Shown here piece after piece: positions 1 to 64,000 of a DNA stretch of 64,000 bases. The first letter of the stretch is position 1, and every line of letters begins with the position of its first letter. Position numbers and translations under genes: made by a program. Below the pieces are notes generated by a model. The model ran no database searches. It was given only the letters and a program-made list of their open reading frames with translations, and was not told the origin of the DNA. This stretch comes from Scenedesmus sp. PABB004 (taxonomy: Eukaryota), in the NCBI GenBank assembly GCA_014905635.1, contig JABVCE010000011.1, positions 558,001 to 622,000 on the forward strand. The letters are read 5' to 3'.

Positions 1-12
1 CTCGCCCGCCAG

Positions 13-3000
13 GCGCCCAAGATGCTGGGCCTCTTCTTCGTGGTCGTCTTTGGCTCCTGCCTCGACGTCGCCGCGATCCAGGCGCGGGCAGCGGCGCGGG
101 CAACGCTGCGCGCGCGCGCGCGGGCCGCGCCGCGCGCCCTTCACCTGTCACATCGCTCACCAATCAAAACTTGCCAATCAATCACTCACTCAACCAATCA
201 ACCACTCAATCACTCACTCACTCACTCAATCAACCAAATGCACACGCCAGGCCGACATGCCGTTCCCGATCGACTTCAACTCCGAGCTCGGCACCGTGGG
301 CCTCTCCAACGTCCTCGTCGGCCTCAGCGGCGCCGGCTACACCGGCAGGCGAGCGGGGGGCGGGGGAGCGCGGCGCTGGCTCTCTCGACACGCCCCTTTT
401 CAAACCTCTCGCTAAAACTCCCCTTTCACACCCCCCTTCCACCCCCCCCCCCCCCTCAAACCGTTCCCACAGCTACATCTTCTCCCAGACCATCTTCTCC
501 ATGCGCGCCGGCGTGTCGGGCGTGGCGCACGGCGCGATCATCGCGGGCCTCGAGGCGGCCATCTTCCTGCTGCCCTTCTCGGGTGCGTGCGCGCGGGGCG
601 CTCAAGGGTTGAGCAGGGTTTTGTTGACTGGGCGCCCCTGGCTTGCGTCAGCGCCTCGGCTCCACAAACCACGCGCGCACACAGTCTCACGCGCCCCGCT
701 CGCCCGTCCCTCCCTGCCACATGACCACTGACGCAGTGGTGCAGTACCTGCCCAACTTCTTCTTCGGCGCGCTGCTGACCGTGTTTGGCATCGAGATCGC
801 GGGAGACTGGCTCATCCGCTCATACGCCAAGGCGCGGCGCGCTCTCGCTCTCTCTCCCTCTCCCTCTCTCTCTCTCTCTGTGTCTCTCTCTCTCTCTCCC
901 TATCTCTCTCCCTCTCTTCTCTCTTGCCCGCTAGCGCCCACGCGCGCGCTCACACCACCTGCACCGCCCTCGCACCCCCCCACACACACGCACACACACG
1001 CACACGCGCACACCCAGGTGACGCGGGAGGAGTACCTGCTGCTGCTGGCCACCTTCCTGGCCATCATGCAGCTCGAGCTCGAGCGCGGCGTCGCGGCGGG
1101 CATGCTGCTCTGCGCGACATACTTTTGCGTGACATACGCACGGGTGCGCCTGCGTGGGTGTGCATGCGCGCGTGCGTGCGTGCACGTGTGCGTGCGTGCG
1201 TGCGTGCGTGCCTGCGTGCGTGCGCGTGTGCGTGCATGCGTGTGTGCGTGCCTGCGTGCGCGTGTGCGCGCGCACGCGCGTGTGTATCGAGGCGGGCCCG
1301 TTCCCGGGCTGGCCGGGGGCGCAACAACGCCCGACCCCGCCGCCGCTGCCACGCGCGCTGCCCGCCCGCCCGCAGGCCAACATGGCCGCGTTCGCCGTGC
1401 TGCCCACGCGCTCTGCGGCGGTGCGCGCACGCGCCCGCAGCCCGCACACTCTCACCGCCGGCGCCTCGTCCCTCCCAACCCCTAAACCCTAAACCATCTG
1501 TCGTCCCTCCCTCCCTCCCTCCCTCCCTCCCTAAACCGCCCCTCCCTAAACCGCCGCCTGCCTGCCAGGTGCGGTCGTACCACGAGAGCCACGTGCTCGA
1601 GGTCGTCGCCAACCGCCTCGCCACGGTCGCGCTGAGCGGGTTCATGTTCTTCGGCTCGAGCGTGCTCATGAGCAGCAAGGTGGGCGCGGCGGCGCACAGC
1701 GTGGCGCTTGCCTCGCTTCGCGCAGTCAAACTGATTGTGTTTGTTTGACCGCGTGGTTGACCGCGTGCTCATGAGCAGCAAGGCGAGCGCAGCGCCGCGA
1801 CAGCGGCGGCGCGCGGTGGCACACTCGCGCAGTCAAACTGATCATGTTCAAATTGTTTGACCGCGTGTTTGACCGCGTGTTTGACTGAGTGTTTCGCTGG
1901 CCATGCCGCGCCGCGCGCCGCGGCGGAGAGCGGGGCGCGCGGGCGCCGCGCCGTGCGCGCCCGCGCCGCCGCGCCGGCGGCCGAGCGTGCGGGCCGCCGC
2001 CGTCTCGCCGCGGCGCGCGCAGGTGATCCAGGTGGCGGAGGACATGGTCGCGGCGGTGGACAGCAGCAACGACGCCAAGGCCGACGCGGCCGCGGCGGCG
2101 GCGGCGGCGCGCGGCCCCGGCGGCAAGGACCACGCGCGCGCGGCGGTCGCCGCGCCGCCGCCGGCGCAGCGCTCGGGGAGCGGCGGGCCGCTGCGCGACC
2201 TGCGCCTCGCGAGCCTGGCGGTAATGGGTGAGGCGCGCGGCGCGGGGCGCGGCGTGGAGGGGCGGGCGGGAGGGCGCGGGGGCGCGCGCGGCCGGGGCGG
2301 GCGCGTGCGCACAGCACGGCGCGACGCCGCGTGCGAGCGCGGGCGCCGAGTGGGTGCCGAGCCTCCCGCCGCCCGCGTCCCGCGCCGCGCAGGCAACAAG
2401 CCGCCGGGCGCGGGCGCCGCTGCGTCCGGCGCCGGCGACGACGCGTCGCTCGACGCGGAGGCGCTCGCGCTGCTCGAGCGCAGCGCGCCATGCTTCGTCA
2501 TCCTGGACTTCAGGTGACCCCCGCCCCAGCCGCCTCCGCGCCGCGCCCACGCCCGCGGCCGCGCTGCGCCTCGCCGCCCTGCCCTGCTGGCCCCTTGCTC
2601 TTGAACGCACCCTCAAGCCCCCCTCGCCGCCCCCACCACCGCGCAGGCGCGTGCTGGGCGTGGACGCGACCGCGGCGCAGACGCTCGGCTCGCTCGCCAT
2701 GGTCCTGCGCCGCATGGGCGTGGAGCTGGTGCTCACGCGCGTGGCCAAGCCCTCGGTGCGCCGCCTGCTCGTCGCCCACGGCATCATCGCGCCGCGCCAC
2801 CACCGCCACCGCGCCGCCGGTGCGCGCCGGCGCCGCGCGGCGGCCGCGCACCGCTCCGCACATGCGCCCTCCGGCGCGCGCCGCCGCGCTCGCTGCGCCG
2901 CTCACACCGCGCGCCGCGCGGCGCAGGCGGCGAGGGCGGGGCGGGCGAGCCGCTCCTGGACGCCGAGGCGGGCGGGGGCGAGGAGGGCGAGGAGGACGAG

Positions 3001-4214
3001 GGCGGCTACTGCCGGGTGTTTGACACACTCAACCAGGGCGCAAAGTACGCCGAGGACAGGTGAGCGCCGCGGCCTGCACGGCACTGCGGCTCCGCGCGCG
3101 CCGGCGGGAGCTGGCCGGCGGCGAGGCGGCGGCCCCGCACCCGCGCGCCGCGGCGGCCGCCGGCCCTGCCAACCCCGCGCCCGCGCTGCGCGCCGCGCAG
3201 GCTGCTCGCGATGGCGCAGGCGGCGGGGCTGCTGCGCCAGGGGCTGACCGGGCTGGACCTGCGGCAGTTCTTCGAGATGCACTGCAGCCAGGCGCTGCTG
3301 ACCGCGGGCGTCGACGCGGCGCGCATCACGGCCGAGGTCGCCAAGCTCGGCGTGCCGCGGTCGCTGTCGCCGGGGCAGCGCCTCTTCAGCTTTGGCGAGG
3401 AGCCCAACAGCTTCTACCTCATACTCAAGGTCAGTCGAGGGTTTAGGGCTGTCAAGGACAAAGCCTTGTCAAACTGACAGAGGCAGTCAGCCACTTCAGT
3501 TCTAGTTCCAGACATCAGCCTCGGCCCAGACCGACCGAGAGAGGGAGGGAGGGAGGGACCCTCGCTCCCTCCCCAGCTCGGCCGAGGGACCCCGCGCGCT
3601 GCGCCGGTCCGCCGCGCCGCGCCCCACCCGCCCGCACGCCCCACCCGCCCGCGCGCCCCCACCCGCCCGCGCGCCGCCCGCCCCGTGCCACGCGCGCAGG
3701 GCGTGGTGAGCATCGAGGTCAAGCCGCTCGCCGTGCCGGCGGTCGGCTTCCGCCCCGCGCCGGCGCAGCTCGACACGCTCGAGGTGGAGCGCGACTTCAG
3801 CAGCGGCCAGGGCGCGGTCGTGGGCATCACAGACTTTGTGCTCAACCGCCTGCGCTCCTTCCAGGCCGTCACGAGCAGCGAGTGCGTGCTGCTCGAGGTC
3901 TCGCGCCCGGCGCTCGAGGCGATGGTCGCCGAGGTGCCCGCCGTCGCGACGGCGCTGCAGGTGCGCCGCTGCGGCGCGGCGGCGCGGCGCGCGCCGCCGC
4001 CCGCCGACGGGCCGCGCGCGCCGCCGCGCGGCCGGGGCTGCGGCGGCTCGCGCGGCTCCGGCCGGGCGCGCCGCGCGGTCGGCCGGCCGCCGACGACGCG
4101 GCCCCGCGCCGCCGCCGCCGCCGCCGCCGCCGCGCGCAGGCCATCCTGCTGCGCGACGCCTGCCTGAGCGAGGTGTATGCCTACGAGGTCCTCGAGCGCG
4201 CGGCGCGGGCGTGA
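13..4214 (+). CDS. SulP/SLC26-family anion (sulfate) transporter with STAS and C-terminal cNMP-binding domains; 5' end lies upstream of window
   Basis: Spliced exons ~13-81, 251-348, 473-582, 737-831, 1018-1143, 1376-1420, 1569-1679, 2023-2227, 2393-2513, 2647-2819, 2927-3059, 3201-3429, 3700-3960, 4140-4214 keep one frame. Motifs: 'GYTGSYIFSQT', TM helices, STAS 'GFMFFGS' and 'ILDFRRVLGVDATA', cNMP-like 'LFSFGEEPNSFYLILKGVV...GAVVGITDF'. Confidence 0.85.
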
Positions 4215-4394
4215 CGGCGCTGGATGGATGAACGCGGGCCTCGCGTGCGCGCACGGCGCGCGCGCGCGGTGGCAGCTGGGATCCGTGGTCGGTTGCGGGC
4301 GGGCGCGCGTGGGGCTGGCTGTTGTTGGCGGCGCGCGGGCTGAGTGGCCGCGGCCGGCCGCAACAACTGAGGCCGCTTGGGGCTTGGGGACGAT

Positions 4395-4399
4395 TGTAA
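4395..4399 (+). promoter_or_regulatory. Chlorophyte polyadenylation signal TGTAA for the SulP gene
   Basis: TGTAA ~180 bp after the TGA at 4214; TGTAA is the established chlorophyte poly(A) signal. Confidence 0.55.
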
Positions 4400-5086
4400 A
4401 CGCACCGCAGCTCCGTTGCCGGCGTGCCCCGCGCTCGAGCCGGCAGACAGATAGCAGGCAGACTGGCAGACAGATCAAGATCTTGGAGGCACACCCTGAT
4501 CCGATCCTGGGATCAGGCCTGAGCACTTGAACAGCGCACACCGCCTTTGTTCATTGCGTGAGAACGCAGCGACAGTGAGTTCAGCGGCCTACGCTGAGAT
4601 GGGCTGATGTCTTGAGCAAATAAAAGTCACAGCTCATGGTCGCAGCTCAAAGCAAAGCCCGCGCACGGTGGTGGTGAGCACGCGCCGCCGTCATGTGTTG
4701 GTGCTTGTTGGGCGTGCTACGCGTGACGTTCCGCTGTGTCTGCTCCCTGCTGCGGCGGCCTCCAAGGCGCACACACAGCTGCAACACGCGCACGCCCCTG
4801 CGTGCGTGCGGACTTGATTCGGCATGCCCGGCGCACCGCAGAGCGTGGCGGGGCATCAGGCGTGCGTTCGAGGGCAGTCGACCAGTCGGACCAGCATCAA
4901 CGGAAGCTTGTGTGGACCAATAACAACGCGCGGCGATGGCGGATGGCGCGCGACCACGCGCGCCAGCCCAGCCGGCGCAATAGGCCACCGCCCAAACGCC
5001 CGAGCGCACCGCGCGCAGCCCTGCCAGGGCTGGGGCACCCCAGCCCGCCGCGCCCCCCAAGGCACGCGCGTCGCCGCCGCGGGCCG

Positions 5087-7737
5087 TCAGCGCCGCGTGG
5101 CCGCCGCGCGGCGCGCCGCGGCCGCCGCCGCCGCGCGCTCCTTGACGCGCGCGGCGTGCAGCTCGGCGACCGCGATCGCAAAGCTCAGCGTGTTGGGGAT
5201 GTAGGGGCTGCACCAGGCGGACATCTTGGTCAGCTGCATCGGCGGCGGCGGGGAGGGGGGGGGGGCAAAAGCTCGGGCGCGCCGCCTGCCCGCGGCCTGC
5301 CCGGCCGTGCCGGCGCCGCCGCCGCCGTCGCTGGCTGCGCCCGGCTCAGCCCCTGCGGCGGCGGCCTGCCCTCACCTGCGCCCAGGTCACGTAGCCAACG
5401 GTCTGGCAGGACATGGCGACCCGGAGGAAGGCGCCCTTGTGCTGCAGCATCGACAGGCGGTCCAGCTGCGCGCGGCGGTGGTTGCTCGAGGCGAGGTGGT
5501 GCAGCATGCTGCTCGTGCTGCAGCCGCCGCCGGCGTCCGCGCCGCCGCCGCCGCCGCCGTCCGCCGCGGCGAGCTGCTGCTGCAGCTGCCGACACTCCTG
5601 CGGGCGCGGCGCGGCGCGCGTCGGCGACGGCGGCCCGCCGCCGCCGCCAGTCCAGCGCGCGCGGCTGCCCCCCCCCCCCCCCCCCCCCCCCGCGCCGCCA
5701 CCGGCGCGCGCGCCGCGCCTGCAGCAGCGGGTCGAGCACGCGGTTCATCGCGGCCAGCGCGGTGCTGATGTCAGCCAGCTGCCCGTCGGAGAGCTCCAGG
5801 CGCCGCGCGAGGGCGGAGATGACGGCCATGTTTGGCTCGCGCAGCACCTCGCCGGTGATGGTGTTGGTGAGCGTGAGCTGGCTGATCATGTGCGCGCGGT
5901 GCAGGCGCGCGAGCGTGACACAGAGGTGCAGGTGCTCGGTGATAGCGTGGCGCAGGCGCGCGAGCGGCGCGTGCCGCGCGGCGGCGTCGCGGCCGCCCGC
6001 GTCGTCGAGCACGCCGCCCTCGAGCACGGCCAACTGCAGCGTCGCCTCGTGCATGCCCTGCCGGCGGCGCGCGGCGGCGGTCGGCGGCGGCGGTCGGCGG
6101 CGGCGGTCGGCGGCGGCGGCGGCGGCGGTCGGCGGTCGGCGCGCCCGCGGGCGCCGGGTTTTGGGGTTCAGCGCTGGGTTCAGCGCTTGCCCGCGACCCC
6201 GCACCTGCTTGTACGCCTCGACCATCCCCTCCGCCGTGACGCTGGCGGCGCCGGGGTAGGGCGGCTGCGGGTGCGGCGGCCGCGGCGGCGGCGGCCGCCG
6301 CGGGCGCTCGGGCGGGCGCGCGCGCTGTGGCCGGGCGCGCGCGCCCCGGTCGCGCTGCCGCAGCCTCCGCCCCGGCTGCGGCTCCCGCCGCCCATACCTG
6401 GGCGAGGAGCCACTTGAAGAGCAGGAATGGATCCGAGGGCGGGCACACCAGGTCGTGCAGGTCCCCGCGCGCACACCACGCGTCAAACGCGTGCGCGGCG
6501 CCCAGCGGGGGCGCGACGCCGCGGGGGTGTCGCGCGCACGCCGCGTCGAGCGCAACGGCCGCATTGCTCGCGGCGCTGTTGGCGCTGTTGCTGTCCGCGA
6601 GGCTGTCCGCGCCGGCGCCGTCGCTGTCGGCGGCGGGCGGCCGGTCGGCGCCCGGCCGCGGCAGCGCGCTCAGCTCGACCAGCAGCAGCTGCTCCGCGCT
6701 GCTCGCGTGGCTGCCGGGCGCGCCGGCGCCGCCGGCCGCCGACTGGTGGTCCCGCAGGAACTCGAGGGCGTCGCAGTAGCCCAGCAGGTGGTCGTGCTGC
6801 GGGCGGCGGCAGGCGGCGGCGCGCGGCGGTCAGGGCAGCAGCAGCAGCAGCAGCAGCAGCAGCGCGTCGTGGTGACGGCGCCCAGAGGTGCGCGCAGCGC
6901 TCACCAGGGCGCGCAGCTGCTCATTCTCCGACGACGCCGCGCGGTAAGCGCTGAGCTTGCCGTCTAAGCGGCCCTTGAGGCGCAGAAGCGCCGCGTTGCC
7001 CTTCTTGCGCTGCATCGCGCCGCCCGGCGCGCGGCGCGCCGACGGCCGGACGGCCGCCGGGTCTTACAGCCGCGTTGGCCGGCCGCGGCAGGCCGCGGCA
7101 CGGCCCGGCGGCGGGCGCACTGGCCGCGAGCGCAGCGCGCTCGGCGCACGCGGAGCGGCGGGGCTGGCGCGGGTGTCCGAGGTCTAGCACTGTCCCACGA
7201 GGTGCACGTGGGCCCGCGGGGGCGGCGCGGGGCTGTGCATCAACCGGCGAATGACCGAGCCTGACGCTTGAGGCGCAGCGCGCGCCTCTTCACCTCGCCG
7301 GCCGCCGGTGCGGCAGCAGGGCTGTGGGCGACCTCACCTCTGCACACTCCCGCCGTGTGGAGCAGGAACTCAGGGCTGGCACTGGCCGCGGCACTCCCTC
7401 GAAGCCGCGCCTGGGTTGACCCGCCGCACCTGACGCCCCGAGCGGCCCCTGGCCTGCCTGCCCGGACCGCTGCGCTGGGAGGTCTGGGGGGCAGTCCAAG
7501 CAGCCAGGACGGTCGCCTGGCGGCGCGGCGGCCGCCGACGACTGCACACGTCATGTGACCGTTCGCCCGCTGTCGGGCCTCCCCCGCCTGCCTCCTCCCC
7601 CGGTGCCACCGGGCGGCACACACCTCACCTCCGCCTCGATCGCCCTGCCGTGCCGCCGCCGCCGCCGCCGGCCGCGACAGCAGCGGCGCCGCCGCCGCCG
7701 CCTTGCTGCCGCTCCAGGGGCCATTGCCGGCCTCCAT
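5087..7737 (-). CDS. Hypothetical protein with N-terminal coiled-coil/bZIP-like segment and helical C-terminal domain; 5' exons uncertain
   Basis: Minus-strand exons encode 'RKKGNAALLRLKGRLDGKLSAYRAASSENEQLRAL', 'DPFLLFKWLLAQ', 'ARRLELSDGQLADI', 'YVTWAQ|LTKMSAWCSPYIP', ending in TGA at 5089-5087. The ATG at 7737 is tentative. Confidence 0.5.
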
Positions 7738-7793
7738 CGCGCAGAGCTCCACTCCGCCGTGCGCTTGCGGCTGCGCCGCCGGCGGGGGGCGCG

Positions 7794-9736
7794 ATGGTGG
7801 ACGCGTTTCGCAGCATGCTGGACGAGCTGATGGGCAAGGAGCGCGACGTGCCCCTCGCCAAGCGCTCCAACAAGGCCCTCGAGTTCGACGACCCCAGCGT
7901 CTGCAAGTACGAGCTGCTGGCGGTCTGCCCGAACCGCTTATTCCGCAACACGCGCAGCGACCTGGGTGCGCGGGCATGCGCGCCGGCCCCGCCGCCACCG
8001 CCGCCCGGATCGCGCCGCGGTGGCGCGCCGCGCGTGAACGGCGGCTTCACGCCCCTCCTGGCGCCGCCGGCGCGCAGGCGGCTGCGGCTACGAGATACAC
8101 GACGACCATCTCGAATGGCCCAACCTCAAGGGCAAGTGGGAGGCCCTGCCGCAGGCGGAGAAGGACCGGTGCGTGGCGCTGGGCCCGGGAACTGGGCAGG
8201 GCGCAGGCGGGCGCCGCACGTGGGGCGCGGCGCAGCGCGCGCAGCAGCGGCGCCGCCGGCGGCCGCCGACGCCGCGTGCGCGCCGGCCCGCCCCGCCCGC
8301 GCGCCGCAGCTACCCCTACGAGCGCGACCTGCTGACCTACTTTGAGCAGCTCATCCGGGACATGGACGCCAAGATCCGCAAGAACAAGGAGCGCGCCGAG
8401 GCGGAGAGCCGGCCGCGGGCGCCCAAGCCCGACGACCAGCGCCGCCTCGACGAGATCAAAGCCCGCCAGGCCGGTGCGTGCGACGACGCCGCGGACGCCG
8501 GCGCGGACGCTGCGAGCGCGCGCGCCTCGGCGCGGGAGACCTCACCCGCGCCGCGGCGCCGCGCCGCGCAGAGGCGGTCGCGCGCGCGGCGGCGCTGGGC
8601 GAGCAGGGCGACGTGGACGGCGCGCTCGAGGCGACGCAGCAGGCCGAGGCGTTTGGCCGCCAGCACGACGCGTTGCACCGGCAGGCGACCGAGCCGGAGC
8701 GCGCGATGACGGTGTGCGACATCTGCGGCGTCTTCATCGCCGCCCCCGCCGAGGGCGGCCGCCTGGTGCGCGCGCACGGGGCGCTCAGCGCGGCCGCGGC
8801 GGCAGCAGCGGCGGCGGCGGCGGCGGCGGGGCGGCGGCAGCTGCTGACGCGGCACGCGCCGCGCCGCCGTGCCGCGGTGCAGAGCATCGGCGAGCTGAAG
8901 GCGCGCGAGGTGCGTGTTGCGCGCACGCACGCGGCGCGCCGCCGCCCACCCGCCCGCGCCCGCACGCGCCGCCGTCGCGGTCGCGCCTGGCCCTGGGGCC
9001 CCGCGACCCGGCGCCCCACGCGGCCCCGGCGCGCCTTGCAGGACCACCTGACGGGCAAGCAGTACCTGGGGTGGAAGCGCGTGCGCGAGACCTACGCCGA
9101 GCTGCTGGCCGCGCGCGAGGCGCGCGTCGCCAGCGGCGCGCTGCTCGACCGGCCGCGCAGCCGCAGCCGCGACGAGCGGTGCGCGCGGCCGCGGGCGCGC
9201 GGCGCGCGGCGCCGCGGGCGCTGGGTGGACGGCACGCAGCCGCGGGCGCCGCCGACGGCGCCCGCCGACGCCGCCCGCCCGCCTCGCCCGCCGCGCCGCC
9301 AGGCGCGAGCCGCCGCGCTCGCGCAGCCGGGAGCGCAGCCGCGAGCGCAGCCGCGACCGCGACCGCCGCGACCGCCACAGCAGCCGCGACTACGACCGGT
9401 GCGGCGCGCGCGGCCGCGCGGCCGACGCGGCGGCGGGGGCGCCCCGCCCCGACGCCCCCCCCCCCCCCACACACACACCCCTCGGCACCGCGTCGCCGCA
9501 GGCGGGGGACTATGACCGGCGCGAGTATGACGCGCGGCGGCACGACCGCCCGTACGAGCGGCGCGACCGGGACCGCGACTCGTACGACCGGCGGGACTAC
9601 CACGGCGGCCGGGTGCGCGGCGTGACGGGTTAGCGGCCGCGGCCGCAGCGACGGGTCGGCAGTCGCGGCCGCCGCCTGACAGGCCCGCCACCGCCGCCGC
9701 GGCGCCGCTGCGCAGGGCGACTACTACCGGCGCTGA
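7794..9736 (+). CDS. LUC7: LUC7-like U1 snRNP-associated splicing factor
   Basis: 'MLDELMGKERD...FDDPSVCKYELLAVCPNRLFRNTRSDLG' (ZnF1), 'MTVCDICGVFI...DHLTGKQYLGW' (ZnF2), RS/RD-rich tail; about 9 exons. One apparent -1 in a G run at 9504-9508. Confidence 0.92.
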
Positions 9737-10490
9737 GGCGCGGCGGCGGCGTGGTGTGGCACGACGAGAGGTGGGCGCGGCCCGGGGCTCGCTCACGCGG
9801 CGCGCGCCGCTGCAGGCGGCGCCGTCTGGGCGAGCGGAGGAGCGGCGTCGGTCGCCCCGAGAGAGCGAGCGAGCGAGAGCGCGCGGTGAGCGCGGGGGGG
9901 GGGGGGGGGGGGGGGCGGCGGCGTGTGCGCGCGGCGGCCGCCGCCGTGCCGGGGGATGGGGGGACGCCCGCCAGCAGGGCCGCCGGGCGTGCCGCGGTGG
10001 TCGACGATGCACGAAGGTGAGCAGTTGCTCGTGCGGCGGCGGCTGCTCAGCGCCCGTGACGGCGCGCGGCGGCGACTGGTAACCACGGCCCCGTCTCACG
10101 CCGGCCTCTCCCAAGCCAGCGCGGCGCGCCTGCGGCCGCTCAGCGAAAAGATCCGCTCGCCGGCAGCAGAAAACACGTGAGTTCGCAGAGCTCGCACCGC
10201 ACGCTCTCTCCGGCCCCGCAAGACCCCGCCCATAGCCCAGGTACGGCCGCGGCGCGGCGCGGGCCCGCGGCGGGGTGCGGGCGCGCTGCCGATGCGCAGC
10301 GGGCGCTGCTGCCGGGCGCTGCTGCCGGCTCCCTCTCGCGGCGCCGCAGCCCGCCCCGACACCCCCTGCACCTCCCGCCTCGCACCACGCCTCGCCGCAG
10401 GCCCCGCGCGCAGCAGCCGCGGCGCCCGCCGGCGCTCGACAGCGCGCCGCGCAGCAGCAGCAGCAGCCGCGCCTCGCGCGGGCCGTCGGC

Positions 10491-12577
10491 ATGGCGAGCA
10501 GCGCGTGCGCCGCGACCTGGGCGCCGCGTGCCGGCGCGTGCATGCGCCCCGCCGCGGCGCTGCGCGGTAGTTGCTCCGCCGTGGCGGCGGCGCCGCGCCC
10601 CGTGCGATCGGGGCCGCTGCCGTGCCTCCTCCTGCCGCCCTCTGCGGCATGGACGCGGCCGGCGCGCGGCGGCCGGCGCGGCGCCACCGCGCAGCGCGAG
10701 GCTGCGGTGGCCGAGCAGCCGGCGGCGGCGGAGCAGCCGGCGGCGGCGGCGGAGCAGCCGGCGGCGGCGGCGGAGCAGCCAGCGGAGCAGTCACCGGCAG
10801 CGGCGGCCGCGGAGCGGTCGGCGCCCGCGGCCGCGCCGCGGCCGCCGCGCCCGGCGGCGCTGCGCCTGCCGGCGCCGCTGCGCCGCGCGCTCGGCCCGGC
10901 CGCGCCGGCGCTGAGCGCGCTCGCCGACGCGGTCGGCGGCGTCGACCCGCGCATCCGGGGCCTCGTCCTCCTCAACATCATGACGATCGTCATGGGCAGC
11001 AACTGGGTCGTCATAAAAAACTCAAACGAGGCCTTCGACCCGGTGCGCCGCCTTCGCCGGATGCGCGGGTCGACGCCGCCGACCGCGTCGGCGAGCGCGC
11101 GCAGCGCCGGCGCGGCCGGGCCGAGCGCGCGGCGCAGCGGCGCCGGCAGGCGCCGCGCCGGGCTCGCCGCGCAGCCCCTCACCCCTCACCACCACCACCA
11201 CCCCCCGTCCACGCAGGTCGTGTTCACGAGCCTGCGCTTCACGCTCGCGGCGGCCGCATTTGCGCCGTTCCTGCGCGCGGGACTTGCCGACGCGGGCGTG
11301 CGGCGCGCGGGCGTTGAGATCGGGCTGTGGACCGCGCTGGGCTACATCCTCCAGGTGCTCCTGCGCGGCCGGGCGGGCGCGGGCGCGTGGGGCCGCCGCC
11401 GGCAAGGGCCGCTGCCGCCGCTGACCCCCGCCCCCGCACGCCCGCTGCCCTCCAGTCCGGCGCGCTCGCGCTCACGCCCGCGTCGCGCGCGAGCCTGCTG
11501 TCGACGTTCACCGTCATCGCCGTGCCCTGCCTGGCGGGGCTGTCGGGGCAGCGCGTCAAGCCGCTCGTCTTTGGCTGCGGCGCCGCGGCGCTCGCCGGCA
11601 CGATGCTGCTCGAGCAGGGCGGCGGCGAGCCGCCCAACGCGGGTGCGCGCGCGCGCGATCCCCGCCCCCGCCCGCCGGCTGCGCCCGCCGCCCGCGCCCC
11701 GTGCCCACGCCGCCGCCGCTGCTAAACCCTGCGCGCCGCCGTCTAAACTGCAGGCGACCTGCTGAGCATCGGCAGCGCGCTCATGTTTGCGATGCAGCTC
11801 TTCCGCACCGAGCAGATCAGCCGCAAGCTGCCCGACGGCACCGCGCTGCCCCTCATGGCGACCATCCTCGGCACCGTCGCGGCCGGCAGCGTCGGCTGCG
11901 CCGCCGCGGTGCACTGGCAGGACGCCGCCGCGGCGGGCGCGAGCCTGTGGGAGACGCTGTCGTCGGGCGTCGCCGCGCTGCTGCCCGGCGACAGCGGCAC
12001 CGCGACCGCGCGGCCGCTGATGGAGCTGCTCTACACCAGCTTCTGCTCCACAGACCTGGTGCGCAGCGCGGGGCGCTGTGTGCTGTGTGTGCTGCGCCGC
12101 GCGGCGGCGCGGGGCTGGGCACTGCCCAGTGCGTGTCGCCGCCCCCCGCTGACGCACGCCGCCGCGCGCCGCTGTCGCCGACACTGCCGCAGGTGCTGCT
12201 GATTGAGCTGCTCGCGCTGCAGGACGTGAGCTCGACCGAGGCAGCGCTGATCTACTCGCTCGAGCCCGTCTCCGGCGCGCTCATGGTGCGGCGACCGAGC
12301 GGGCGCGCGAGCTCTGCCTGGCTGCGCTGGCTGCCCGCGCGGCAGACGCCGCCGCGGCACCGCGGGCGCGCGCGGCGCACGCTGACGCCCGCCCCCGCGC
12401 GCGGCCGCGCGCGCGTCCTTTTGCTTGCGCCCGCAGGCGTACGCGTTCCTCGGGGAGCGGTGGGGCCCGCTCGGCTGGTGCGGCGCGGCGGTCATCCTCG
12501 CGGCCAGCATCACCACACAGCTCGGCGGCGCGGTGGAGGACGACGGCGGCGCCGACGCGGAGGCGAGCAGCAGCTGA
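10491..12577 (+). CDS. EamA/DMT-family drug-metabolite transporter with probable plastid transit peptide
   Basis: Exons 10491-11042, 11217-11354, 11456-11642, 11754-12058, 12193-12285, 12437-12577. Motifs 'MGSNWVVIK', 'FTSLRFTLAA', 'TPASRASLLSTFTVIAVP', 'STEAALIYSLEPVSGA...FLGERWGPLGWCGAAVIL'; Ala/Arg/Ser-rich N-terminus. Confidence 0.88.
10862..11153. repeat. 97-bp near-perfect inverted repeat (10862-10958 in exon 1; 11057-11153 in intron 1)
   Basis: The arms are reverse complements with one mismatch seen; the 98-nt spacer contains the 5' splice site at 11043. Confidence 0.95.
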
Positions 12578-13493
12578 GGCCGCGGGCGGGCGGCAGGGGC
12601 GGCGCGCATGCGCGCCCGGCCACCCGTGTGCCGCAGCGCGCGCGGCGCGGGCGCGGCGGCGCGCCCGGGCTGCGCGCGGCGGAGGGCGTGATGCATCCCT
12701 TGAGTTGGGCCCGCGTGCGGAACGCGGCGCGGGGCGGGGCCCGAGCAGCGAAGAAGGCAGGCAGCGCGGGCGCCGCCGGCCGCGGAGGCCGCGCGCGCGC
12801 GCGCGCGCGCCTTGCGCGAGGGCAGTTTTGGGTCGGTCGGTCAAACGGCCGCACGTTGTTGGCGTTGTCTGTCACGCGGGCGAGGGCGCGGGGGCGAGGG
12901 TTCCCTGGCCCTGCCCCGCCGGCGCCCGGGCCGCCGTCCCTCTCGACGGCGGCGCGCGTCTGAGACTCGGCGGCTGAAGGCCCGGAACGGCCCGCAGCAC
13001 TTGAATGCGCTGGTTCTCCTCATTTGCTACTAGACTCGACACCACCGGGGGCGTGACGGGTGGCGGCGGCGGCGGCGCGGCCCGCTCGCCCGCGCGCGCA
13101 GCGCGCACGTGTTGGGGGGCGGCGACTCGCCGGCTGCTGCGCGCGCGCGCGGGCGCGCGGGCGCGCCGTTTTGATGCGGACGCGCGCCACTGGCGGGGGT
13201 AACACGCGCAGCTCCCTCTTAGATCTCGTTCACACATGCCCGCGTTGACGAGTCCGACAGCTCGCAGCTGCTGCGCCGTCACGAGTGGTCCAGCGCGGTC
13301 TCCTCGCCCCGCGCCGCGTTAGTCGCATCTACTCCCACCTTTCTGCCACACGGAGCCCCCCGCCCGGCCCCCACACGCCCCGCTGCGCGCGGCCGCCGCG
13401 CTCCTCATCCTCGGCGACGCTCGCGCTCTCGGGCTCTTATAGCGCCCGCAGCGCCTCCACGCGACGCCCGGACCGGCGTGGCAGCCTCCCAGC

Positions 13494-16400
13494 ATGGCGC
13501 AGCCTCGCCCCGGATCGCCGTTTGCGATCCGGCCGGCCGCGCCGCCGCCGCCGCGCACGGCTGAGGAGGAGGCCCAGGAGCGCGCGGAGGCCCAGGAGCG
13601 CGCGGAGGCCCAGGAGCGTGCGGAGCGGTCGCAACTCGACGCCGCGTACCTCGCGGCCGAGCGCCGGGCGAGCTGCGAGGCGCACGGCATCACCTGCTAC
13701 AGCGCGCCCCCCGAGCTGTCGCGCAGCGCGAGCGCCGACCGCAGCGCGGCCGCCCTCGCGGCGGCCCCGGGCGCGGCCGACGTAGAGGGCGCGGGCGGCG
13801 GCGGCGGGCACCTGGAGCCGCTCGCGGGCGACGTCTCGCACCTGGAGCTGCTCGTGCTGAGCTTCGACAACCTCTCCATATGGGCGCCCGTCAACCCCAA
13901 GAAGGCCAACCCGCTCCACGCCGCGTGGCGGCGCTGCACGAGCGGCGGCGCCGCGACCGCCAATCCGGGTGCGTGCTGACCGCCGCGTTGACCGCCGCGT
14001 TGACCGCCGCGCGGGCCGCCGCATCGACCGACCGCGCGCCCGCGCCGTGCAGAGCGGCAGATCCTGTTCTCCGTGTCGGGCGCGGTGCGTCCCGGCGAGG
14101 TGCTGGCCTTCTTTGGGCCCTCTGGCAGCGGCAAAACCACGCTTCTCACGCTCCTCGGCGGGCGCAGCGCCATGAAGTTTGCCGGCAGCGGTGCGGCGGG
14201 ACCCCTGCCCGCGCGCCCCGCGAGCGCCGCGCGCCGCCGGGCGCCGCACCGCGCGCCGCCGGGCGCCGCGGCGGCCGTCCACGCGCGCGCGGCGCACGAC
14301 GGCCGCCGCGCGCGGCCGCCGCAGCGAGCGTGAACGGCGCGCCCTACAGCAAGGCCACGCGGCGGCGCATCGGGTTTGTCCTGCAAGACGACGTGCTCTT
14401 TGAGGCGCTCACCGTGCAGGTGCTCGTGGCGCGCGCGCGCCGGCAGGGCTCCGGCCCTCCTCGCCCGCCACTGCTTCCATAGCTGCCGCAGCGCGCCGAG
14501 CCCTGCAAGCGCCGCCGCGGGCTTTGCGCGCGCGGCGGGGCTGCCCGCCGCCCCCCCCCCCCCCCCCCGGCCGGCGAGCTCGGGCGGCGGCCGACGGCCC
14601 CCTGCGCCGCCGCGCCGCCCTGGCCGCGCTCGCAGGAGACCCTGACCTATGCGGCGCTGCTGCGCCTGCCGTCGGGCATGCCGCGCGCCGCCAAACTCGC
14701 GCGCGTGGACCGGATCGTCGCCGCGCTCGGCCTGCGCAAGAGCGCCAACACCATCATCGGTGCGGCGCGCGGCGGCCGTGGCGGCGCGCGGGCTGCCCGC
14801 CGTGCTGTGCTGGGTGGAGGCGCCGTGCGTCTGCGGCGCGCCCACGCCGCGCCGCCGCCGCGCCGCCGCCGCCGCGCAGGCGGCTTCTTCCGGCGCGGCA
14901 TCAGCGGCGGCGAGCGCAAGCGCGTCAGCATCGGTGCGGCGCCCGCGCCCGCGCCCTGCCAGCACGCGCCGCACGCGCCGCAACCGGCTCACGGCTGCCG
15001 CGCGCCGCCGCGCACGTGCCCGCCAGGCCACGAGCTGCTGATCAACCCCTCGATCCTGCTGCTGGACGAGCCCACGTCCGGCCTCGACTCGACCACCGCA
15101 CTGCACCTCATCACGCTGCTGCAGGTGCGACCACCACCACCTCCTCCAGCGCGCGCGCGCGCCGGCGCTGCCTCTGCCTCTGCCCCTGCCTGCGCGCGCT
15201 GGCGCCGCCGGGCGCTGCGGTGCGCCGGGGGCCGCCGCGCGCGCGGGCCTCGCGGCAAGCCTTTGCCGCCACGGCGCAGGACCTCGCGGCTGCCGGGCGC
15301 TCCGTCGCGACGACCATCCACCAGCCCAGCAGGCGTGCCGCCGCGCGCCGCGCCGGCCCGCACCTGCCGGCCGCGCGCACTCCCGCGCCCGCGCCCCTGC
15401 GTGCCAGCACCCGGCTCGCGAGGTCCCCCGCCCCTCCGCCGCCCCGCCGCGCCGCAGCCGGCTGTACCAGAAGCTCGACACCGCCATGCTCCTGGCGGAC
15501 GGCCACGTCATGTACTACGGCAAGGCCCACGAGGTGGTTGCCGCTGCCGCGCCCGCGTGCCCGCGCGCGCCCGCACGCACAAACGCACATGCGGCCTGCG
15601 GCGGCCGGCGCGCGTGCACACATTCAAATGTGTGAATTCACACGCGCCTCGCCCCCGCCGCGCCGCGCAGGCGCTGGCGTGGTTTGCGCGCTTCGGCTAC
15701 GCCCTGCCCGGCGGCGTGAGCACGCCCGACTTCCTGCTCGACCTGGCCATGGGCGAGGCGGGCTACTCGTCCAGCGGCGCGACCGGGCCGGCGGCGGTGC
15801 GCGAGCTCTGGGCCGCGTTCGAGGCGCACGCCGCCGCCGGCGGCACCAACGGCGACCGCGGCGCCGCGCCGCCGGCGAGCGCGCCCGGCGGCGCCGGCGC
15901 CAGCGCGGCGGGTAGCGACGGCGGCAGCAGCAGCCCCAGTGGCGGCGGGGCCAACAGCTGGGACCTGGCGATCGCGACGAGCGAGACCAACGTGCTGCCC
16001 TCGCCGACGGCGGCGTCCACGCCGCGCAAGCCGGCGCCCGGGGTCGGCGGCGTCGCCGCGCCCGCGGCGGCCGGCGCCCGCGGCGGCGGCAAGCAGCAGC
16101 GCCCCGCGCGCGAGGGCGCCACGTACCTGGACCAGCTGCACGTGCTCGCCGCGGTGCGGCGCGCGGCGCGCGCGGGCCAGTCCGCGCGGCGCGCGCGAGC
16201 CCGTCGGCCTGCGCCGCGCGCTCCTGCCCGCGCGCCTCACGCCCGCGCGCCCTCGCCGCCGTGCTGCCGCGCAGCGCTCGGGGCGCGTGCGGCGCTTTGA
16301 GCAGATGACGGGTCAGCACTTTTTCCAGCTGCTCGCCGTCGCCTTCATCACAGGTGAGCACGGCAGGGCGCCCGCGCTGCCGCTGCCAGGGAGGCCCCGC

Positions 16401-18440
16401 GCTGCGCCGCTGCCCGTCGCCTCACGGCGCCGCCGCGCCGCGCTGCGCTGCGCGCCGCGCGCCCGCGCCGCGCTGCGCGCCAGGCCTGGTGTGGTGGCAG
16501 CGCGGGCGCGACATCACCGGCGGCGCGGCGGCCGCGCGCGACACCACGGGGCTCCTCTTTTTTATGCTGCTCTTTCCCAGGTGAGCGTGTTTTACTTTCT
16601 GTTGATGTTATGATGTTACACCGCATGTGCGTTTGGGCGGGCGCGGTCTGCCCCCCCCCTCTCCCTCTCCCTCGCAGGCGCCGCGGCCTCCCCGACCCGC
16701 CCGCCGCGCCGCGCGCCGCGCGCCGCGCCCGCGCCGCCACGCCGCGCCGCGCGCAGCATGCGGTCGCTGTTCCGCGCGCTCTTCACCTTCCCCAACGAGT
16801 ACCGCATGATCATGAAGGTGCGGGCGGCGGGGGCTGGAGGGGAGGGGGCTGGAGGGGAGGGGGCTGGAAGGGGGGGGGGGGGGTTGATGGCCTGGAGGAG
16901 GGCAGGGAGAGCGCGCGCTCCCGCTTTCCTTGCGCCGCGCCGCGCCACGCGACACCGCCGCGGCGGCGCTCCCGCGACCCGCTCGCGCGGGTTTGTTGTT
17001 GTTGTTGCTATTCTACCATAGTTTGACACGCCGCTGCGCGCCGCCCGCAGGAGCGCCCGAGCGGGATGTACCGCCTGTCGGCCTACTACCTCGCGCGCAC
17101 CGCGGCCGACGTGCCCGCCGAGCTGCTCAACACCGTGCTCTTCGTGGCCATCACCTACTGGTTCGGCGGCCTGCGCCCCGCCGCGGGTGCGCATGCCGTG
17201 CGCGCGCGTGCCGTGCGAGCGGCTGCAGCCGGCCTCAGCCCCAGCCGCGCGCCGGCACGCGCCGCGCCTCGATGGGCCTCAACGCCGCCGCGGCGGCAGC
17301 CTCGGGCCCTGAGGCCCGCCGCCGACCCGCGCCGCCTGCGCTCAAACCCTGCGGCCCTGCGCAGGGCCCTTCTTCGGGCTGCTGTTCAGCCTCGTCCTCG
17401 TCGTCGCGGTCGCGGGTGCCCAGGATGCGCTGGCGCGCGCCGTCCGCGCGCTGCGCCCCCGGCCCGCCGCCACGCCGCACATGTCTCACGCACACACACC
17501 CGCGCCCGTCCCTGCCCGCGCACGCGCAGAGAGCTGGGGGCTGCTGGTGGGTGGCGTCTTTATGGAGCCAAAGACAGCCCAGGTGTGTGGGGGCTCAGGG
17601 TTCAGGTGGAGGGAGGGAGCCGGCGCGCGTGCGCGCCCGCGAGCCCCCGGCGGCGGCCGCCCCACGCGCGCCGCGTGCTGAGACCGCGCCTGCGCACCCA
17701 CCCCTGCGCGCAGACGGTCACCACGGTCGTCATCCTCACGTTCCTGCTCGTGGGCGGCTACTACGTGCGCGGCATCCCCGTCTGGATCAGCTGGTGCGCG
17801 CGCCGCCGCCGCGCGTGCGCGGCCTCCACGCCGCGCGGCCAGGGGGCGCAGGCGCTCTCGCCCGCACGCACGCCAGTCAAACTGACACGACTGTTCTGTC
17901 TTTTTTGCTCACACCGCCGCGGCCGCCGCCCGCCTCCACGCCACGCCTCCACACCGCCGCCTCCTCCACACCGCCGCCGCCGCCACGCAGGCTGAAGTAC
18001 CTCTCCTTCCTCTACTGGGGCTTCAACCTCCTCACGCTCAGCCAGTTCAGGCGCGTGGAGCTGCTGGCGGCGGCGGCGGCGCGGGGCTCGGGGTTCAGGG
18101 CGCGCGGGGCGGGCGCGGGGCGTGGGTGGTGCGCGCCTCTCGCGCCCTCGCATCCGAGCCCTCTCGCTCGCCCTCTGCCCCGCCCGGCCCACGCACCCGC
18201 CCGCCCACCCGCTCACCCGCGCGCAGCGGCGTCACGTACTACGAGTGCGGCGGCGCGCGCGGGTGCGTGCCGCTGCCGGCCGAGGCGCTCGGCCTGAGCG
18301 TCGACCCCGCCGCGGCGGCCTACCCCGACGTGCTGGTCCTGGTGGGCATGCTGATCGCGCTGCGGCTCGCCATCTACGCCGTGCTGCGCCGCAAGACGCG
18401 CGTGCGCCAGCGCGCGCGGCGCGGCGGCGCGGCGGCGTGA
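13494..18440 (+). CDS. ABCG (White/WBC) half-size ABC transporter
   Basis: Walker [11 protein letters not shown]-loop '[20 protein letters not shown]', signature '[12 protein letters not shown]', Walker B '[12 protein letters not shown]', 'TIHQPSSRLY'. C-terminal TMD '[18 protein letters not shown]', 'IPVWISWLKYLSF'. Confidence 0.93.
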
Positions 18441-18898
18441 GCGGCGGCGTGAGCGGGCGTGATGTGCGCGTGGGGAGGAGAGGCGCGCGTGGCGAGCTGG
18501 GTAGGGGCTAGGCGGGGAGTTGTTTGTGACGCCGGGCAGGTGGTTGGCTGCGTGCTGTGCGCTGGGCGCCCGGCAGCGCGCCGTGCGCGTGCAACCGGTC
18601 GCTCGCAGAACCGCGGCGGGACTTAGCTCGTTCGCCAGCCCGGCGCAGCCGACCACTTCACCGCCACGCAGGCAAGCAGGCAGCCACGCCGGCCAGCTGA
18701 CGCGGGCCAGAGCAGCAGCGAGCATTGAACAGCTCGCGGCGCCGCCGCCTCTCCCGCGGCCCCCAGACCCTGCCTGCGCGCGTCCGCGCTGAGCTGCGCG
18801 CGGCAAGAGCTCCTCGCATCGCCGCTGGCGTCGCCGGCCGCTGCGGCGGCCGCGGCGGGCGGCAGCAGCAGCAGCGCGGCGGCTCGGGCGGCGCGGCC

Positions 18899-20058
18899 AT
18901 GCCGCGCCGCAAGCCCGCGCGCGCGGGCACGCCCGGCACTACGAACGTGCTATGGTTCAGGGCGTCCCAGCGCGGCCCGCTGCCGCCGCCGCCGGCGCCG
19001 GCGCCCAACCGCGCGCCGGGCGGCGGCGCGCCCCTCTTCCGTCGGAGCTGGCTGCGCGGCAGCCCGCGTGGCCGGGTGTGGCTGGCGCAGCGGTCGACGG
19101 AGCAGCACGAGATTGTGGGCCTGCTGAGGTGGGTGGGCCTGCCCGGCGGCGCCGGCTGCGTGCGTGAGCTCGCGCCCGACCTCACAGCGGAGCAGGCGCG
19201 GCGGCTCGCCGACGACCTGGCCCGCGAGGCAGCGGCAGCAGACGACGCGGCGCGGGACCAGGGCGGCGGCGCAAGGAGCAGGCCGGCCGTTCAACCCGGC
19301 CTGCTTTCGCCGGAGGAGCTGGCCGCGGGCGTCAGGCAGCTGCTGGGCCTCGGCGGCGCCGCCTGCGCCGACGACGGCAGCGCCCAGGACGCCGGCAGCC
19401 ACGCCGGCAGCCACGCGCGGCGGCTGCTGGCGCGCTGGCTCGGCGGGCGGCGGCCCCACGAAGATCTGCTGTACCAGCTGGACGTGGCGGCGGCCGGCGC
19501 GGCCCCGCCGCAGGCGGCGCTGCCGGCGGAGCGGCCGCCGGCGCGCGTGCGGCTGCTGCGGCGCGTCGCGCCGCTCGTGGCCGCCGACCCGCAGCGGCTG
19601 GCGGCGGCGGCGGCCGCGGCCGCGAGCGCGGGCGCCCCCGTCGCGGCGGTCGCGGAGGCCGAGCGCGCCGCGCGGCGCCGCGCCGCGCAGGGCGGCGGCG
19701 CGCTGCCCCGCCGGCGCGCAAGCGCCCAGCGGCGGAGCTCGGCGGCGGCGGCAACCGCCGCGGCCGCGGCGGCGCCGGCGCCGCCGCGCGCCCGGCGGGC
19801 GCCGGCGCCGCCGCGCGCCCGGCGGGCGCCGGCGCCGCGCCCAGCGGCGGCGACGCGCGCGCCCTGCGCGGGCGCGGCCGCGGTGGCGGTCGCGGGCGGG
19901 GCCGGGGGCGGGGGCGCGGCGCGGCGGGCGGCGCGCTGCCGGGCGGCGCGGAGCTGGCGGGCTTTCTGCCCTCGGGCCCGGGCGACGGCGGCGGGCCGCT
20001 GCGCAGCAGGCTTCGCATGGTTTCGCTGAAGCGCTTCTATCCGAGCCAGCAGGCCTGA
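18899..20058 (+). CDS. Hypothetical intronless protein with ARKRP/RGG-rich C-terminal part
   Basis: ATG at 18899 opens a coding-like frame; adding one C to the C4 run at 19706-19709 extends it through 'ARKRP...[16 protein letters not shown]...RMVSLKRFYPSQQA*'. No family recognised. Confidence 0.4.
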
Positions 20059-20208
20059 GCGGCGGCGGCGGCAGCTGAGGGGTGCTCGTACGCGCGCGAG
20101 AGAGAGCGAGAGAGCGAGAGAGGGCGAGCCGCCAAGCGCGCGGGCGGCAACGGCTTCGTGGAACCCGGTTCAGGCCCGCGCCACGTCACCGGGGGTGGTC
20201 CGCGCCCC

Positions 20209-24880
<4,672 letters not shown>

Positions 24881-25246
24881 CGGCCCGCCGTGATCGGCGC
24901 TGCCCGCGAATGCCCGGCTGGCGCGCGCTGCTGCCGCGCCGAAAGGAGCGCTGCGACCGCGTCGATCGCGTGTGTGAGGTGCCGCACACACGCACGGCCG
25001 CAGCAACGCGCGCGGGCGTTCGGCACTCGAGCGGGCGCAGCAGACGTTGAGCCCTGCCCCGCCCTCAGCTGTCGCCCAACCCGTCCCAGCGCGCGCTCAG
25101 GCTCACCCCGGAAGCTCCCCGACACGCCAAGCGGCGCCGCGCCATCCATGCGCGCGCGGCCGCGCAGCGCAGCGCAGCGCCGCTGCTGCCGCGCCCGCCC
25201 GCGCGCCGCCGGCGCCTCGCCCTGACCGGCCAGCCCGGAAGGCGCC

Positions 25247-28200
25247 ATGGCTGACGGCTGGGCTGGCGTCCCGGCGGGCTTGTTGCAGGTGCGGCGATGG
25301 CGCGCGCTGCCACTGCCGCTGCCCCGCGGCGCCCGCCTGAGCGCGCGCGCCCGCCCGCCCGCCCGTGCACAGGCCGTCGCCGCGCCGCTGCCGCTGTGCG
25401 ACGTGCTGGCGGCGCGGCTTGCCTGCTCGCACTGGCGCGCCGCGCTGGCGCCGCGGGTGCCGGCACTGCGCGTGCACATCGCGCCCGGCGCCGCCAATGG
25501 CGGCGGCGCCGCGCCCGGCACGGGCCCGCCGGGCGCGGCGCTGGCGGCGGGCCTCGCGGCCCTGCCGGGCGTGGCGAGCGTGCAGCTGGTGCTCACGGCC
25601 CGCACCCGCGCGGCCGACCTCGCGGGCGCGCTCGCGGCGGTCGGCGCGCAGGTGTGGGGCGGGGGCTGCCGCCGCGCGCGGTGCACCCCGCGCGGGGCCG
25701 GGCGGGGCTGGCCGCCTGACGCGCCGCGCCGCCGCCGCCGCCCGTCAGCCGCGCGTGCGCGAGGTGGAGGTGTGGGAGGTCGCGCCCGTCCACCTGCCGC
25801 CGGAGTGAGCGGGGCGGGAGCGGCCGGGGGCGGGCGCGGGCGCCGCAGCCAGCTGCTGGCAGCAGCGCGCGCCGCCCCCAGCTCACCACGCCCCCGCCCG
25901 CCCCCATACGCCCAGGCCGCGCTGCTACGCCGGCTGCCTCGACCTGGCGGCGCTGCCACACGTGACCGCCCTGTCCATTCGCTCGCCGCTCACGTGGAGC
26001 CTGCAGGAGCTTTGGGAGCGGGTGCGGGCACGCGAGGCCAGGCCCGGCGCGCGGGAGCAGGCCCCGCGCGCAGCTGACGCCCCCCCCTCCGCGCCGACCA
26101 GGTGGCGGCCATGGCGGCCGGCGGCGCGGCCCCCGCGCTGCGCTCACTGTCCGTGCACGCGGTGTCGGCGCGGGGCGCGGCGCGCGTGTGCAGCCTCGGT
26201 GGGCTCACGCTGCCGCCGGGGCTGCGTCACGTCGCGACGCCGCTGCCGGGGCAGCACGACGCGCACGGCGCGGTGGTGTGCACGCTGGCGCAGGCCCACG
26301 GCAGCTACGTGCAGAGCCTGGCGGCCGCGCTGCCGGGGCTGGAGGCGCTGCACCTGGCCGGAGGCTATGAGGGCAGCGTCGAGGCGCTGGCGGGCCTGCG
26401 GCGGCTCACGGAGCTGCGGGTGTGCGTCGGCGGGCTGCTGCGGTGCGCCGAGCGCCGCGTGCGGCGCGTGGCCCGCGGCGCGAGCGCCGCCGCAGCCGCC
26501 GGGGCGGGCGCGGGCTCAGCCGCGCGCGGCGTGCTGCCGCCCTCGCCGCAGCGCGCTCTCGCACCTGCAGGAGGAGTCGTGCCCCATTGCTCGGCACCTC
26601 GTGCTCGGCCTGCCCCTGCTGCAGCACCTCAGCCTGACGGGCACGGGCGGCTGCCGCCCCCTGGTGAAGCTCGCGTGGCTCGGCTGCGGCGCCGCGCAGG
26701 CTGGACCGGACGCCCCGGCGCTCCAGTCCAGTCCGCGGCCGCCCAGGAGCCGCGCGGCGGCGCCAGCCAGCTGCGGCACCTCACAGCGAGCTTGGCGCAG
26801 TCCGTGCAGGTGCGCCATGCCGGCGCCGGGCGCGGCCGCGCGGCGCCGGCGCTGACCCTGCGCGCCGCGGCCGCGCCCGCCGCAGGCCCCGCCGCGCAGC
26901 GCGAGCCAGCTGCGGAGCCTTCACGTGCTTAACCTGCCGCGCGCGCCCGAGCTGCTGGCCCAGGTCGCCGCGGCCGGCAGCCAGCTGACCAGCCTCAGCC
27001 TCAACTGCGGCGGTGCGTGCGCGCGAGCCGCGGCGCCTGGCGCAGCGCGCAGCAGACTGCACGCGCAGCGGCCAGGCGCGCGCCGGGCCGTTTGCTGAGC
27101 TGATCGCCGACCGCCACTGCCCGCCCGCCAGGACCCTCTGCGTTCTCGGCGCCCCCGCCGGTGGGCGGCGGCGTGGCGCGGCCGCCGCTGCCCGTGCAGT
27201 CGGCGCTGTCGGGGCTCGGCGCGCTGCGCTCGCTGGAGCTGCTCGCACCCGACGGGCGGCCGGCAGGGCTCCTGCTCCCGCAGCTCGTCGCGCTGTGGGA
27301 GGCGACGCCCCACCTGTCGCGGCTGCGGCTGCAGGGCGTGGCGCTCGGGCCGGCCGCCGCCGCCGGCTGGCGCGAGCGGTGGGCGGCTCCGGACGGGGCC
27401 CAGCGCGACGCGCTGGCGCACGCGCTTGGCGGCCTGCTGCTGCTGCGGCCGGAGCAGCTCCCCGCGGGCCTGGCGCGGCTCGAGCTGGATCGATACGCGC
27501 TGCTGCTGCCCGGCTGCCTGCCGCCGGACGCAGCGCGCGCCGGCCCGGCAGGCACGCGGCCAGCGGGCGGGGCCTGGCCGCGGGGCTGCGGCAGCTGGGC
27601 GCCGAGGCGGGCGACGCGGCCGGCTGCCCGGCCGCGCTCCTCAGCGGCCTGGAACGGCTGGTGCTGTCAAACTGCATGATCGGCTCGGAGCAGCCGTGTC
27701 AGCTCGACACGGCGGCAGACGCTCCAGCCGTGAAGCTGGCGCCCGTGGGCGACCTGCTGCGGCTGCTCGGCGCGCCGGGGCGGCTGCGGGAGCTGCAGCT
27801 GCTGGGCGTGCCGCTGCTGGAGGGCGACCTGCAGGCCCTGACGGCGCGCCACGGCCCGCACCTGCGGCAGCTGCACGTGCGCGCCGCGCGCGCCGGCCTG
27901 GCCGAGGCGCACGTCGCGGCGGCCGCCGCCGGCGGGCTCGCGGCGCTGGCGGCGGCCGGCGCGGCGGGCGTGCTGCGCGCGCTGCGAGACCTGGCGCTCG
28001 ACTTCGGGCCGCTCGCGGCGCGTGCGGGCGCGAGCGCCCAGGCTGCCGCCGATGCTGCGGCCACGGGCATCGAGGCGCTGCGGCTGTGCGGCGCGCTCAC
28101 CGGCCTCCAGTCCCTGGCGCTGGCGCTCAACCTCGCCGCGTGCCCACTCGCCACGGCCGGCGGCCTCGGAGGCGCCACCGGCGGCGCGCTGTGTCGCTGC

Positions 28201-28431
28201 GCCGGCCCCTGGCGCGTCGCAGAGCTGCAGCAGCTGCGGGCGCTGGAGGTGCTGGTGCGGCCGCCGCCGCTGGCAGCGCTGTGCGCGGACACCAGCGGCG
28301 GCCGCTGCGGCGCGTGCGGCGGCGGCGTGGGCCTCGCCGCGGTGCGGGCCCTCCTCAAGCAGGGCCTGGCCGAGTTGCTCCCGCTCTGTGAGGTCTCGTA
28401 CCAGGAGGTCGGGTCTGAGCTGCCGAGCTAG
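25247..28431 (+). CDS. F-box protein with LRR/RNI-like repeats
   Basis: The spliced N-terminus 'MADGWAGVPAGLLQ|AVAAPLPLCDVLAARLACSHWRAAL' fits the F-box pattern; many LxxLxL segments (LRSLSV, LEALHL, LTELRV, LQHLSL, LRSLEL, LERLVL, LRELQL). Needs three single-base homopolymer corrections. Confidence 0.65.
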
Positions 28432-28638
28432 CCTGGGCGGGCGGCCTGGGCGGGCGGCGGGGCTGCGCGTGCCGGTCGCGTCTGACGTCCGGCGAGTTCA
28501 CGCGCTCCCCCTGACGCGCCGCCCTTTGCAAACTCTCGATGAGGATCCCCCCGCGCGCGCTGGCAAAACCCCGGCTCGGTTCAAGAAATGAGCTGTCAAC
28601 AAACGAAAAAACAAAGTCACGAGCGAGTCGAGCGCGAA

Positions 28639-31600
28639 TCACCGCCGCTCCGCAACGCGCGCGGCAGCCGGCTCCCGCCCGCGCGGCGACGGCGGTGCCT
28701 TGGGGGCGCCCGCACTGGCGGGCCCGTCGCCGCCGGCGCTGATGTCGACGCCGCTGCTGGGCGGCTCCGCGCTCCCGGCGCTGCGCAGCTCGTACGCGGC
28801 GCTGCTGCCGGGGCTGCTCAGCACGCGCGAGCTCGCCGGCGCGCTGGGCACCGCGCTGAGCGCGGCCGAGCTGAGCTGGCCGCTGCCCGCCAGCGCGCCG
28901 GGCGCAGGCGGGTCCAAGCTCTTGAAGCTACCGTCCCGCGCGACGGCGATCTGCAGGCTGCCACGCAGCGAGCCTGCGCCCGCGTGCCCCGCGCCTGGGC
29001 CGGCGCCCGCGCCGCCGGCGAGCGCGGCCGCGCCGAGCGACGAACCCGCGCTGACCATGCCCGCCGGGCAGCCGCGCCCCGCCGGCGCCGCCGCGCCCGC
29101 CGGGCCGCTGCCGTCGCTGCCGCTCACAGCGCTGGCCACCGCCACCGACGCCTCCGGCGTGCCCAGCCAGCCGCCGGGCGGGGCCGCCTGAGGGTCGGCG
29201 AGGTCAGAAAAGTCGTATGCCAGGGCAAAGGGTGACGCTCGCGCGCCGACGGGGCTGCCCACGCCGCCCAGGCCGGCCAGGGCCGCCGCCCCGCTGGTGC
29301 CGCCGGGCCCGCCCGGCTGCGGCGCCTGCTCCGCGATAGGCGGCGGCTGCGACAGCGCGCTGCGCTGCCTGCCGCTGCCGCCGCCGCCGCCGCTGCTGCC
29401 GTGGCGCAGCACACGGCCGTGCGCGGCGGCTGCGGCGGCCGCGGCCGCCGCCGCGCCCGCCCCCACGCCCGCCGCGGCGGCGGCGCCCGGCGGAGCGGGC
29501 TCGCCGCCGTCGTCGTCGTCGCCCTGCTCCCAGCGCACTGCGCTCGTGACCGAGTCGCCCAGCTCCTTCAGCGCCGGACGCAGCTGGTCGTAGCTGTCGC
29601 CCGCGGCCGCGGGCGCCGCGTCGGCGCCGGCGCGCGCGCCCTCCTCGGCGCCGCCGGCCGCGGCGCTGCAGCCCGCCGGCGCCGCGCCGGCGGCCGCGGG
29701 GTCCTGGGGCTCCGGCAGCAGGTAGCGCTTCTTGCCGCCCTGCCGGCGGCGGCGGCTGGGCTGGCTGCTGTCGGGCGTGGTCGAGCCACTGCCCTGCTTC
29801 TGCGCCGCCGCCGGGGCGGGGTGGCGCCTGCGGTGCAGGCGCAGCAGCGCGTACACGACGCCGCCGACCGCCGCCCCAAACGCGGCCGCCATGCCGATCG
29901 CGATCCCGGCGACGCGGCCCGGCGTCCAGTAGGTCGCGCCGCCGTGCTCCCGCGCGGGCTGCGCGCGCGGGCAGGCGCGGGCGTGCGGTGAGGGCGCGCG
30001 TGCGCGTGCGGCGGGGGAGCAGCGCGCCGTGCGGCCGCGCCGGCGGCGCCGCCGGCGCCGGCGGCGGCGCACCGCGTCGACCAGAATCTCGGGCGTGCGC
30101 AGCCACTTGATGAGAGCATACTCGCCCAGCTTGGCCGCCGCGCCCGACGCGAGCAGGCCCGCCTGCACCGCCGCGGGCTGCGCGAGCCACGCCGCGAGCG
30201 CGTGGTCGACGCCCGCGCTCGCCTGCGCGTCGGTCACGCCGACCGCGAGCCGGATGCTCAGGGAGACCTGCGCGGCGCGGCGGCGCGGGGGGGGGCGGGC
30301 GGGGGCTCGGCGCCAGGGCTTGGCGGGCGGCCGCGCGGCGGCGGCGGCGGCGGCGCGGCGGGGTTGGGGCGCCCCCTAAACCCCAGGCGTCGGCCGCACC
30401 ATGGGCTTTGCGGCGACGCGCTGGGTGTAGGCGGTGTCGTTGATGCGGAGCCCCGCGGCCTGCAGCCCCTGCTGCGTCGCGACGCCGCAGGGCGTGCCCG
30501 TGACGTCGGCCCCGACCGCCCAGCCGCCGCCGCCGCACGAGGCGTTGAGCGCGCCGAGCAGCGCCGAGACGTTGCCGGGCACGAGCTGGGTGAAGACGAC
30601 CCACACGGGCGTGAGGCCCTGCAGCGTGCCCGCGCGCGCGCCCGGCGGCGCCTGCAGCAGGCGCCGCGGCGCGCCCTTGCCCTGCGCGGCGCCGGCGCCG
30701 CCGCCGCCGCCGCTGCTGGTGCGTGTGAGGTTGCGCTCGGTCACGTTTGAGGTGCCGCTCGCGTTCCACCTGGCCGGCGGCAGGCCGTAGTCGGGCGCCT
30801 CAAAGAGCACTGGGAGAACGGGGCGGCCCCGCGCGCAAAGACGCAGCGTCAGCGGCGGCGGCGGCGGCGCGGCCTCGTCGGCGGCGCGCCGCACCGCGTG
30901 CTACTCGCCCGCGCCCGCGCGCCCGCGCGCCCGCGCAGCGCCGCCCCGCGGCGCGCCGCACCGGTGATGAGCTGCGGGTCGTAGCCGCCCGCCGCCTGCG
31001 CCGCGACGCGGCGGATGACGGCGCTCACCGTCGCGTCCCAGTAGCCCGCATGCTTGGGCACCCAGACCAGCAGGTCGCGCGGGAGGATGCCGTCAAACGC
31101 AAAGCCCAGCGTCACCTGGCCGCAGCGGCGGCGCGGCGGCGGCGCGGCGGCGGCGCGGCGCACGGCTGGGCGGGGGGCGCGGGCGCGCCGCCGCGCGCGG
31201 CGCGGCGCGCGGCGCGGCGCCCGTTGGCGGCTAGGCGTGCGCGGCGCGCGCACGTTGGCGGTCGCGTTGACGACGACCTGCCCCGGCTGCATCTGGGCGA
31301 TGGAGCTGACTGCCTCGGTCCAGCCGCGCACCGCGGCCTCGGTAAGGAGCTCTGGCGACGAAAAGTTGCTGACCGACCACGCCGTGACCACCCAGCGCGT
31401 GACCTGCGCGGCCGCGGGCGCGCGCGTCGCGGGCGGGCGCGCGCGTCGCGGCCGGCCGCGCGGGCGGCGGCCGCGGCCGCGTCCAGCGCCCGCAGCTGGC
31501 GCGCCTGCAGCCCCGGCGTGGGCGGCGCCGTCGTGGGCTCGACAAACGTGGTGTGGTTGGTCGTGTACACGTAACTCACACGGGGCACCGCCGCGAGGCT

Positions 31601-31750
31601 GTCGGCGGCGCCCGGGTCGGCCGGCGCCTGCAGCAGCGCTCGCGCGGCGGCGGCCGGCCGCCCGGCGGCGGCACCGCGCGGCGCCGCCGCAGCGACGCCC
31701 CTGCTCGCCAGCAGCAGTGCTACCAGCAGCTGGAGCCGTGCCGCGGCCAT
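28639..31750 (-). CDS. Type I single-pass membrane glycoprotein with signal peptide, ectodomain and long low-complexity cytoplasmic tail
   Basis: Signal peptide 'MAAARLQLLVALLLASRGVAAA'; several N-x-S/T sequons; 'RRLLQ' motif; TM 'VAGIAIGMAAAFGAAVGGVVYALL' followed by 'RLHRRRH'; Ser/Ala/Gly-rich tail. Confidence 0.7.
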
Positions 31751-33081
31751 GGGCGCGGCGGCGGCTCAACCAACGCCGCCGCTGCTGCCGCCGCTGCCGG
31801 CTAGCGGCTAGCAGACCACATGCGGTCTGCGCGGCCGCGGGGCCGGCCGAGGAGACGCGGGGACGGCGGTCTGCGCGGCCTGGCGCACCCTGGCGCGATG
31901 TCACCGCGCGCCGAGCAGCGGCGGCGGCTGCGCACTTTTGCTGCCGCGGCGCGCCAGCCCGAGCGCGGAGGACAAACTAAGAGCGGGCTGGAAGACCGCC
32001 ATCGACTGCTGGCCCGCGTGAGAGTCAACTCAACTCCCTGGGGTGTGTTACTGGGGTCTGGGTCTGGGGTCTCGGGCGCAGGGCGCAGCGGACGGGCGCG
32101 GGCAGCGCGCCGCACATTGTCGTACGTAAAGCAGTGCGCGCGAGTAGAATTCAAGAGAGATATAAAGAGCTTTATATAGATGGCAGATTGGATCCATTTG
32201 ATCAGCGACAGAGCCAGCGCGCGCAGGGTGCGGCGCCCACACACCGACAGAGCTCGCTGCAGGCGCGCGCGCGACTGTGGCCCTGCCAGGCATTCGGTGG
32301 CGTCAGGCATTCGGTGGCGGCGCCAATCATTCAGGCCAAGCACGCACCTGGGCGTGCATGGGGCCGCTGACTCATGACAGGCCCCCGGCTGGCGTGGCTC
32401 CGCCCAATTGTCAGACAGGCAGCCGGACATCATACACACATGACAACCTAACGACAATCACAGCGCCAACGCGCGCGCGGCAGCCGTCGGCGGCAGCGGC
32501 GGATCAACGGGAACGCCCCTGAAAACCTATCAAGCTGAAAGCAGTTTCTTGAAAGACCGAGGCACCGCCGCGGGTGCCGCAAGGCGCGGCCCCGCGCGCC
32601 TTTACGGACCCACGCCCTCAGCGCGCGTGCCTCCGCACTCCAAGGGCGGCGAGTCACTTGGTGCGCTCAATTGTGGTCAGTGCTTCCATGCTGTGACGCC
32701 CGCCGAGCCGTTCAAAGGGCTCAGGCGTGCGGCGACGCAGCGCAGTGCTCGGTGCGGCGCAGCGCACGCGATGAAACCACGCTCGACAGAGCGCGCGTCC
32801 CCCCAAATTGGGCGTGCACACACGCACCCGCGCGGCGCTCGGCCGGGCCCGGCCACCCGCGCGGCGCTCGGCCGGGCCCGGCCACACGCGCCCGTCCGAC
32901 GAAGTGATGCGACTAAGGCAGTGCATGCTAACAGAAATGGTTTTTTCTCTGTACAACTGGTCGCCGCACATTGGTTTAGCTACGTGCGCGACGGAGGGCG
33001 CGCAGGGAGCGCCGACGCCGCCTGCACGGCCGCAGGGCGCATGCGCGCCGCTCGGCCCGCTCTCGGCCGCGCGCGCCCGCC

Positions 33082-34188
33082 TCAGCACGCCGCGGCCTGC
33101 GCGCTGCGCTGCTTGATCAGCGCGCGCAGCCGGGCGCGCATGCTCTTGGAGCTGGCCTGCGCCAGCAGCGCGCTCAGGCTGTCCACCATCATTCGGTCGC
33201 GGCACGGCGCGGCACCGCCGTCGGCGCTGCCGGCGCTCGCGCCGTCGTCCGCCGCGCTGCAGTCGTCGCTGGCCGCGGGGCGCTGGCGCTTGGCCGGGCG
33301 CTGCGGCGCTGGCGGCGTGGCGGCGCCGCCTGCCGGCCCGTCGCTGTCGGGCGTCGCGGGCGCCGCGGGCGCCGCCGCCGTGGCGGCGCCGCCCTCCACG
33401 CCGAGCGCCAGCTCTCGCTCAAACAGGTCGTCCGGGAGCAGCAGGCCGTCGGCCGCGAGCGCGCGCGTGAAGGCGTGGTCGACGGCAGCGAGCGCGCTCC
33501 AGTCGCCCGGGCACGCGGCGCTCTCCGGCAGCGCAGACTGCTGGCCCAGCAGCTCGCTGAGCTGCGCGCCGTCGAGCAAGCGGGCGGGCTCCGGCGTGCC
33601 GCGCGGCGCGCTCGGCAGCGACGCCGCGGGGTCGCAGCCCCTGCGGGCCAGCCCGCCGAGCCCGCCATGCGCGGCGCCGGCGTAGGCCCCCGGGCCGGGC
33701 GTCAGCAGCTCGCCCAGCGGGGGCCCCGGCGTCGCAGACGCAGCGCCCACAGCCGCCCAGGCATACGCGGGCGCTGCGTGGCCGTAGTGCGCGCCGAGCG
33801 CGCTGCCCGGCGCCAGCGCCGCCGCGTCCGGGGCGGCGGCTGCGCACGCCCAGCTCGCCGGCTGCCGCTCGTGGTGCGCGCCGAGTGCTGCCAGCGCGCT
33901 CACCGCGCCCAGGCAGCCCAGAAGGGCGTCCTGCGCCTGGTCCGCCGCGCGGCGCAGCTCGTCCACGCTGCGGGCGCACGCCGCGGTCGCCTCCCGCACC
34001 GCCACCTCCGCCGCCGACCACGCGCCGAGCTGCTGCTTGGGCTGGACCAGCAGCAGCCGCTGCTCCATGAGCGCCAGCTGGGATCGGAGCGCCCGGTTTT
34101 CCGCCGCCAGCTGCGCGGCCTGAGCAGCAGTCGACGCGCCGGCCAGCTCGAGCTCCCCGCCCCACGCGCTGGCCGGCCACGACTGCAT
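33082..34188 (-). CDS. Hypothetical protein with N-terminal coiled coil
   Basis: Open frame from ATG 34188: 'AQLAAENRALRSQLALMEQRLL...SVDELRRAADQAQDALL'; C-terminal helix 'VDSLSALLAQASSKSMRARLRALIKQ'. Start uncertain. Confidence 0.45.
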   Translation of the reverse strand: MQSWPASAWGGELELAGASTAAQAAQLAAENRALRSQLALMEQRLLLVQPKQQLGAWSAAEVAVREATAACARSVDELRRAADQAQDALLGCLGAVSALAALGAHHERQPASWACAAAAPDAAALAPGSALGAHYGHAAPAYAWAAVGAASATPGPPLGELLTPGPGAYAGAAHGGLGGLARRGCDPAASLPSAPRGTPEPARLLDGAQLSELLGQQSALPESAACPGDWSALAAVDHAFTRALAADGLLLPDDLFERELALGVEGGAATAAAPAAPATPDSDGPAGGAATPPAPQRPAKRQRPAASDDCSAADDGASAGSADGGAAPCRDRMMVDSLSALLAQASSKSMRARLRALIKQRSAQAAAC

Positions 34189-34985
34189 GTTAAGCGTTAA
34201 ACGACCTGGGAGCCTACGAGTCACCTGGACGGCGCGGGGCGCACGGTGGGCGTCAGGCGGCGCGCCGCGCGCCTTCCGCGCTCTTCTAGCTCTGCTTTTG
34301 CCCGTGAAAAGCGGCCGCCGCGGCGGCCGCGGCACGTGATGCTGCTACCGGGGGTCCCCAAACACGACCTCTCACCAGATCACGCGCGGCTGCACCGGAT
34401 CGAGCGGCCGGTGTCACCGAGCGGGGGCGGTCGCGCCCTGTACTGTGTGCGCGGTGGCGCCGCTCCGGCCACGGACGCGTGAGAGAGGCTGGCTACGAGC
34501 GTGTGGCGGCTCGCCAGGCCCGCCCGTGCGGGGACAGGACGCTGGGACCGCGGCAAGCGCCCGTAGGGTTCGCCGCGCCCGCCCGCCGACCCCGCCGCCC
34601 ACGTGCTTGACTGATCGCAGCACCGGCGATCGCTCGGGGCGCCGCGCAGATTGGGCGGCGGCGGAATCAGCGCGCACAGCCGCCGTCACCATTACGGCGC
34701 GCGCGGCGAAGTGCCGCCGCGAACGCTGGCTGCCGCGCAGTGCAGGCCTGGGCAGTGGGCGCCGCGCCGATCGCGCTCTCCTAGGATTGGTCTCATTACC
34801 GGCGGCGGCTCGGCATGCCGCGGCTCGGCGTTCATCCCGACCGCGCTGATACTCTCGCACAGCAGCGCAGCGCCGGGACCGCATGCGCCGGCGCCGCTGC
34901 ACACCTGGCCACCAGTTTTAAAAAGGGGAGGGCGTCAATGCGATGTGGTTTGAAACGGGAAAGAATGTTTTCGACCGGCCGCCGC

Positions 34986-37900
34986 TCACGGCGCGGGCGC
35001 GCAGGTGCCCTCCAAGGCCGACCAGACGCCGCCGGCCTCGCAGGAGGAGACCGGCGTGCCAACAAACCCGGGCTCGCAGTCGACGTTGCACACGCCGCCG
35101 ACGGACGTGACGCCGGTGCTGCAGCTGCCAATCCAGGTGCCGTTGGCAGGCGGCGGCGGCAGCTTGGAGCTGAGGCAGCCTGCGGCGGCGGCGGCGGCGG
35201 CGCAGTCAGGCGCGAGGGGCGGCGCCGGGCTGCGCGGCAGGCGGCCTGGCGGGCGCGGCGCGGCCGCGGCGTTGCGCCGCCCACCTGCGGTGCAGCCGCC
35301 GACAACCTCGCCCCAGATGCCGCCGGCCTCGCACAGCGCGGCAGGCTTGCCGAAGAATCCGGCGTTGCAGGTGGCGGTGCAGTTGGCGCCGACGGCGGTG
35401 CTCGCTCCGCACGCAAACGTGCCGTTGCCGACCTTCCCGGGGCTGCCAGGGCAGGCTGCGCGCGGAGGAGGAGGAGGAGAGGAGGCGGGGGCACAGCAGC
35501 ACAGCAGCAGGCACGTCAAGCGGTGCACGTGCCCGCGTGCGCTCAGCCCGCAGCCTGCGCGCGGCACGCATGCCGCGCCGCGCCGCGCCGCGCCGCGCCG
35601 CGCACGCACTTGAGACCGCCTTGACGCACTTGCCCACGAGCTGGCCCCACTTGCCGTCCGAGCCGCAGCGCGACCAGGGCCCGGTGGCGTTGTAGCTCAG
35701 GTCGTCGGTGCTGTCGAACACAAAGCCCGCCGCGCAGGCCGCCGAGCACTCGCCCGCGACGGGCGTGCTCGCGCCGCAGCTGAACGCGCCGTTCTCGGGG
35801 TTGGGGGGGCTGCCGGTGCACGCTGCGCGTGGGGGGGGGGGGGGAGGAGCGGCGGTTCAGCGGCAGGGCGCGGGCGCGCGGTGGGTGGGTGGTGGTGTGT
35901 GTGTGTGGGGGGGGGGGGGGCAGGGTTGGCGCGGCGGCTCGGCGCCCGCCCGCCCGCCTCACCAGTGGTGGACGAGACGCAGGTGCCCGTCACCGCGCCC
36001 CACTTGCTGTCCGCGCCGCACGTGGCCTTCGGCGAGCCAGAGAAGCCGGGCTTGCAGCTGGCCACGCACTCCAGGTTGGCCTGCGTGAAGGGGCCGCACT
36101 CAAAGTCGCCGTTGGCAGGCTTTGGCGGGTTGCCCGTGCAGCCTGCGCGCGAGGCGGCAGGCGGCCGTCAGGGCCGCGTGCAGCGTCAGCGCCGCGAGCG
36201 CCCCTCGCGTGCAGGCCGCGCGGCCCGGGGCCGCGAGCGCCAGCACTGGCGGGGCGCCTCCCGTGCGCGCGGGGCGGCGGCGCGCACACGCACCTGGCGG
36301 CAGCTTCACGCATTCGCCCGAGACGTCCGCAAACTTGTCCGGGCCGGTGCAGACGGTGAAGGGGACGCCGGTGTAGCCGTTGTCGCACTTGGCGGAGCAC
36401 ACGGTGCCGGTGCGGACGTCCTTGCAGGTGGTCTCCCAGCGCGAGTTGGGGGGCGCCGCCGGCAGCTCGCCGCTGACGCAGCCCTCGACGCACTCGCCCA
36501 CCACGCCGCTCCACTCGCCGGCGCGGCACTCAATCAGCGGCGTGCCCACCGGGTCGCCGAAGAACGACCTGCGCGGCGCGGCGGCGGCGCGGGCAGGGGT
36601 CAGGCGGGCCTGCCTGCCGGCGCGCTCCGCGCAGCGCGCCCGGCCGGGACGGCGGCGCCTGCTCACGGGTTGCAGGTGCCGTTGCAGTTGCTGCCGTGCG
36701 GGGTCGACGCGCCGCAGTTGAACACGCCATTCTTGAGGGCGGGCGGCGCATCCGTGCAGGCTGCGGCGGGCAGCTGCGGTGAGCGCGGGCTGCAGCGCGC
36801 CGCGCGCCGCGGACGCCGCTGCGGCCCGGGCATGCGGTCGCGCGCGCGCGCGCGCCGCCTCACGTGCGGTGGACAGACGGCAGGTGCCCTTCAGGCTGCT
36901 GGCCACCCACGCGCCGTCGGTGCCGCAGGTGATGGTGGGCCCGCCGACAAAGCCGAAGCCACACTCCGCCTTGCAGGTCCCGCCCGACGCCACGTTGTTG
37001 CACTGAGCCAGCGGCCAGGTGCTGTTGCCCGGCGCCTCCGGCAGCTCCTGGGCGTTGCAGCCTGCGTGCGTGGCGGCGGCGCACGCAGCGGCCGCTCAGC
37101 TTGGGGCGGCCGCGCGCGAGAGAGAGAGCGCGCGAGAGCAGTCATATGGCTGCTCAGGGGATGCATCCCCTGTCACGCTGCGCTCGCCGCACCGCGGACG
37201 CAGTTGCCCTTGACGGGGCCCCAGGTGCCGTCGGCCTGGCAGACAGAGGTGGGCGTGCCGACGGCGTTCTCGTTGCACGCGGCGGTGCAGTTTGCGCCGA
37301 TCGCCGAGCTCGCGGCGCACGAGAAGTTGCCGTTTGCCGGCTGGGGCGGGTTGCCGGCGCAGACTGCGAACGCGGCGTCCGGGCGGCGTCGGCGACGCGC
37401 GGCAGCGGCGTCTGCTGAGCATGCGCCGCGCACGCCTCGCGCGGCGCGGCGCGCCCACATGTGATTTCGCAGTTGCCCACCACCGGCGACCACGTGCCGC
37501 CGGTGCAGGCCGTGAAGAACTGTCCCGCGCCGTTGCCCGCGCAGTTGGCCGTGCAGGTGCCGCCGATGGGGGTGTAGCGGCAGGTGCTCGGCCATGAGTT
37601 GCCGGCGGGCGGGTCGGGGATCGCCCCAAACAGGCACACTGCGGCGGCGAAGGCGGTCGCAGGTGCGGCAGGCGCGGCGGCGGCGGCGGCGGCGGCGGCT
37701 TGGGCGGCGGCGGCGGGGCGGCCGCGGCGCCGGGGAGTCCTCCGCCCGCCGCGCCGGCGCTCACCCCACTGCGTCCACATCTCTTCGTTGAAGGGGCGCA
37801 CGCTGGGCGTGCCCTGGAAGGGCTTGACGCCGTAGCAGACGCCCCACGCGGCGCCCTCGGGCGTGGTGGTCGTCTGCACCCCCGCCTCCACGCCCTTGGT

Positions 37901-38704
37901 CGCGGAGCAGTTGCCGCCCGGGTAGGCGAGCACCGGGAGGCCCTCGGGGCTCAGGTCGGCGGTGTAGCCCCAGGTGCACCAGTCGGCGCCGGCGCTGAGC
38001 GCGCCCTTCATCTGCTCGACGGTCGCGAGCACCGTGCCGGCGGTGACGTTGCGGCACGCGTCGGCCGCCTCGGCCATGCTCTCAAAGCGCGTGGTCAGGG
38101 CGTAGACCTCGGGGATGTTGGACGAGGCGGCCGCTGCGCGCGGAGCGGCGTGGGCGACGCGCGGCCGGCTGCCGCTGGCCGGGCCCGGCGGTGCGCGGCC
38201 AGGCGCGCTGCGCGCTGCGCGCCGCGTGCTGCGCACCCGTGCGGCACTTCTTCGCGGCGGCGGAGAATACGTAGCCCCGCTTGCAGGTGCACTTGCGGTT
38301 CTTGCCCGTCCCGAGCACGACCGAGTGCGCGGGGCAGCAGTCCCGGGTCTTGGGCACGAGCGCGGTGTCCTTGTTGCACACGCACTTGCCGCCCTTCTTC
38401 TTCGCGTTCAGGCCGCAGCCCTTCGGCTGGGCTGCGGGCGGGCAGCGCGGCGCGCCGGCGGGTCGGCGCCGGGCTGCCCGGCTCGCGCGCTCGCTCGCTC
38501 ACAGCAGCGTGGACCGCGGGCGCGCCGCGCCGGCGGCGACGGGGCAGGCGGCACTGCCCCAGCCCCCGCCGGTCGCCGGCGGGCTGCACCGCGCCGCAGC
38601 CTGGCGCTGCCGCCGCGGCCCACGCACGCACCCGCTGCGCCGCCCAGAGCCAGCAGAAGCAGCAGCGCGCCCGTCAGCAGCAGCTTCGGGGCGCGGGGCG
38701 CCAT
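34986..38704 (-). CDS. Secreted Cys-rich protein: signal peptide, EGF-like Cys region, Link (Xlink)-like module and nine 6-Cys sushi/CCP-like repeats
   Basis: Signal 'MAPRAPKLLLTGALLLLLALGGAA'. Link-like exon 38133-37765 'EAADAC...LATVEQMKGALSAGADWCTWGY...YP..C...VCYGVKP'. Repeats of pattern C..PP.P.NG.F.C.....G..C.A.C..GF.G.P...C...G.W....G.C; no TM segment. Confidence 0.8.
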
Positions 38705-38873
38705 GGCCGCGGAGGGGCCGGCCGCGAGGCGCGTGCAGCCGGCGGGCGCTGTCTGCGGGCGCTGTCTGCCGCACTGTGTTTGTTCGGCGACGCGCCGGAG
38801 CACCGGCCGGCTGCGGGTGTGTTGGGGCCGGCGCGTGAGCGGCGCGAGCGGCGCGAGCGGCGGAGCGCAGGAA

Positions 38874-39040
38874 GGTGACTTCCGCGGGTGAGTCAGCCCC
38901 TCGCGCAGCACAGCCCGCCAATGGCGGACCTTACGAGCTGAACGGCTTGTACATTGGCGTAGCTAGCTCAGTCGCGGCCCGGCAGGCGGATCCGAGCGCT
39001 GTGCGGCGATTTCGGGCTGACTCACCCGCGGGAAGCCACC
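38874..39040. promoter_or_regulatory. Dyad-symmetric element in a ~500-bp bidirectional promoter
   Basis: 18-bp perfect inverted repeat ccgcgggtgagtcagccc (38882-38899) / gggctgactcacccgcgg (39014-39031), extendable to ~26 bp, with TGA(G/C)TCA in each arm; inner inverted pair cgccaatg (38916-38923) / cattggcg (38952-38959). Confidence 0.6.
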
Positions 39041-39205
39041 GCGCATGACGCCGACCGCGGCCCGCCCCGCCGGCCAGAACGGCGTCTACGACGCCGCTCC
39101 CGGGAACTTCCGGCACCCCGCGCCGCCCCCCCCCCCGACGCGCACCGCCGCCCGCCCATGCTCGCGGCCTGAGCCCGGGCACCGCAGGACAGTACGCAGG
39201 CGACG

Positions 39206-42200
39206 ATGGAGCCGCTCAGGGCTCTGTCGTTGCTGGCGGCGCTGCTGCTGGTCGGCAGCGCCAGCGCGCAGAGCGTGGCCGAGGGTGCGTGGCGAGCATC
39301 AGCCGGCGCGCCGGGGGCCCGCCGGCCGGGCGGCCCGGGCGGCTGCGGGGCGTGATCAGGGGCGTTCATGCCACCCCGCGCCCCGCAGCCGGCCTGGGCG
39401 CCGGGCAGGGCCACAGCAGCGCGCCGCCGGTGACCGCGGCGACGCTTCGCCGTTCTCTGTGGCGGGCGGCCTGCGCCGCCTGCCCCGCGCCCGGCTGACC
39501 CCGCTGCCGCGCCCGCGCGCCCGCAGTCACCGCCGCGAGCCTGCCGCGCACGACCGCCGCGCCGCGCGCGACGGCGACGCCCGCCAACACCACCAGCAAG
39601 GAGAGCTGCTTCGGCTTCCTGGAGGCGTTCGTGCCCGCGGGCGACGCCGGGCGGGTAGTTAACGTGGAGGGCACCTTTGCGGGCCTGCCCGTCGCCTTCA
39701 CGCTTACCTACGACGAGCCCAACGGCGTCACCTGCAGCATCGACGCGTGGGCGATGGAGGCGACCAACGTAAACGTGCAGGGCGCGGTCAAGAGCATGTG
39801 GGCCGACCCGCCCGCGTGGCTCAGCTCCGCGCTGGAGACGGTCTCCTTCCCCCGCCTCGCCTCGCGCCGCGTCCCGGGTGCGGCGCCGCGCGGCGACGCG
39901 CGCCGGCGCCGCGCCACGCGGGCGCCGCGCCGGCGCAGCCAGCCCGCGCCGGTGCCGCGCCGACGCCGCCTGCCCGCGCACCCCGCCCGCCCGCCCGGCC
40001 GCGGCCGCGCAGCGACGTCGCCCGGCGTGCTGTTCATTGAGGCCGACACCGTCATCGCGGGGCGCCCGGTCAACTTCCGCGCCGCGCTGACCGACCCGCT
40101 GGGCCTGCGCCTGCTCGCGGTGCAGCTCGCGCAGACCCTCGACCTGCAGACCGTGCTCGCCGACGCAGGGTTCACCAGCCCCGTCGACCTGAACGACATG
40201 TTCGTCCTCCAAAACCCTGGGCTCACGTACGTCCGCAACGGCGCCTTCACCGACTCTGACGGCACGCAGCGCTCGCCCGGCCTCTACCTCAGCATGGGCC
40301 TCGCGATGCCCAAGTTCGGTCTGCCCATGACCAACGTCTCCTTCCCGGTGCGCCTGCCGTCGTCCATCTCCATCCCCACGCCCGGCATCCCCGAGGTCAC
40401 GGTGCCGGTGCCAGAGATCAACGTCAAGGTGCGCCGCGCACGCCGCCCCCGCGCCGCCCCGCGCCGCACTGCGCCGCGATATGAGCCCGTGCTTGAGCGG
40501 CCTTAACCCTAAACCCATAACCTAAGCCGTCCTCCCGCCCCTGCGCTCCCGCTCCCGGTCCTGCCCTAAAACCCCAAACCCTGCCAACCCACCTGCCAGT
40601 GGACGAGCAAGATCGACGCGGCCAAGTACCTCGAGATCAACGAGCTCGACGTCACGGTCAAGCGCCTCGGCGACGACAAGTTCCTGGTGGGTGCCTGGGC
40701 GCTGCGGCCGCGCGCGCGTTGGCAGCGCGTTGGCAGCGCAGCGGGGCAGCCGCGGCGCGGCCGGCGCAGCGGGGAAGCCAGCCAGCCGCGGCGCGCACCC
40801 GCCGCCGCGGCGCGCGCCCGCTGACCCGCGCGCTGCGCCGCTCGCCGTGCTTCGCAGAGCGCGGCGGGCAAGGCCAAGGTCGCCGGCGTGCCGGTGGAGA
40901 CGGTCTTCCGCCTGCAGAGCGGCAACTACTCGTTTAGCGCGCGCGCCGGGGTGAGGGAGGGACCCAGCCGCCAGCGGCGCGGCAGGGCAGGGCCGCCGCG
41001 GCAGGGCTTAGCGCGGCCGTGGCTGGCGCGCCGCGGGCGCGCGGCGCCCGCTCAACTCACTGACTCCCCCGCGCGCCGCGCCCGCGCCCGCGCCCGCGCG
41101 CGCAGCCGACGCCGGCCGCGCCGATCGTGGAGCGGCTGTGGCCGGTGGCCGGCGGCCCGCCCGCGACCTTCACCAACGCGCTGAGCGACGTCACGCTCGA
41201 CATCCGCTACGACAAAGGTGCGCCCCGCGCCCCGCGCCCCGCGCCCCGCGCCCCGCGCCCCCTCCGCTGCTGAGATGGCCTGGGCTGCGCCGGCGCCCCC
41301 GCCCGCCGCGCCGCCGCGCCGCCGTGCCGCCGCGCGCCGCCCGCTGGCCTGAAACCTTAACCCCCCGCCTCACCGCCGCTGCCCAGGCCTGCTCTACCTC
41401 GCGGCCAACTCAACCGAGGGCAGCAAGTTCCGTGCCATCACCAACCAGGAGAGCAGCCTGCGCCTGCTCGAGGCCAACCTCGCCTCGACCGGCACGCTCG
41501 GCCAGATCATCAACGGCCTCGGCGTCTCCAGCTTCCCCGAGACGAGCGCCGAGGTCGTGAGCTTCACCAACCCCGCGTTCCAATACATCTTCGGCGGCCA
41601 GGGTGCGCGCCGCCGCCGCGATCTGCTGCCGCTCCTCCCTGCCGCCGCCGGCCGCCCCTGGCTGCCGCCGCGCGCGCGCCTCGCTGCCGCCGCGCCCCGC
41701 CCACATGCGCCTGCCGCGCCCACTCAAACGCAGAGTTCACGTGGGAGGGCGTCGCGTACAAGCCAGGCCTGTTCTTCAACGTCGAGCTCACCGTCCCCTC
41801 GCTCAACGTGACCAAGGCGCCGTTCACGATGACCGTCGATCGCAACGGCTCCACCACCACGAGCGCCAAGCTCGAGGTGCGGCACGCGGCCCCGCGCGCG
41901 GCCCCCGCGCACCGCGCAGCCGGGCGCGCGGCGCCGTGCCGCGCTGCGCGGCCGGGCGCCGCCGCCGACGCGAGCGCCCCGCCGTCCCCGCCGCCCCCGC
42001 CGTCGCCGCGCCGCGCAGTGGGCCGGCACCGCCACCGTCGCGGAGGGCGTCACCGTGTCCAACATCAGCCTCAGCGCCGCGCGCGGCGTCGGCTTGGTGC
42101 GCCGCCCGCCCCCCGCCCCACGCCCGCCCGCCCCGCGCGCGCCCGCCAGCCCCACGCGCCGCTGCCGGCGCTTCGCGCACCGGCCCCGCGCGCGCGCGCG

Positions 42201-45200
42201 CCCACGCGGCCCCCGGCCTGTCCGGCCCGCCCCGCGCGCGCGCAGGCCGCGACGGGCAAGGCCTCCGTGTATGACGTGCCCGTGGAGGCGTCGATCCTGC
42301 TGTACAACCGCTCCACCTACACCTTCAACGCCGTCTCCGCGGTGAGCGGCCCGCGACCAGGCCGCGCTGGCCGCGCACGCCGCGCCCCCGCCCCGCCGGC
42401 GCCACGCGCCGTGTTCTTGCGGCAGCGCCCGGCTTACACCGCCGCGCCCTGCTCACGCCGCACACTGTTCAGCCCTACCCGGCCGGTGAGATCGTGAAGA
42501 AGATCTGGCCCGGCAGCACGCCGCCGCCGATCGTGACAAACTCCATCGGCGACATCTCGCTCAACATCACCTTCAACAGCGGTGCGGCCGGCGCCCGCGC
42601 CGCGGCGCGCAGAACCCGGCCTGCGCTCGCTGCCGCCGGGCGGGCGCCGGCCGCGCGCGCGCGCGCGCCCCGCGCCGCCCGCCCCGACGCCCGGCGCCGC
42701 CTGCCCGCCGCCGGTGCACGCAGGCCAACTCTCGATCGTCGGCCTCGGCAGCGCGGGGTCGAGCTTCCGCGTCATCACCAGCGAGAACACGCGGCCGCGG
42801 CTGCTGCAGGCCAACCTCGTCGGCACGGGCAACCTGGGGCAGGTCATCAACGGCCTGGGCATCGACTTCCCGGCGGCCAGCGCCGACGTCGTCACGTTTG
42901 CCAACCCCGCGTTCTACTACACCTTTGGCGGCCAGGGTGCGTGGCGCGGCGGGGCGCTGAGGGCTCAGGCTTGAGGGTTGATGAGGGCTCAGGGGTCAGG
43001 GTTCAGGGGTCTGGGTCGAGACGCCGCGCCGCGCGCGCCCCGACGTGCAAGCCCCGACCCTGGCCGCTCACTCGCGCCGCGCCGCCCTCCCGTGTGCTCC
43101 CCTGCCTGTCCCCGCCCGCCTCCCCCGCGACTGCTCAGAGTTCACCTGGAACGAGGTCGTCTACAAGCCGGGCCTCGTGTTCAGCGTCAACCTAACCGTC
43201 CCGGCGCTCAACATCGCCGACGCGCCGTTCACCATGACCGTCAACCGCAACGGCTCCACCACCACCAGCGCCGTGCTCGAGGTGCGGCGGCGCGCTGCGC
43301 CGCCACCCCCGCCGCGCGGCGGGCGGCGGCCCCTGTGAAGCAAGCCCCGGCTGCACGCGCGCGCCCGCCGCGCCCACGTCCGCCGCCGACTGACACCCCG
43401 CCGCGCCGCGCCGCACCGTTCCGCGCGCGCGCAGTGGACGGGCAAGTCGGTCGTCGTGCCCGACGTCGTGGAGATCACCACTGCCGGCTTCCAGGCCGCG
43501 CGCGGCGGCGGCCTGGTGCGCCCGCGCGCCCGCGCCCGGGCCCGCGCCCGGGCCCGCGCGGCCCACCACCTGCCCGCCCGCGCACGCCCACGCTGCGCCC
43601 GCCCCGCCACAGACCGCCATCGCCAAGGCCACCGTGTACGACATCCCCGTCGAGGCGTCGTTCAACTTCCACAACCGCAGCGTCATCTTCACCGCCGCCT
43701 CGGCGGTGCGCGGCCGCGCGCGCGCGCGCCGCGCGCGCGCGCGCGCCGCCGCCGCCGGGCCTCTTGACTTGACACCCCCCAACCCTTAAACCGCACGCCG
43801 CCGCCGCCGCCGCCGCCGCCGCACTGCTCAGCCCTACCCCGCGGCGTCAATTGTGAAGAAGATCTGGCCCACCGCCACGCCGCCGCCGATCGTGACGAGC
43901 GCGGTCGGCAACGTGTCGTTCAACATCAACTACACCCGCGGTGCGCAAGGGGCTGACAGGGCAGCGGCGCGCGGCGCGGGAGGGCAGCAGCCAGCGGGGC
44001 GCGCCGCGGCGGCACCGACGGCGGCGCGCGCGCGCACACACGCTGACGCGCCCCGCCGACTGACGCGCCCCGCCGGCTGCGTCGCGCCCGCACAGGCCAC
44101 CTCTCGATCGCCGCGGCCGGCAGCGCGGGGTCGGGCTTCCGCGTCGTCACGAACGAGGCGACGCGGCCGCGCCTGTTCCAGGTCAACCTGGTGACGAGCC
44201 AGAGCCTGGCCGATATCCTGCAGGGCCTCGGCGCCTCGTTCTCCGTCCCCACAGACATGCTCACGTTCAGTGACCCCTCCCTGCAGTACGTCTTTGGCGG
44301 CCAGGGTGCGTGCGCGTGAACACTGCGCGCCGCGCCCCGCATGCCGCTCGCCGCGCGCCGCGTCGCGCCGGCGGCGGCGGCTGTGGTGCGGGGCCCCCGC
44401 TCGCTCGCTCACGCGCCCGCCCACGCGCGCCGCGCAGCGTTCACGTACGAGGGCGTGTCGTACCCGCCCGGCGCGGAGCTCAAGGTGCTGCTGACCATTC
44501 CCTCCATCGACGTCACGCGCGCGCCGTTCACCATACTCATTTCCTCGAGCGAGAGCCAGGCGATCGGCAACGTCACCCTCGACGTGAGGGTCTCTCACCG
44601 CTGGCGGCGCGGCGGCGCGCGCCGCGGCGCCGTGCTGGCTCACACAGAACTGGGGCAAGCCGCGCCGCGCCGCGCCGCCGCCTGCTCCTCCGCGCGCGCC
44701 CACGGCCCCGCCCCGGCCCGCGCCGCGCCGCTGCGCCGGCACACTGCGCAGTTCTCCGGCAGCATCGTCGTCGCGCGCTACCTGAACATCTCACGCATGA
44801 GCCTCGTCGGCGCGCGCGGCGTCGGCCTCGTCGCGAGCAGCAGCGGCACGATCGCCGGCACGCCCGTCAGCGTGGCGCTCACGCTCGCGACGCAGGCCGC
44901 GCAGGCCGCGGGCGCGGCCGCGGTCTCGGTCACGGCCACCGCCAGGGTGCGGCGCGCGCGCCGCCGGCCGCCCGCCCGCCCGCCCGCCCTGCACCCCCGC
45001 GCCCCACATGGCGGGCCCAGCAAGCCCCAGCCCTCACCCCTGCGCCCTCACCCCTGCGCCCTCACCCCTCCGCCCTGGCCCCCGCGCCTTTTGCCCCTCC
45101 GCCGCCCCCGCCCCTGCGCGCAGGACGTCAACATCGGCACCATCGTCTCCACCGTCTTCCCCGCGACGCCCGAGGTCGTGCGCGGGCTGCTCGGCCGCGT

Positions 45201-48200
45201 GCGCTTCGACGAGCTCGTGCTCAACTTCAACTCCAAGCAGCTCCGCTTCTCCATTGGTGGCGTGCCCAACCTCGGCGGCGTCCCCGAGCTGCGCAAGGTG
45301 CTGGAGTTCCTGCAGCTCGGCGCCGACGCAATCAAGCTCAAAACCCTCGAGAGCGGCGGCCTCGACCTGGCCATCGAGAAGATGTGGACCTTCAACCCCG
45401 GCCGCCCCTTCACGGGCCCCGCGACCGCGGGCTTCTCCCTCGGCGTCTCCTCCGACGCGACCGGCTTCACGACCACGCTCGCCGGCAAGTTTGCGGGCCA
45501 GCTGCGCGTGGACATCTTCGAGAACCCGCTGGTCAACGTCGCCTGCGAGGTGCGCCACGCGAGCGGCCGCCGGGCTCACGCGTGCTGTTCACGGGCCGCC
45601 GGGGCCGCTCCGCGCGTCCGCCGACCCCGCCCCCGCCCACGCGCGCACCCCCTCCCCTCCCCCTCTGCCCGCCCGCAGGCGGGCGTGTCGTTCGCGCCCG
45701 CCACGACGACGTTCCGCCTCGGCGTGAGCTTTGTCGGCGACATGCAGATCAAGGGCTTCCCCTTCCTCAAGCTCCGCGTGCTCAACGGCAGCATCGGCGT
45801 CAACCCGAGCCCCCTCTCCGTCACGTCCGCGTCGCTCCGCGTCGACGGCAAGCTCGTCAACACCAACATCGCGACCACGCTCGTGTACGAGGCCGCCAAG
45901 GGCGTGTTTGGGTTCCGCGTCACCGTTGACAACTTCAGCCTGCAGGACACGCTCGCCGCGCTCGGCATCAACGTCAACCTCGGCATCAGCAACATCCAGA
46001 TCTCAAACGCCGTCGTCGCGTACGCGACGACCGACATCAGCGCCGAGCTCAAGCAGGGCCTGCGCGTCGCGGGGCAGTTCCAGCTGTTCGGCATCCGCGG
46101 GTCTGTCAACTTTGGCATGGACCGGGACGGCATGGACCTCGCCGGCAGCCTCAACTTCGCCGAGGCGCGGCGCGCCGGCACAGCGCGCCGCGCGGGCCGC
46201 GGGCCGCGGGCCGCGCCGCGCGCTCGCCCATGGGCGCCGCACCCTGCCCGCGCCCCTGAGGGCCGCTGGGCTCATAAAACCTCGCCGCCCCGCCGCCCCG
46301 CGCCGCCTCCCTCCTCCGCAGAAAATGATCGACACGTACAACAAGATCGACAGCGCCCTCAAGGCGTGAGTACCTAGCAGCGCCGCGCGCCCGCCGCCAC
46401 CGCGCCGCCGCCGCTGGCTCCGGCCACACCTCCCGCGCCCTGTGGTCACGCACCACGCCTGCTGACGCGTCCGCTCCTGCCGCCGCCCGCACCACGCGCT
46501 GCTTCATCTCCCCCGCGCGCAGCGTCGGCATCAACCTCGGCGCGATCGGCATCCGCCTGCAGGACATCTTCCTGGTCGAGACGTTCAGCATCGACCTCGT
46601 CCTGCGCAGCGCGACGGTGCGGCGCCGGCGCACCTCACCACGCCCCCCCGGGGCCCCTGGCCCGGCCGCCAGGCTCAACCTGGGCGGGCCTCTGACCCCG
46701 CGCGCCGCGCGCCGCGGTCCGGGGACTCACCGCGCCGCCGCGGCCGCCGCACGCCGCGCCGCACGCTCGCCGCCGCGCAGAAGCGCTTTGCGGCGAGCAT
46801 CTCGTTCGTGGTGCTCAAGAATAAGCTGAGCTTTGGCTTCTCCATCGACGCGGGCAACGTCAACTTCTTCGCCGACGCGATCGCGGCCGAGGCAAAGCGC
46901 TTCTTCACCGGTTAGCTTGCGCTCGCTGATGCCGCCGCCATGTTGTGTGCCGCGCCACGCCGCCGCTGCCGCCGCCGCCGCCACACCGCCACCACCACAC
47001 CGCCGCACCCTCACGCGCGCCGCGCCGCCGCGCCGCCGGATCGCAGCCGCGTGCACGCGCGACTCGTACGACCGCGGCGTCGGCCGCATCCCCACGGGCT
47101 GCCCCGACGGCCAGGAGAACTTCAGCGGGCTCTGCTACCCCAAGTGCACCCAGAACTGGCAGTACGGCGTGTACGGCAAGGACAACCGCTGCTACCAGGT
47201 GCGAGCGCGCGCGCTGCGCGACTGGTCCCCCAAACCCTGAACGGCAAGGGGGGTCGGCGGGAGCGCTGCGGGGTCTGGGGGTGCGATGCGCCGCGCTGAC
47301 GCGCCGTCACGTGCCCGCAGAACTGCCCGCCGGGGTGGAACGACGATGACCCGGTCGGCAAGCGCGGTGAGCCGCGCGGCGCGCGTGGGGCAAGGGTTGA
47401 GGGTTTGGGCTCGGTCCCTAAACCTGCCAGCCGCCGGTCACCGCCGCCGCCCGCCGCCGCCCGCGCCACGCGCCGCAGGCCTGAGCTGCTCCATCCTGCA
47501 GTGCGACCCCGGGTGGACGCTCAAGGGCCTGCTCTGCTACAAGAACTGCGACCCCGGGTGGTCCAGCGACGGCCTGGCGGTCTGCTACGAAAACGTGCGT
47601 GGCGCGGCGGCGGCGCCCAGCGCCTGGCGCCCGCGGCGCCTGCGGCGGCGGCCGCCGCGCCCCCGGCGCGCGCGCCCGCCCCTGAGCGCCCGCGCCCGCC
47701 CTGAGCGCCCGCCCCGCCCGCCCGCCCGCCCGCCCGCCCGCCCGGCTGGGACCCCCGCAGTGCCCCGCCGGCTGGGACTACGTGCTGCTCAACTGCCAGC
47801 GCTGGGCGTGCAACGCCGACGAGGACGTGAGCGCCAGCGCGCTCGCCCGGCTCGCGCCACGAGTGGCCCTGTGCGCGCGCCGCCCCTGACCCGCGCGCGG
47901 CCCCGTGTTGCGCGCGCGCGCCCGCCCCGCAGGACAACGGCTGGGGCTTGTGCTACCCCAAGTGCCGCGCCGGCTTCCGCAGCGACGGCGCCAACCTCTG
48001 CCTCGGCGGCTGCGCGCCCGACTACTCGACGCTGCCCCTCACGTGCTTCCGCCACCACAGCGTGAGCGCCCGCGCCGCCGCCGCCGCCAACAGCGCCGGT
48101 GTCCGGCGCGCGCGCGGCCGCCCACCCGCGTGCGCGGCCGCCCACCCGCCCCGCCCCGCCCTGCCCCGCCCCTCGTCCATCCGCGCGCGCAGCTCTACTG

Positions 48201-48277
48201 GAAGGGCTGCTGCTGCTTCTGCTTCTTCGGCTGCCGCTGCTGCGGCAACTGCGCGGGCGGCTACAGCGACCGCGGTG

Positions 48278-48312
<35 letters not shown>

Positions 48313-50042
48313 GCGCCGCGTCCACGCCGCGACCCCCGCTGCGCGCGCAACGCTCGCGCCCCCTGAACCCTGCACACCCGCTGCGCCGCGCCGCGCCAGG
48401 CTGCCTGTGCGACCGCTGGGCGTCGTCGTACTGGCGCGACATGTACTGGCGCAACAGCCGCACCAAGCTCACCAGCTACACGCGCCGCTCCTACTGGACC
48501 CGCTCCACCGGCGGCGTCAAGAGCTTCTGGAAGAACATCCAGGGTGAGCGCGACGCGCACAGCGCGCACAGCTTGCGCACAGCTTGCGCACAGCTTGCGC
48601 ACAGCGCGCGCAGCGGCCCCGCCCGCCGTGGCCGGGCCCCTGCCCCCCCGCCGCCAACCCCTGCCCTGCGGCCCGCTCCACCAGACCGCGGCGTCGGCCG
48701 CATCCCCTCACGCTGCTCCGACCCCGAGTTCCCCAGCTACGAGGCCGGCCTCTGCTACCGCAAGTGAGCGCCCATGCCTGCCGCCGCGCCGCTCTGCTGC
48801 GCCCCGCCGCGCCGCTCTGCTGCGCCCCGCCGCGCCGCTCTGCTGCGCCCCCGCGCCGCCCCATCGCCCGCCGCCCGCCGACTGCTCTCCGCCGACTGCT
48901 CACACCTGCCTCTGCTCTCGCCCGCCGCCCGCCGCGCTCCGCAGCTGCGCGCCCGGGTACGACAGCTTTGCGACGATGTGCATCAAGAAGTGTCCCGCCG
49001 GCTACACCAACTGCGGGACGTACTGCGTCCCGACCGGCCTGCCGCTCGGCTGCGCCGGCTTTGCGGGCGCGCTGTATCAGCGCTGCAGCGCCAAGCGCGC
49101 CGGCGGCGTCAGCGTGGCGTCGGTCGACGACACCATCGCGCTCAACAACACCGGCTCACCCGTGCCCTACACCGCCAACCGCGAGATGGCGATCGCGCAG
49201 CCGCTCGAGGCCGCGCTGCGCAAGAGCGGCCGCGCCGCCGCGGGCGGGTCGCGCACCAAGCCGGGGTGCAGCACCTCGCTCGAGTGCTTCTGCCGCGGCG
49301 TCAAGTCGGGGTCGCGCTTCGCCAACCCGTTCGCTCCCAGCGACAAGCCGGGCTACATCGTGTGCGGCAACGGCCGCGCGGTCACCGCCGAGTGCGAGGA
49401 TGGCACCAAGTTCGACGCCGCCGTCGGCGCGTGCCTCAGCCCCGAGGCCAGCCGCGCCGCCGCCGCCGCGGCGGCGGGGCCCAAGGCCGTCGCCGCCGCG
49501 GGCGCGGCCGCCGCCGACGCAGCGACCGACCTGTGCGCGGACCTCGAGGACGGCGCGTACGCACGCAAGAACGCGACCGGCGGCTACGTGGTGCGTTGGG
49601 GGGAGGGGCGCGGGGCGCGGGGCGCAGCCGCGCGCGCGGCACGGCCGCGGGGCGGGCGCCTGGCGGATGCTTGGGGGCGGCGCGTGCCGCGTGGGCAGGC
49701 CGCGGCACCCCTGGCGGCTGACGCGCCCGCCCGCCCGCACCCGCGCCGCAGCGCTACGACTGCGAGGGCGGCAAGATGCTGCCCGAGTGCCCCGCGGGCC
49801 AGCAGCGCGGCGAGCCGGGCAGCGACTGCGAGGCGACGACCAACGCCGTGCCCCAGAGCGCGCGCGCCGCGGCCGCGGCCGTCGTGCCCGCGGCCGACGC
49901 GGCGGCTGCGTCCGAGGCCAAGTGCAAGGACGTCAGCTGCTTCTGCAACGTGCGGCACGGGGCCTGGCCGCCGCGGCCTGCCTGCCGGCACGCCAGCGCG
50001 CCGCGCGCGCACGCGCCGCGCTCGCTCCAGCCCACTCACAAC

Positions 50043-50082
<40 letters not shown>

Positions 50083-50809
50083 GCCGCATGCGCAGCGCAA
50101 GCAGGATGGGCTGTACGTCGACTCGATCGCCGCCAACTACCAGCGCGTCAACCCCGGCGGCGGGCGGCGCCCGCGCGCGGCGGCCGGCAACGCGACGTCC
50201 CCGGCGGCCAACGCGACCGCCGACACCGCGCCGGTCAACCCCGACATCGCCGCGGCGGCGCGGCCCTTTGCGAGCTACATCCGCTGCGCGGGCGGCGCCG
50301 GGACCCGCGAGTTCTGCCCCGGCGCGCAGGAGTTTGACGTCGCGCGCGGCCGCTGCGTGCGCGTGCCGGCGGGCAGCGGCAAGTCCAAGGCGCTCGCCGA
50401 CCCGGCCTGCAAGAGCCTGGACTGCGCGTGCACGGACCGCGCCAACGGCGTGTACGTGAGCCCGGTCAACCCCGACCATGGCGTCATCTGCGACGGCCAG
50501 CTCGCGTACGACCTCGCCTGCCCCGACCAGGCCGTGTTTGTGGAGGCCAAGGGCATGTGCGTCGCGCGCGGGACCAACGGCACCGCGACCGGCGACGGCC
50601 CAACCGGCGGGCGGCGGTCCGGCGGCCAGATCCCCGCGTGGGCGCGCGACGGGCCGACCGGGGACCCCGCGGGCACGCCGGGCCCGGGGCCCGTCGGCGG
50701 GCTGCCGGAGGAGTGGGCCGCGGCGGGCGCTGCGCCCGGGGTCGCGGCGGCCGGCTTTGCGGCCGCCGGCGGCCCCGCGCCGGCGGCCGGCGCCGGCGGC
50801 GAGCCGTGA
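39206..50809 (+). CDS. Very large secreted multidomain protein: beta-rich ~210-aa repeats, Cys-rich module and four peritrophin-A/CBM14-like domains
   Basis: Signal 'MEPLRALSLLAALLLVGSASAQ'; more than 30 exons. Three 5-exon repeats (40600-41876, 42019-43281, 43435-44583); Cys-rich block ~47047-49090; C-terminal units such as 'CFCRGVKSGSRFANP...GYIVCGNGRAVTAECEDGTKFDAAVGAC'. TGTAA at 51042-51046. Confidence 0.75.
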
Positions 50810-51421
50810 GCGTTGTTGTACACACGAATGAAATGCTCAGGCTACGAACCAGCATACGATTACGAACAGCAGATTCTTTCATCGCGCGCCTGCCTGTGTC
50901 TCTCGTGAATCCTTCCTTCCCTCATTCTTTCGTGCGCGGAGCTCGGCGCTGAGGGCCGGCGCGCTGTGCGCCCTGCGGCGTGCGGGCGGCGGCCTCGTCC
51001 GCCGCCGCGTGGCTGCTGGCCCGAGTGAAGAGATGTGCAGATGTAAGGACCCTGTTCTGCAGAGTCCTCAACGGCCTCACACGCGTTTGCGGCAGCGCGC
51101 CGGAGGCGCGGCGCAGGGTTTGGCGCCGCCGCCGCGGCGCTGCCCCTGCCCCTGCCCTGGCTAGTTCGTCCGCAGTGCTCCGCGCTCCCCGTGCGCCGGG
51201 CGGGCCGCCTAGGCCGCGCCTGGGCAGCAGCTGCGGCCAGCCCGGCCCCAGCGCTCGCTGCAGGCAGGGATTTGCGCGCCCCGCGTGCTCGGCAGACGTG
51301 AAGTTGCTCTGATCGTGAGGGCAGCCCCCGCGCAGCCTTGCGGTCGCGGAGACGCAGCGGTGGGCCGGCCATGCGCTGAGCGCGCGCCCCCGGGCGCGAG
51401 TCCAGGCTCCGCGCTCTCGCC

Positions 51422-54883
<3,462 letters not shown>

Positions 54884-55294
54884 GCCGGCGGGTCCCGGGC
54901 TGCCGTCTCTCTGCCTTTGGGAGTTTTGCGTTTCCTTGGCTGTACGGCCTGCGCTGGGCTCGCACTGCCTGCGAGCGAGGCGGGGACAGCAACAGCAACA
55001 GCCGCTCGCGCCCTTTGCGTGACGGACAAGAGCTGCGGCCTTTGGCCCGGCTGCCGCGGTCGCCTGCAGGCCCGCCGCCACGCAACTGGCGCGGGCCACC
55101 GGCGGCCGCGGCCGCCGCTGTATCGTGTGTAGGCGGGCGCCGCTGGATTGTGCAGCGGGCGCCACGCGTGTGTACAGTGTGTGCGGGCTGCTCTCGATTT
55201 CTCACGGATGCTTGCGGTCGCGCGCCGCTGACGACATAAACGGGCCGGGCACATCAGGTTCCCCCGTGGCGATATCGCCGCCCGGCGTGCCCCG

Positions 55295-58093
55295 AGGCCG
55301 GTGCAGTGTTGCAAATCTGCGGCGGCTGCTGCGGCCCCAGTGCGTGGCGAGCTGCCGTGCCGACCGCGGCCAGGCAAGCGCGTGCACAGAGCGAGGCCAG
55401 CGCGCCCCCCGTGCTGCGCGCCAGCCGCCAGCGACCGCCGCCAGGCTACAGCTCCAGCTCAGGGCTACACAGAACGGCATCGGCCGGCAGCCTGGCAGGC
55501 CCGCTGCCCACCCCGCCGCGCGGCTTGAGCCCCTGCGCTGCCGCCGCCGCGCCGCGCGACGCAGCCGCCCGCGCGCGCCGCGCACCCCCCAGTCCCCGCG
55601 TGCCCCGGCAGCGCGCCGACGCCCTGCAGTGCGCCAGGAAGCGCCATGGCGGCCAGCTCGCCCGCCCGGCGCGGCGCGGCGCCGCCGCCCGACGACGGCG
55701 CGAGCCCGCTGCTGCGCGCGCTCGCGGCGCTGGACGACGGCGTGTGGGCGGAGGCGCTGCTGCCCAAGCTCCGGGCGGACACCGGCAGCGCGCCCGCGTT
55801 CGCGCTGGCCTGCAGGGAGGCGCGGCGGCTCGTGCAGAGCAGCGCGGCGGCGCTGTCGCTGCGCGCCGCCGACTGCGCGCACGCGGCCCCGCTGGCGCGC
55901 CTGGGGCAGCGTTTCACCGGCTGCAGCGAGGTGGCCTTCGTCCTGGCCAGTCCCGGCGACGCCGGCGCGCCGCTAGCGACGCTGCTGCCCGCGCTCGCGA
56001 GGCGAGCGGCGGCGGGCGGCGCGCGGTCGGCCGGGGCGTGTCGGTGTCTTGGGGGTGACGCGCGTGCGTGCGGCAAGCAGCTGTCCAGGGGAATCCATAC
56101 GGAGGGCGGCTCACCCTCCGCGCCGCCACACCTGCCCGCATCTGCACCTGCAGGCTGCCGCGGCTCACGTCGCTGCGCCTGGACGCGGCAGCCAGCGCCG
56201 CCGCCAGCGAGCCGGCAGCCATTGCACCGGCGATTGCGGCAATGGCAGCACAGCTGCCAGGCCTGCGGTCGCTGGAGCTGGCGCCCAGCAGCAGCTGGGA
56301 GGGCAGCGACGCCGCGTGGCGCGTGCTCGGCCTGGCGACGCAGCTCACGCGCGTCGCGGTGCGCTTTGATTGGCAGCTGCGCTCACCCGTCACACTGCAC
56401 CACCTGTCGGCGCTGACCGCCATTAGTGGCCTGGCGAGCCTCGTTGTTGGAGGGGGCTATCTGCACGGCCCGCAGCACTACGGCTCCCTGGCCGGCCTCC
56501 TGGCGCTGACAGAGCTCGAGCTGCCCCTCGTGTGGGACTGTCAGGGCCTGGACGCCATTGCTGCCTGCACCGGCCTGCGGAGCCTCGTGCTTCCGGCACA
56601 GCATAGCATTGATGATAGCGGCACCCTTGTCCGGGCGGCGCTGGGCGAGGCGGAGTGCGCGGCGATCGCGCGGTGCACGCGGCTCACCAACCTGAACATG
56701 CTGGTGGAGCAAGGCTCCGACCCGCACCTCCTGGCGGCGCTGGCGGCGCTGACGGGCCTGCAGGACCTCACCATCGAACAGCTGTCGCGCGCGTCGCTGC
56801 GGTCCCTGGCGAGCTTGAGCCAGCTCACTCGGCTGGAGAGCAGAGGGTGGAGGGCGCCGGCGGAGGGGCCGGCGGCAGCGCAGCCTGCCCGTCAGTGGTG
56901 GAGCTGTGCGGCAAGGGCCCGGTGCTGTTTGAGGCTTTCCCCATCCTGCGCGACGTAGTGCAACACAGCACGTGGCCGGCCGCCACGCTGCATCAGCTGA
57001 GCATGCACTGCTGCGGGCTGACGGCGCTTCATATGGTTTTGTGCGAGCACTGGGCAGAGCCCAGCTTTGAGGCAGGCGTTGGCACCCAGGCGGAGCGCGT
57101 GGCGGCGCTGCGCGGCCTGGCCGGCCTCAAGGGGCTGCGCGCGTTGGGTCTGTCAGCCAGCGACGACGCGGAGGTGGCGGCGCTGGGCGCGGCGACGCAG
57201 GTCACCTGCCTGGTCCTGCGCGTGCCGGAGGGGAGCGCGTGCACGGCTGCCGGGCTGATGGCCCTTGCGCGCATGACCTGGCTGCGCGATGTCTGGCTGG
57301 AGCTGTTGGGGCTCGAGCTGAGCGGGGAGGAAGCCGGGGCGTGGCTGCGCGCGCTGCGCTTTGCGGACGACGTACTCGTGTCGGTGACGGACGAGGGCCA
57401 GCGCGCGGTGTGGGCGGGCGCGGCGGCCGCGGCAGCGGCGCACGCGCCTGACGCGGCGCCGGCCGACTGGTTTGAGGTGGAGGTGGTGCGGCCGGTGCAG
57501 GAGCCCGCACCGCCGGCCGCCGGCGTCTGGTCGGGGAGCGAGGACGAGTGGGAGGAGTGAGATGGCTCTGCGCTGGGCAGTACTAGCGTCTGGCTCTTTG
57601 CGCGAGCTGCGTGTGGATCGAGCGGGGGCGGTCGGCGGCGGTGAGGTTGAGGCTGTGCGGTGCCAGAGTGCGTGCATGATGTGCTCCGCATGCGCGTGCG
57701 GCCGCCGTGCCGCGCGCGGGGGGCCTGGCGCGCGCCCCCAGGCCGGTGCCGCAGTGTTGCAAAGCTGTGGCTGCTCCGGCCCCAGTGCGTGGCGAGCTGC
57801 AGCGCCGACCGCGGCCAGGCAAGCGCGTGCACATCTGTGAGCGAGGCCAGCGCGCGTGCAGTGCTGCGCGCCAGCCGCCAGCGACCGCCGCCAGGCTACA
57901 GCTCCAGCTCAGGGCCCCACAGAGCGACATCGGCAGGCAGCCTGGCAGGCCCCCCACCCGCCGCGGCTCAAGGTTGCACCCCTGGGCCGCCGCCGGTGCG
58001 CCGCGCGGCCGCCCACGAGCGCCGCGCACAGCCCACTCCGCGCCCCGCGCCCCGGCAGCGCTCCGACGCCCTGCAGCGGCCCAGGAGGCGCCA
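55295..58093 (+). repeat. ~350-bp imperfect direct repeat (55295-55646 and 57740-58093) flanking the LRR-like gene
   Basis: Shared blocks such as ccagtgcgtggcgagctgc, gccgaccgcggccaggcaagcgcgtgcaca and gtgctgcgcgccagccgccagcgaccgccgccaggctacagctccagctcaggg; copy 1 is the region immediately upstream of ATG 55646. Confidence 0.9.
55646..57560 (+). CDS. LRR/RNI-like protein with degenerate F-box-like N-terminus
   Basis: Exon 55646-56001, GC-AG intron, exon 56154-57560; 'FALACREARRLV', LTSLRL, LRSLEL, LTELEL, LRSLVL, LTNLNM, LQDLTI, LTRLES. One -1 frameshift near the G run at 56865-56868. Confidence 0.65.
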
Positions 58094-58442
58094 GAGCGAG
58101 TAGCAGCGGCCCTCCTGCAGGTACACGACGTACGGCCAGTCCTGCGAGCAATACGAGTAGCACCTGCGGGCGGTCGGCACGGTGCGCGGCAGTCTCGGCA
58201 CTCGCGCGGCGGGCCGACCTTCCACGCCGCCGCCGGCGCGGGCGCCGCCGCGCCGCCGCCGCCTGCGCGGGCGCGCTGTGGACTCACAGGCCGCTCTGCA
58301 GCAGCTGGCCCTGCGGGCAGGCCGTGGGGATGGCGCCTAGGCCGCGGTCGACTGTCTCCTTTGCGCACGCGCCCTGCGCTGCGGCGCCGCGGAACTGCCC
58401 GGAAGCCGCCACCAGCAGCACCACCAGCACCGTCGCCCGCAT
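58092..58442 (-). pseudogene. Truncated tandem copy (exons 1-2 only) of the small Cys-rich secreted protein gene
   Basis: Near-identical to 60621-60971; homology ends at the exon2/intron2 boundary, where it joins the LRR upstream repeat. Confidence 0.75.
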
Positions 58443-59065
58443 CCCGCGGTCTGGAGCGGCCGGCGCGCGCTGCGCGGGCGAGCGCCGTCGGCGAGCTGCA
58501 GCGAACGGGGCGCTGGGCGCGTCCTGGCGGGCGCGGATGCTACGTGGCGTCAACCGGTTGCCGACTGCGTTGCGCGCACGGGGGACTAACGCCACCGAGT
58601 GCGACGGCGGGCGTGCGGGTCGCCGTGATGACATGGCGAGTAAAACCCACCGCCGCGGCGCCGCTGGGCCGCCGCCGCCGCCGCCCCGCGCGCGCAATCG
58701 GCAGACTGACCGGCCGCGAGTCTGTTGAGTGAGCTGAACGCGCCAGCCGCGTCTGTGTCGCCGCTGGCGCGCACCCGCAACCGACCCGCGCACCCCCCAG
58801 CGCCGCGCGGCGCGCCATAGCACGCGCCAGCGTGAACCTCGGACCGCCGCACGCCCGTCGCGGCCGCCTGCAGCGACCGCGGGCCGGCTCGCCGGAAGGC
58901 CGCCGGAGGCGCAGCCGCGCAGTCTGCGGCCTCCCGCGGCCTGCCGCGCACGCAGCCGCCCACATGCTGGCCGGCGCTACCGGTGCGCCTGGCGCTCGTG
59001 CCCGGCTCCTGCTGCTGCTGCTGCTCCTGCTGCTGCTTCTGCTCCTGCTGCCACAGGCGTGCGAG

Positions 59066-60971
59066 CTAGGCGCCGGCACCGCGGCGGTAGCGGCCGGCGC
59101 AGCTCGGCAGCGCCGCCGCACCCAGCTCCGCGCACGCAGTGAACGGGGTCCCTGGCGGCGCGCAGAACTGCCCGCAGTCCACGTAGTCTGGCGGGCAGCG
59201 CCGTGTGCACATGTTGAGCAGGCTGACGTGGCCCTCCGGGCAGCTGCGGCGCGGCGTGGGCGGCGGCGTCGGCTTGCAGGCGGCGCGCGCCGCGCGCGCC
59301 CTGCGGCCCAGCGCGCCGGCGCATGCCGCCCCCGCCGCACGAGCTGGCAGCCCCGCACCTCGCCCAGCACAGCCCGCTCTCGAGCACCTTCCCGGCCTCG
59401 CACACGGTGGGGACGCGGCCCTCCATGCCTGCGGCGCGCGCGCGGCGGGCGCGGCGGCGGGTGGGCGGCGTGCGGGCACCGCAGCGGGGCGCGAGCGGCG
59501 CGGTGCGGCGCGGCGCGGCGCTGTGCGTGGGCTGCCTGCCTCCCCGCTGCCCCGCCAGCGACGCACTCTCTACTTGCTTGCTGTACACATTGACCACGCT
59601 CACAGGCTTCGGGAAGCGCACCTCGCGCGGCGTCGGCAGCGGCTGCGCGGCGCGGCGGCGGCAGCCGCGTAGGCGGCAGAGCCCGGGCGCGCGCTCGGGC
59701 GCGGCGGCACGGCGCGGCGGCACGGCGCGGCGGCGGCGGCGCGCGCGCGCGCGCGCGCTCACCTTGGGGCGCACCGCGCGCGCATAGCGGGGGCGCGGCA
59801 CGATCTGCGCTTCGCGCTCGCACGTGCAGCCCCTGTCCTCGTAGCCCGCCTGGCAGTTGCTGCAGCACACGCCCTGGGTGCAGCAGCAGGGCTTGCGGAC
59901 GACCTGCGCGGTGGAGCGGGCGTGCAGCCGGCTCGGCCCGGGCCAGCCGCGCCCGCGGGGCGCCGCCTTCCCGCCGCTGGGCCGCGGACGTTCTCGCACG
60001 CACCGAGTGGGCGCGGAAGCACGTCGCGCCGAGCGGGGCAAAGCCGTCGGGGCAGGCGCCCAGGCAGTCCACGCCCGCGCTCACGTCGCCCTCCTCGCAC
60101 TTGGCCAGGCAGCCCAGGCCCGGCACGTCCTGGGGTCGTGCCGGCGGCGGCGGCGCGGCGGCTGTGAGCGCCCTCCGAGGGGGCGCCTCCCGTCCGCGGC
60201 CTTGACAGCCCTGCTTCGTGTGCAGGCCGCGCCCCCGCGCCGCGCGCCGCCCGCCCACCTCTTCGTCGGCGCTGCAGCTGCCGCCCGCGCACCAGCTGAC
60301 CGCCGGCCCCGCCTCGGGCGCACTCGGGTCGGGCGCGAGGCCGTTGATGCAGTCAAACCGGCACAGCTCGCCGCCGGCGTCGCGCGAGAAGCCGGGCGGG
60401 CAGGCCCCCGCGCACACGCCGTCCTTGGGCGCCGAGCCGTCGGGGCAGGTCGTCGCGACCTGGCTGCACGTCAGGCCGCGCCGACCCACTGGGTCGCTGT
60501 CTGTGTAGCCCGGCGGGCCTGCGGGCGGCGGCGGGGCGGGCGGGCGTCGGCGGCGGGCCGGGCGCGCGTCGGCGGCGGGGTCCCGCGTCCCCGCGGCTGA
60601 CGGCGGCGCGCCGGCACGCACAGAGCGAGTAGCAGCGGCCCTCCTGCAGGTACACGCCGTACGGCCAGTCCTGCGAGCAATACGAGTAGCACCTGCGGGC
60701 GGTCGGCACGGTGCGCGGCAGTCTCGGCACTCGCGCGGCGGGCCGACCTTCCACGCCGCCGCCGGCGCGGGCGCCGCCGCGCCGCCGCGGCCTGCGCGGG
60801 CGCGCTGTGGACTCACAGGCCGCTCTGCAGCAGCTGGCCCTGCGGGCAGGCCGTGGGGATGGCGCCTAGGCCGCGGTCGACTGTCTCCTTTGCGCACGCG
60901 CCCTGCGCTGCGACGCCGTGGAACTGCCCGGAAGCCGCCACCAGCAGCACCACCAGCACCGTCGCCCGCAT
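59066..60971 (-). CDS. Small secreted Cys-rich protein; stand-alone paralog of the Cys-rich module in 39206-50809
   Basis: Signal 'MRATVLVVLLVAASGQFHGVAAQ'; 'DRGLGAIPTACP', 'WPYGVY...RCY', 'DSDPVGRRGLTC', 'TCFRAHS', 'KPCCC', 'GYEDRGCTC', 'CTRRCPPDYVDCGQFC'; about 8 exons, TAG at 59068-59066. Confidence 0.8.
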
Positions 60972-61492
60972 CCCGCGGTCTGGAGCGGCCGGCGCGCGCT
61001 GCGCGGGCGAGCGCCGTCGGCGAGCTGCAGCGAACGGGGCGCTGGGCGCGTCCTGGCGGGCGCGGATGCTACGTGGCGTCAACCGGTTGCCGACTGCGTT
61101 GCGCGCACGGGGGACTAACGCCACCGAGTGCGACGGCGGGCGTGCGGGTCGCCGTGATGACATGGCGAGCAAAACCCACCGCCGCGGCGCCGCTGGGCCG
61201 CCGCCGCCGCCGCCCGCGCGCGCAATCGGCAGACTGACCGGCCGCGAGTCTGTTGAGTGAGCTGAACGCGCCAGCCGCGTCTGTGTCGCCGCTGGCGCGC
61301 ACCCGCAACCGACCCGCGCACCCCCCCAGCGCCGCGCGGCGCGCCATAGCACGCGCCAGCGTGAACCTCGGACCGCCGCACGCCCGTCGCGGCCGCCTGC
61401 AGCGACCGCGGGCCGGCTCGCCGGAAGGCCGCCGGAGGGGCAGCCGCAGCGCGCGCCGAGCGCCGCCTGCCGCGCACGCAGCCGCCCGAGTG

Positions 61493-64000
61493 ATGGCGCG
61501 GGGAGGCGCCCTGGTGCTCGTGGTGCTCCTGGCCCTGGCCGCTGGCGCTGCAGGTGGCTGGCCGCGCGGCGGGGCAGCAGCGGCCTTCCTCGGTGCCGCC
61601 GGCGCGGTGCCGCCGCGCTGCGGCGGCGCGCCACCGCTCCTTCGCCGCCGCCCTGACCCGCTCTCCCGCCCCGACTCGCGCGCAGGCCAAAATGCGACGC
61701 GCTGCGGCCTGAACGCGCGCTTGAAGGACGGGCGCTGCCTGTGCGTCCGGCCCTTCACGCGCGTGCCGCGCACGGGCGACTGCTGCCTGGCAAACCAGTA
61801 CGTCGCGGGCAGCGGCGCGCAGCGGCGCTGTGCCTGCCGGCGCGGCTACGTCTTCTCGGCTGCCACGCAGAAGTGCCGCGCGGGTGCGCGCCGACGCCGC
61901 CGCCGCGCCGCGCAGCCGCGCCCGCCGCCGCAGCGCGGCCGCCCCCTCGCGCGCGATGGTGACCCCCCGCCGCCGCGCCGCGCCTCGCGCCGCAGCCGCC
62001 GCCTCGGCGAGCGCGCCGGAGGTCTTTGCCCTGCCCGCCGCGGTGCACGCGGACGCGGCGGCGGCGGCGGCGGCGTGCCGCAACGCCAGCGGCGGCGCGG
62101 CGCTCGCGACGCTCGCGCAGCTGACCGCCGCGCGCGCGGCGGGCGCGGACTGGTGCGACTGGGGCTACGTGATGGCGACGTCGGACGGCGCCGACGGCGG
62201 CGCGCCGCTCGCCGCATTCCCCGGCGGCAAGTGCGCGACCGACCGGGGCGAGGCCGCCGGCGTGCAGACGCGCGCCGCGCCCGACGCGCTCGTCGGCGCG
62301 GTGTGCTTTGGCATCAAGCCCTTTGAGGGCACCGCCGGCGTGGCGCCGTTCAGCGCCGCCGCGTGGACGCAGTGGGGTGCGCGCGGCGCGGGACGGCGGG
62401 CGCGGCAGGCAGCCCGCCGCGCGCGCGCCGCCGGGCCCCGCGCACGCCCGTCGCCCCCTCCCTCACGCCGGCGCCCGCCCGCCGCGCCGCGCCGCAGTGT
62501 GCATGTACGCCGGCCTGCCGCCCGCGCCCGGCGGCAGCGCGTGGCCCACCACGTGCAGCTACACAGCCGTCGGCGGCGTCTGCGCCGGCGTGTGCGGGGG
62601 GCGGGGCGCGGGGCTGTTCTACTCAATGTGTATCGGCGGCAGCTGGGCGCCGCCCGTGGGCGACTGCAAGGTCACATGTGAGCTAGCAGCGCGCACGCGG
62701 GCCGGGCGGGGCGCGGTATCGGCGCGGCGCGCGTGCGACGCGCGGGTCGCGGCGCCCGCCCGCCGCGCGGCGCCCGCCCCCGCGCACGCCGACGCCCGCC
62801 CGCACGACCGCCCGCCCAGACTGCCCTGGCAACCCGCCGAACCCGCCGAGCGGCAAGTTTGAGTGCGCCGCGAGCGCCAGCGTGGGCACGACCTGCAACG
62901 CCACCTGCAGCGACGGCGGCGCGGCGTCGGCGGCGTGCCAGGCGGACGGCACCTGGGGCCCCATCATGGGCGCCTGCAAGATCGGTGAGCATCCCCCCCT
63001 GGCGCGCAGCGCAGCCGGGCGGGGCAGGCCTGCGGGCGCGCCACGCTCACGCGCGGCGCGAACCCGCCCCGCCGCCGCCGCGCAGCCTGCTTCGCGCGGG
63101 ACCTGCCCGCGGCGCCGGCCAACGGCGTGTGGCTCGCGGCCGACTGCGCCGAGGTCGCGCCGGGTGGCAGCTGCAAGGCGCAGTGCGCCCCCGGCACGGA
63201 GGGGGCGCCCACCATCTCCTGCGGCGCGGACGGCACGTGGCAGGCCAGCAGCGGCGCCTGCACGCCCTCCACCGTGGCCTGCACCGGCTCGCCGCCTGCC
63301 CTCACCAACGGCGTGTTCAACTGCGGCGCGTCGACCCCGCACGGCAGCAACTGCACGGCCGCCTGCAACCCGTGAGCAGGCGCCGCCGCCCGGCCGGGCT
63401 GTGCGCGTCCAGGCCAGCCCGCCCGACCCCTGCCCGCGTCGCCGCGCCGCGCAGGTCATTCTTCGGCGAGCCGGCGGGCGCCCCGCTCGCCGTGTGCCGC
63501 AACGGCAAGTGGGATGCAGTCGTGGGCCAGTGCCTCGCAGGTGCGCTGCCGCGCGGAGGTGGCTGGCCGCGCACGCCCAGCAGGCCGGCGGCGCGAGGCG
63601 CCCGCGCGCCGCGCTCGCGCGCCGACCGCCCGCTGTCCGCCACGCCGCGCAGGCTGCTCCGGCGCGCAGCTGCCCGCCGCGCCGGCCAACGCGCAGTGGG
63701 AGGCCTGCCCCAATGCAGGCACGGGCGGGGTCTGCCGTGCCAAGTGTGCCGCCGACTACGCCGGCGCGCCCGCCGCCGTGTGCACGGGGCCGGGCACGGG
63801 CTGGGCGGTCGCCGGCACGTGCGTCGCCGCGCCCTTGTCCTGCTCTGGCAGCCCGCCCGACCCGGCCAACGGCGCGTTTGACTGCGGCCCCTTCACCGTG
63901 CGCAACGCCGCCTGCAACGCGACGTGCCGCCCCGGCTTTGCCGGCGCGCCGACGGCCACGTGCGGCGCCGACGGCAAGTGGGGCGCGGTGACGGGGGTCT
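61493..64000 (+). CDS. Second secreted EGF-like/Link/sushi-repeat protein (paralog of 34986-38704); runs off window end
   Basis: Signal 'MARGGALVLVVLLALAAGAA'; 'CGLNA...DCC...CACRRGYVFSAATQKC'. Link exon 61996-62376 'ACRNASGGAALATLAQLTAARAAGADWCDWGY...VCFGIKPF'; six CCP-like repeats collinear with the paralog. Confidence 0.8.

Follow-up and report, generated by a model that had tools for sequence, protein, structure and literature searches.

A tail-bearing Link module of giant-virus type in Sushi-repeat genes of the green alga Scenedesmus sp. PABB004

We have identified a genuine Link (Xlink) module, with a predicted C-type-lectin-like fold and four conserved cysteines, in a gene of the green alga Scenedesmus sp. 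PABB004. It is encoded by a single exon (37765-38133, minus strand) of the window analysed here, a stretch of 64,000 nucleotides, and, judging from its motifs, belongs together with the Link exons of two paralogs to a tail-bearing subfamily whose other members come mainly from giant viruses (Nucleocytoviricota). Link modules are C-type-lectin-fold hyaluronan-binding domains best known from vertebrates (CD44, TSG-6 and lecticans), and they are commonly seen as an innovation of animals linked with hyaluronan. That giant viruses and algae exchange genes is well established, and giant-virus Link domains are already annotated; in this respect the finding is modest and would add one more virus-alga domain exchange. 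Its interest lies in a distinct Link subfamily, abundant in giant viruses, which, in the form of a shuffled phase 1-1 exon, has become part of an algal Sushi-repeat protein of matrix type, and which offers a concrete, testable example of giant virus-alga exchange involving a single domain.

The Link exon and its host genes

The exon is bounded exactly by an AG acceptor and a GTGAGC donor. The minus-strand translation of 37763-38134 is AAASSNIPEVYALTTRFESMAEAADACRNVTAGTVLATVEQMKGALSAGADWCTWGYTADLSPEGLPVLAYPGGNCSATKGVEAGVQTTTTPEGAAWGVCYGVKPFQGTPSVRPFNEEMWTQWG (124 aa, Link exon product P0001) and contains all the residues quoted for this exon in the initial annotation; reading 37765-38133 in frame 1 is one base off, because codons are split at both exon ends. 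The product has four cysteines, the motifs GADWC and CYGVKP, and the C-terminal tail VRPFNEEMWTQW.

The Link identity proposed in the initial annotation was confirmed by both profile and fold comparisons. Pfam Xlink (PF00193, gathering score 27 bits) matched P0001 with 33.9 bits (E 3.7e-8) and the corresponding exon product of a paralog, P0002, with 29.5 bits (E 9.2e-7), both exceeding the gathering score. When whole proteins were scanned, P0003 reached 28.6 bits, with P0005 (23.1) and P0007 (22.8) falling under the 27-bit cut-off. A phmmer search of PDB sequences with the exon product retrieved aggrecan G1 (E 1.9e-6) and CD44 (about 7e-3), and the family profile matched aggrecan G1 (3e-38), TSG-6 (6.8e-17) and LYVE-1 and CD44 (about 1e-10). 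Residues C27, C53, C76 and C100 of P0001 correspond to the four invariant cysteine columns of the family alignment A3 and, through the family profile, align with TSG-6 C23, C47, C68 and C92, the predicted Link disulfide positions. The AlphaFold model of the exon product has a pLDDT of 83.4 and a pTM of 0.80, the tail being modelled at pLDDT 90-94. Foldseek searches of the PDB with this model placed Link modules at all of ranks 1-21; VIA Z scores were 10.5 for LYVE-1 and TSG-6, 10.3 for aggrecan and 8.4 for CD44, with a range of 7.8-10.5 across the top 15 Link entries and values of at most 7.6 for other C-type lectin folds.

The host gene is annotated as ‘Svep1’ and encodes a protein of 770 aa (P0003) in which a putative signal peptide is followed by an 8-Cys module, a single Link module and some ten Sushi repeats, laid out mostly as one domain per exon. 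All exons lie on the minus strand. Exon 1 (38633-38704), to which P0003 maps exactly, contains the start codon and the signal-peptide-like N-terminus MAPRAPKLLLTGALLLLLALGGAA, assigned by eye rather than by a predictor. Exon 2 (38238-38432) encodes the 8-Cys module (CGLN...C.C...DCC...C.C..GY.F....C), exon 3 is the phase 1-1 Link exon (P0003 residues 90-212), exon 4 (37460-37639) encodes the first Sushi/CCP-like repeat (VCLFGAIPDPP...GNCEIT), and exons 5-12 (34989-37361) contain more such repeats as far as the stop codon. On visual inspection the C-terminus showed no hydrophobic anchor. At an E cut-off of 0.1, Sushi (PF00084, E 1.7e-14, 7 stretches) and Xlink were the only Pfam families in P0003; none covered the 8-Cys module, which is nevertheless kept in all three Scenedesmus paralogs. 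The name ‘Svep1’ is an automatic best-hit label. SVEP1 also has multiple Sushi repeats, together with vWA, EGF, HYR and pentraxin domains, and is not known to have a Link module; P0003, with Sushi and Xlink only, does not match this composition, and its name is no sign of orthology.

Two copies of the Link module are present in the 64-kb window, with one further tblastn match to P0001 at E 9.8. The second copy had been noted in the initial annotation as a matching paralog at 61996-62376, and the match holds (63/128 = 49% identity, E 1e-35). It forms exon 3 (61996-62376, plus strand; P0002, translated from 61995-62378) of a gene for a 1306-aa protein (P0005), preceded by exons 1-2 (61493-61882, plus strand) with a signal-peptide-like N-terminus and an 8-Cys module as in ‘Svep1’, and followed by Sushi-repeat exons (62497-64000, plus strand) of a gene that continues past the window end. 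Intron positions around the Link exon are identical in both genes. A third Link-Sushi paralog is known from protein databases, and the Link parts of the three are 49-60% identical. Eight window ORFs with coding-like GC3 contained no Pfam family, so that the neighbourhood is uninformative on viral insertion. The main text of a paper on the S. obliquus cell-wall proteome (PMC11839794) mentions neither ‘Svep1’ nor ‘Sushi’ nor ‘link domain’.

The extended subfamily and its relatives

The subfamily has no existing name and is defined here from alignments A3 and A5. Its marks are GADWC, the motif C[YFW]GxKP right after the last cysteine, and then the tail PF[NS]..W[ST]. The C[YFW]GxKP motif occurs in 3/3 Scenedesmus, 68/71 IMG/VR and 162/203 metagenomic domains, and the tail expression in 3/3, 16/71 and 107/203, respectively; both are absent from the nine lectican domains (0/9). 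Model position 110 of 117 is reached by 243 of the 324 collected domains, and lectican domains end at positions 94-99. In the PDB, canonical Link matches do not extend past the last Cys-Tyr, and the tail is therefore peculiar to the extended subfamily.

Relatives were abundant in environmental and viral data. HMMER, run against 1.84 billion representatives, found 241 matches at E<=1e-3, and all matches that were scanned (83/83 and 63/63) carried Xlink. The initial annotation had likened the ‘GADWC..G’ and ‘CYG.KP...PFN..W’ variant to Link proteins annotated in Nucleocytoviricota, and this form is indeed encoded on IMG/VR viral contigs. There, 133 of 164 pattern matches encode relatives (scanned with the smaller alignment A4, as A3 was too diverse); of the 78 loci retained, 25 bear GVMAG (giant-virus MAG) names. 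On the one contig examined, that of locus L008, there are 8 matches to NCLDV capsid genes, the strongest at 2.2e-55. For P0040, a small family member, the ESM Atlas clusters are described as ‘Extracellular link domain-containing protein’, with Viruses at 100% and assignment to Nucleocytoviricota; an ESM Atlas search with P0001 itself gave no usable lead.

Named giant-virus Link proteins include PkV RF02 ORF195, PelV-1 PelV1_042 and the Tupanvirus ‘putative neurocan core protein’ A0A6N1NY79, alongside many GVMAG and IMG/VR ORFs. Among viral proteins, the one from Tupanvirus comes closest to the algal Link model in fold, a Tupanvirus entry heading the BFVD matches. These proteins resemble the algal module in their four cysteines, G[AS]xWC and C[YFW]GxKP motifs and PF[NS]..W[ST] tail, at 30-38% identity. 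They are mostly N-terminally membrane-anchored, being either small single-Link proteins (150-200 aa) or large fusions with Tectonin, F5/8 type C, Ricin B, Laminin G, PAN or collagen domains. The algal proteins, in contrast, begin with a signal-peptide-like N-terminus and carry Sushi repeats, and their genes contain introns and are of host GC; the Scenedesmus genes are cellular genes carrying a Link module, not viral genes. Since the remaining collected proteins and the viral ORFs contained neither the 8-Cys module nor Sushi repeats of the algal type, the Link module alone is common to the alga and the viruses.

Most relatives are metagenomic proteins, some of which may be cellular. This includes the nearest tree row, P0031, and a GC-rich fragment, P0073, both of unassigned (viral or cellular) source. 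Homologous-protein searches with P0001 returned nothing at near lengths and the window's own protein alone at longer lengths, and with alignment A3, at longer lengths, 7 matches, one of them an ‘Extracellular link domain’ and the rest without a functional name. A metagenome scan with the three Scenedesmus domains (598 pattern matches) yielded no relative. The sole match of a similar scan with P0073 (L086) was rejected, as it lies on a bacterial-looking contig without a Link domain.

Phylogeny, transfer and competing origins

Green algae were represented in the trees by the three Scenedesmus domains and animals by 5-9 lectican domains. In the 41-row tree the lecticans split from all other rows with support of 96/86, a split recovered at 91 in a quick 91-row tree and at 99 in a 286-row FastTree. 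The three algal domains formed one clade (100/96) on the viral/metagenomic side, inside a mixed group and away from the lecticans. When the trees were rooted, the deepest branches on the non-animal side were IMG/VR rows. Most inner branches are without support in this short alignment (122-128 columns), and in the approximately unbiased (AU) test on the 41-row set a clade of the 32 viral/metagenomic rows excluding Scenedesmus and P0031 was not rejected (delta lnL 6.4, p 0.33), so that the trees are compatible with transfer in either direction. Of the two outcomes that the initial annotation had named as counting against its proposal, we found neither a lack of Xlink and C-type-lectin-fold matches nor a vertical tree devoid of viral neighbours.

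That viral Link proteins are the closest relatives suggests that a giant virus and the alga have exchanged genes, and transfer from virus to alga seems somewhat more likely than the reverse. We propose, as a reasonably probable explanation, that a Link module of giant-virus type was swapped between a virus and the algal lineage and joined to host Sushi exons, giving rise to a secreted glycan-binding protein. According to this scenario, the Link module alone would have been exchanged; it would have become a phase 1-1 exon next to the Sushi exons, and the joined Link-Sushi gene would then have been duplicated, resulting in three paralogs.

A competing scenario, to which we assign an appreciable but clearly minor probability, is that of an old cellular (algal or protist) Link domain that was inherited vertically in Scenedesmus, lost or left unannotated elsewhere, and captured by giant viruses, in which it radiated. 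The AU test allows for it by permitting Scenedesmus and P0031 outside all viral and metagenomic rows, and the algal genes are host-like in GC3, introns and exon-per-domain layout. Together with the divergence of the three paralogs, this host-like character implies that any transfer would be old. Furthermore, the residues that follow the tail in P0073 (...NVWNAAGER...) resemble the sequence obtained when the window's Link exon is translated past its GTGAGC donor (WTQWGER), a hint of a second intron-bearing cellular copy. The distribution of relatives argues against such an ancient cellular origin: among the 30 looked-up of the 150 matches listed, Scenedesmus sp. PABB004 and one tardigrade were the only named cellular organisms, viral contigs are abundant, and IMG/VR rows branch deepest on the non-animal side. 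A full-text literature search found no report of Link modules in green algae.

It is very improbable that the module is an independent relic of the animal type, or came from an animal or a bacterium, without any viral connection. The module is significantly similar to vertebrate Link modules in both sequence and fold, aggrecan G1 being the best PDB sequence match, and the lecticans and HAPLN proteins (aggrecan, versican, neurocan, brevican) likewise combine Link modules and a Sushi/CCP repeat in one secreted matrix protein, as exemplified by P0130 and P0135. However, the lecticans form a separate clade, and their domains end before the tail and do not carry C[YFW]GxKP. Their architecture is also different: in P0130 and P0135 an N-terminal V-set Ig domain and tandem Link pairs are combined with C-terminal EGF, C-type lectin and a single CCP, whereas the ‘Svep1’ protein joins a single Link module to about ten CCPs, with neither an Ig family nor a tandem Link pair. 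As to a bacterial source, no relative was found in 185,579 prokaryote species genomes (34 pattern matches), which is weak evidence coming from a single narrow pattern. That the genes are contaminant DNA or the product of mis-assembly or misprediction is hardly credible in spite of the automatic gene name, given that the ‘Svep1’ protein record is on a 1.28-Mb contig and a third paralog on a 737-kb contig besides the two in the window, that the introns are of GT-AG type, that GC3 is 0.98 in the Link exon and 0.86-0.98 in the other ‘Svep1’ exons, and that the GC content of the 64-kb window (74-82%) matches the genome value of 78.5% stated in a passage of the published description (PMC12571836).

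Ligand and possible role

The canonical Link module of TSG-6 (about 95 aa) shares the core fold (Z 10.5, rmsd 2.4 over 86 residues) and the four cysteines with the algal module, but is without the tail. Its hyaluronan contacts, as given in a passage of PMC3937638, are Lys11, Tyr12, His45, Tyr59, Lys63, Phe70, Tyr78 and Arg81. Seven of these could be mapped to P0001, as T15, R16, D51, L66, A70, A78 and T89, and 0/7 are identical, in an alignment that crosses loops of pLDDT 60-75; Arg81 falls in an insertion and is unmapped. As the contacts are not conserved, the ligand in Scenedesmus is probably not hyaluronan, and hyaluronan binding in the TSG-6 manner is unlikely. Tyrosines matching Tyr12 and Tyr59 are kept in the viral consensus and not in the alga.

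The hyaluronan-binding domains of CD44 and LYVE-1 have, in addition to the fold, a C-terminal extension past the canonical module, as the algal module does, and their VIA alignments span model residues 8/9-124. Identity is 18-26%, and no similarity of the tail sequence was detected in the PDB profile matches. CD44 and LYVE-1 are animal membrane receptors that bind hyaluronan.

In the exchange scenario that we favour, the Link-Sushi protein would be secreted, as suggested by its signal-peptide-like N-terminus. The Link head might recognise a polysaccharide or glycan, be it from the algal wall, the matrix or another surface, with the string of CCPs acting as a stalk or interaction scaffold. More speculatively, and in our opinion with little likelihood, the alga might have domesticated a viral attachment module, whose secreted Link-CCP proteins would bind the very glycan of the host surface used by the Link proteins of virions and serve either in defence, by masking the receptor or acting as a decoy, or in cell-cell adhesion within the coenobium. 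A decoy role, if true, would be comparable to that of captured retroviral env genes that block receptors, and the divergence of the three paralogs, with their changed residues at the ligand contacts, would, under domestication, reflect an arms race. The algal module may also provide an entry point to the glycan recognised by viral Link surface proteins, one of which is placed under ‘virus entry’ among the proteins of purified PkV RF02 virions in a section of PMC11953307.

The Link exons and the fold of their product

Translation of the minus strand at 37763-38134 yields a stop-free peptide of 124 residues (P0001), and the plus strand at 61995-62378 encodes a 128-residue peptide of a paralog (P0002); the two are 49% identical (E 1e-35). 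The intervals given in the initial annotation, 37765-38133 and 61996-62376, are the exact exons; since the borders of both fall within split codons, a frame-1 translation of these intervals contains stops. An AG acceptor and a GTGAGC donor bracket the first exon. By tblastn the window holds these two Link copies, and besides them only one match was returned (E 9.8). The initial annotation had read a Link (Xlink)-like module in the first exon and a matching paralog in the second; all sequence elements it quoted are present in the 124-residue translation, and both the paralogy and the domain assignment hold.

The exon product is a Link module, as judged by profile, PDB sequence matches, predicted fold and four cysteines. 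Pfam Xlink (PF00193) scores 33.9 bits for P0001 and 29.5 bits for P0002, both over the gathering score of 27. Phmmer against PDB sequences identified aggrecan G1 (E 1.9e-6) and CD44 (about 7e-3), and a 55-row family profile matched aggrecan G1 at 3e-38, TSG-6 at 6.8e-17, and LYVE-1 and CD44 at about 1e-10 to 1e-12. The AlphaFold2 model of the algal module, built on the 55-row family alignment, has a mean pLDDT of 83.4 and a pTM of 0.80. Foldseek against the PDB placed Link modules (CD44, aggrecan G1, TSG-6, LYVE-1) at all of ranks 1-21; snake-venom C-type lectin-like proteins came next. VIA-align gave Z scores of 10.5 for LYVE-1, 10.5 for TSG-6, 10.3 for aggrecan and 8.4 for CD44, against 7.6 or less for non-Link C-type lectin folds. 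Residues C27, C53, C76 and C100 of P0001 occupy the four invariant Cys columns in the alignment of small family members (A3) and align with C23, C47, C68 and C92 of TSG-6.

Gene architecture and host context

The sole protein-database match to the exon is a 770-aa protein, ‘Svep1 [Scenedesmus sp. PABB004]’ (P0003), with 100% identity over the exon, whose gene sits on a 1.28-Mb contig. Mapped onto the window, it comprises 12 exons (34989-38704, minus strand), mostly with one domain per exon: a signal-peptide-like N-terminus, an eight-cysteine module without a Pfam family (38238-38432, minus), the Link module (residues 90-212; exon 37765-38133, minus) and about ten Sushi/CCP repeats (Pfam Sushi E 1.7e-14, seven stretches). 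From its flanking bases the Link exon reads as phase 1-1. The gene of the second paralog, P0005 (1306 aa), begins at plus-strand position 61493 and extends past the edge of the window; its intron positions are identical to those of the P0003 gene. A third, P0007 (KAF8059394.1, also ‘Svep1’), is located on another contig.

The layout of both genes, mostly one domain per exon, is that expected from exon shuffling, by analogy with animal matrix proteins. Split codons occur at most exon boundaries of both (34989-38704, minus; 61493-64000, plus), and the exons encode, in order, the signal peptide, the eight-cysteine module, Link and a series of Sushi repeats that mostly have an exon each. The eight-cysteine module, CGLN..G.C.C....DCC......G....C.C..G..FS....C, lies N-terminal of Link in all three paralogs (in the window, 38238-38432, minus, and 61688-61882, plus) and has no relative among about 180 collected proteins or viral ORFs.

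The Link genes are settled nuclear genes, neither recently inserted by a virus nor contamination. GC3 is 0.98 in the Link exon and 0.86-0.98 in neighbouring exons, and the window GC of 74-82% fits the published genome value of 78.5% for this strain (PMC12571836). The intron after the Link exon contains, at 37660-37720, a GGC/GCC triplet run, gcggcggcggcggcggcggc, which the open frame reads as poly-Ala; at a genome GC of 78%, stop-to-stop ORFs thus continue across the intron uninterrupted. Eight long ORFs near the Link genes are coding-like (GC3 0.90-0.94, GC2 0.59-0.65; 3064-3474, 11747-12199, 13443-13976, 30379-30900, 33085-34344, 39499-40503, 42985-43335 and 44320-46374), and none matched a Pfam family at E<=1e-3.

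Viral relatives, the C-terminal tail and ligand positions

When 1.84 billion representative proteins were searched by HMMER with a two-paralog profile, 241 matched at E<=1e-3, 37 of them at E<=1e-10; apart from the query’s own protein, the three best were the alga’s paralogs and one unnamed protein. Pfam was run on 146 of the 150 listed matches, with P0003 scanned separately and the very long P0095, P0098 and P0110 omitted for size. Xlink was present in every member of both batches, 83/83 at E<=1e-3 and 63/63 at E<=1e-5, and exceeded the gathering score in 78 and 61 of them, respectively. Many relatives are small (150-200 aa), with an N-terminal hydrophobic anchor and a single Link module; in large ones Link is fused to Tectonin, F5/8 type C, Ricin B, Laminin G, PAN, WSC, collagen or phage tail-collar domains. 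Among scanned non-animal matches only the three Scenedesmus proteins carry Sushi repeats, and HMMs of the algal eight-cysteine module and Sushi repeats found no other match in the collected set. Together the Link proteins of giant viruses and metagenomes (P0008-P0153, loci L008-L085) amount to a lectin toolkit, in which membrane-anchored proteins of up to 5118 aa combine one to five Link modules with the partners named above or with RCC1, fn3 or TSP1.

The consensus of 29 small members in A3, EVF..Y.Y..A..AC..GA.LAT..QL..A..AGADWC..GW..D...YP....GCG..G.....AGA.CYG.KP...T..V.PFN..KWS.Y, is matched by the algal domains over its full length. The family-profile match of PDB Link modules ends at the last Cys-Tyr, which makes ‘G.KP...PFN..KWS’ a subfamily-specific C-terminal extension; it is modelled at pLDDT 90-94. 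VIA alignments to the algal model cover residues 8/9-124 for the extended Link modules of LYVE-1 and CD44, but only 9-104 for TSG-6. Over 286 distinct domains, with the tail scored by a purpose-written regular expression, C[YFW]GxKP and the tail occur, respectively, in 68/71 and 16/71 IMG/VR viral domains, 162/203 and 107/203 unnamed metagenomic domains, 3/3 and 3/3 Scenedesmus domains, and 0/9 and 0/9 animal lectican domains.

Scanning IMG/VR with the algal profile identified two loci of one virus (35% identity). The ORFs at the locus lie close together, lack introns and encode a Ras-family GTPase, an E2 enzyme, an AAA ATPase and an endo/exonuclease. A mixed profile detected three distinct viruses. 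With a profile built from eight small members, 133 of 164 pattern matches encoded relatives, from which 78 loci were retained on contigs of up to 466 kb, 25 with giant-virus MAG (GVMAG) names. The one contig searched for capsid genes, that of L008, gave eight NCLDV major-capsid matches (best E 2.2e-55). ESM Atlas clusters around the small member P0040 bear the name ‘Extracellular link domain-containing protein’ and the labels Viruses 100% and Nucleocytoviricota, and a Tupanvirus protein ranks first among BFVD fold matches to the algal model (E 1.3e-4). In the literature, a Link-domain protein (ORF195) of the haptophyte virus PkV RF02 was found in the virion proteome and classed under ‘virus entry’ (PMC11953307), the dinoflagellate virus PelV-1 has a Pfam Xlink gene (PMC12338748), and a survey of Xlink entries gives 12 viral, 15 bacterial and one archaeal, with Tupanvirus matches discussed (PMC12383584).

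TSG-6 contacts hyaluronan through Lys11, Tyr12, His45, Tyr59, Lys63, Phe70, Tyr78 and Arg81 (PMC3937638). By alignment, Tyr12 and Tyr59 remain Tyr in the viral consensus, and Tyr78 is matched by an aromatic residue. P0001 has T15, R16, D51, L66, A70, A78 and T89 at seven of the eight positions, none identical, in an alignment that is tentative because it passes partly through loops of pLDDT 60-75; Arg81, the eighth, falls in an insertion. If expressed and secreted, the protein would present a glycan-binding Link head on a CCP stalk, and its ligand would be a polysaccharide of the algal wall or matrix rather than hyaluronan held as TSG-6 holds it.

Phylogeny, distribution and direction of transfer

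The family HMM delimited 324 domains in 246 sequences, of which the 286 distinct ones covering >=70 model positions were kept. Trees were built with FastTree (286 rows), a quick IQ-TREE run (91 rows, the remaining rows sampled every fifth leaf, with five long-branch rows dropped, two of which came back in with the sister clade) and a careful IQ-TREE run (41 hand-picked rows), and were concordant. The three algal domains form one clade (support 99, 99 and 100/96, respectively), and lecticans a separate one, split from all else with 99, 91 and 96/86. Rooted on lecticans, the algal clade lies within a mixed viral/metagenomic group, nearest to P0031, an unnamed 174-aa protein (97/87, 41 rows). The alignments are short (122-128 columns) and most deep forks are without support.

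The observation and both parts of the initial interpretation are supported, including the giant-virus likeness proposed there, with which the motif counts, viral loci, capsid-bearing contig and P0040 clusters agree. New, if modest, are a tail-bearing Link subfamily common to giant viruses and a chlorophyte, and the building of this module, as a symmetric phase 1-1 exon, into a family of three paralogous Sushi-repeat genes. Kinship of the algal domains with the viral subfamily is solid. As to the direction of transfer, the AU test does not reject a topology that unites all 32 viral and metagenomic rows, P0031 not among them, in a single clade with the alga outside it (delta lnL 6.4, p 0.33). 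We lean towards passage from virus to alga, as somewhat probable; the reverse, from host to virus, seems rather unlikely, and other explanations have a small share.

Among the 30 of 150 listed representatives whose names were checked, Scenedesmus sp. PABB004 and a tardigrade were the sole cellular organisms named; every other entry came from a metagenome or SRA assembly and either had no name or was called ‘hypothetical protein’. This points, though weakly because many algal genomes are unannotated, to a virus-rich, cell-poor distribution. No report of Link modules in green algae was found in full-text literature searches. The tardigrade protein, an astacin protease with a Link module (P0123, XP_055330775.1, Paramacrobiotus metropolitanus), aligns to the algal profile at positions 6-125, tail included (E 2.6e-6), and adds a further cellular case to the patchy spread of the viral-type module. 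P0073, an unnamed 215-aa JGI metagenome protein, is a GC-rich fragment whose Link module, with ‘WGYT’, resembles those of Scenedesmus; just past the tail it reads ‘...NVWNAAGER...’, resembling read-through of the window’s GTGAGC donor, where the frame gives ‘WTQWGER’ at the same position, and by this likeness may be a second cellular, intron-bearing copy.

Follow-up and report, generated by a model that had tools for sequence, protein, structure and literature searches.

Two head-to-head gene pairs in the window

We analysed a stretch of 64,000 nucleotides (the window) on contig C4 of the Scenedesmus sp. PABB004 genome (G000), in which two divergent gene pairs were modelled (Table 1). Pair 1 comprises the Link/sushi gene L1 and the Cys-module gene G1, and pair 2 comprises L2 and C2, while L3 and G3 form pair 3 on contig C14. 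The spliced gene models, derived from the sequence, have GT-AG introns throughout apart from one GC-AG in G1, and GC3 was 0.93-0.97 across all six. The models of L1, L3 and G3 were letter-identical to the public proteins P0001, P0003 and P0160, and residues 1-758 of the L2 model equal P0002. An earlier note on this DNA had placed the four start codons and both divergent spacers (501 and 521 nt) correctly.

Table 1. Positions of the genes and features in the window
Feature	Position (nt)	Strand	Description
L1	34986..38704	-	12 exons, 770 aa; identical to P0001; predicted signal peptide, EGF-like Cys domain, Link module, nine 6-Cys sushi-like repeats
L1 Link-module exon	37765..38133	-	Pfam Xlink E 3.6e-8, 34 bits vs cut-off 27
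Pair-1 spacer	38705..39205	.	501 nt; putative bidirectional promoter
Pair-1 inverted repeat	38882-38899 / 39014-39031	.	perfect, 18 nt
G1	39206..50809	+	35 exons, 2173 aa; predicted signal peptide, beta-repeat region, Cys module, four CBM14-like units
G1 beta region	39527..46910	+	aa ~53-1384; Cys-poor, amphipathic, no named family
G1 Cys module	47047..49100	+	aa 1385-1705, ~320 aa
G1 CBM14-like Cys clusters, four	49250..50570 (approximate limits)	+	Pfam CBM_14 E 2.3e-6, 1.4e-9; Cys positions
Partial C2 duplicate	58092..58960	.	exons 1-2 + pair-2 spacer; 96.5% over 911 nt to 60621-61522
C2	59066..60971	-	8 exons, 358 aa; predicted signal peptide fused straight to Cys module
Pair-2 spacer	60972..61492	.	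521 nt
L2	61493..64000, on to G000:C4:622871 (871 nt beyond window end)	+	10 exons, 771 aa

A hydropathy scan, which is not a signal-peptide predictor, found an N-terminal hydrophobic stretch in each protein, consistent with the signal peptides that had been claimed for all four products. The same scan detected no further 19-residue window above 1.5 in L1, G1 and C2, in agreement with the claim that the three complete products carry no TM segment, and two Ala-rich windows at 1.5-1.7 in L2 were unlike TM helices.

L2 has the architecture of L1, with identities of 54% (L1/L2) and 45% (L1/L3). The Xlink profile exceeded its cut-off of 27 bits in L1 and in L2 (29.5 bits) and fell below it in L3 (22.8 bits), and the four Cys of the Link module are invariant. 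The Sushi profile (PF00084) scored 54 and 69 bits against a cut-off of 20.7. A canonical Sushi/CCP repeat has four Cys, whereas the nine repeats of L contain 54, indicating by their Cys count that they are a sushi-like variant with six Cys per repeat. Public annotation names L1 and L3 Svep1, a best-hit name. SVEP1 joins VWA, EGF and pentraxin domains to sushi arrays; P0001 and P0003 showed only Sushi and Xlink, no VWA and no pentraxin, and this identity was rejected. L resembles SVEP1 and other sushi (CCP) proteins in its Pfam Sushi score, and differs from them in its six Cys per repeat.

The L and G proteins share no sequence similarity. G1 had been described as a giant Cys-module gene, which needs correction: the module takes up only aa 1385-1705, and most of the protein is a different domain that the earlier note missed, the Cys-poor beta region of ~1,330 aa, which contains 3 Cys. 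Repeats of ~213 aa begin at aa 283, 500, 713 and 926 of this region, and its strand alternation exceeds 300/300 shuffles. The claim of a long and a short Cys partner holds for G1 and the intact C2, as 34 Cys are invariant among the modules of G1, G3 and C2, with identities of 61% (G1/G3) and 41% (G1/C2). The module is also related to the repeat protein P0161.

CBM_14 (PF01607) scored 28 and 38.4 bits in G1 exons and 32.7 bits in the last exon of G3, while whole G3 reached 21 bits, under the cut-off of 22.1, and the second CBM14-like unit of G1 had no Pfam match. In CBM14, an aromatic residue after the last Cys is important for chitin binding. The units of G1 and G3 have no aromatic residue two places past the last Cys, which is followed by LSP, EAT, VRV and VAR (G1) and by VQS, TTP, VVM and YSE (G3). 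They match CBM14/peritrophin-A by Pfam, but have an altered Cys pattern and are joined to an unnamed beta region and the Cys module. The G3 sequence had no PDB match, and the last G1 exon had no useful one. C2, without any CBM14-like unit, is by its domain content a minimal form consisting of the Cys module alone, and we counted this against a two-gene module. Its partial copy is recent, with no Link gene after it.

Pairing across the genome and a sister pair type

A third head-to-head pair of Link/sushi and Cys-module genes was found on contig C14. The Link exon and the N-terminal Cys exon each occur at 3 loci in G000, and Cys-module matches were confined to G1, G3, C2 and the partial C2 copy (6 from 8 candidates; 6 from 6). 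All 3/3 Link loci and 3/3 Cys-module loci are thus paired head to head, with ATG-to-ATG distances of 501, 521 and 1682 nt, and no solo Link gene or solo full Cys-module gene was found in G000. Homologs unlinked elsewhere in this genome had been named as grounds for rejecting the pairing, and none was found. As claimed, the paralogs are diverged and keep their pairing, at 41-61% identity over the three pairs. Flank comparisons gave no match in 20 of 21 cases, the sole match being an LRR paralog between the pair-1 and pair-2 flanks, indicating that the pair was multiplied and retained as a unit. All three pairs stem from one ancestral pair, not from independent events. GC noise obscured a tblastx comparison of the window with C14. 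Rearrangement can hardly part two genes that lie 0.5 kb from each other, which weighs against reading the retained linkage as a functional module.

On contig C1, two more head-to-head pairs combine a beta-domain gene with a secreted sushi gene, 357 and 358 nt apart, and the 5' regions are 94-99% identical between the C1 arms. The earlier note had missed this sister pair type. The beta domain has six copies in the genome, and 2 of the 6 genes (on C10 and C23) have no sushi partner upstream, which was counted against the module. Sushi-unit scores of the C1 partners overlapped those of other sushi genes (medians 18-27 bits), and therefore do not show that L and the C1 partner descend from one gene.

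The nearest named Atlas cluster to the beta region was DUF6603 (0.83 and 0.78, with 24% of the members carrying the family), under 0.9, the tool's recognition mark, and unnamed bacterial clusters scored 0.95 and 0.89. The DUF6603 profile had no Pfam match, and a literature search found nothing on this family. A 682-aa model of a beta-region homolog, which rested on a partly mis-aligned alignment, showed long beta meanders interrupted by helices (pLDDT 57, pTM 0.32). A fold search with this low-confidence model gave no clear match; its best rows were generic, comprising porins at rmsd ~16, lipovitellin at Z 6.5 and rmsd 3.8 with 119 aligned, and a Tupanvirus Chorein-N at E 0.011. A single-exon prediction reached pLDDT 34. 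The beta exon search, with 0 matches among 2404 candidates, was weak, since it missed even G3. Atlas nearness and the meanders offer a possible lead to DUF6603 and the repeating-beta-groove lipid carriers.

Spacers and the putative mirrored promoter of pair 3

Each arm of the pair-1 inverted repeat holds TGACTCA (TGAGTCA), ~190 nt before its own ATG (offsets -191 and -188). A mirror of this length was reached by 0/1000 shuffles. Counted against it were its shortness, the occurrence of exact inverted repeats of at least 18 nt in 6/404 genomic windows (the others besides C14 being G/C-only), and one shuffle that beat the score when exon 1 was included. The pair-2 spacer has no significant mirror (z -0.7; its 14-nt repeat was reached by 33/1000 shuffles) and no TGASTCA. 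Both C1 spacers likewise lack a mirror and TGASTCA; these absences, in pair 2 and on C1, were counted against the module. Over 102 kb, 4 of 6 TGASTCA sites lie within the pair-1 and pair-3 spacers, where they are mirrored, and no 8- or 9-mer with at least 3 A/T was common to the three spacer groups.

The C14 spacer is a palindrome, in which 701 aligned nt (660 upstream and 41 coding) are common to the unrelated genes L3 and G3. Its arms are separated by a 341-nt spacer, and a single substitution and a 21-nt indel distinguish them. At their outer ends they fade into distinct, predicted, in-frame signal peptides, each with its own splice donor. The palindrome is not a dispersed repeat. Two freshwater metagenomes from a single study contain a ~97%-identical relative, and for each of them one version of the arm was listed. 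The relative differs from the G000 arm at 12 positions in 502 nt and 11 in 477 nt (single low-depth contigs), compared with 1 substitution in 701 nt from arm to arm. Six listed arm variants mirror each other between the two metagenome runs, and the variant 3622 G>C was carried by a right-anchored contig as well as by another that we read as left-anchored; this thin evidence hints that both arms change together in a related strain. Independent contigs run from the arm into G3 (X2 record 12) and from the spacer into the right arm (X1 record 3, which includes just 4 nt of the left arm), and on one reading of the contig tables the spacer-left arm junction is bridged as well. No listed contig crosses the entire palindrome.

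Relatives and interpretation

The Link module agrees with the PF00193 proteins (aggrecan, TSG-6, CD44) in its four invariant Cys and, by Pfam, above cut-off. Aggrecan matched it at E 1.3e-9 (23 bits), far below unnamed environmental Link domains at up to 71 bits per domain. One relative lies on an IMG/VR contig beside genes that we take to be giant-virus-like. Head-to-head genes that cooperate and are kept as pairs include collagen IV of the COL4A1/A2 type and plant paired NLRs, in which the partners are homologous, unlike L and G. Pattern scans, which detect close relatives only, found no relative with pattern A3 in metagenomes (0/360) or genomes (0/92), with A2 in metagenomes (0/599), with A1 in viral contigs (0/43) or with A8 in genomes (0/35). 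At title level, the literature search returned nothing matching this case on mirrored or shared promoters or algal sushi/chitin defence. The passages available from a 2025 survey list no alga among the PF00193 taxa (PMC12383584).

The nearest precedent is that of the silkmoth chorion A/B genes, described in the sections available from PMC4639761 as tight pairs, divergently transcribed from a common promoter, co-expressed and multiplied as units, with gene conversion reported. The L and Cys-module pairs likewise have predicted secreted products, a head-to-head layout and a short common spacer, and were duplicated as a unit, but involve unrelated proteins in another kingdom, and co-expression, shown for chorion, is predicted here (PMC4639761). 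Chorion promoters are alike between pairs, whereas C14 has mirror copies of promoter and leader within one pair (PMC4639761).

We consider it somewhat more probable than its negation that the pairs form a lineage-restricted module of two co-regulated genes whose secreted products bind glycans, and that this module was duplicated and kept together. A constitutive structural pair, whose two proteins would be secreted together in a fixed ratio to build the wall, the mucilage or a colony adhesive, is rather unlikely in our view. It would account for long, Cys-rich repeat proteins with 24 (G1) and 11 (G3) N-glycosylation sequons, a fixed ratio would fit identical promoters, and the chorion eggshell genes provide a precedent (PMC4639761); yet the architecture was absent outside this genome among the best 150 protein matches, an unexpected result for central wall components, and none of the terms 'sushi', 'Svep1', 'chitin' and 'link domain' occurs in the main text of a wall proteome paper on another species, Scenedesmus obliquus (PMC11839794).

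The earlier note had also asked whether the pairing is more than passive duplication. The third pair, the absence of solo copies, the unrelated flanks, the intact short Cys partner and the C14 mirror support this part of the note's interpretation. The single shared origin of the three pairs counts against the module. Passive linkage would mean that two unrelated secreted genes were once adjacent and were copied jointly. The C14 palindrome would then be a recent inverted duplication without selective value, in which a copy took the place of one gene's promoter and first exon. Segments are indeed often duplicated or converted here (the 96.5% copy at 58092, the C1 5' regions, the LRR paralogs), L and G are dissimilar, and unpaired beta-domain genes exist. 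We nevertheless judge it improbable, given that no unpaired L or full Cys-module gene was found, partners are intact in 3/3 pairs at ~45% identity, flanking genes were not duplicated along, C1 repeats the layout with other domains, and a strain-specific variant is seemingly common to both C14 arms. That the palindrome is an assembly artefact, which would leave ordinary divergent pairs alone, is highly improbable: mis-joined repeats typically give near-perfect arms and no listed contig spans the whole, but the arms differ by substitution and indel, run into different signal peptides with their own donors, and are joined to their surroundings by the independent contigs.

Under the favoured co-regulated module, one short bidirectional control region would drive both proteins jointly. 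On C14, this region, the start codon and the first 13 codons of the predicted signal peptide are present twice, in mirror image, and gene conversion between the arms most likely keeps the copies alike. Two unrelated proteins would thereby receive the same promoter and 5' leader; the mirror-image promoter copies suggest genes built to switch on together. L would carry a Link glycan-binding head at the end of a stalk made up of nine sushi-like repeats, and G would be a multivalent binder of GlcNAc polymers, with a CBM14-like tail on a long amphipathic beta-sheet body. Jointly they may coat or cross-link an extracellular glycan surface, most likely an inducible one, e.g. that of a chitin-bearing parasite. 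We infer this glycan action solely from the domain families Xlink and CBM_14, and co-expression, secretion, ligand and cooperation are likewise predicted. A complex prediction of L3 27-350 with G3 945-1272 without alignments scored 0.00, uninformative either way.

A bolder and doubtful proposal is an algal extracellular immune module, in which a giant-virus-type Link head and a partner that binds chitin and has a body resembling a lipid groove would be co-induced against GlcNAc polymers on parasites or virus-infected cells, agglutinating or attacking them. The expression of both would be locked together by a self-correcting palindrome, with gene conversion holding promoter and leader of the two non-homologous genes identical, and the head-to-head scaffold would have been reloaded with other domains on C1. 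Chloroviruses are described in the available part of PMC5408694 as producing hyaluronan and chitin.

Extracellular defence and adhesion proteins of green algae are poorly known. The analysis adds five specific gene pairs whose ligands can be tested, together with a Link module from a green alga and a beta domain of no named family in six copies. By analogy, the mirrored promoter may be a new twist on chorion A/B-like pairing, and the C14 locus suggests a simple route to one input for two unrelated genes: a mirrored promoter duplicate, upheld by gene conversion.

Paired Link/sushi and Cys-module genes

The window (G000:C4:558001-622000) belongs to an intron-rich genome of 40 Mb and 69-82% GC. 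We assembled the Link/sushi genes L1 and L2, the long Cys-module gene G1 and the short Cys-module gene C2 exon by exon from the sequence. The starts are separated by 501 nt in pair 1 (L1 and G1) and by 521 nt in pair 2 (C2 and L2), and hydropathy gave all four products a hydrophobic leader and none a TM-like segment. These models agree with the four starts, the spacers of ~500 and ~520 bp, the leaders and, for the three complete products, the lack of TM segments described in the earlier note. The G1 intron 46165-46321 is GC-AG and is required for the frame matching G3, the long Cys-module gene of a third pair. A public model, P0002 (1306 aa; G000:C4:619493-625600), joins the first 758 aa of L2 to a downstream LRR-type gene; since the own stop of L2 follows 13 codons after aa 758, this fusion is probably an annotation error.

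Positions of the paired genes, their relatives and their neighbours (in the window unless a contig is named)
Feature	Position	Strand	Product or remark
L1	ATG 38704	-	770 aa
G1	ATG 39206	+	2173 aa
C2	ATG 60971	-	358 aa
L2	ATG 61493, end 871 nt past window	+	771 aa
L3	C14:279554	-	792 aa
G3	C14:281237	+	1652 aa; head-to-head with L3
Beta-domain gene A	contig C1, ATG 569067	+	leader, sushi array, TSP1-like domain, beta domain, coiled coil
Sushi partner of A	contig C1, ATG 568709	-	secreted, ephrin-receptor-like Cys domain, ~11 sushi units
Beta-domain gene B	contig C1, ATG 595228	-	leader, sushi array, TSP1-like domain, beta domain, coiled coil
Sushi partner of B	contig C1, ATG 595587	+	secreted, ephrin-receptor-like Cys domain, ~11 sushi units
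C10 beta-domain gene	contig C10, 782.8-793.9 kb	+	unpaired; TSP1-like and coiled-coil parts
C23 beta-domain gene	contig C23, 282.5-287.05 kb	-	unpaired; TSP1-like and coiled-coil parts
DSP/PTP phosphatase-domain gene (Pfam)	51500-54900	+	directly after G1
LRR-type gene	55646-57560	+	on one side of pair 2
368-aa intronless ORF	33082-34188	-	N-terminal coiled-coil-like stretch; no Pfam match; adjoins L1 3' end

Exon searches of the genome scored the best candidates only, so the locus counts are lower bounds: the Link exon matched at least three loci, two of which were detected by Pfam Xlink, and the N-terminal Cys exon likewise at least three. Among the best-scoring candidates, Cys-module matches were confined to G1, G3, C2 and a partial C2 copy. 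The third pair, L3 and G3, is identical to public proteins with consecutive accession numbers. With identities of 44-54% among L proteins and 41-61% among Cys modules, it extends the earlier observation that diverged paralogs are still paired. Two introns of G1 and C2 are absent from G3, and one of G1 and G3 is absent from C2. Together with L1/L2 as the closest L pair, this intron pattern is consistent with pair 2 having derived from pair 1 and lost domains afterwards, an origin that is unproven.

Window 58092-58960 is a recent partial copy (96.5% to 60621-61488) of C2 exons 1-2 and the pair-2 spacer. It adjoins sequence that lies upstream in an LRR gene family (57730-58093; 83% identity with 55285-55646), and its Link-facing side faces the C2 3' end, where antisense RNA could arise. 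Two LRR-type paralogs of 79-84% identity (window 55646-57560 and L008 ~4725-6500) flank pair 2, and more LRR-like genes lie around 25-28 kb. The phosphatase gene we take, from its appearance, to be PTEN-like.

Beta-domain genes with and without a sushi partner

The beta domain, the Cys-poor amphipathic region of G1 and G3, was found in four further genes, and a later search of the genome added no locus. A secreted sushi gene stands opposite four of the six beta-domain genes, and also opposite C2. On contig C1, two such pairs, with starts assigned heuristically from their leaders and with provisional gene models, form inverted copies 26 kb apart, an arrangement that repeats the one in the window. 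The spacers of these C1 pairs (357 and 358 nt) are not palindromic. Between the C1 arms (563629-569416 and 594878-600753), identity is 94-99% across the 5' coding sequence of the sushi partners, 65% in the common spacer and 66-79% further out, a gradient of conversion that passes over the promoter. Upstream of the C10 gene lies a presumably chaperonin subunit-like gene on the same strand, and upstream of the C23 gene what we take to be a divergent protein kinase-like gene. The C10 gene is no more than 2 kb from the end of its contig, where part of its 3' region recurs as a small repeat (792688-792882 and 795081-795272). Other sushi-like repeat genes occur at C35:1121940, C67:41925, C2:750851 (the contig) and C27:86-88 kb; the C35 and C67 matches score alike and may be duplicates.

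Domain architecture of the two partners

In L proteins the leader is followed by a Cys domain that gives weak EGF-type matches, by one Link module and by nine sushi-like repeats, each with six Cys. Among 159 compared proteins (the best 150 of 385 representative matches plus 9 cluster members), 39 matched the profile for Link and 119 that for sushi; the 3 proteins that matched both are all paralogs from this genome. The best Link domains outside it reach 71 bits, against 23 bits per domain for aggrecan, and belong to unnamed environmental proteins. The three best outside matches are of unassigned origin; two, P0089 and P0131, combine RCC1 repeats with a Link domain and may be neighbours (longest contig 17652 nt for each). 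Link relatives lay on viral contigs in 2 of 142 stretches, and one of the two has neighbours that look giant-virus-like. L041 3887-4342, on a viral contig of 102 kb, encodes a protein with a single Link domain and is surrounded by presumably Rab-like, RING-like and ubiquitin-conjugating-like genes. A viral origin of the algal Link module is possible. The name Svep1 for the L proteins, a best-hit label, was rejected, as their domain content does not fit. A 2025 PF00193 survey (PMC12383584) names animals, bacteria, viruses and archaea; no alga is among its named taxa, and its Table S1 could include one.

G1 had been described as a giant Cys-module gene. The module is present (aa 1385-1705), but most of the product is Cys-poor: across residues 53-1384 there are 3 Cys and ~213-aa repeats, and the hydrophobic/polar alternation of this stretch exceeds that of 300/300 shuffles. 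No named family was found for this region, DUF6603 being a weak lead; its G3 equivalent gave a modest model (pLDDT 57) with long beta meanders and short helices. Four CBM14-like units follow the Cys module. These units lack an aromatic residue in the G proteins and are missing from C2, which weakens the chitin step. A CBM_14 match also lies outside the paired genes, at G000:C77:1282390-1282554. The Cys module of G1 and G3 matches a repeat in P0161 (E 2e-19 to 2e-30). C2 is a leader joined to the entire module, bearing out the proposed long and short versions of the Cys partner (2173 and 358 aa). Since 34 Cys are invariant among the three copies (G1, G3 and C2), C2 looks maintained rather than decayed.

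Spacers and the role of the pairing

The pair-1 spacer holds a perfect 18-nt mirror with TGACTCA, which we assume to be a bZIP-type motif, at -191 and -188 (0/1000 shuffles; global mirror z 3.6). This mirror could be what decay has left of a palindrome, or two binding sites in symmetric positions; both mirror and TGACTCA are absent from the pair-2 spacer. The intergenic region of L3 and G3 contains an inverted repeat (arms L005:2468-3235 and 3577-4326, spacer 341 nt). Over 660 nt upstream and 41 coding nt its arms match except for a single substitution and a single 21-nt indel. The signal peptides of L3 and G3 have their first 13 codons in common and diverge afterwards, and this region does not belong to a dispersed repeat.

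That this palindrome is an artefact seems very improbable. Contigs of a relative were compared at the locus in two of two listed freshwater metagenome runs (X1 and X2) of the same study. Among the contigs listed, each run has a single long arm contig. These two contigs differ from our genome at 12 and 11 positions and have depths of 6.0 and 5.3, while the remaining listed pieces have 2.0-5.2; the depth argument is weaker for the value of 7.7 at the spacer contig. Of the variants listed, six were mirrored between the runs; as the two reference arms do not differ at these sites, they indicate one strain type and not two arms. A better clue is the variant 3622 G>C. X1 record 3, whose anchor is the right junction, carries it, and so does an X2 contig (depth 2.3, joint 3229/3590, side 49), which by our reading of the contig tables fits the left junction in its joint and end distances. 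Its apparent presence on both arms thinly supports a real palindrome with arms evolving in concert. No title on a mirrored promoter common to non-homologous genes was found in the literature covered, which leaves out most subscription journals.

Gene structures, pairing, palindrome and domain matches were observed directly. Passive linkage is a doubtful explanation of the pairs. Coding segments flanking them showed no relation in 20 of 21 comparisons, and in place of the unlinked homologs elsewhere in this genome that the earlier note had named as counter-evidence, all three Link loci among the best-scoring candidates are paired head-to-head. A constitutive structural pair is a somewhat stronger candidate, though still unlikely. 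Silkmoth chorion A/B genes are paired and divergent with a common promoter (PMC4639761), and the algal pairs may work like them, yet fall in no named family. Slightly better than even, in our judgement, is a co-regulated module with inducible or foreign glycan recognition as its leading role. In such a module, a shared control region would drive joint, probably inducible expression of both genes, whose products would both be secreted. L would hold a glycan-binding head out on a stalk, the tail of G would bind GlcNAc polymers and present an amphipathic sheet, and together the two may coat or cross-link an outside surface.
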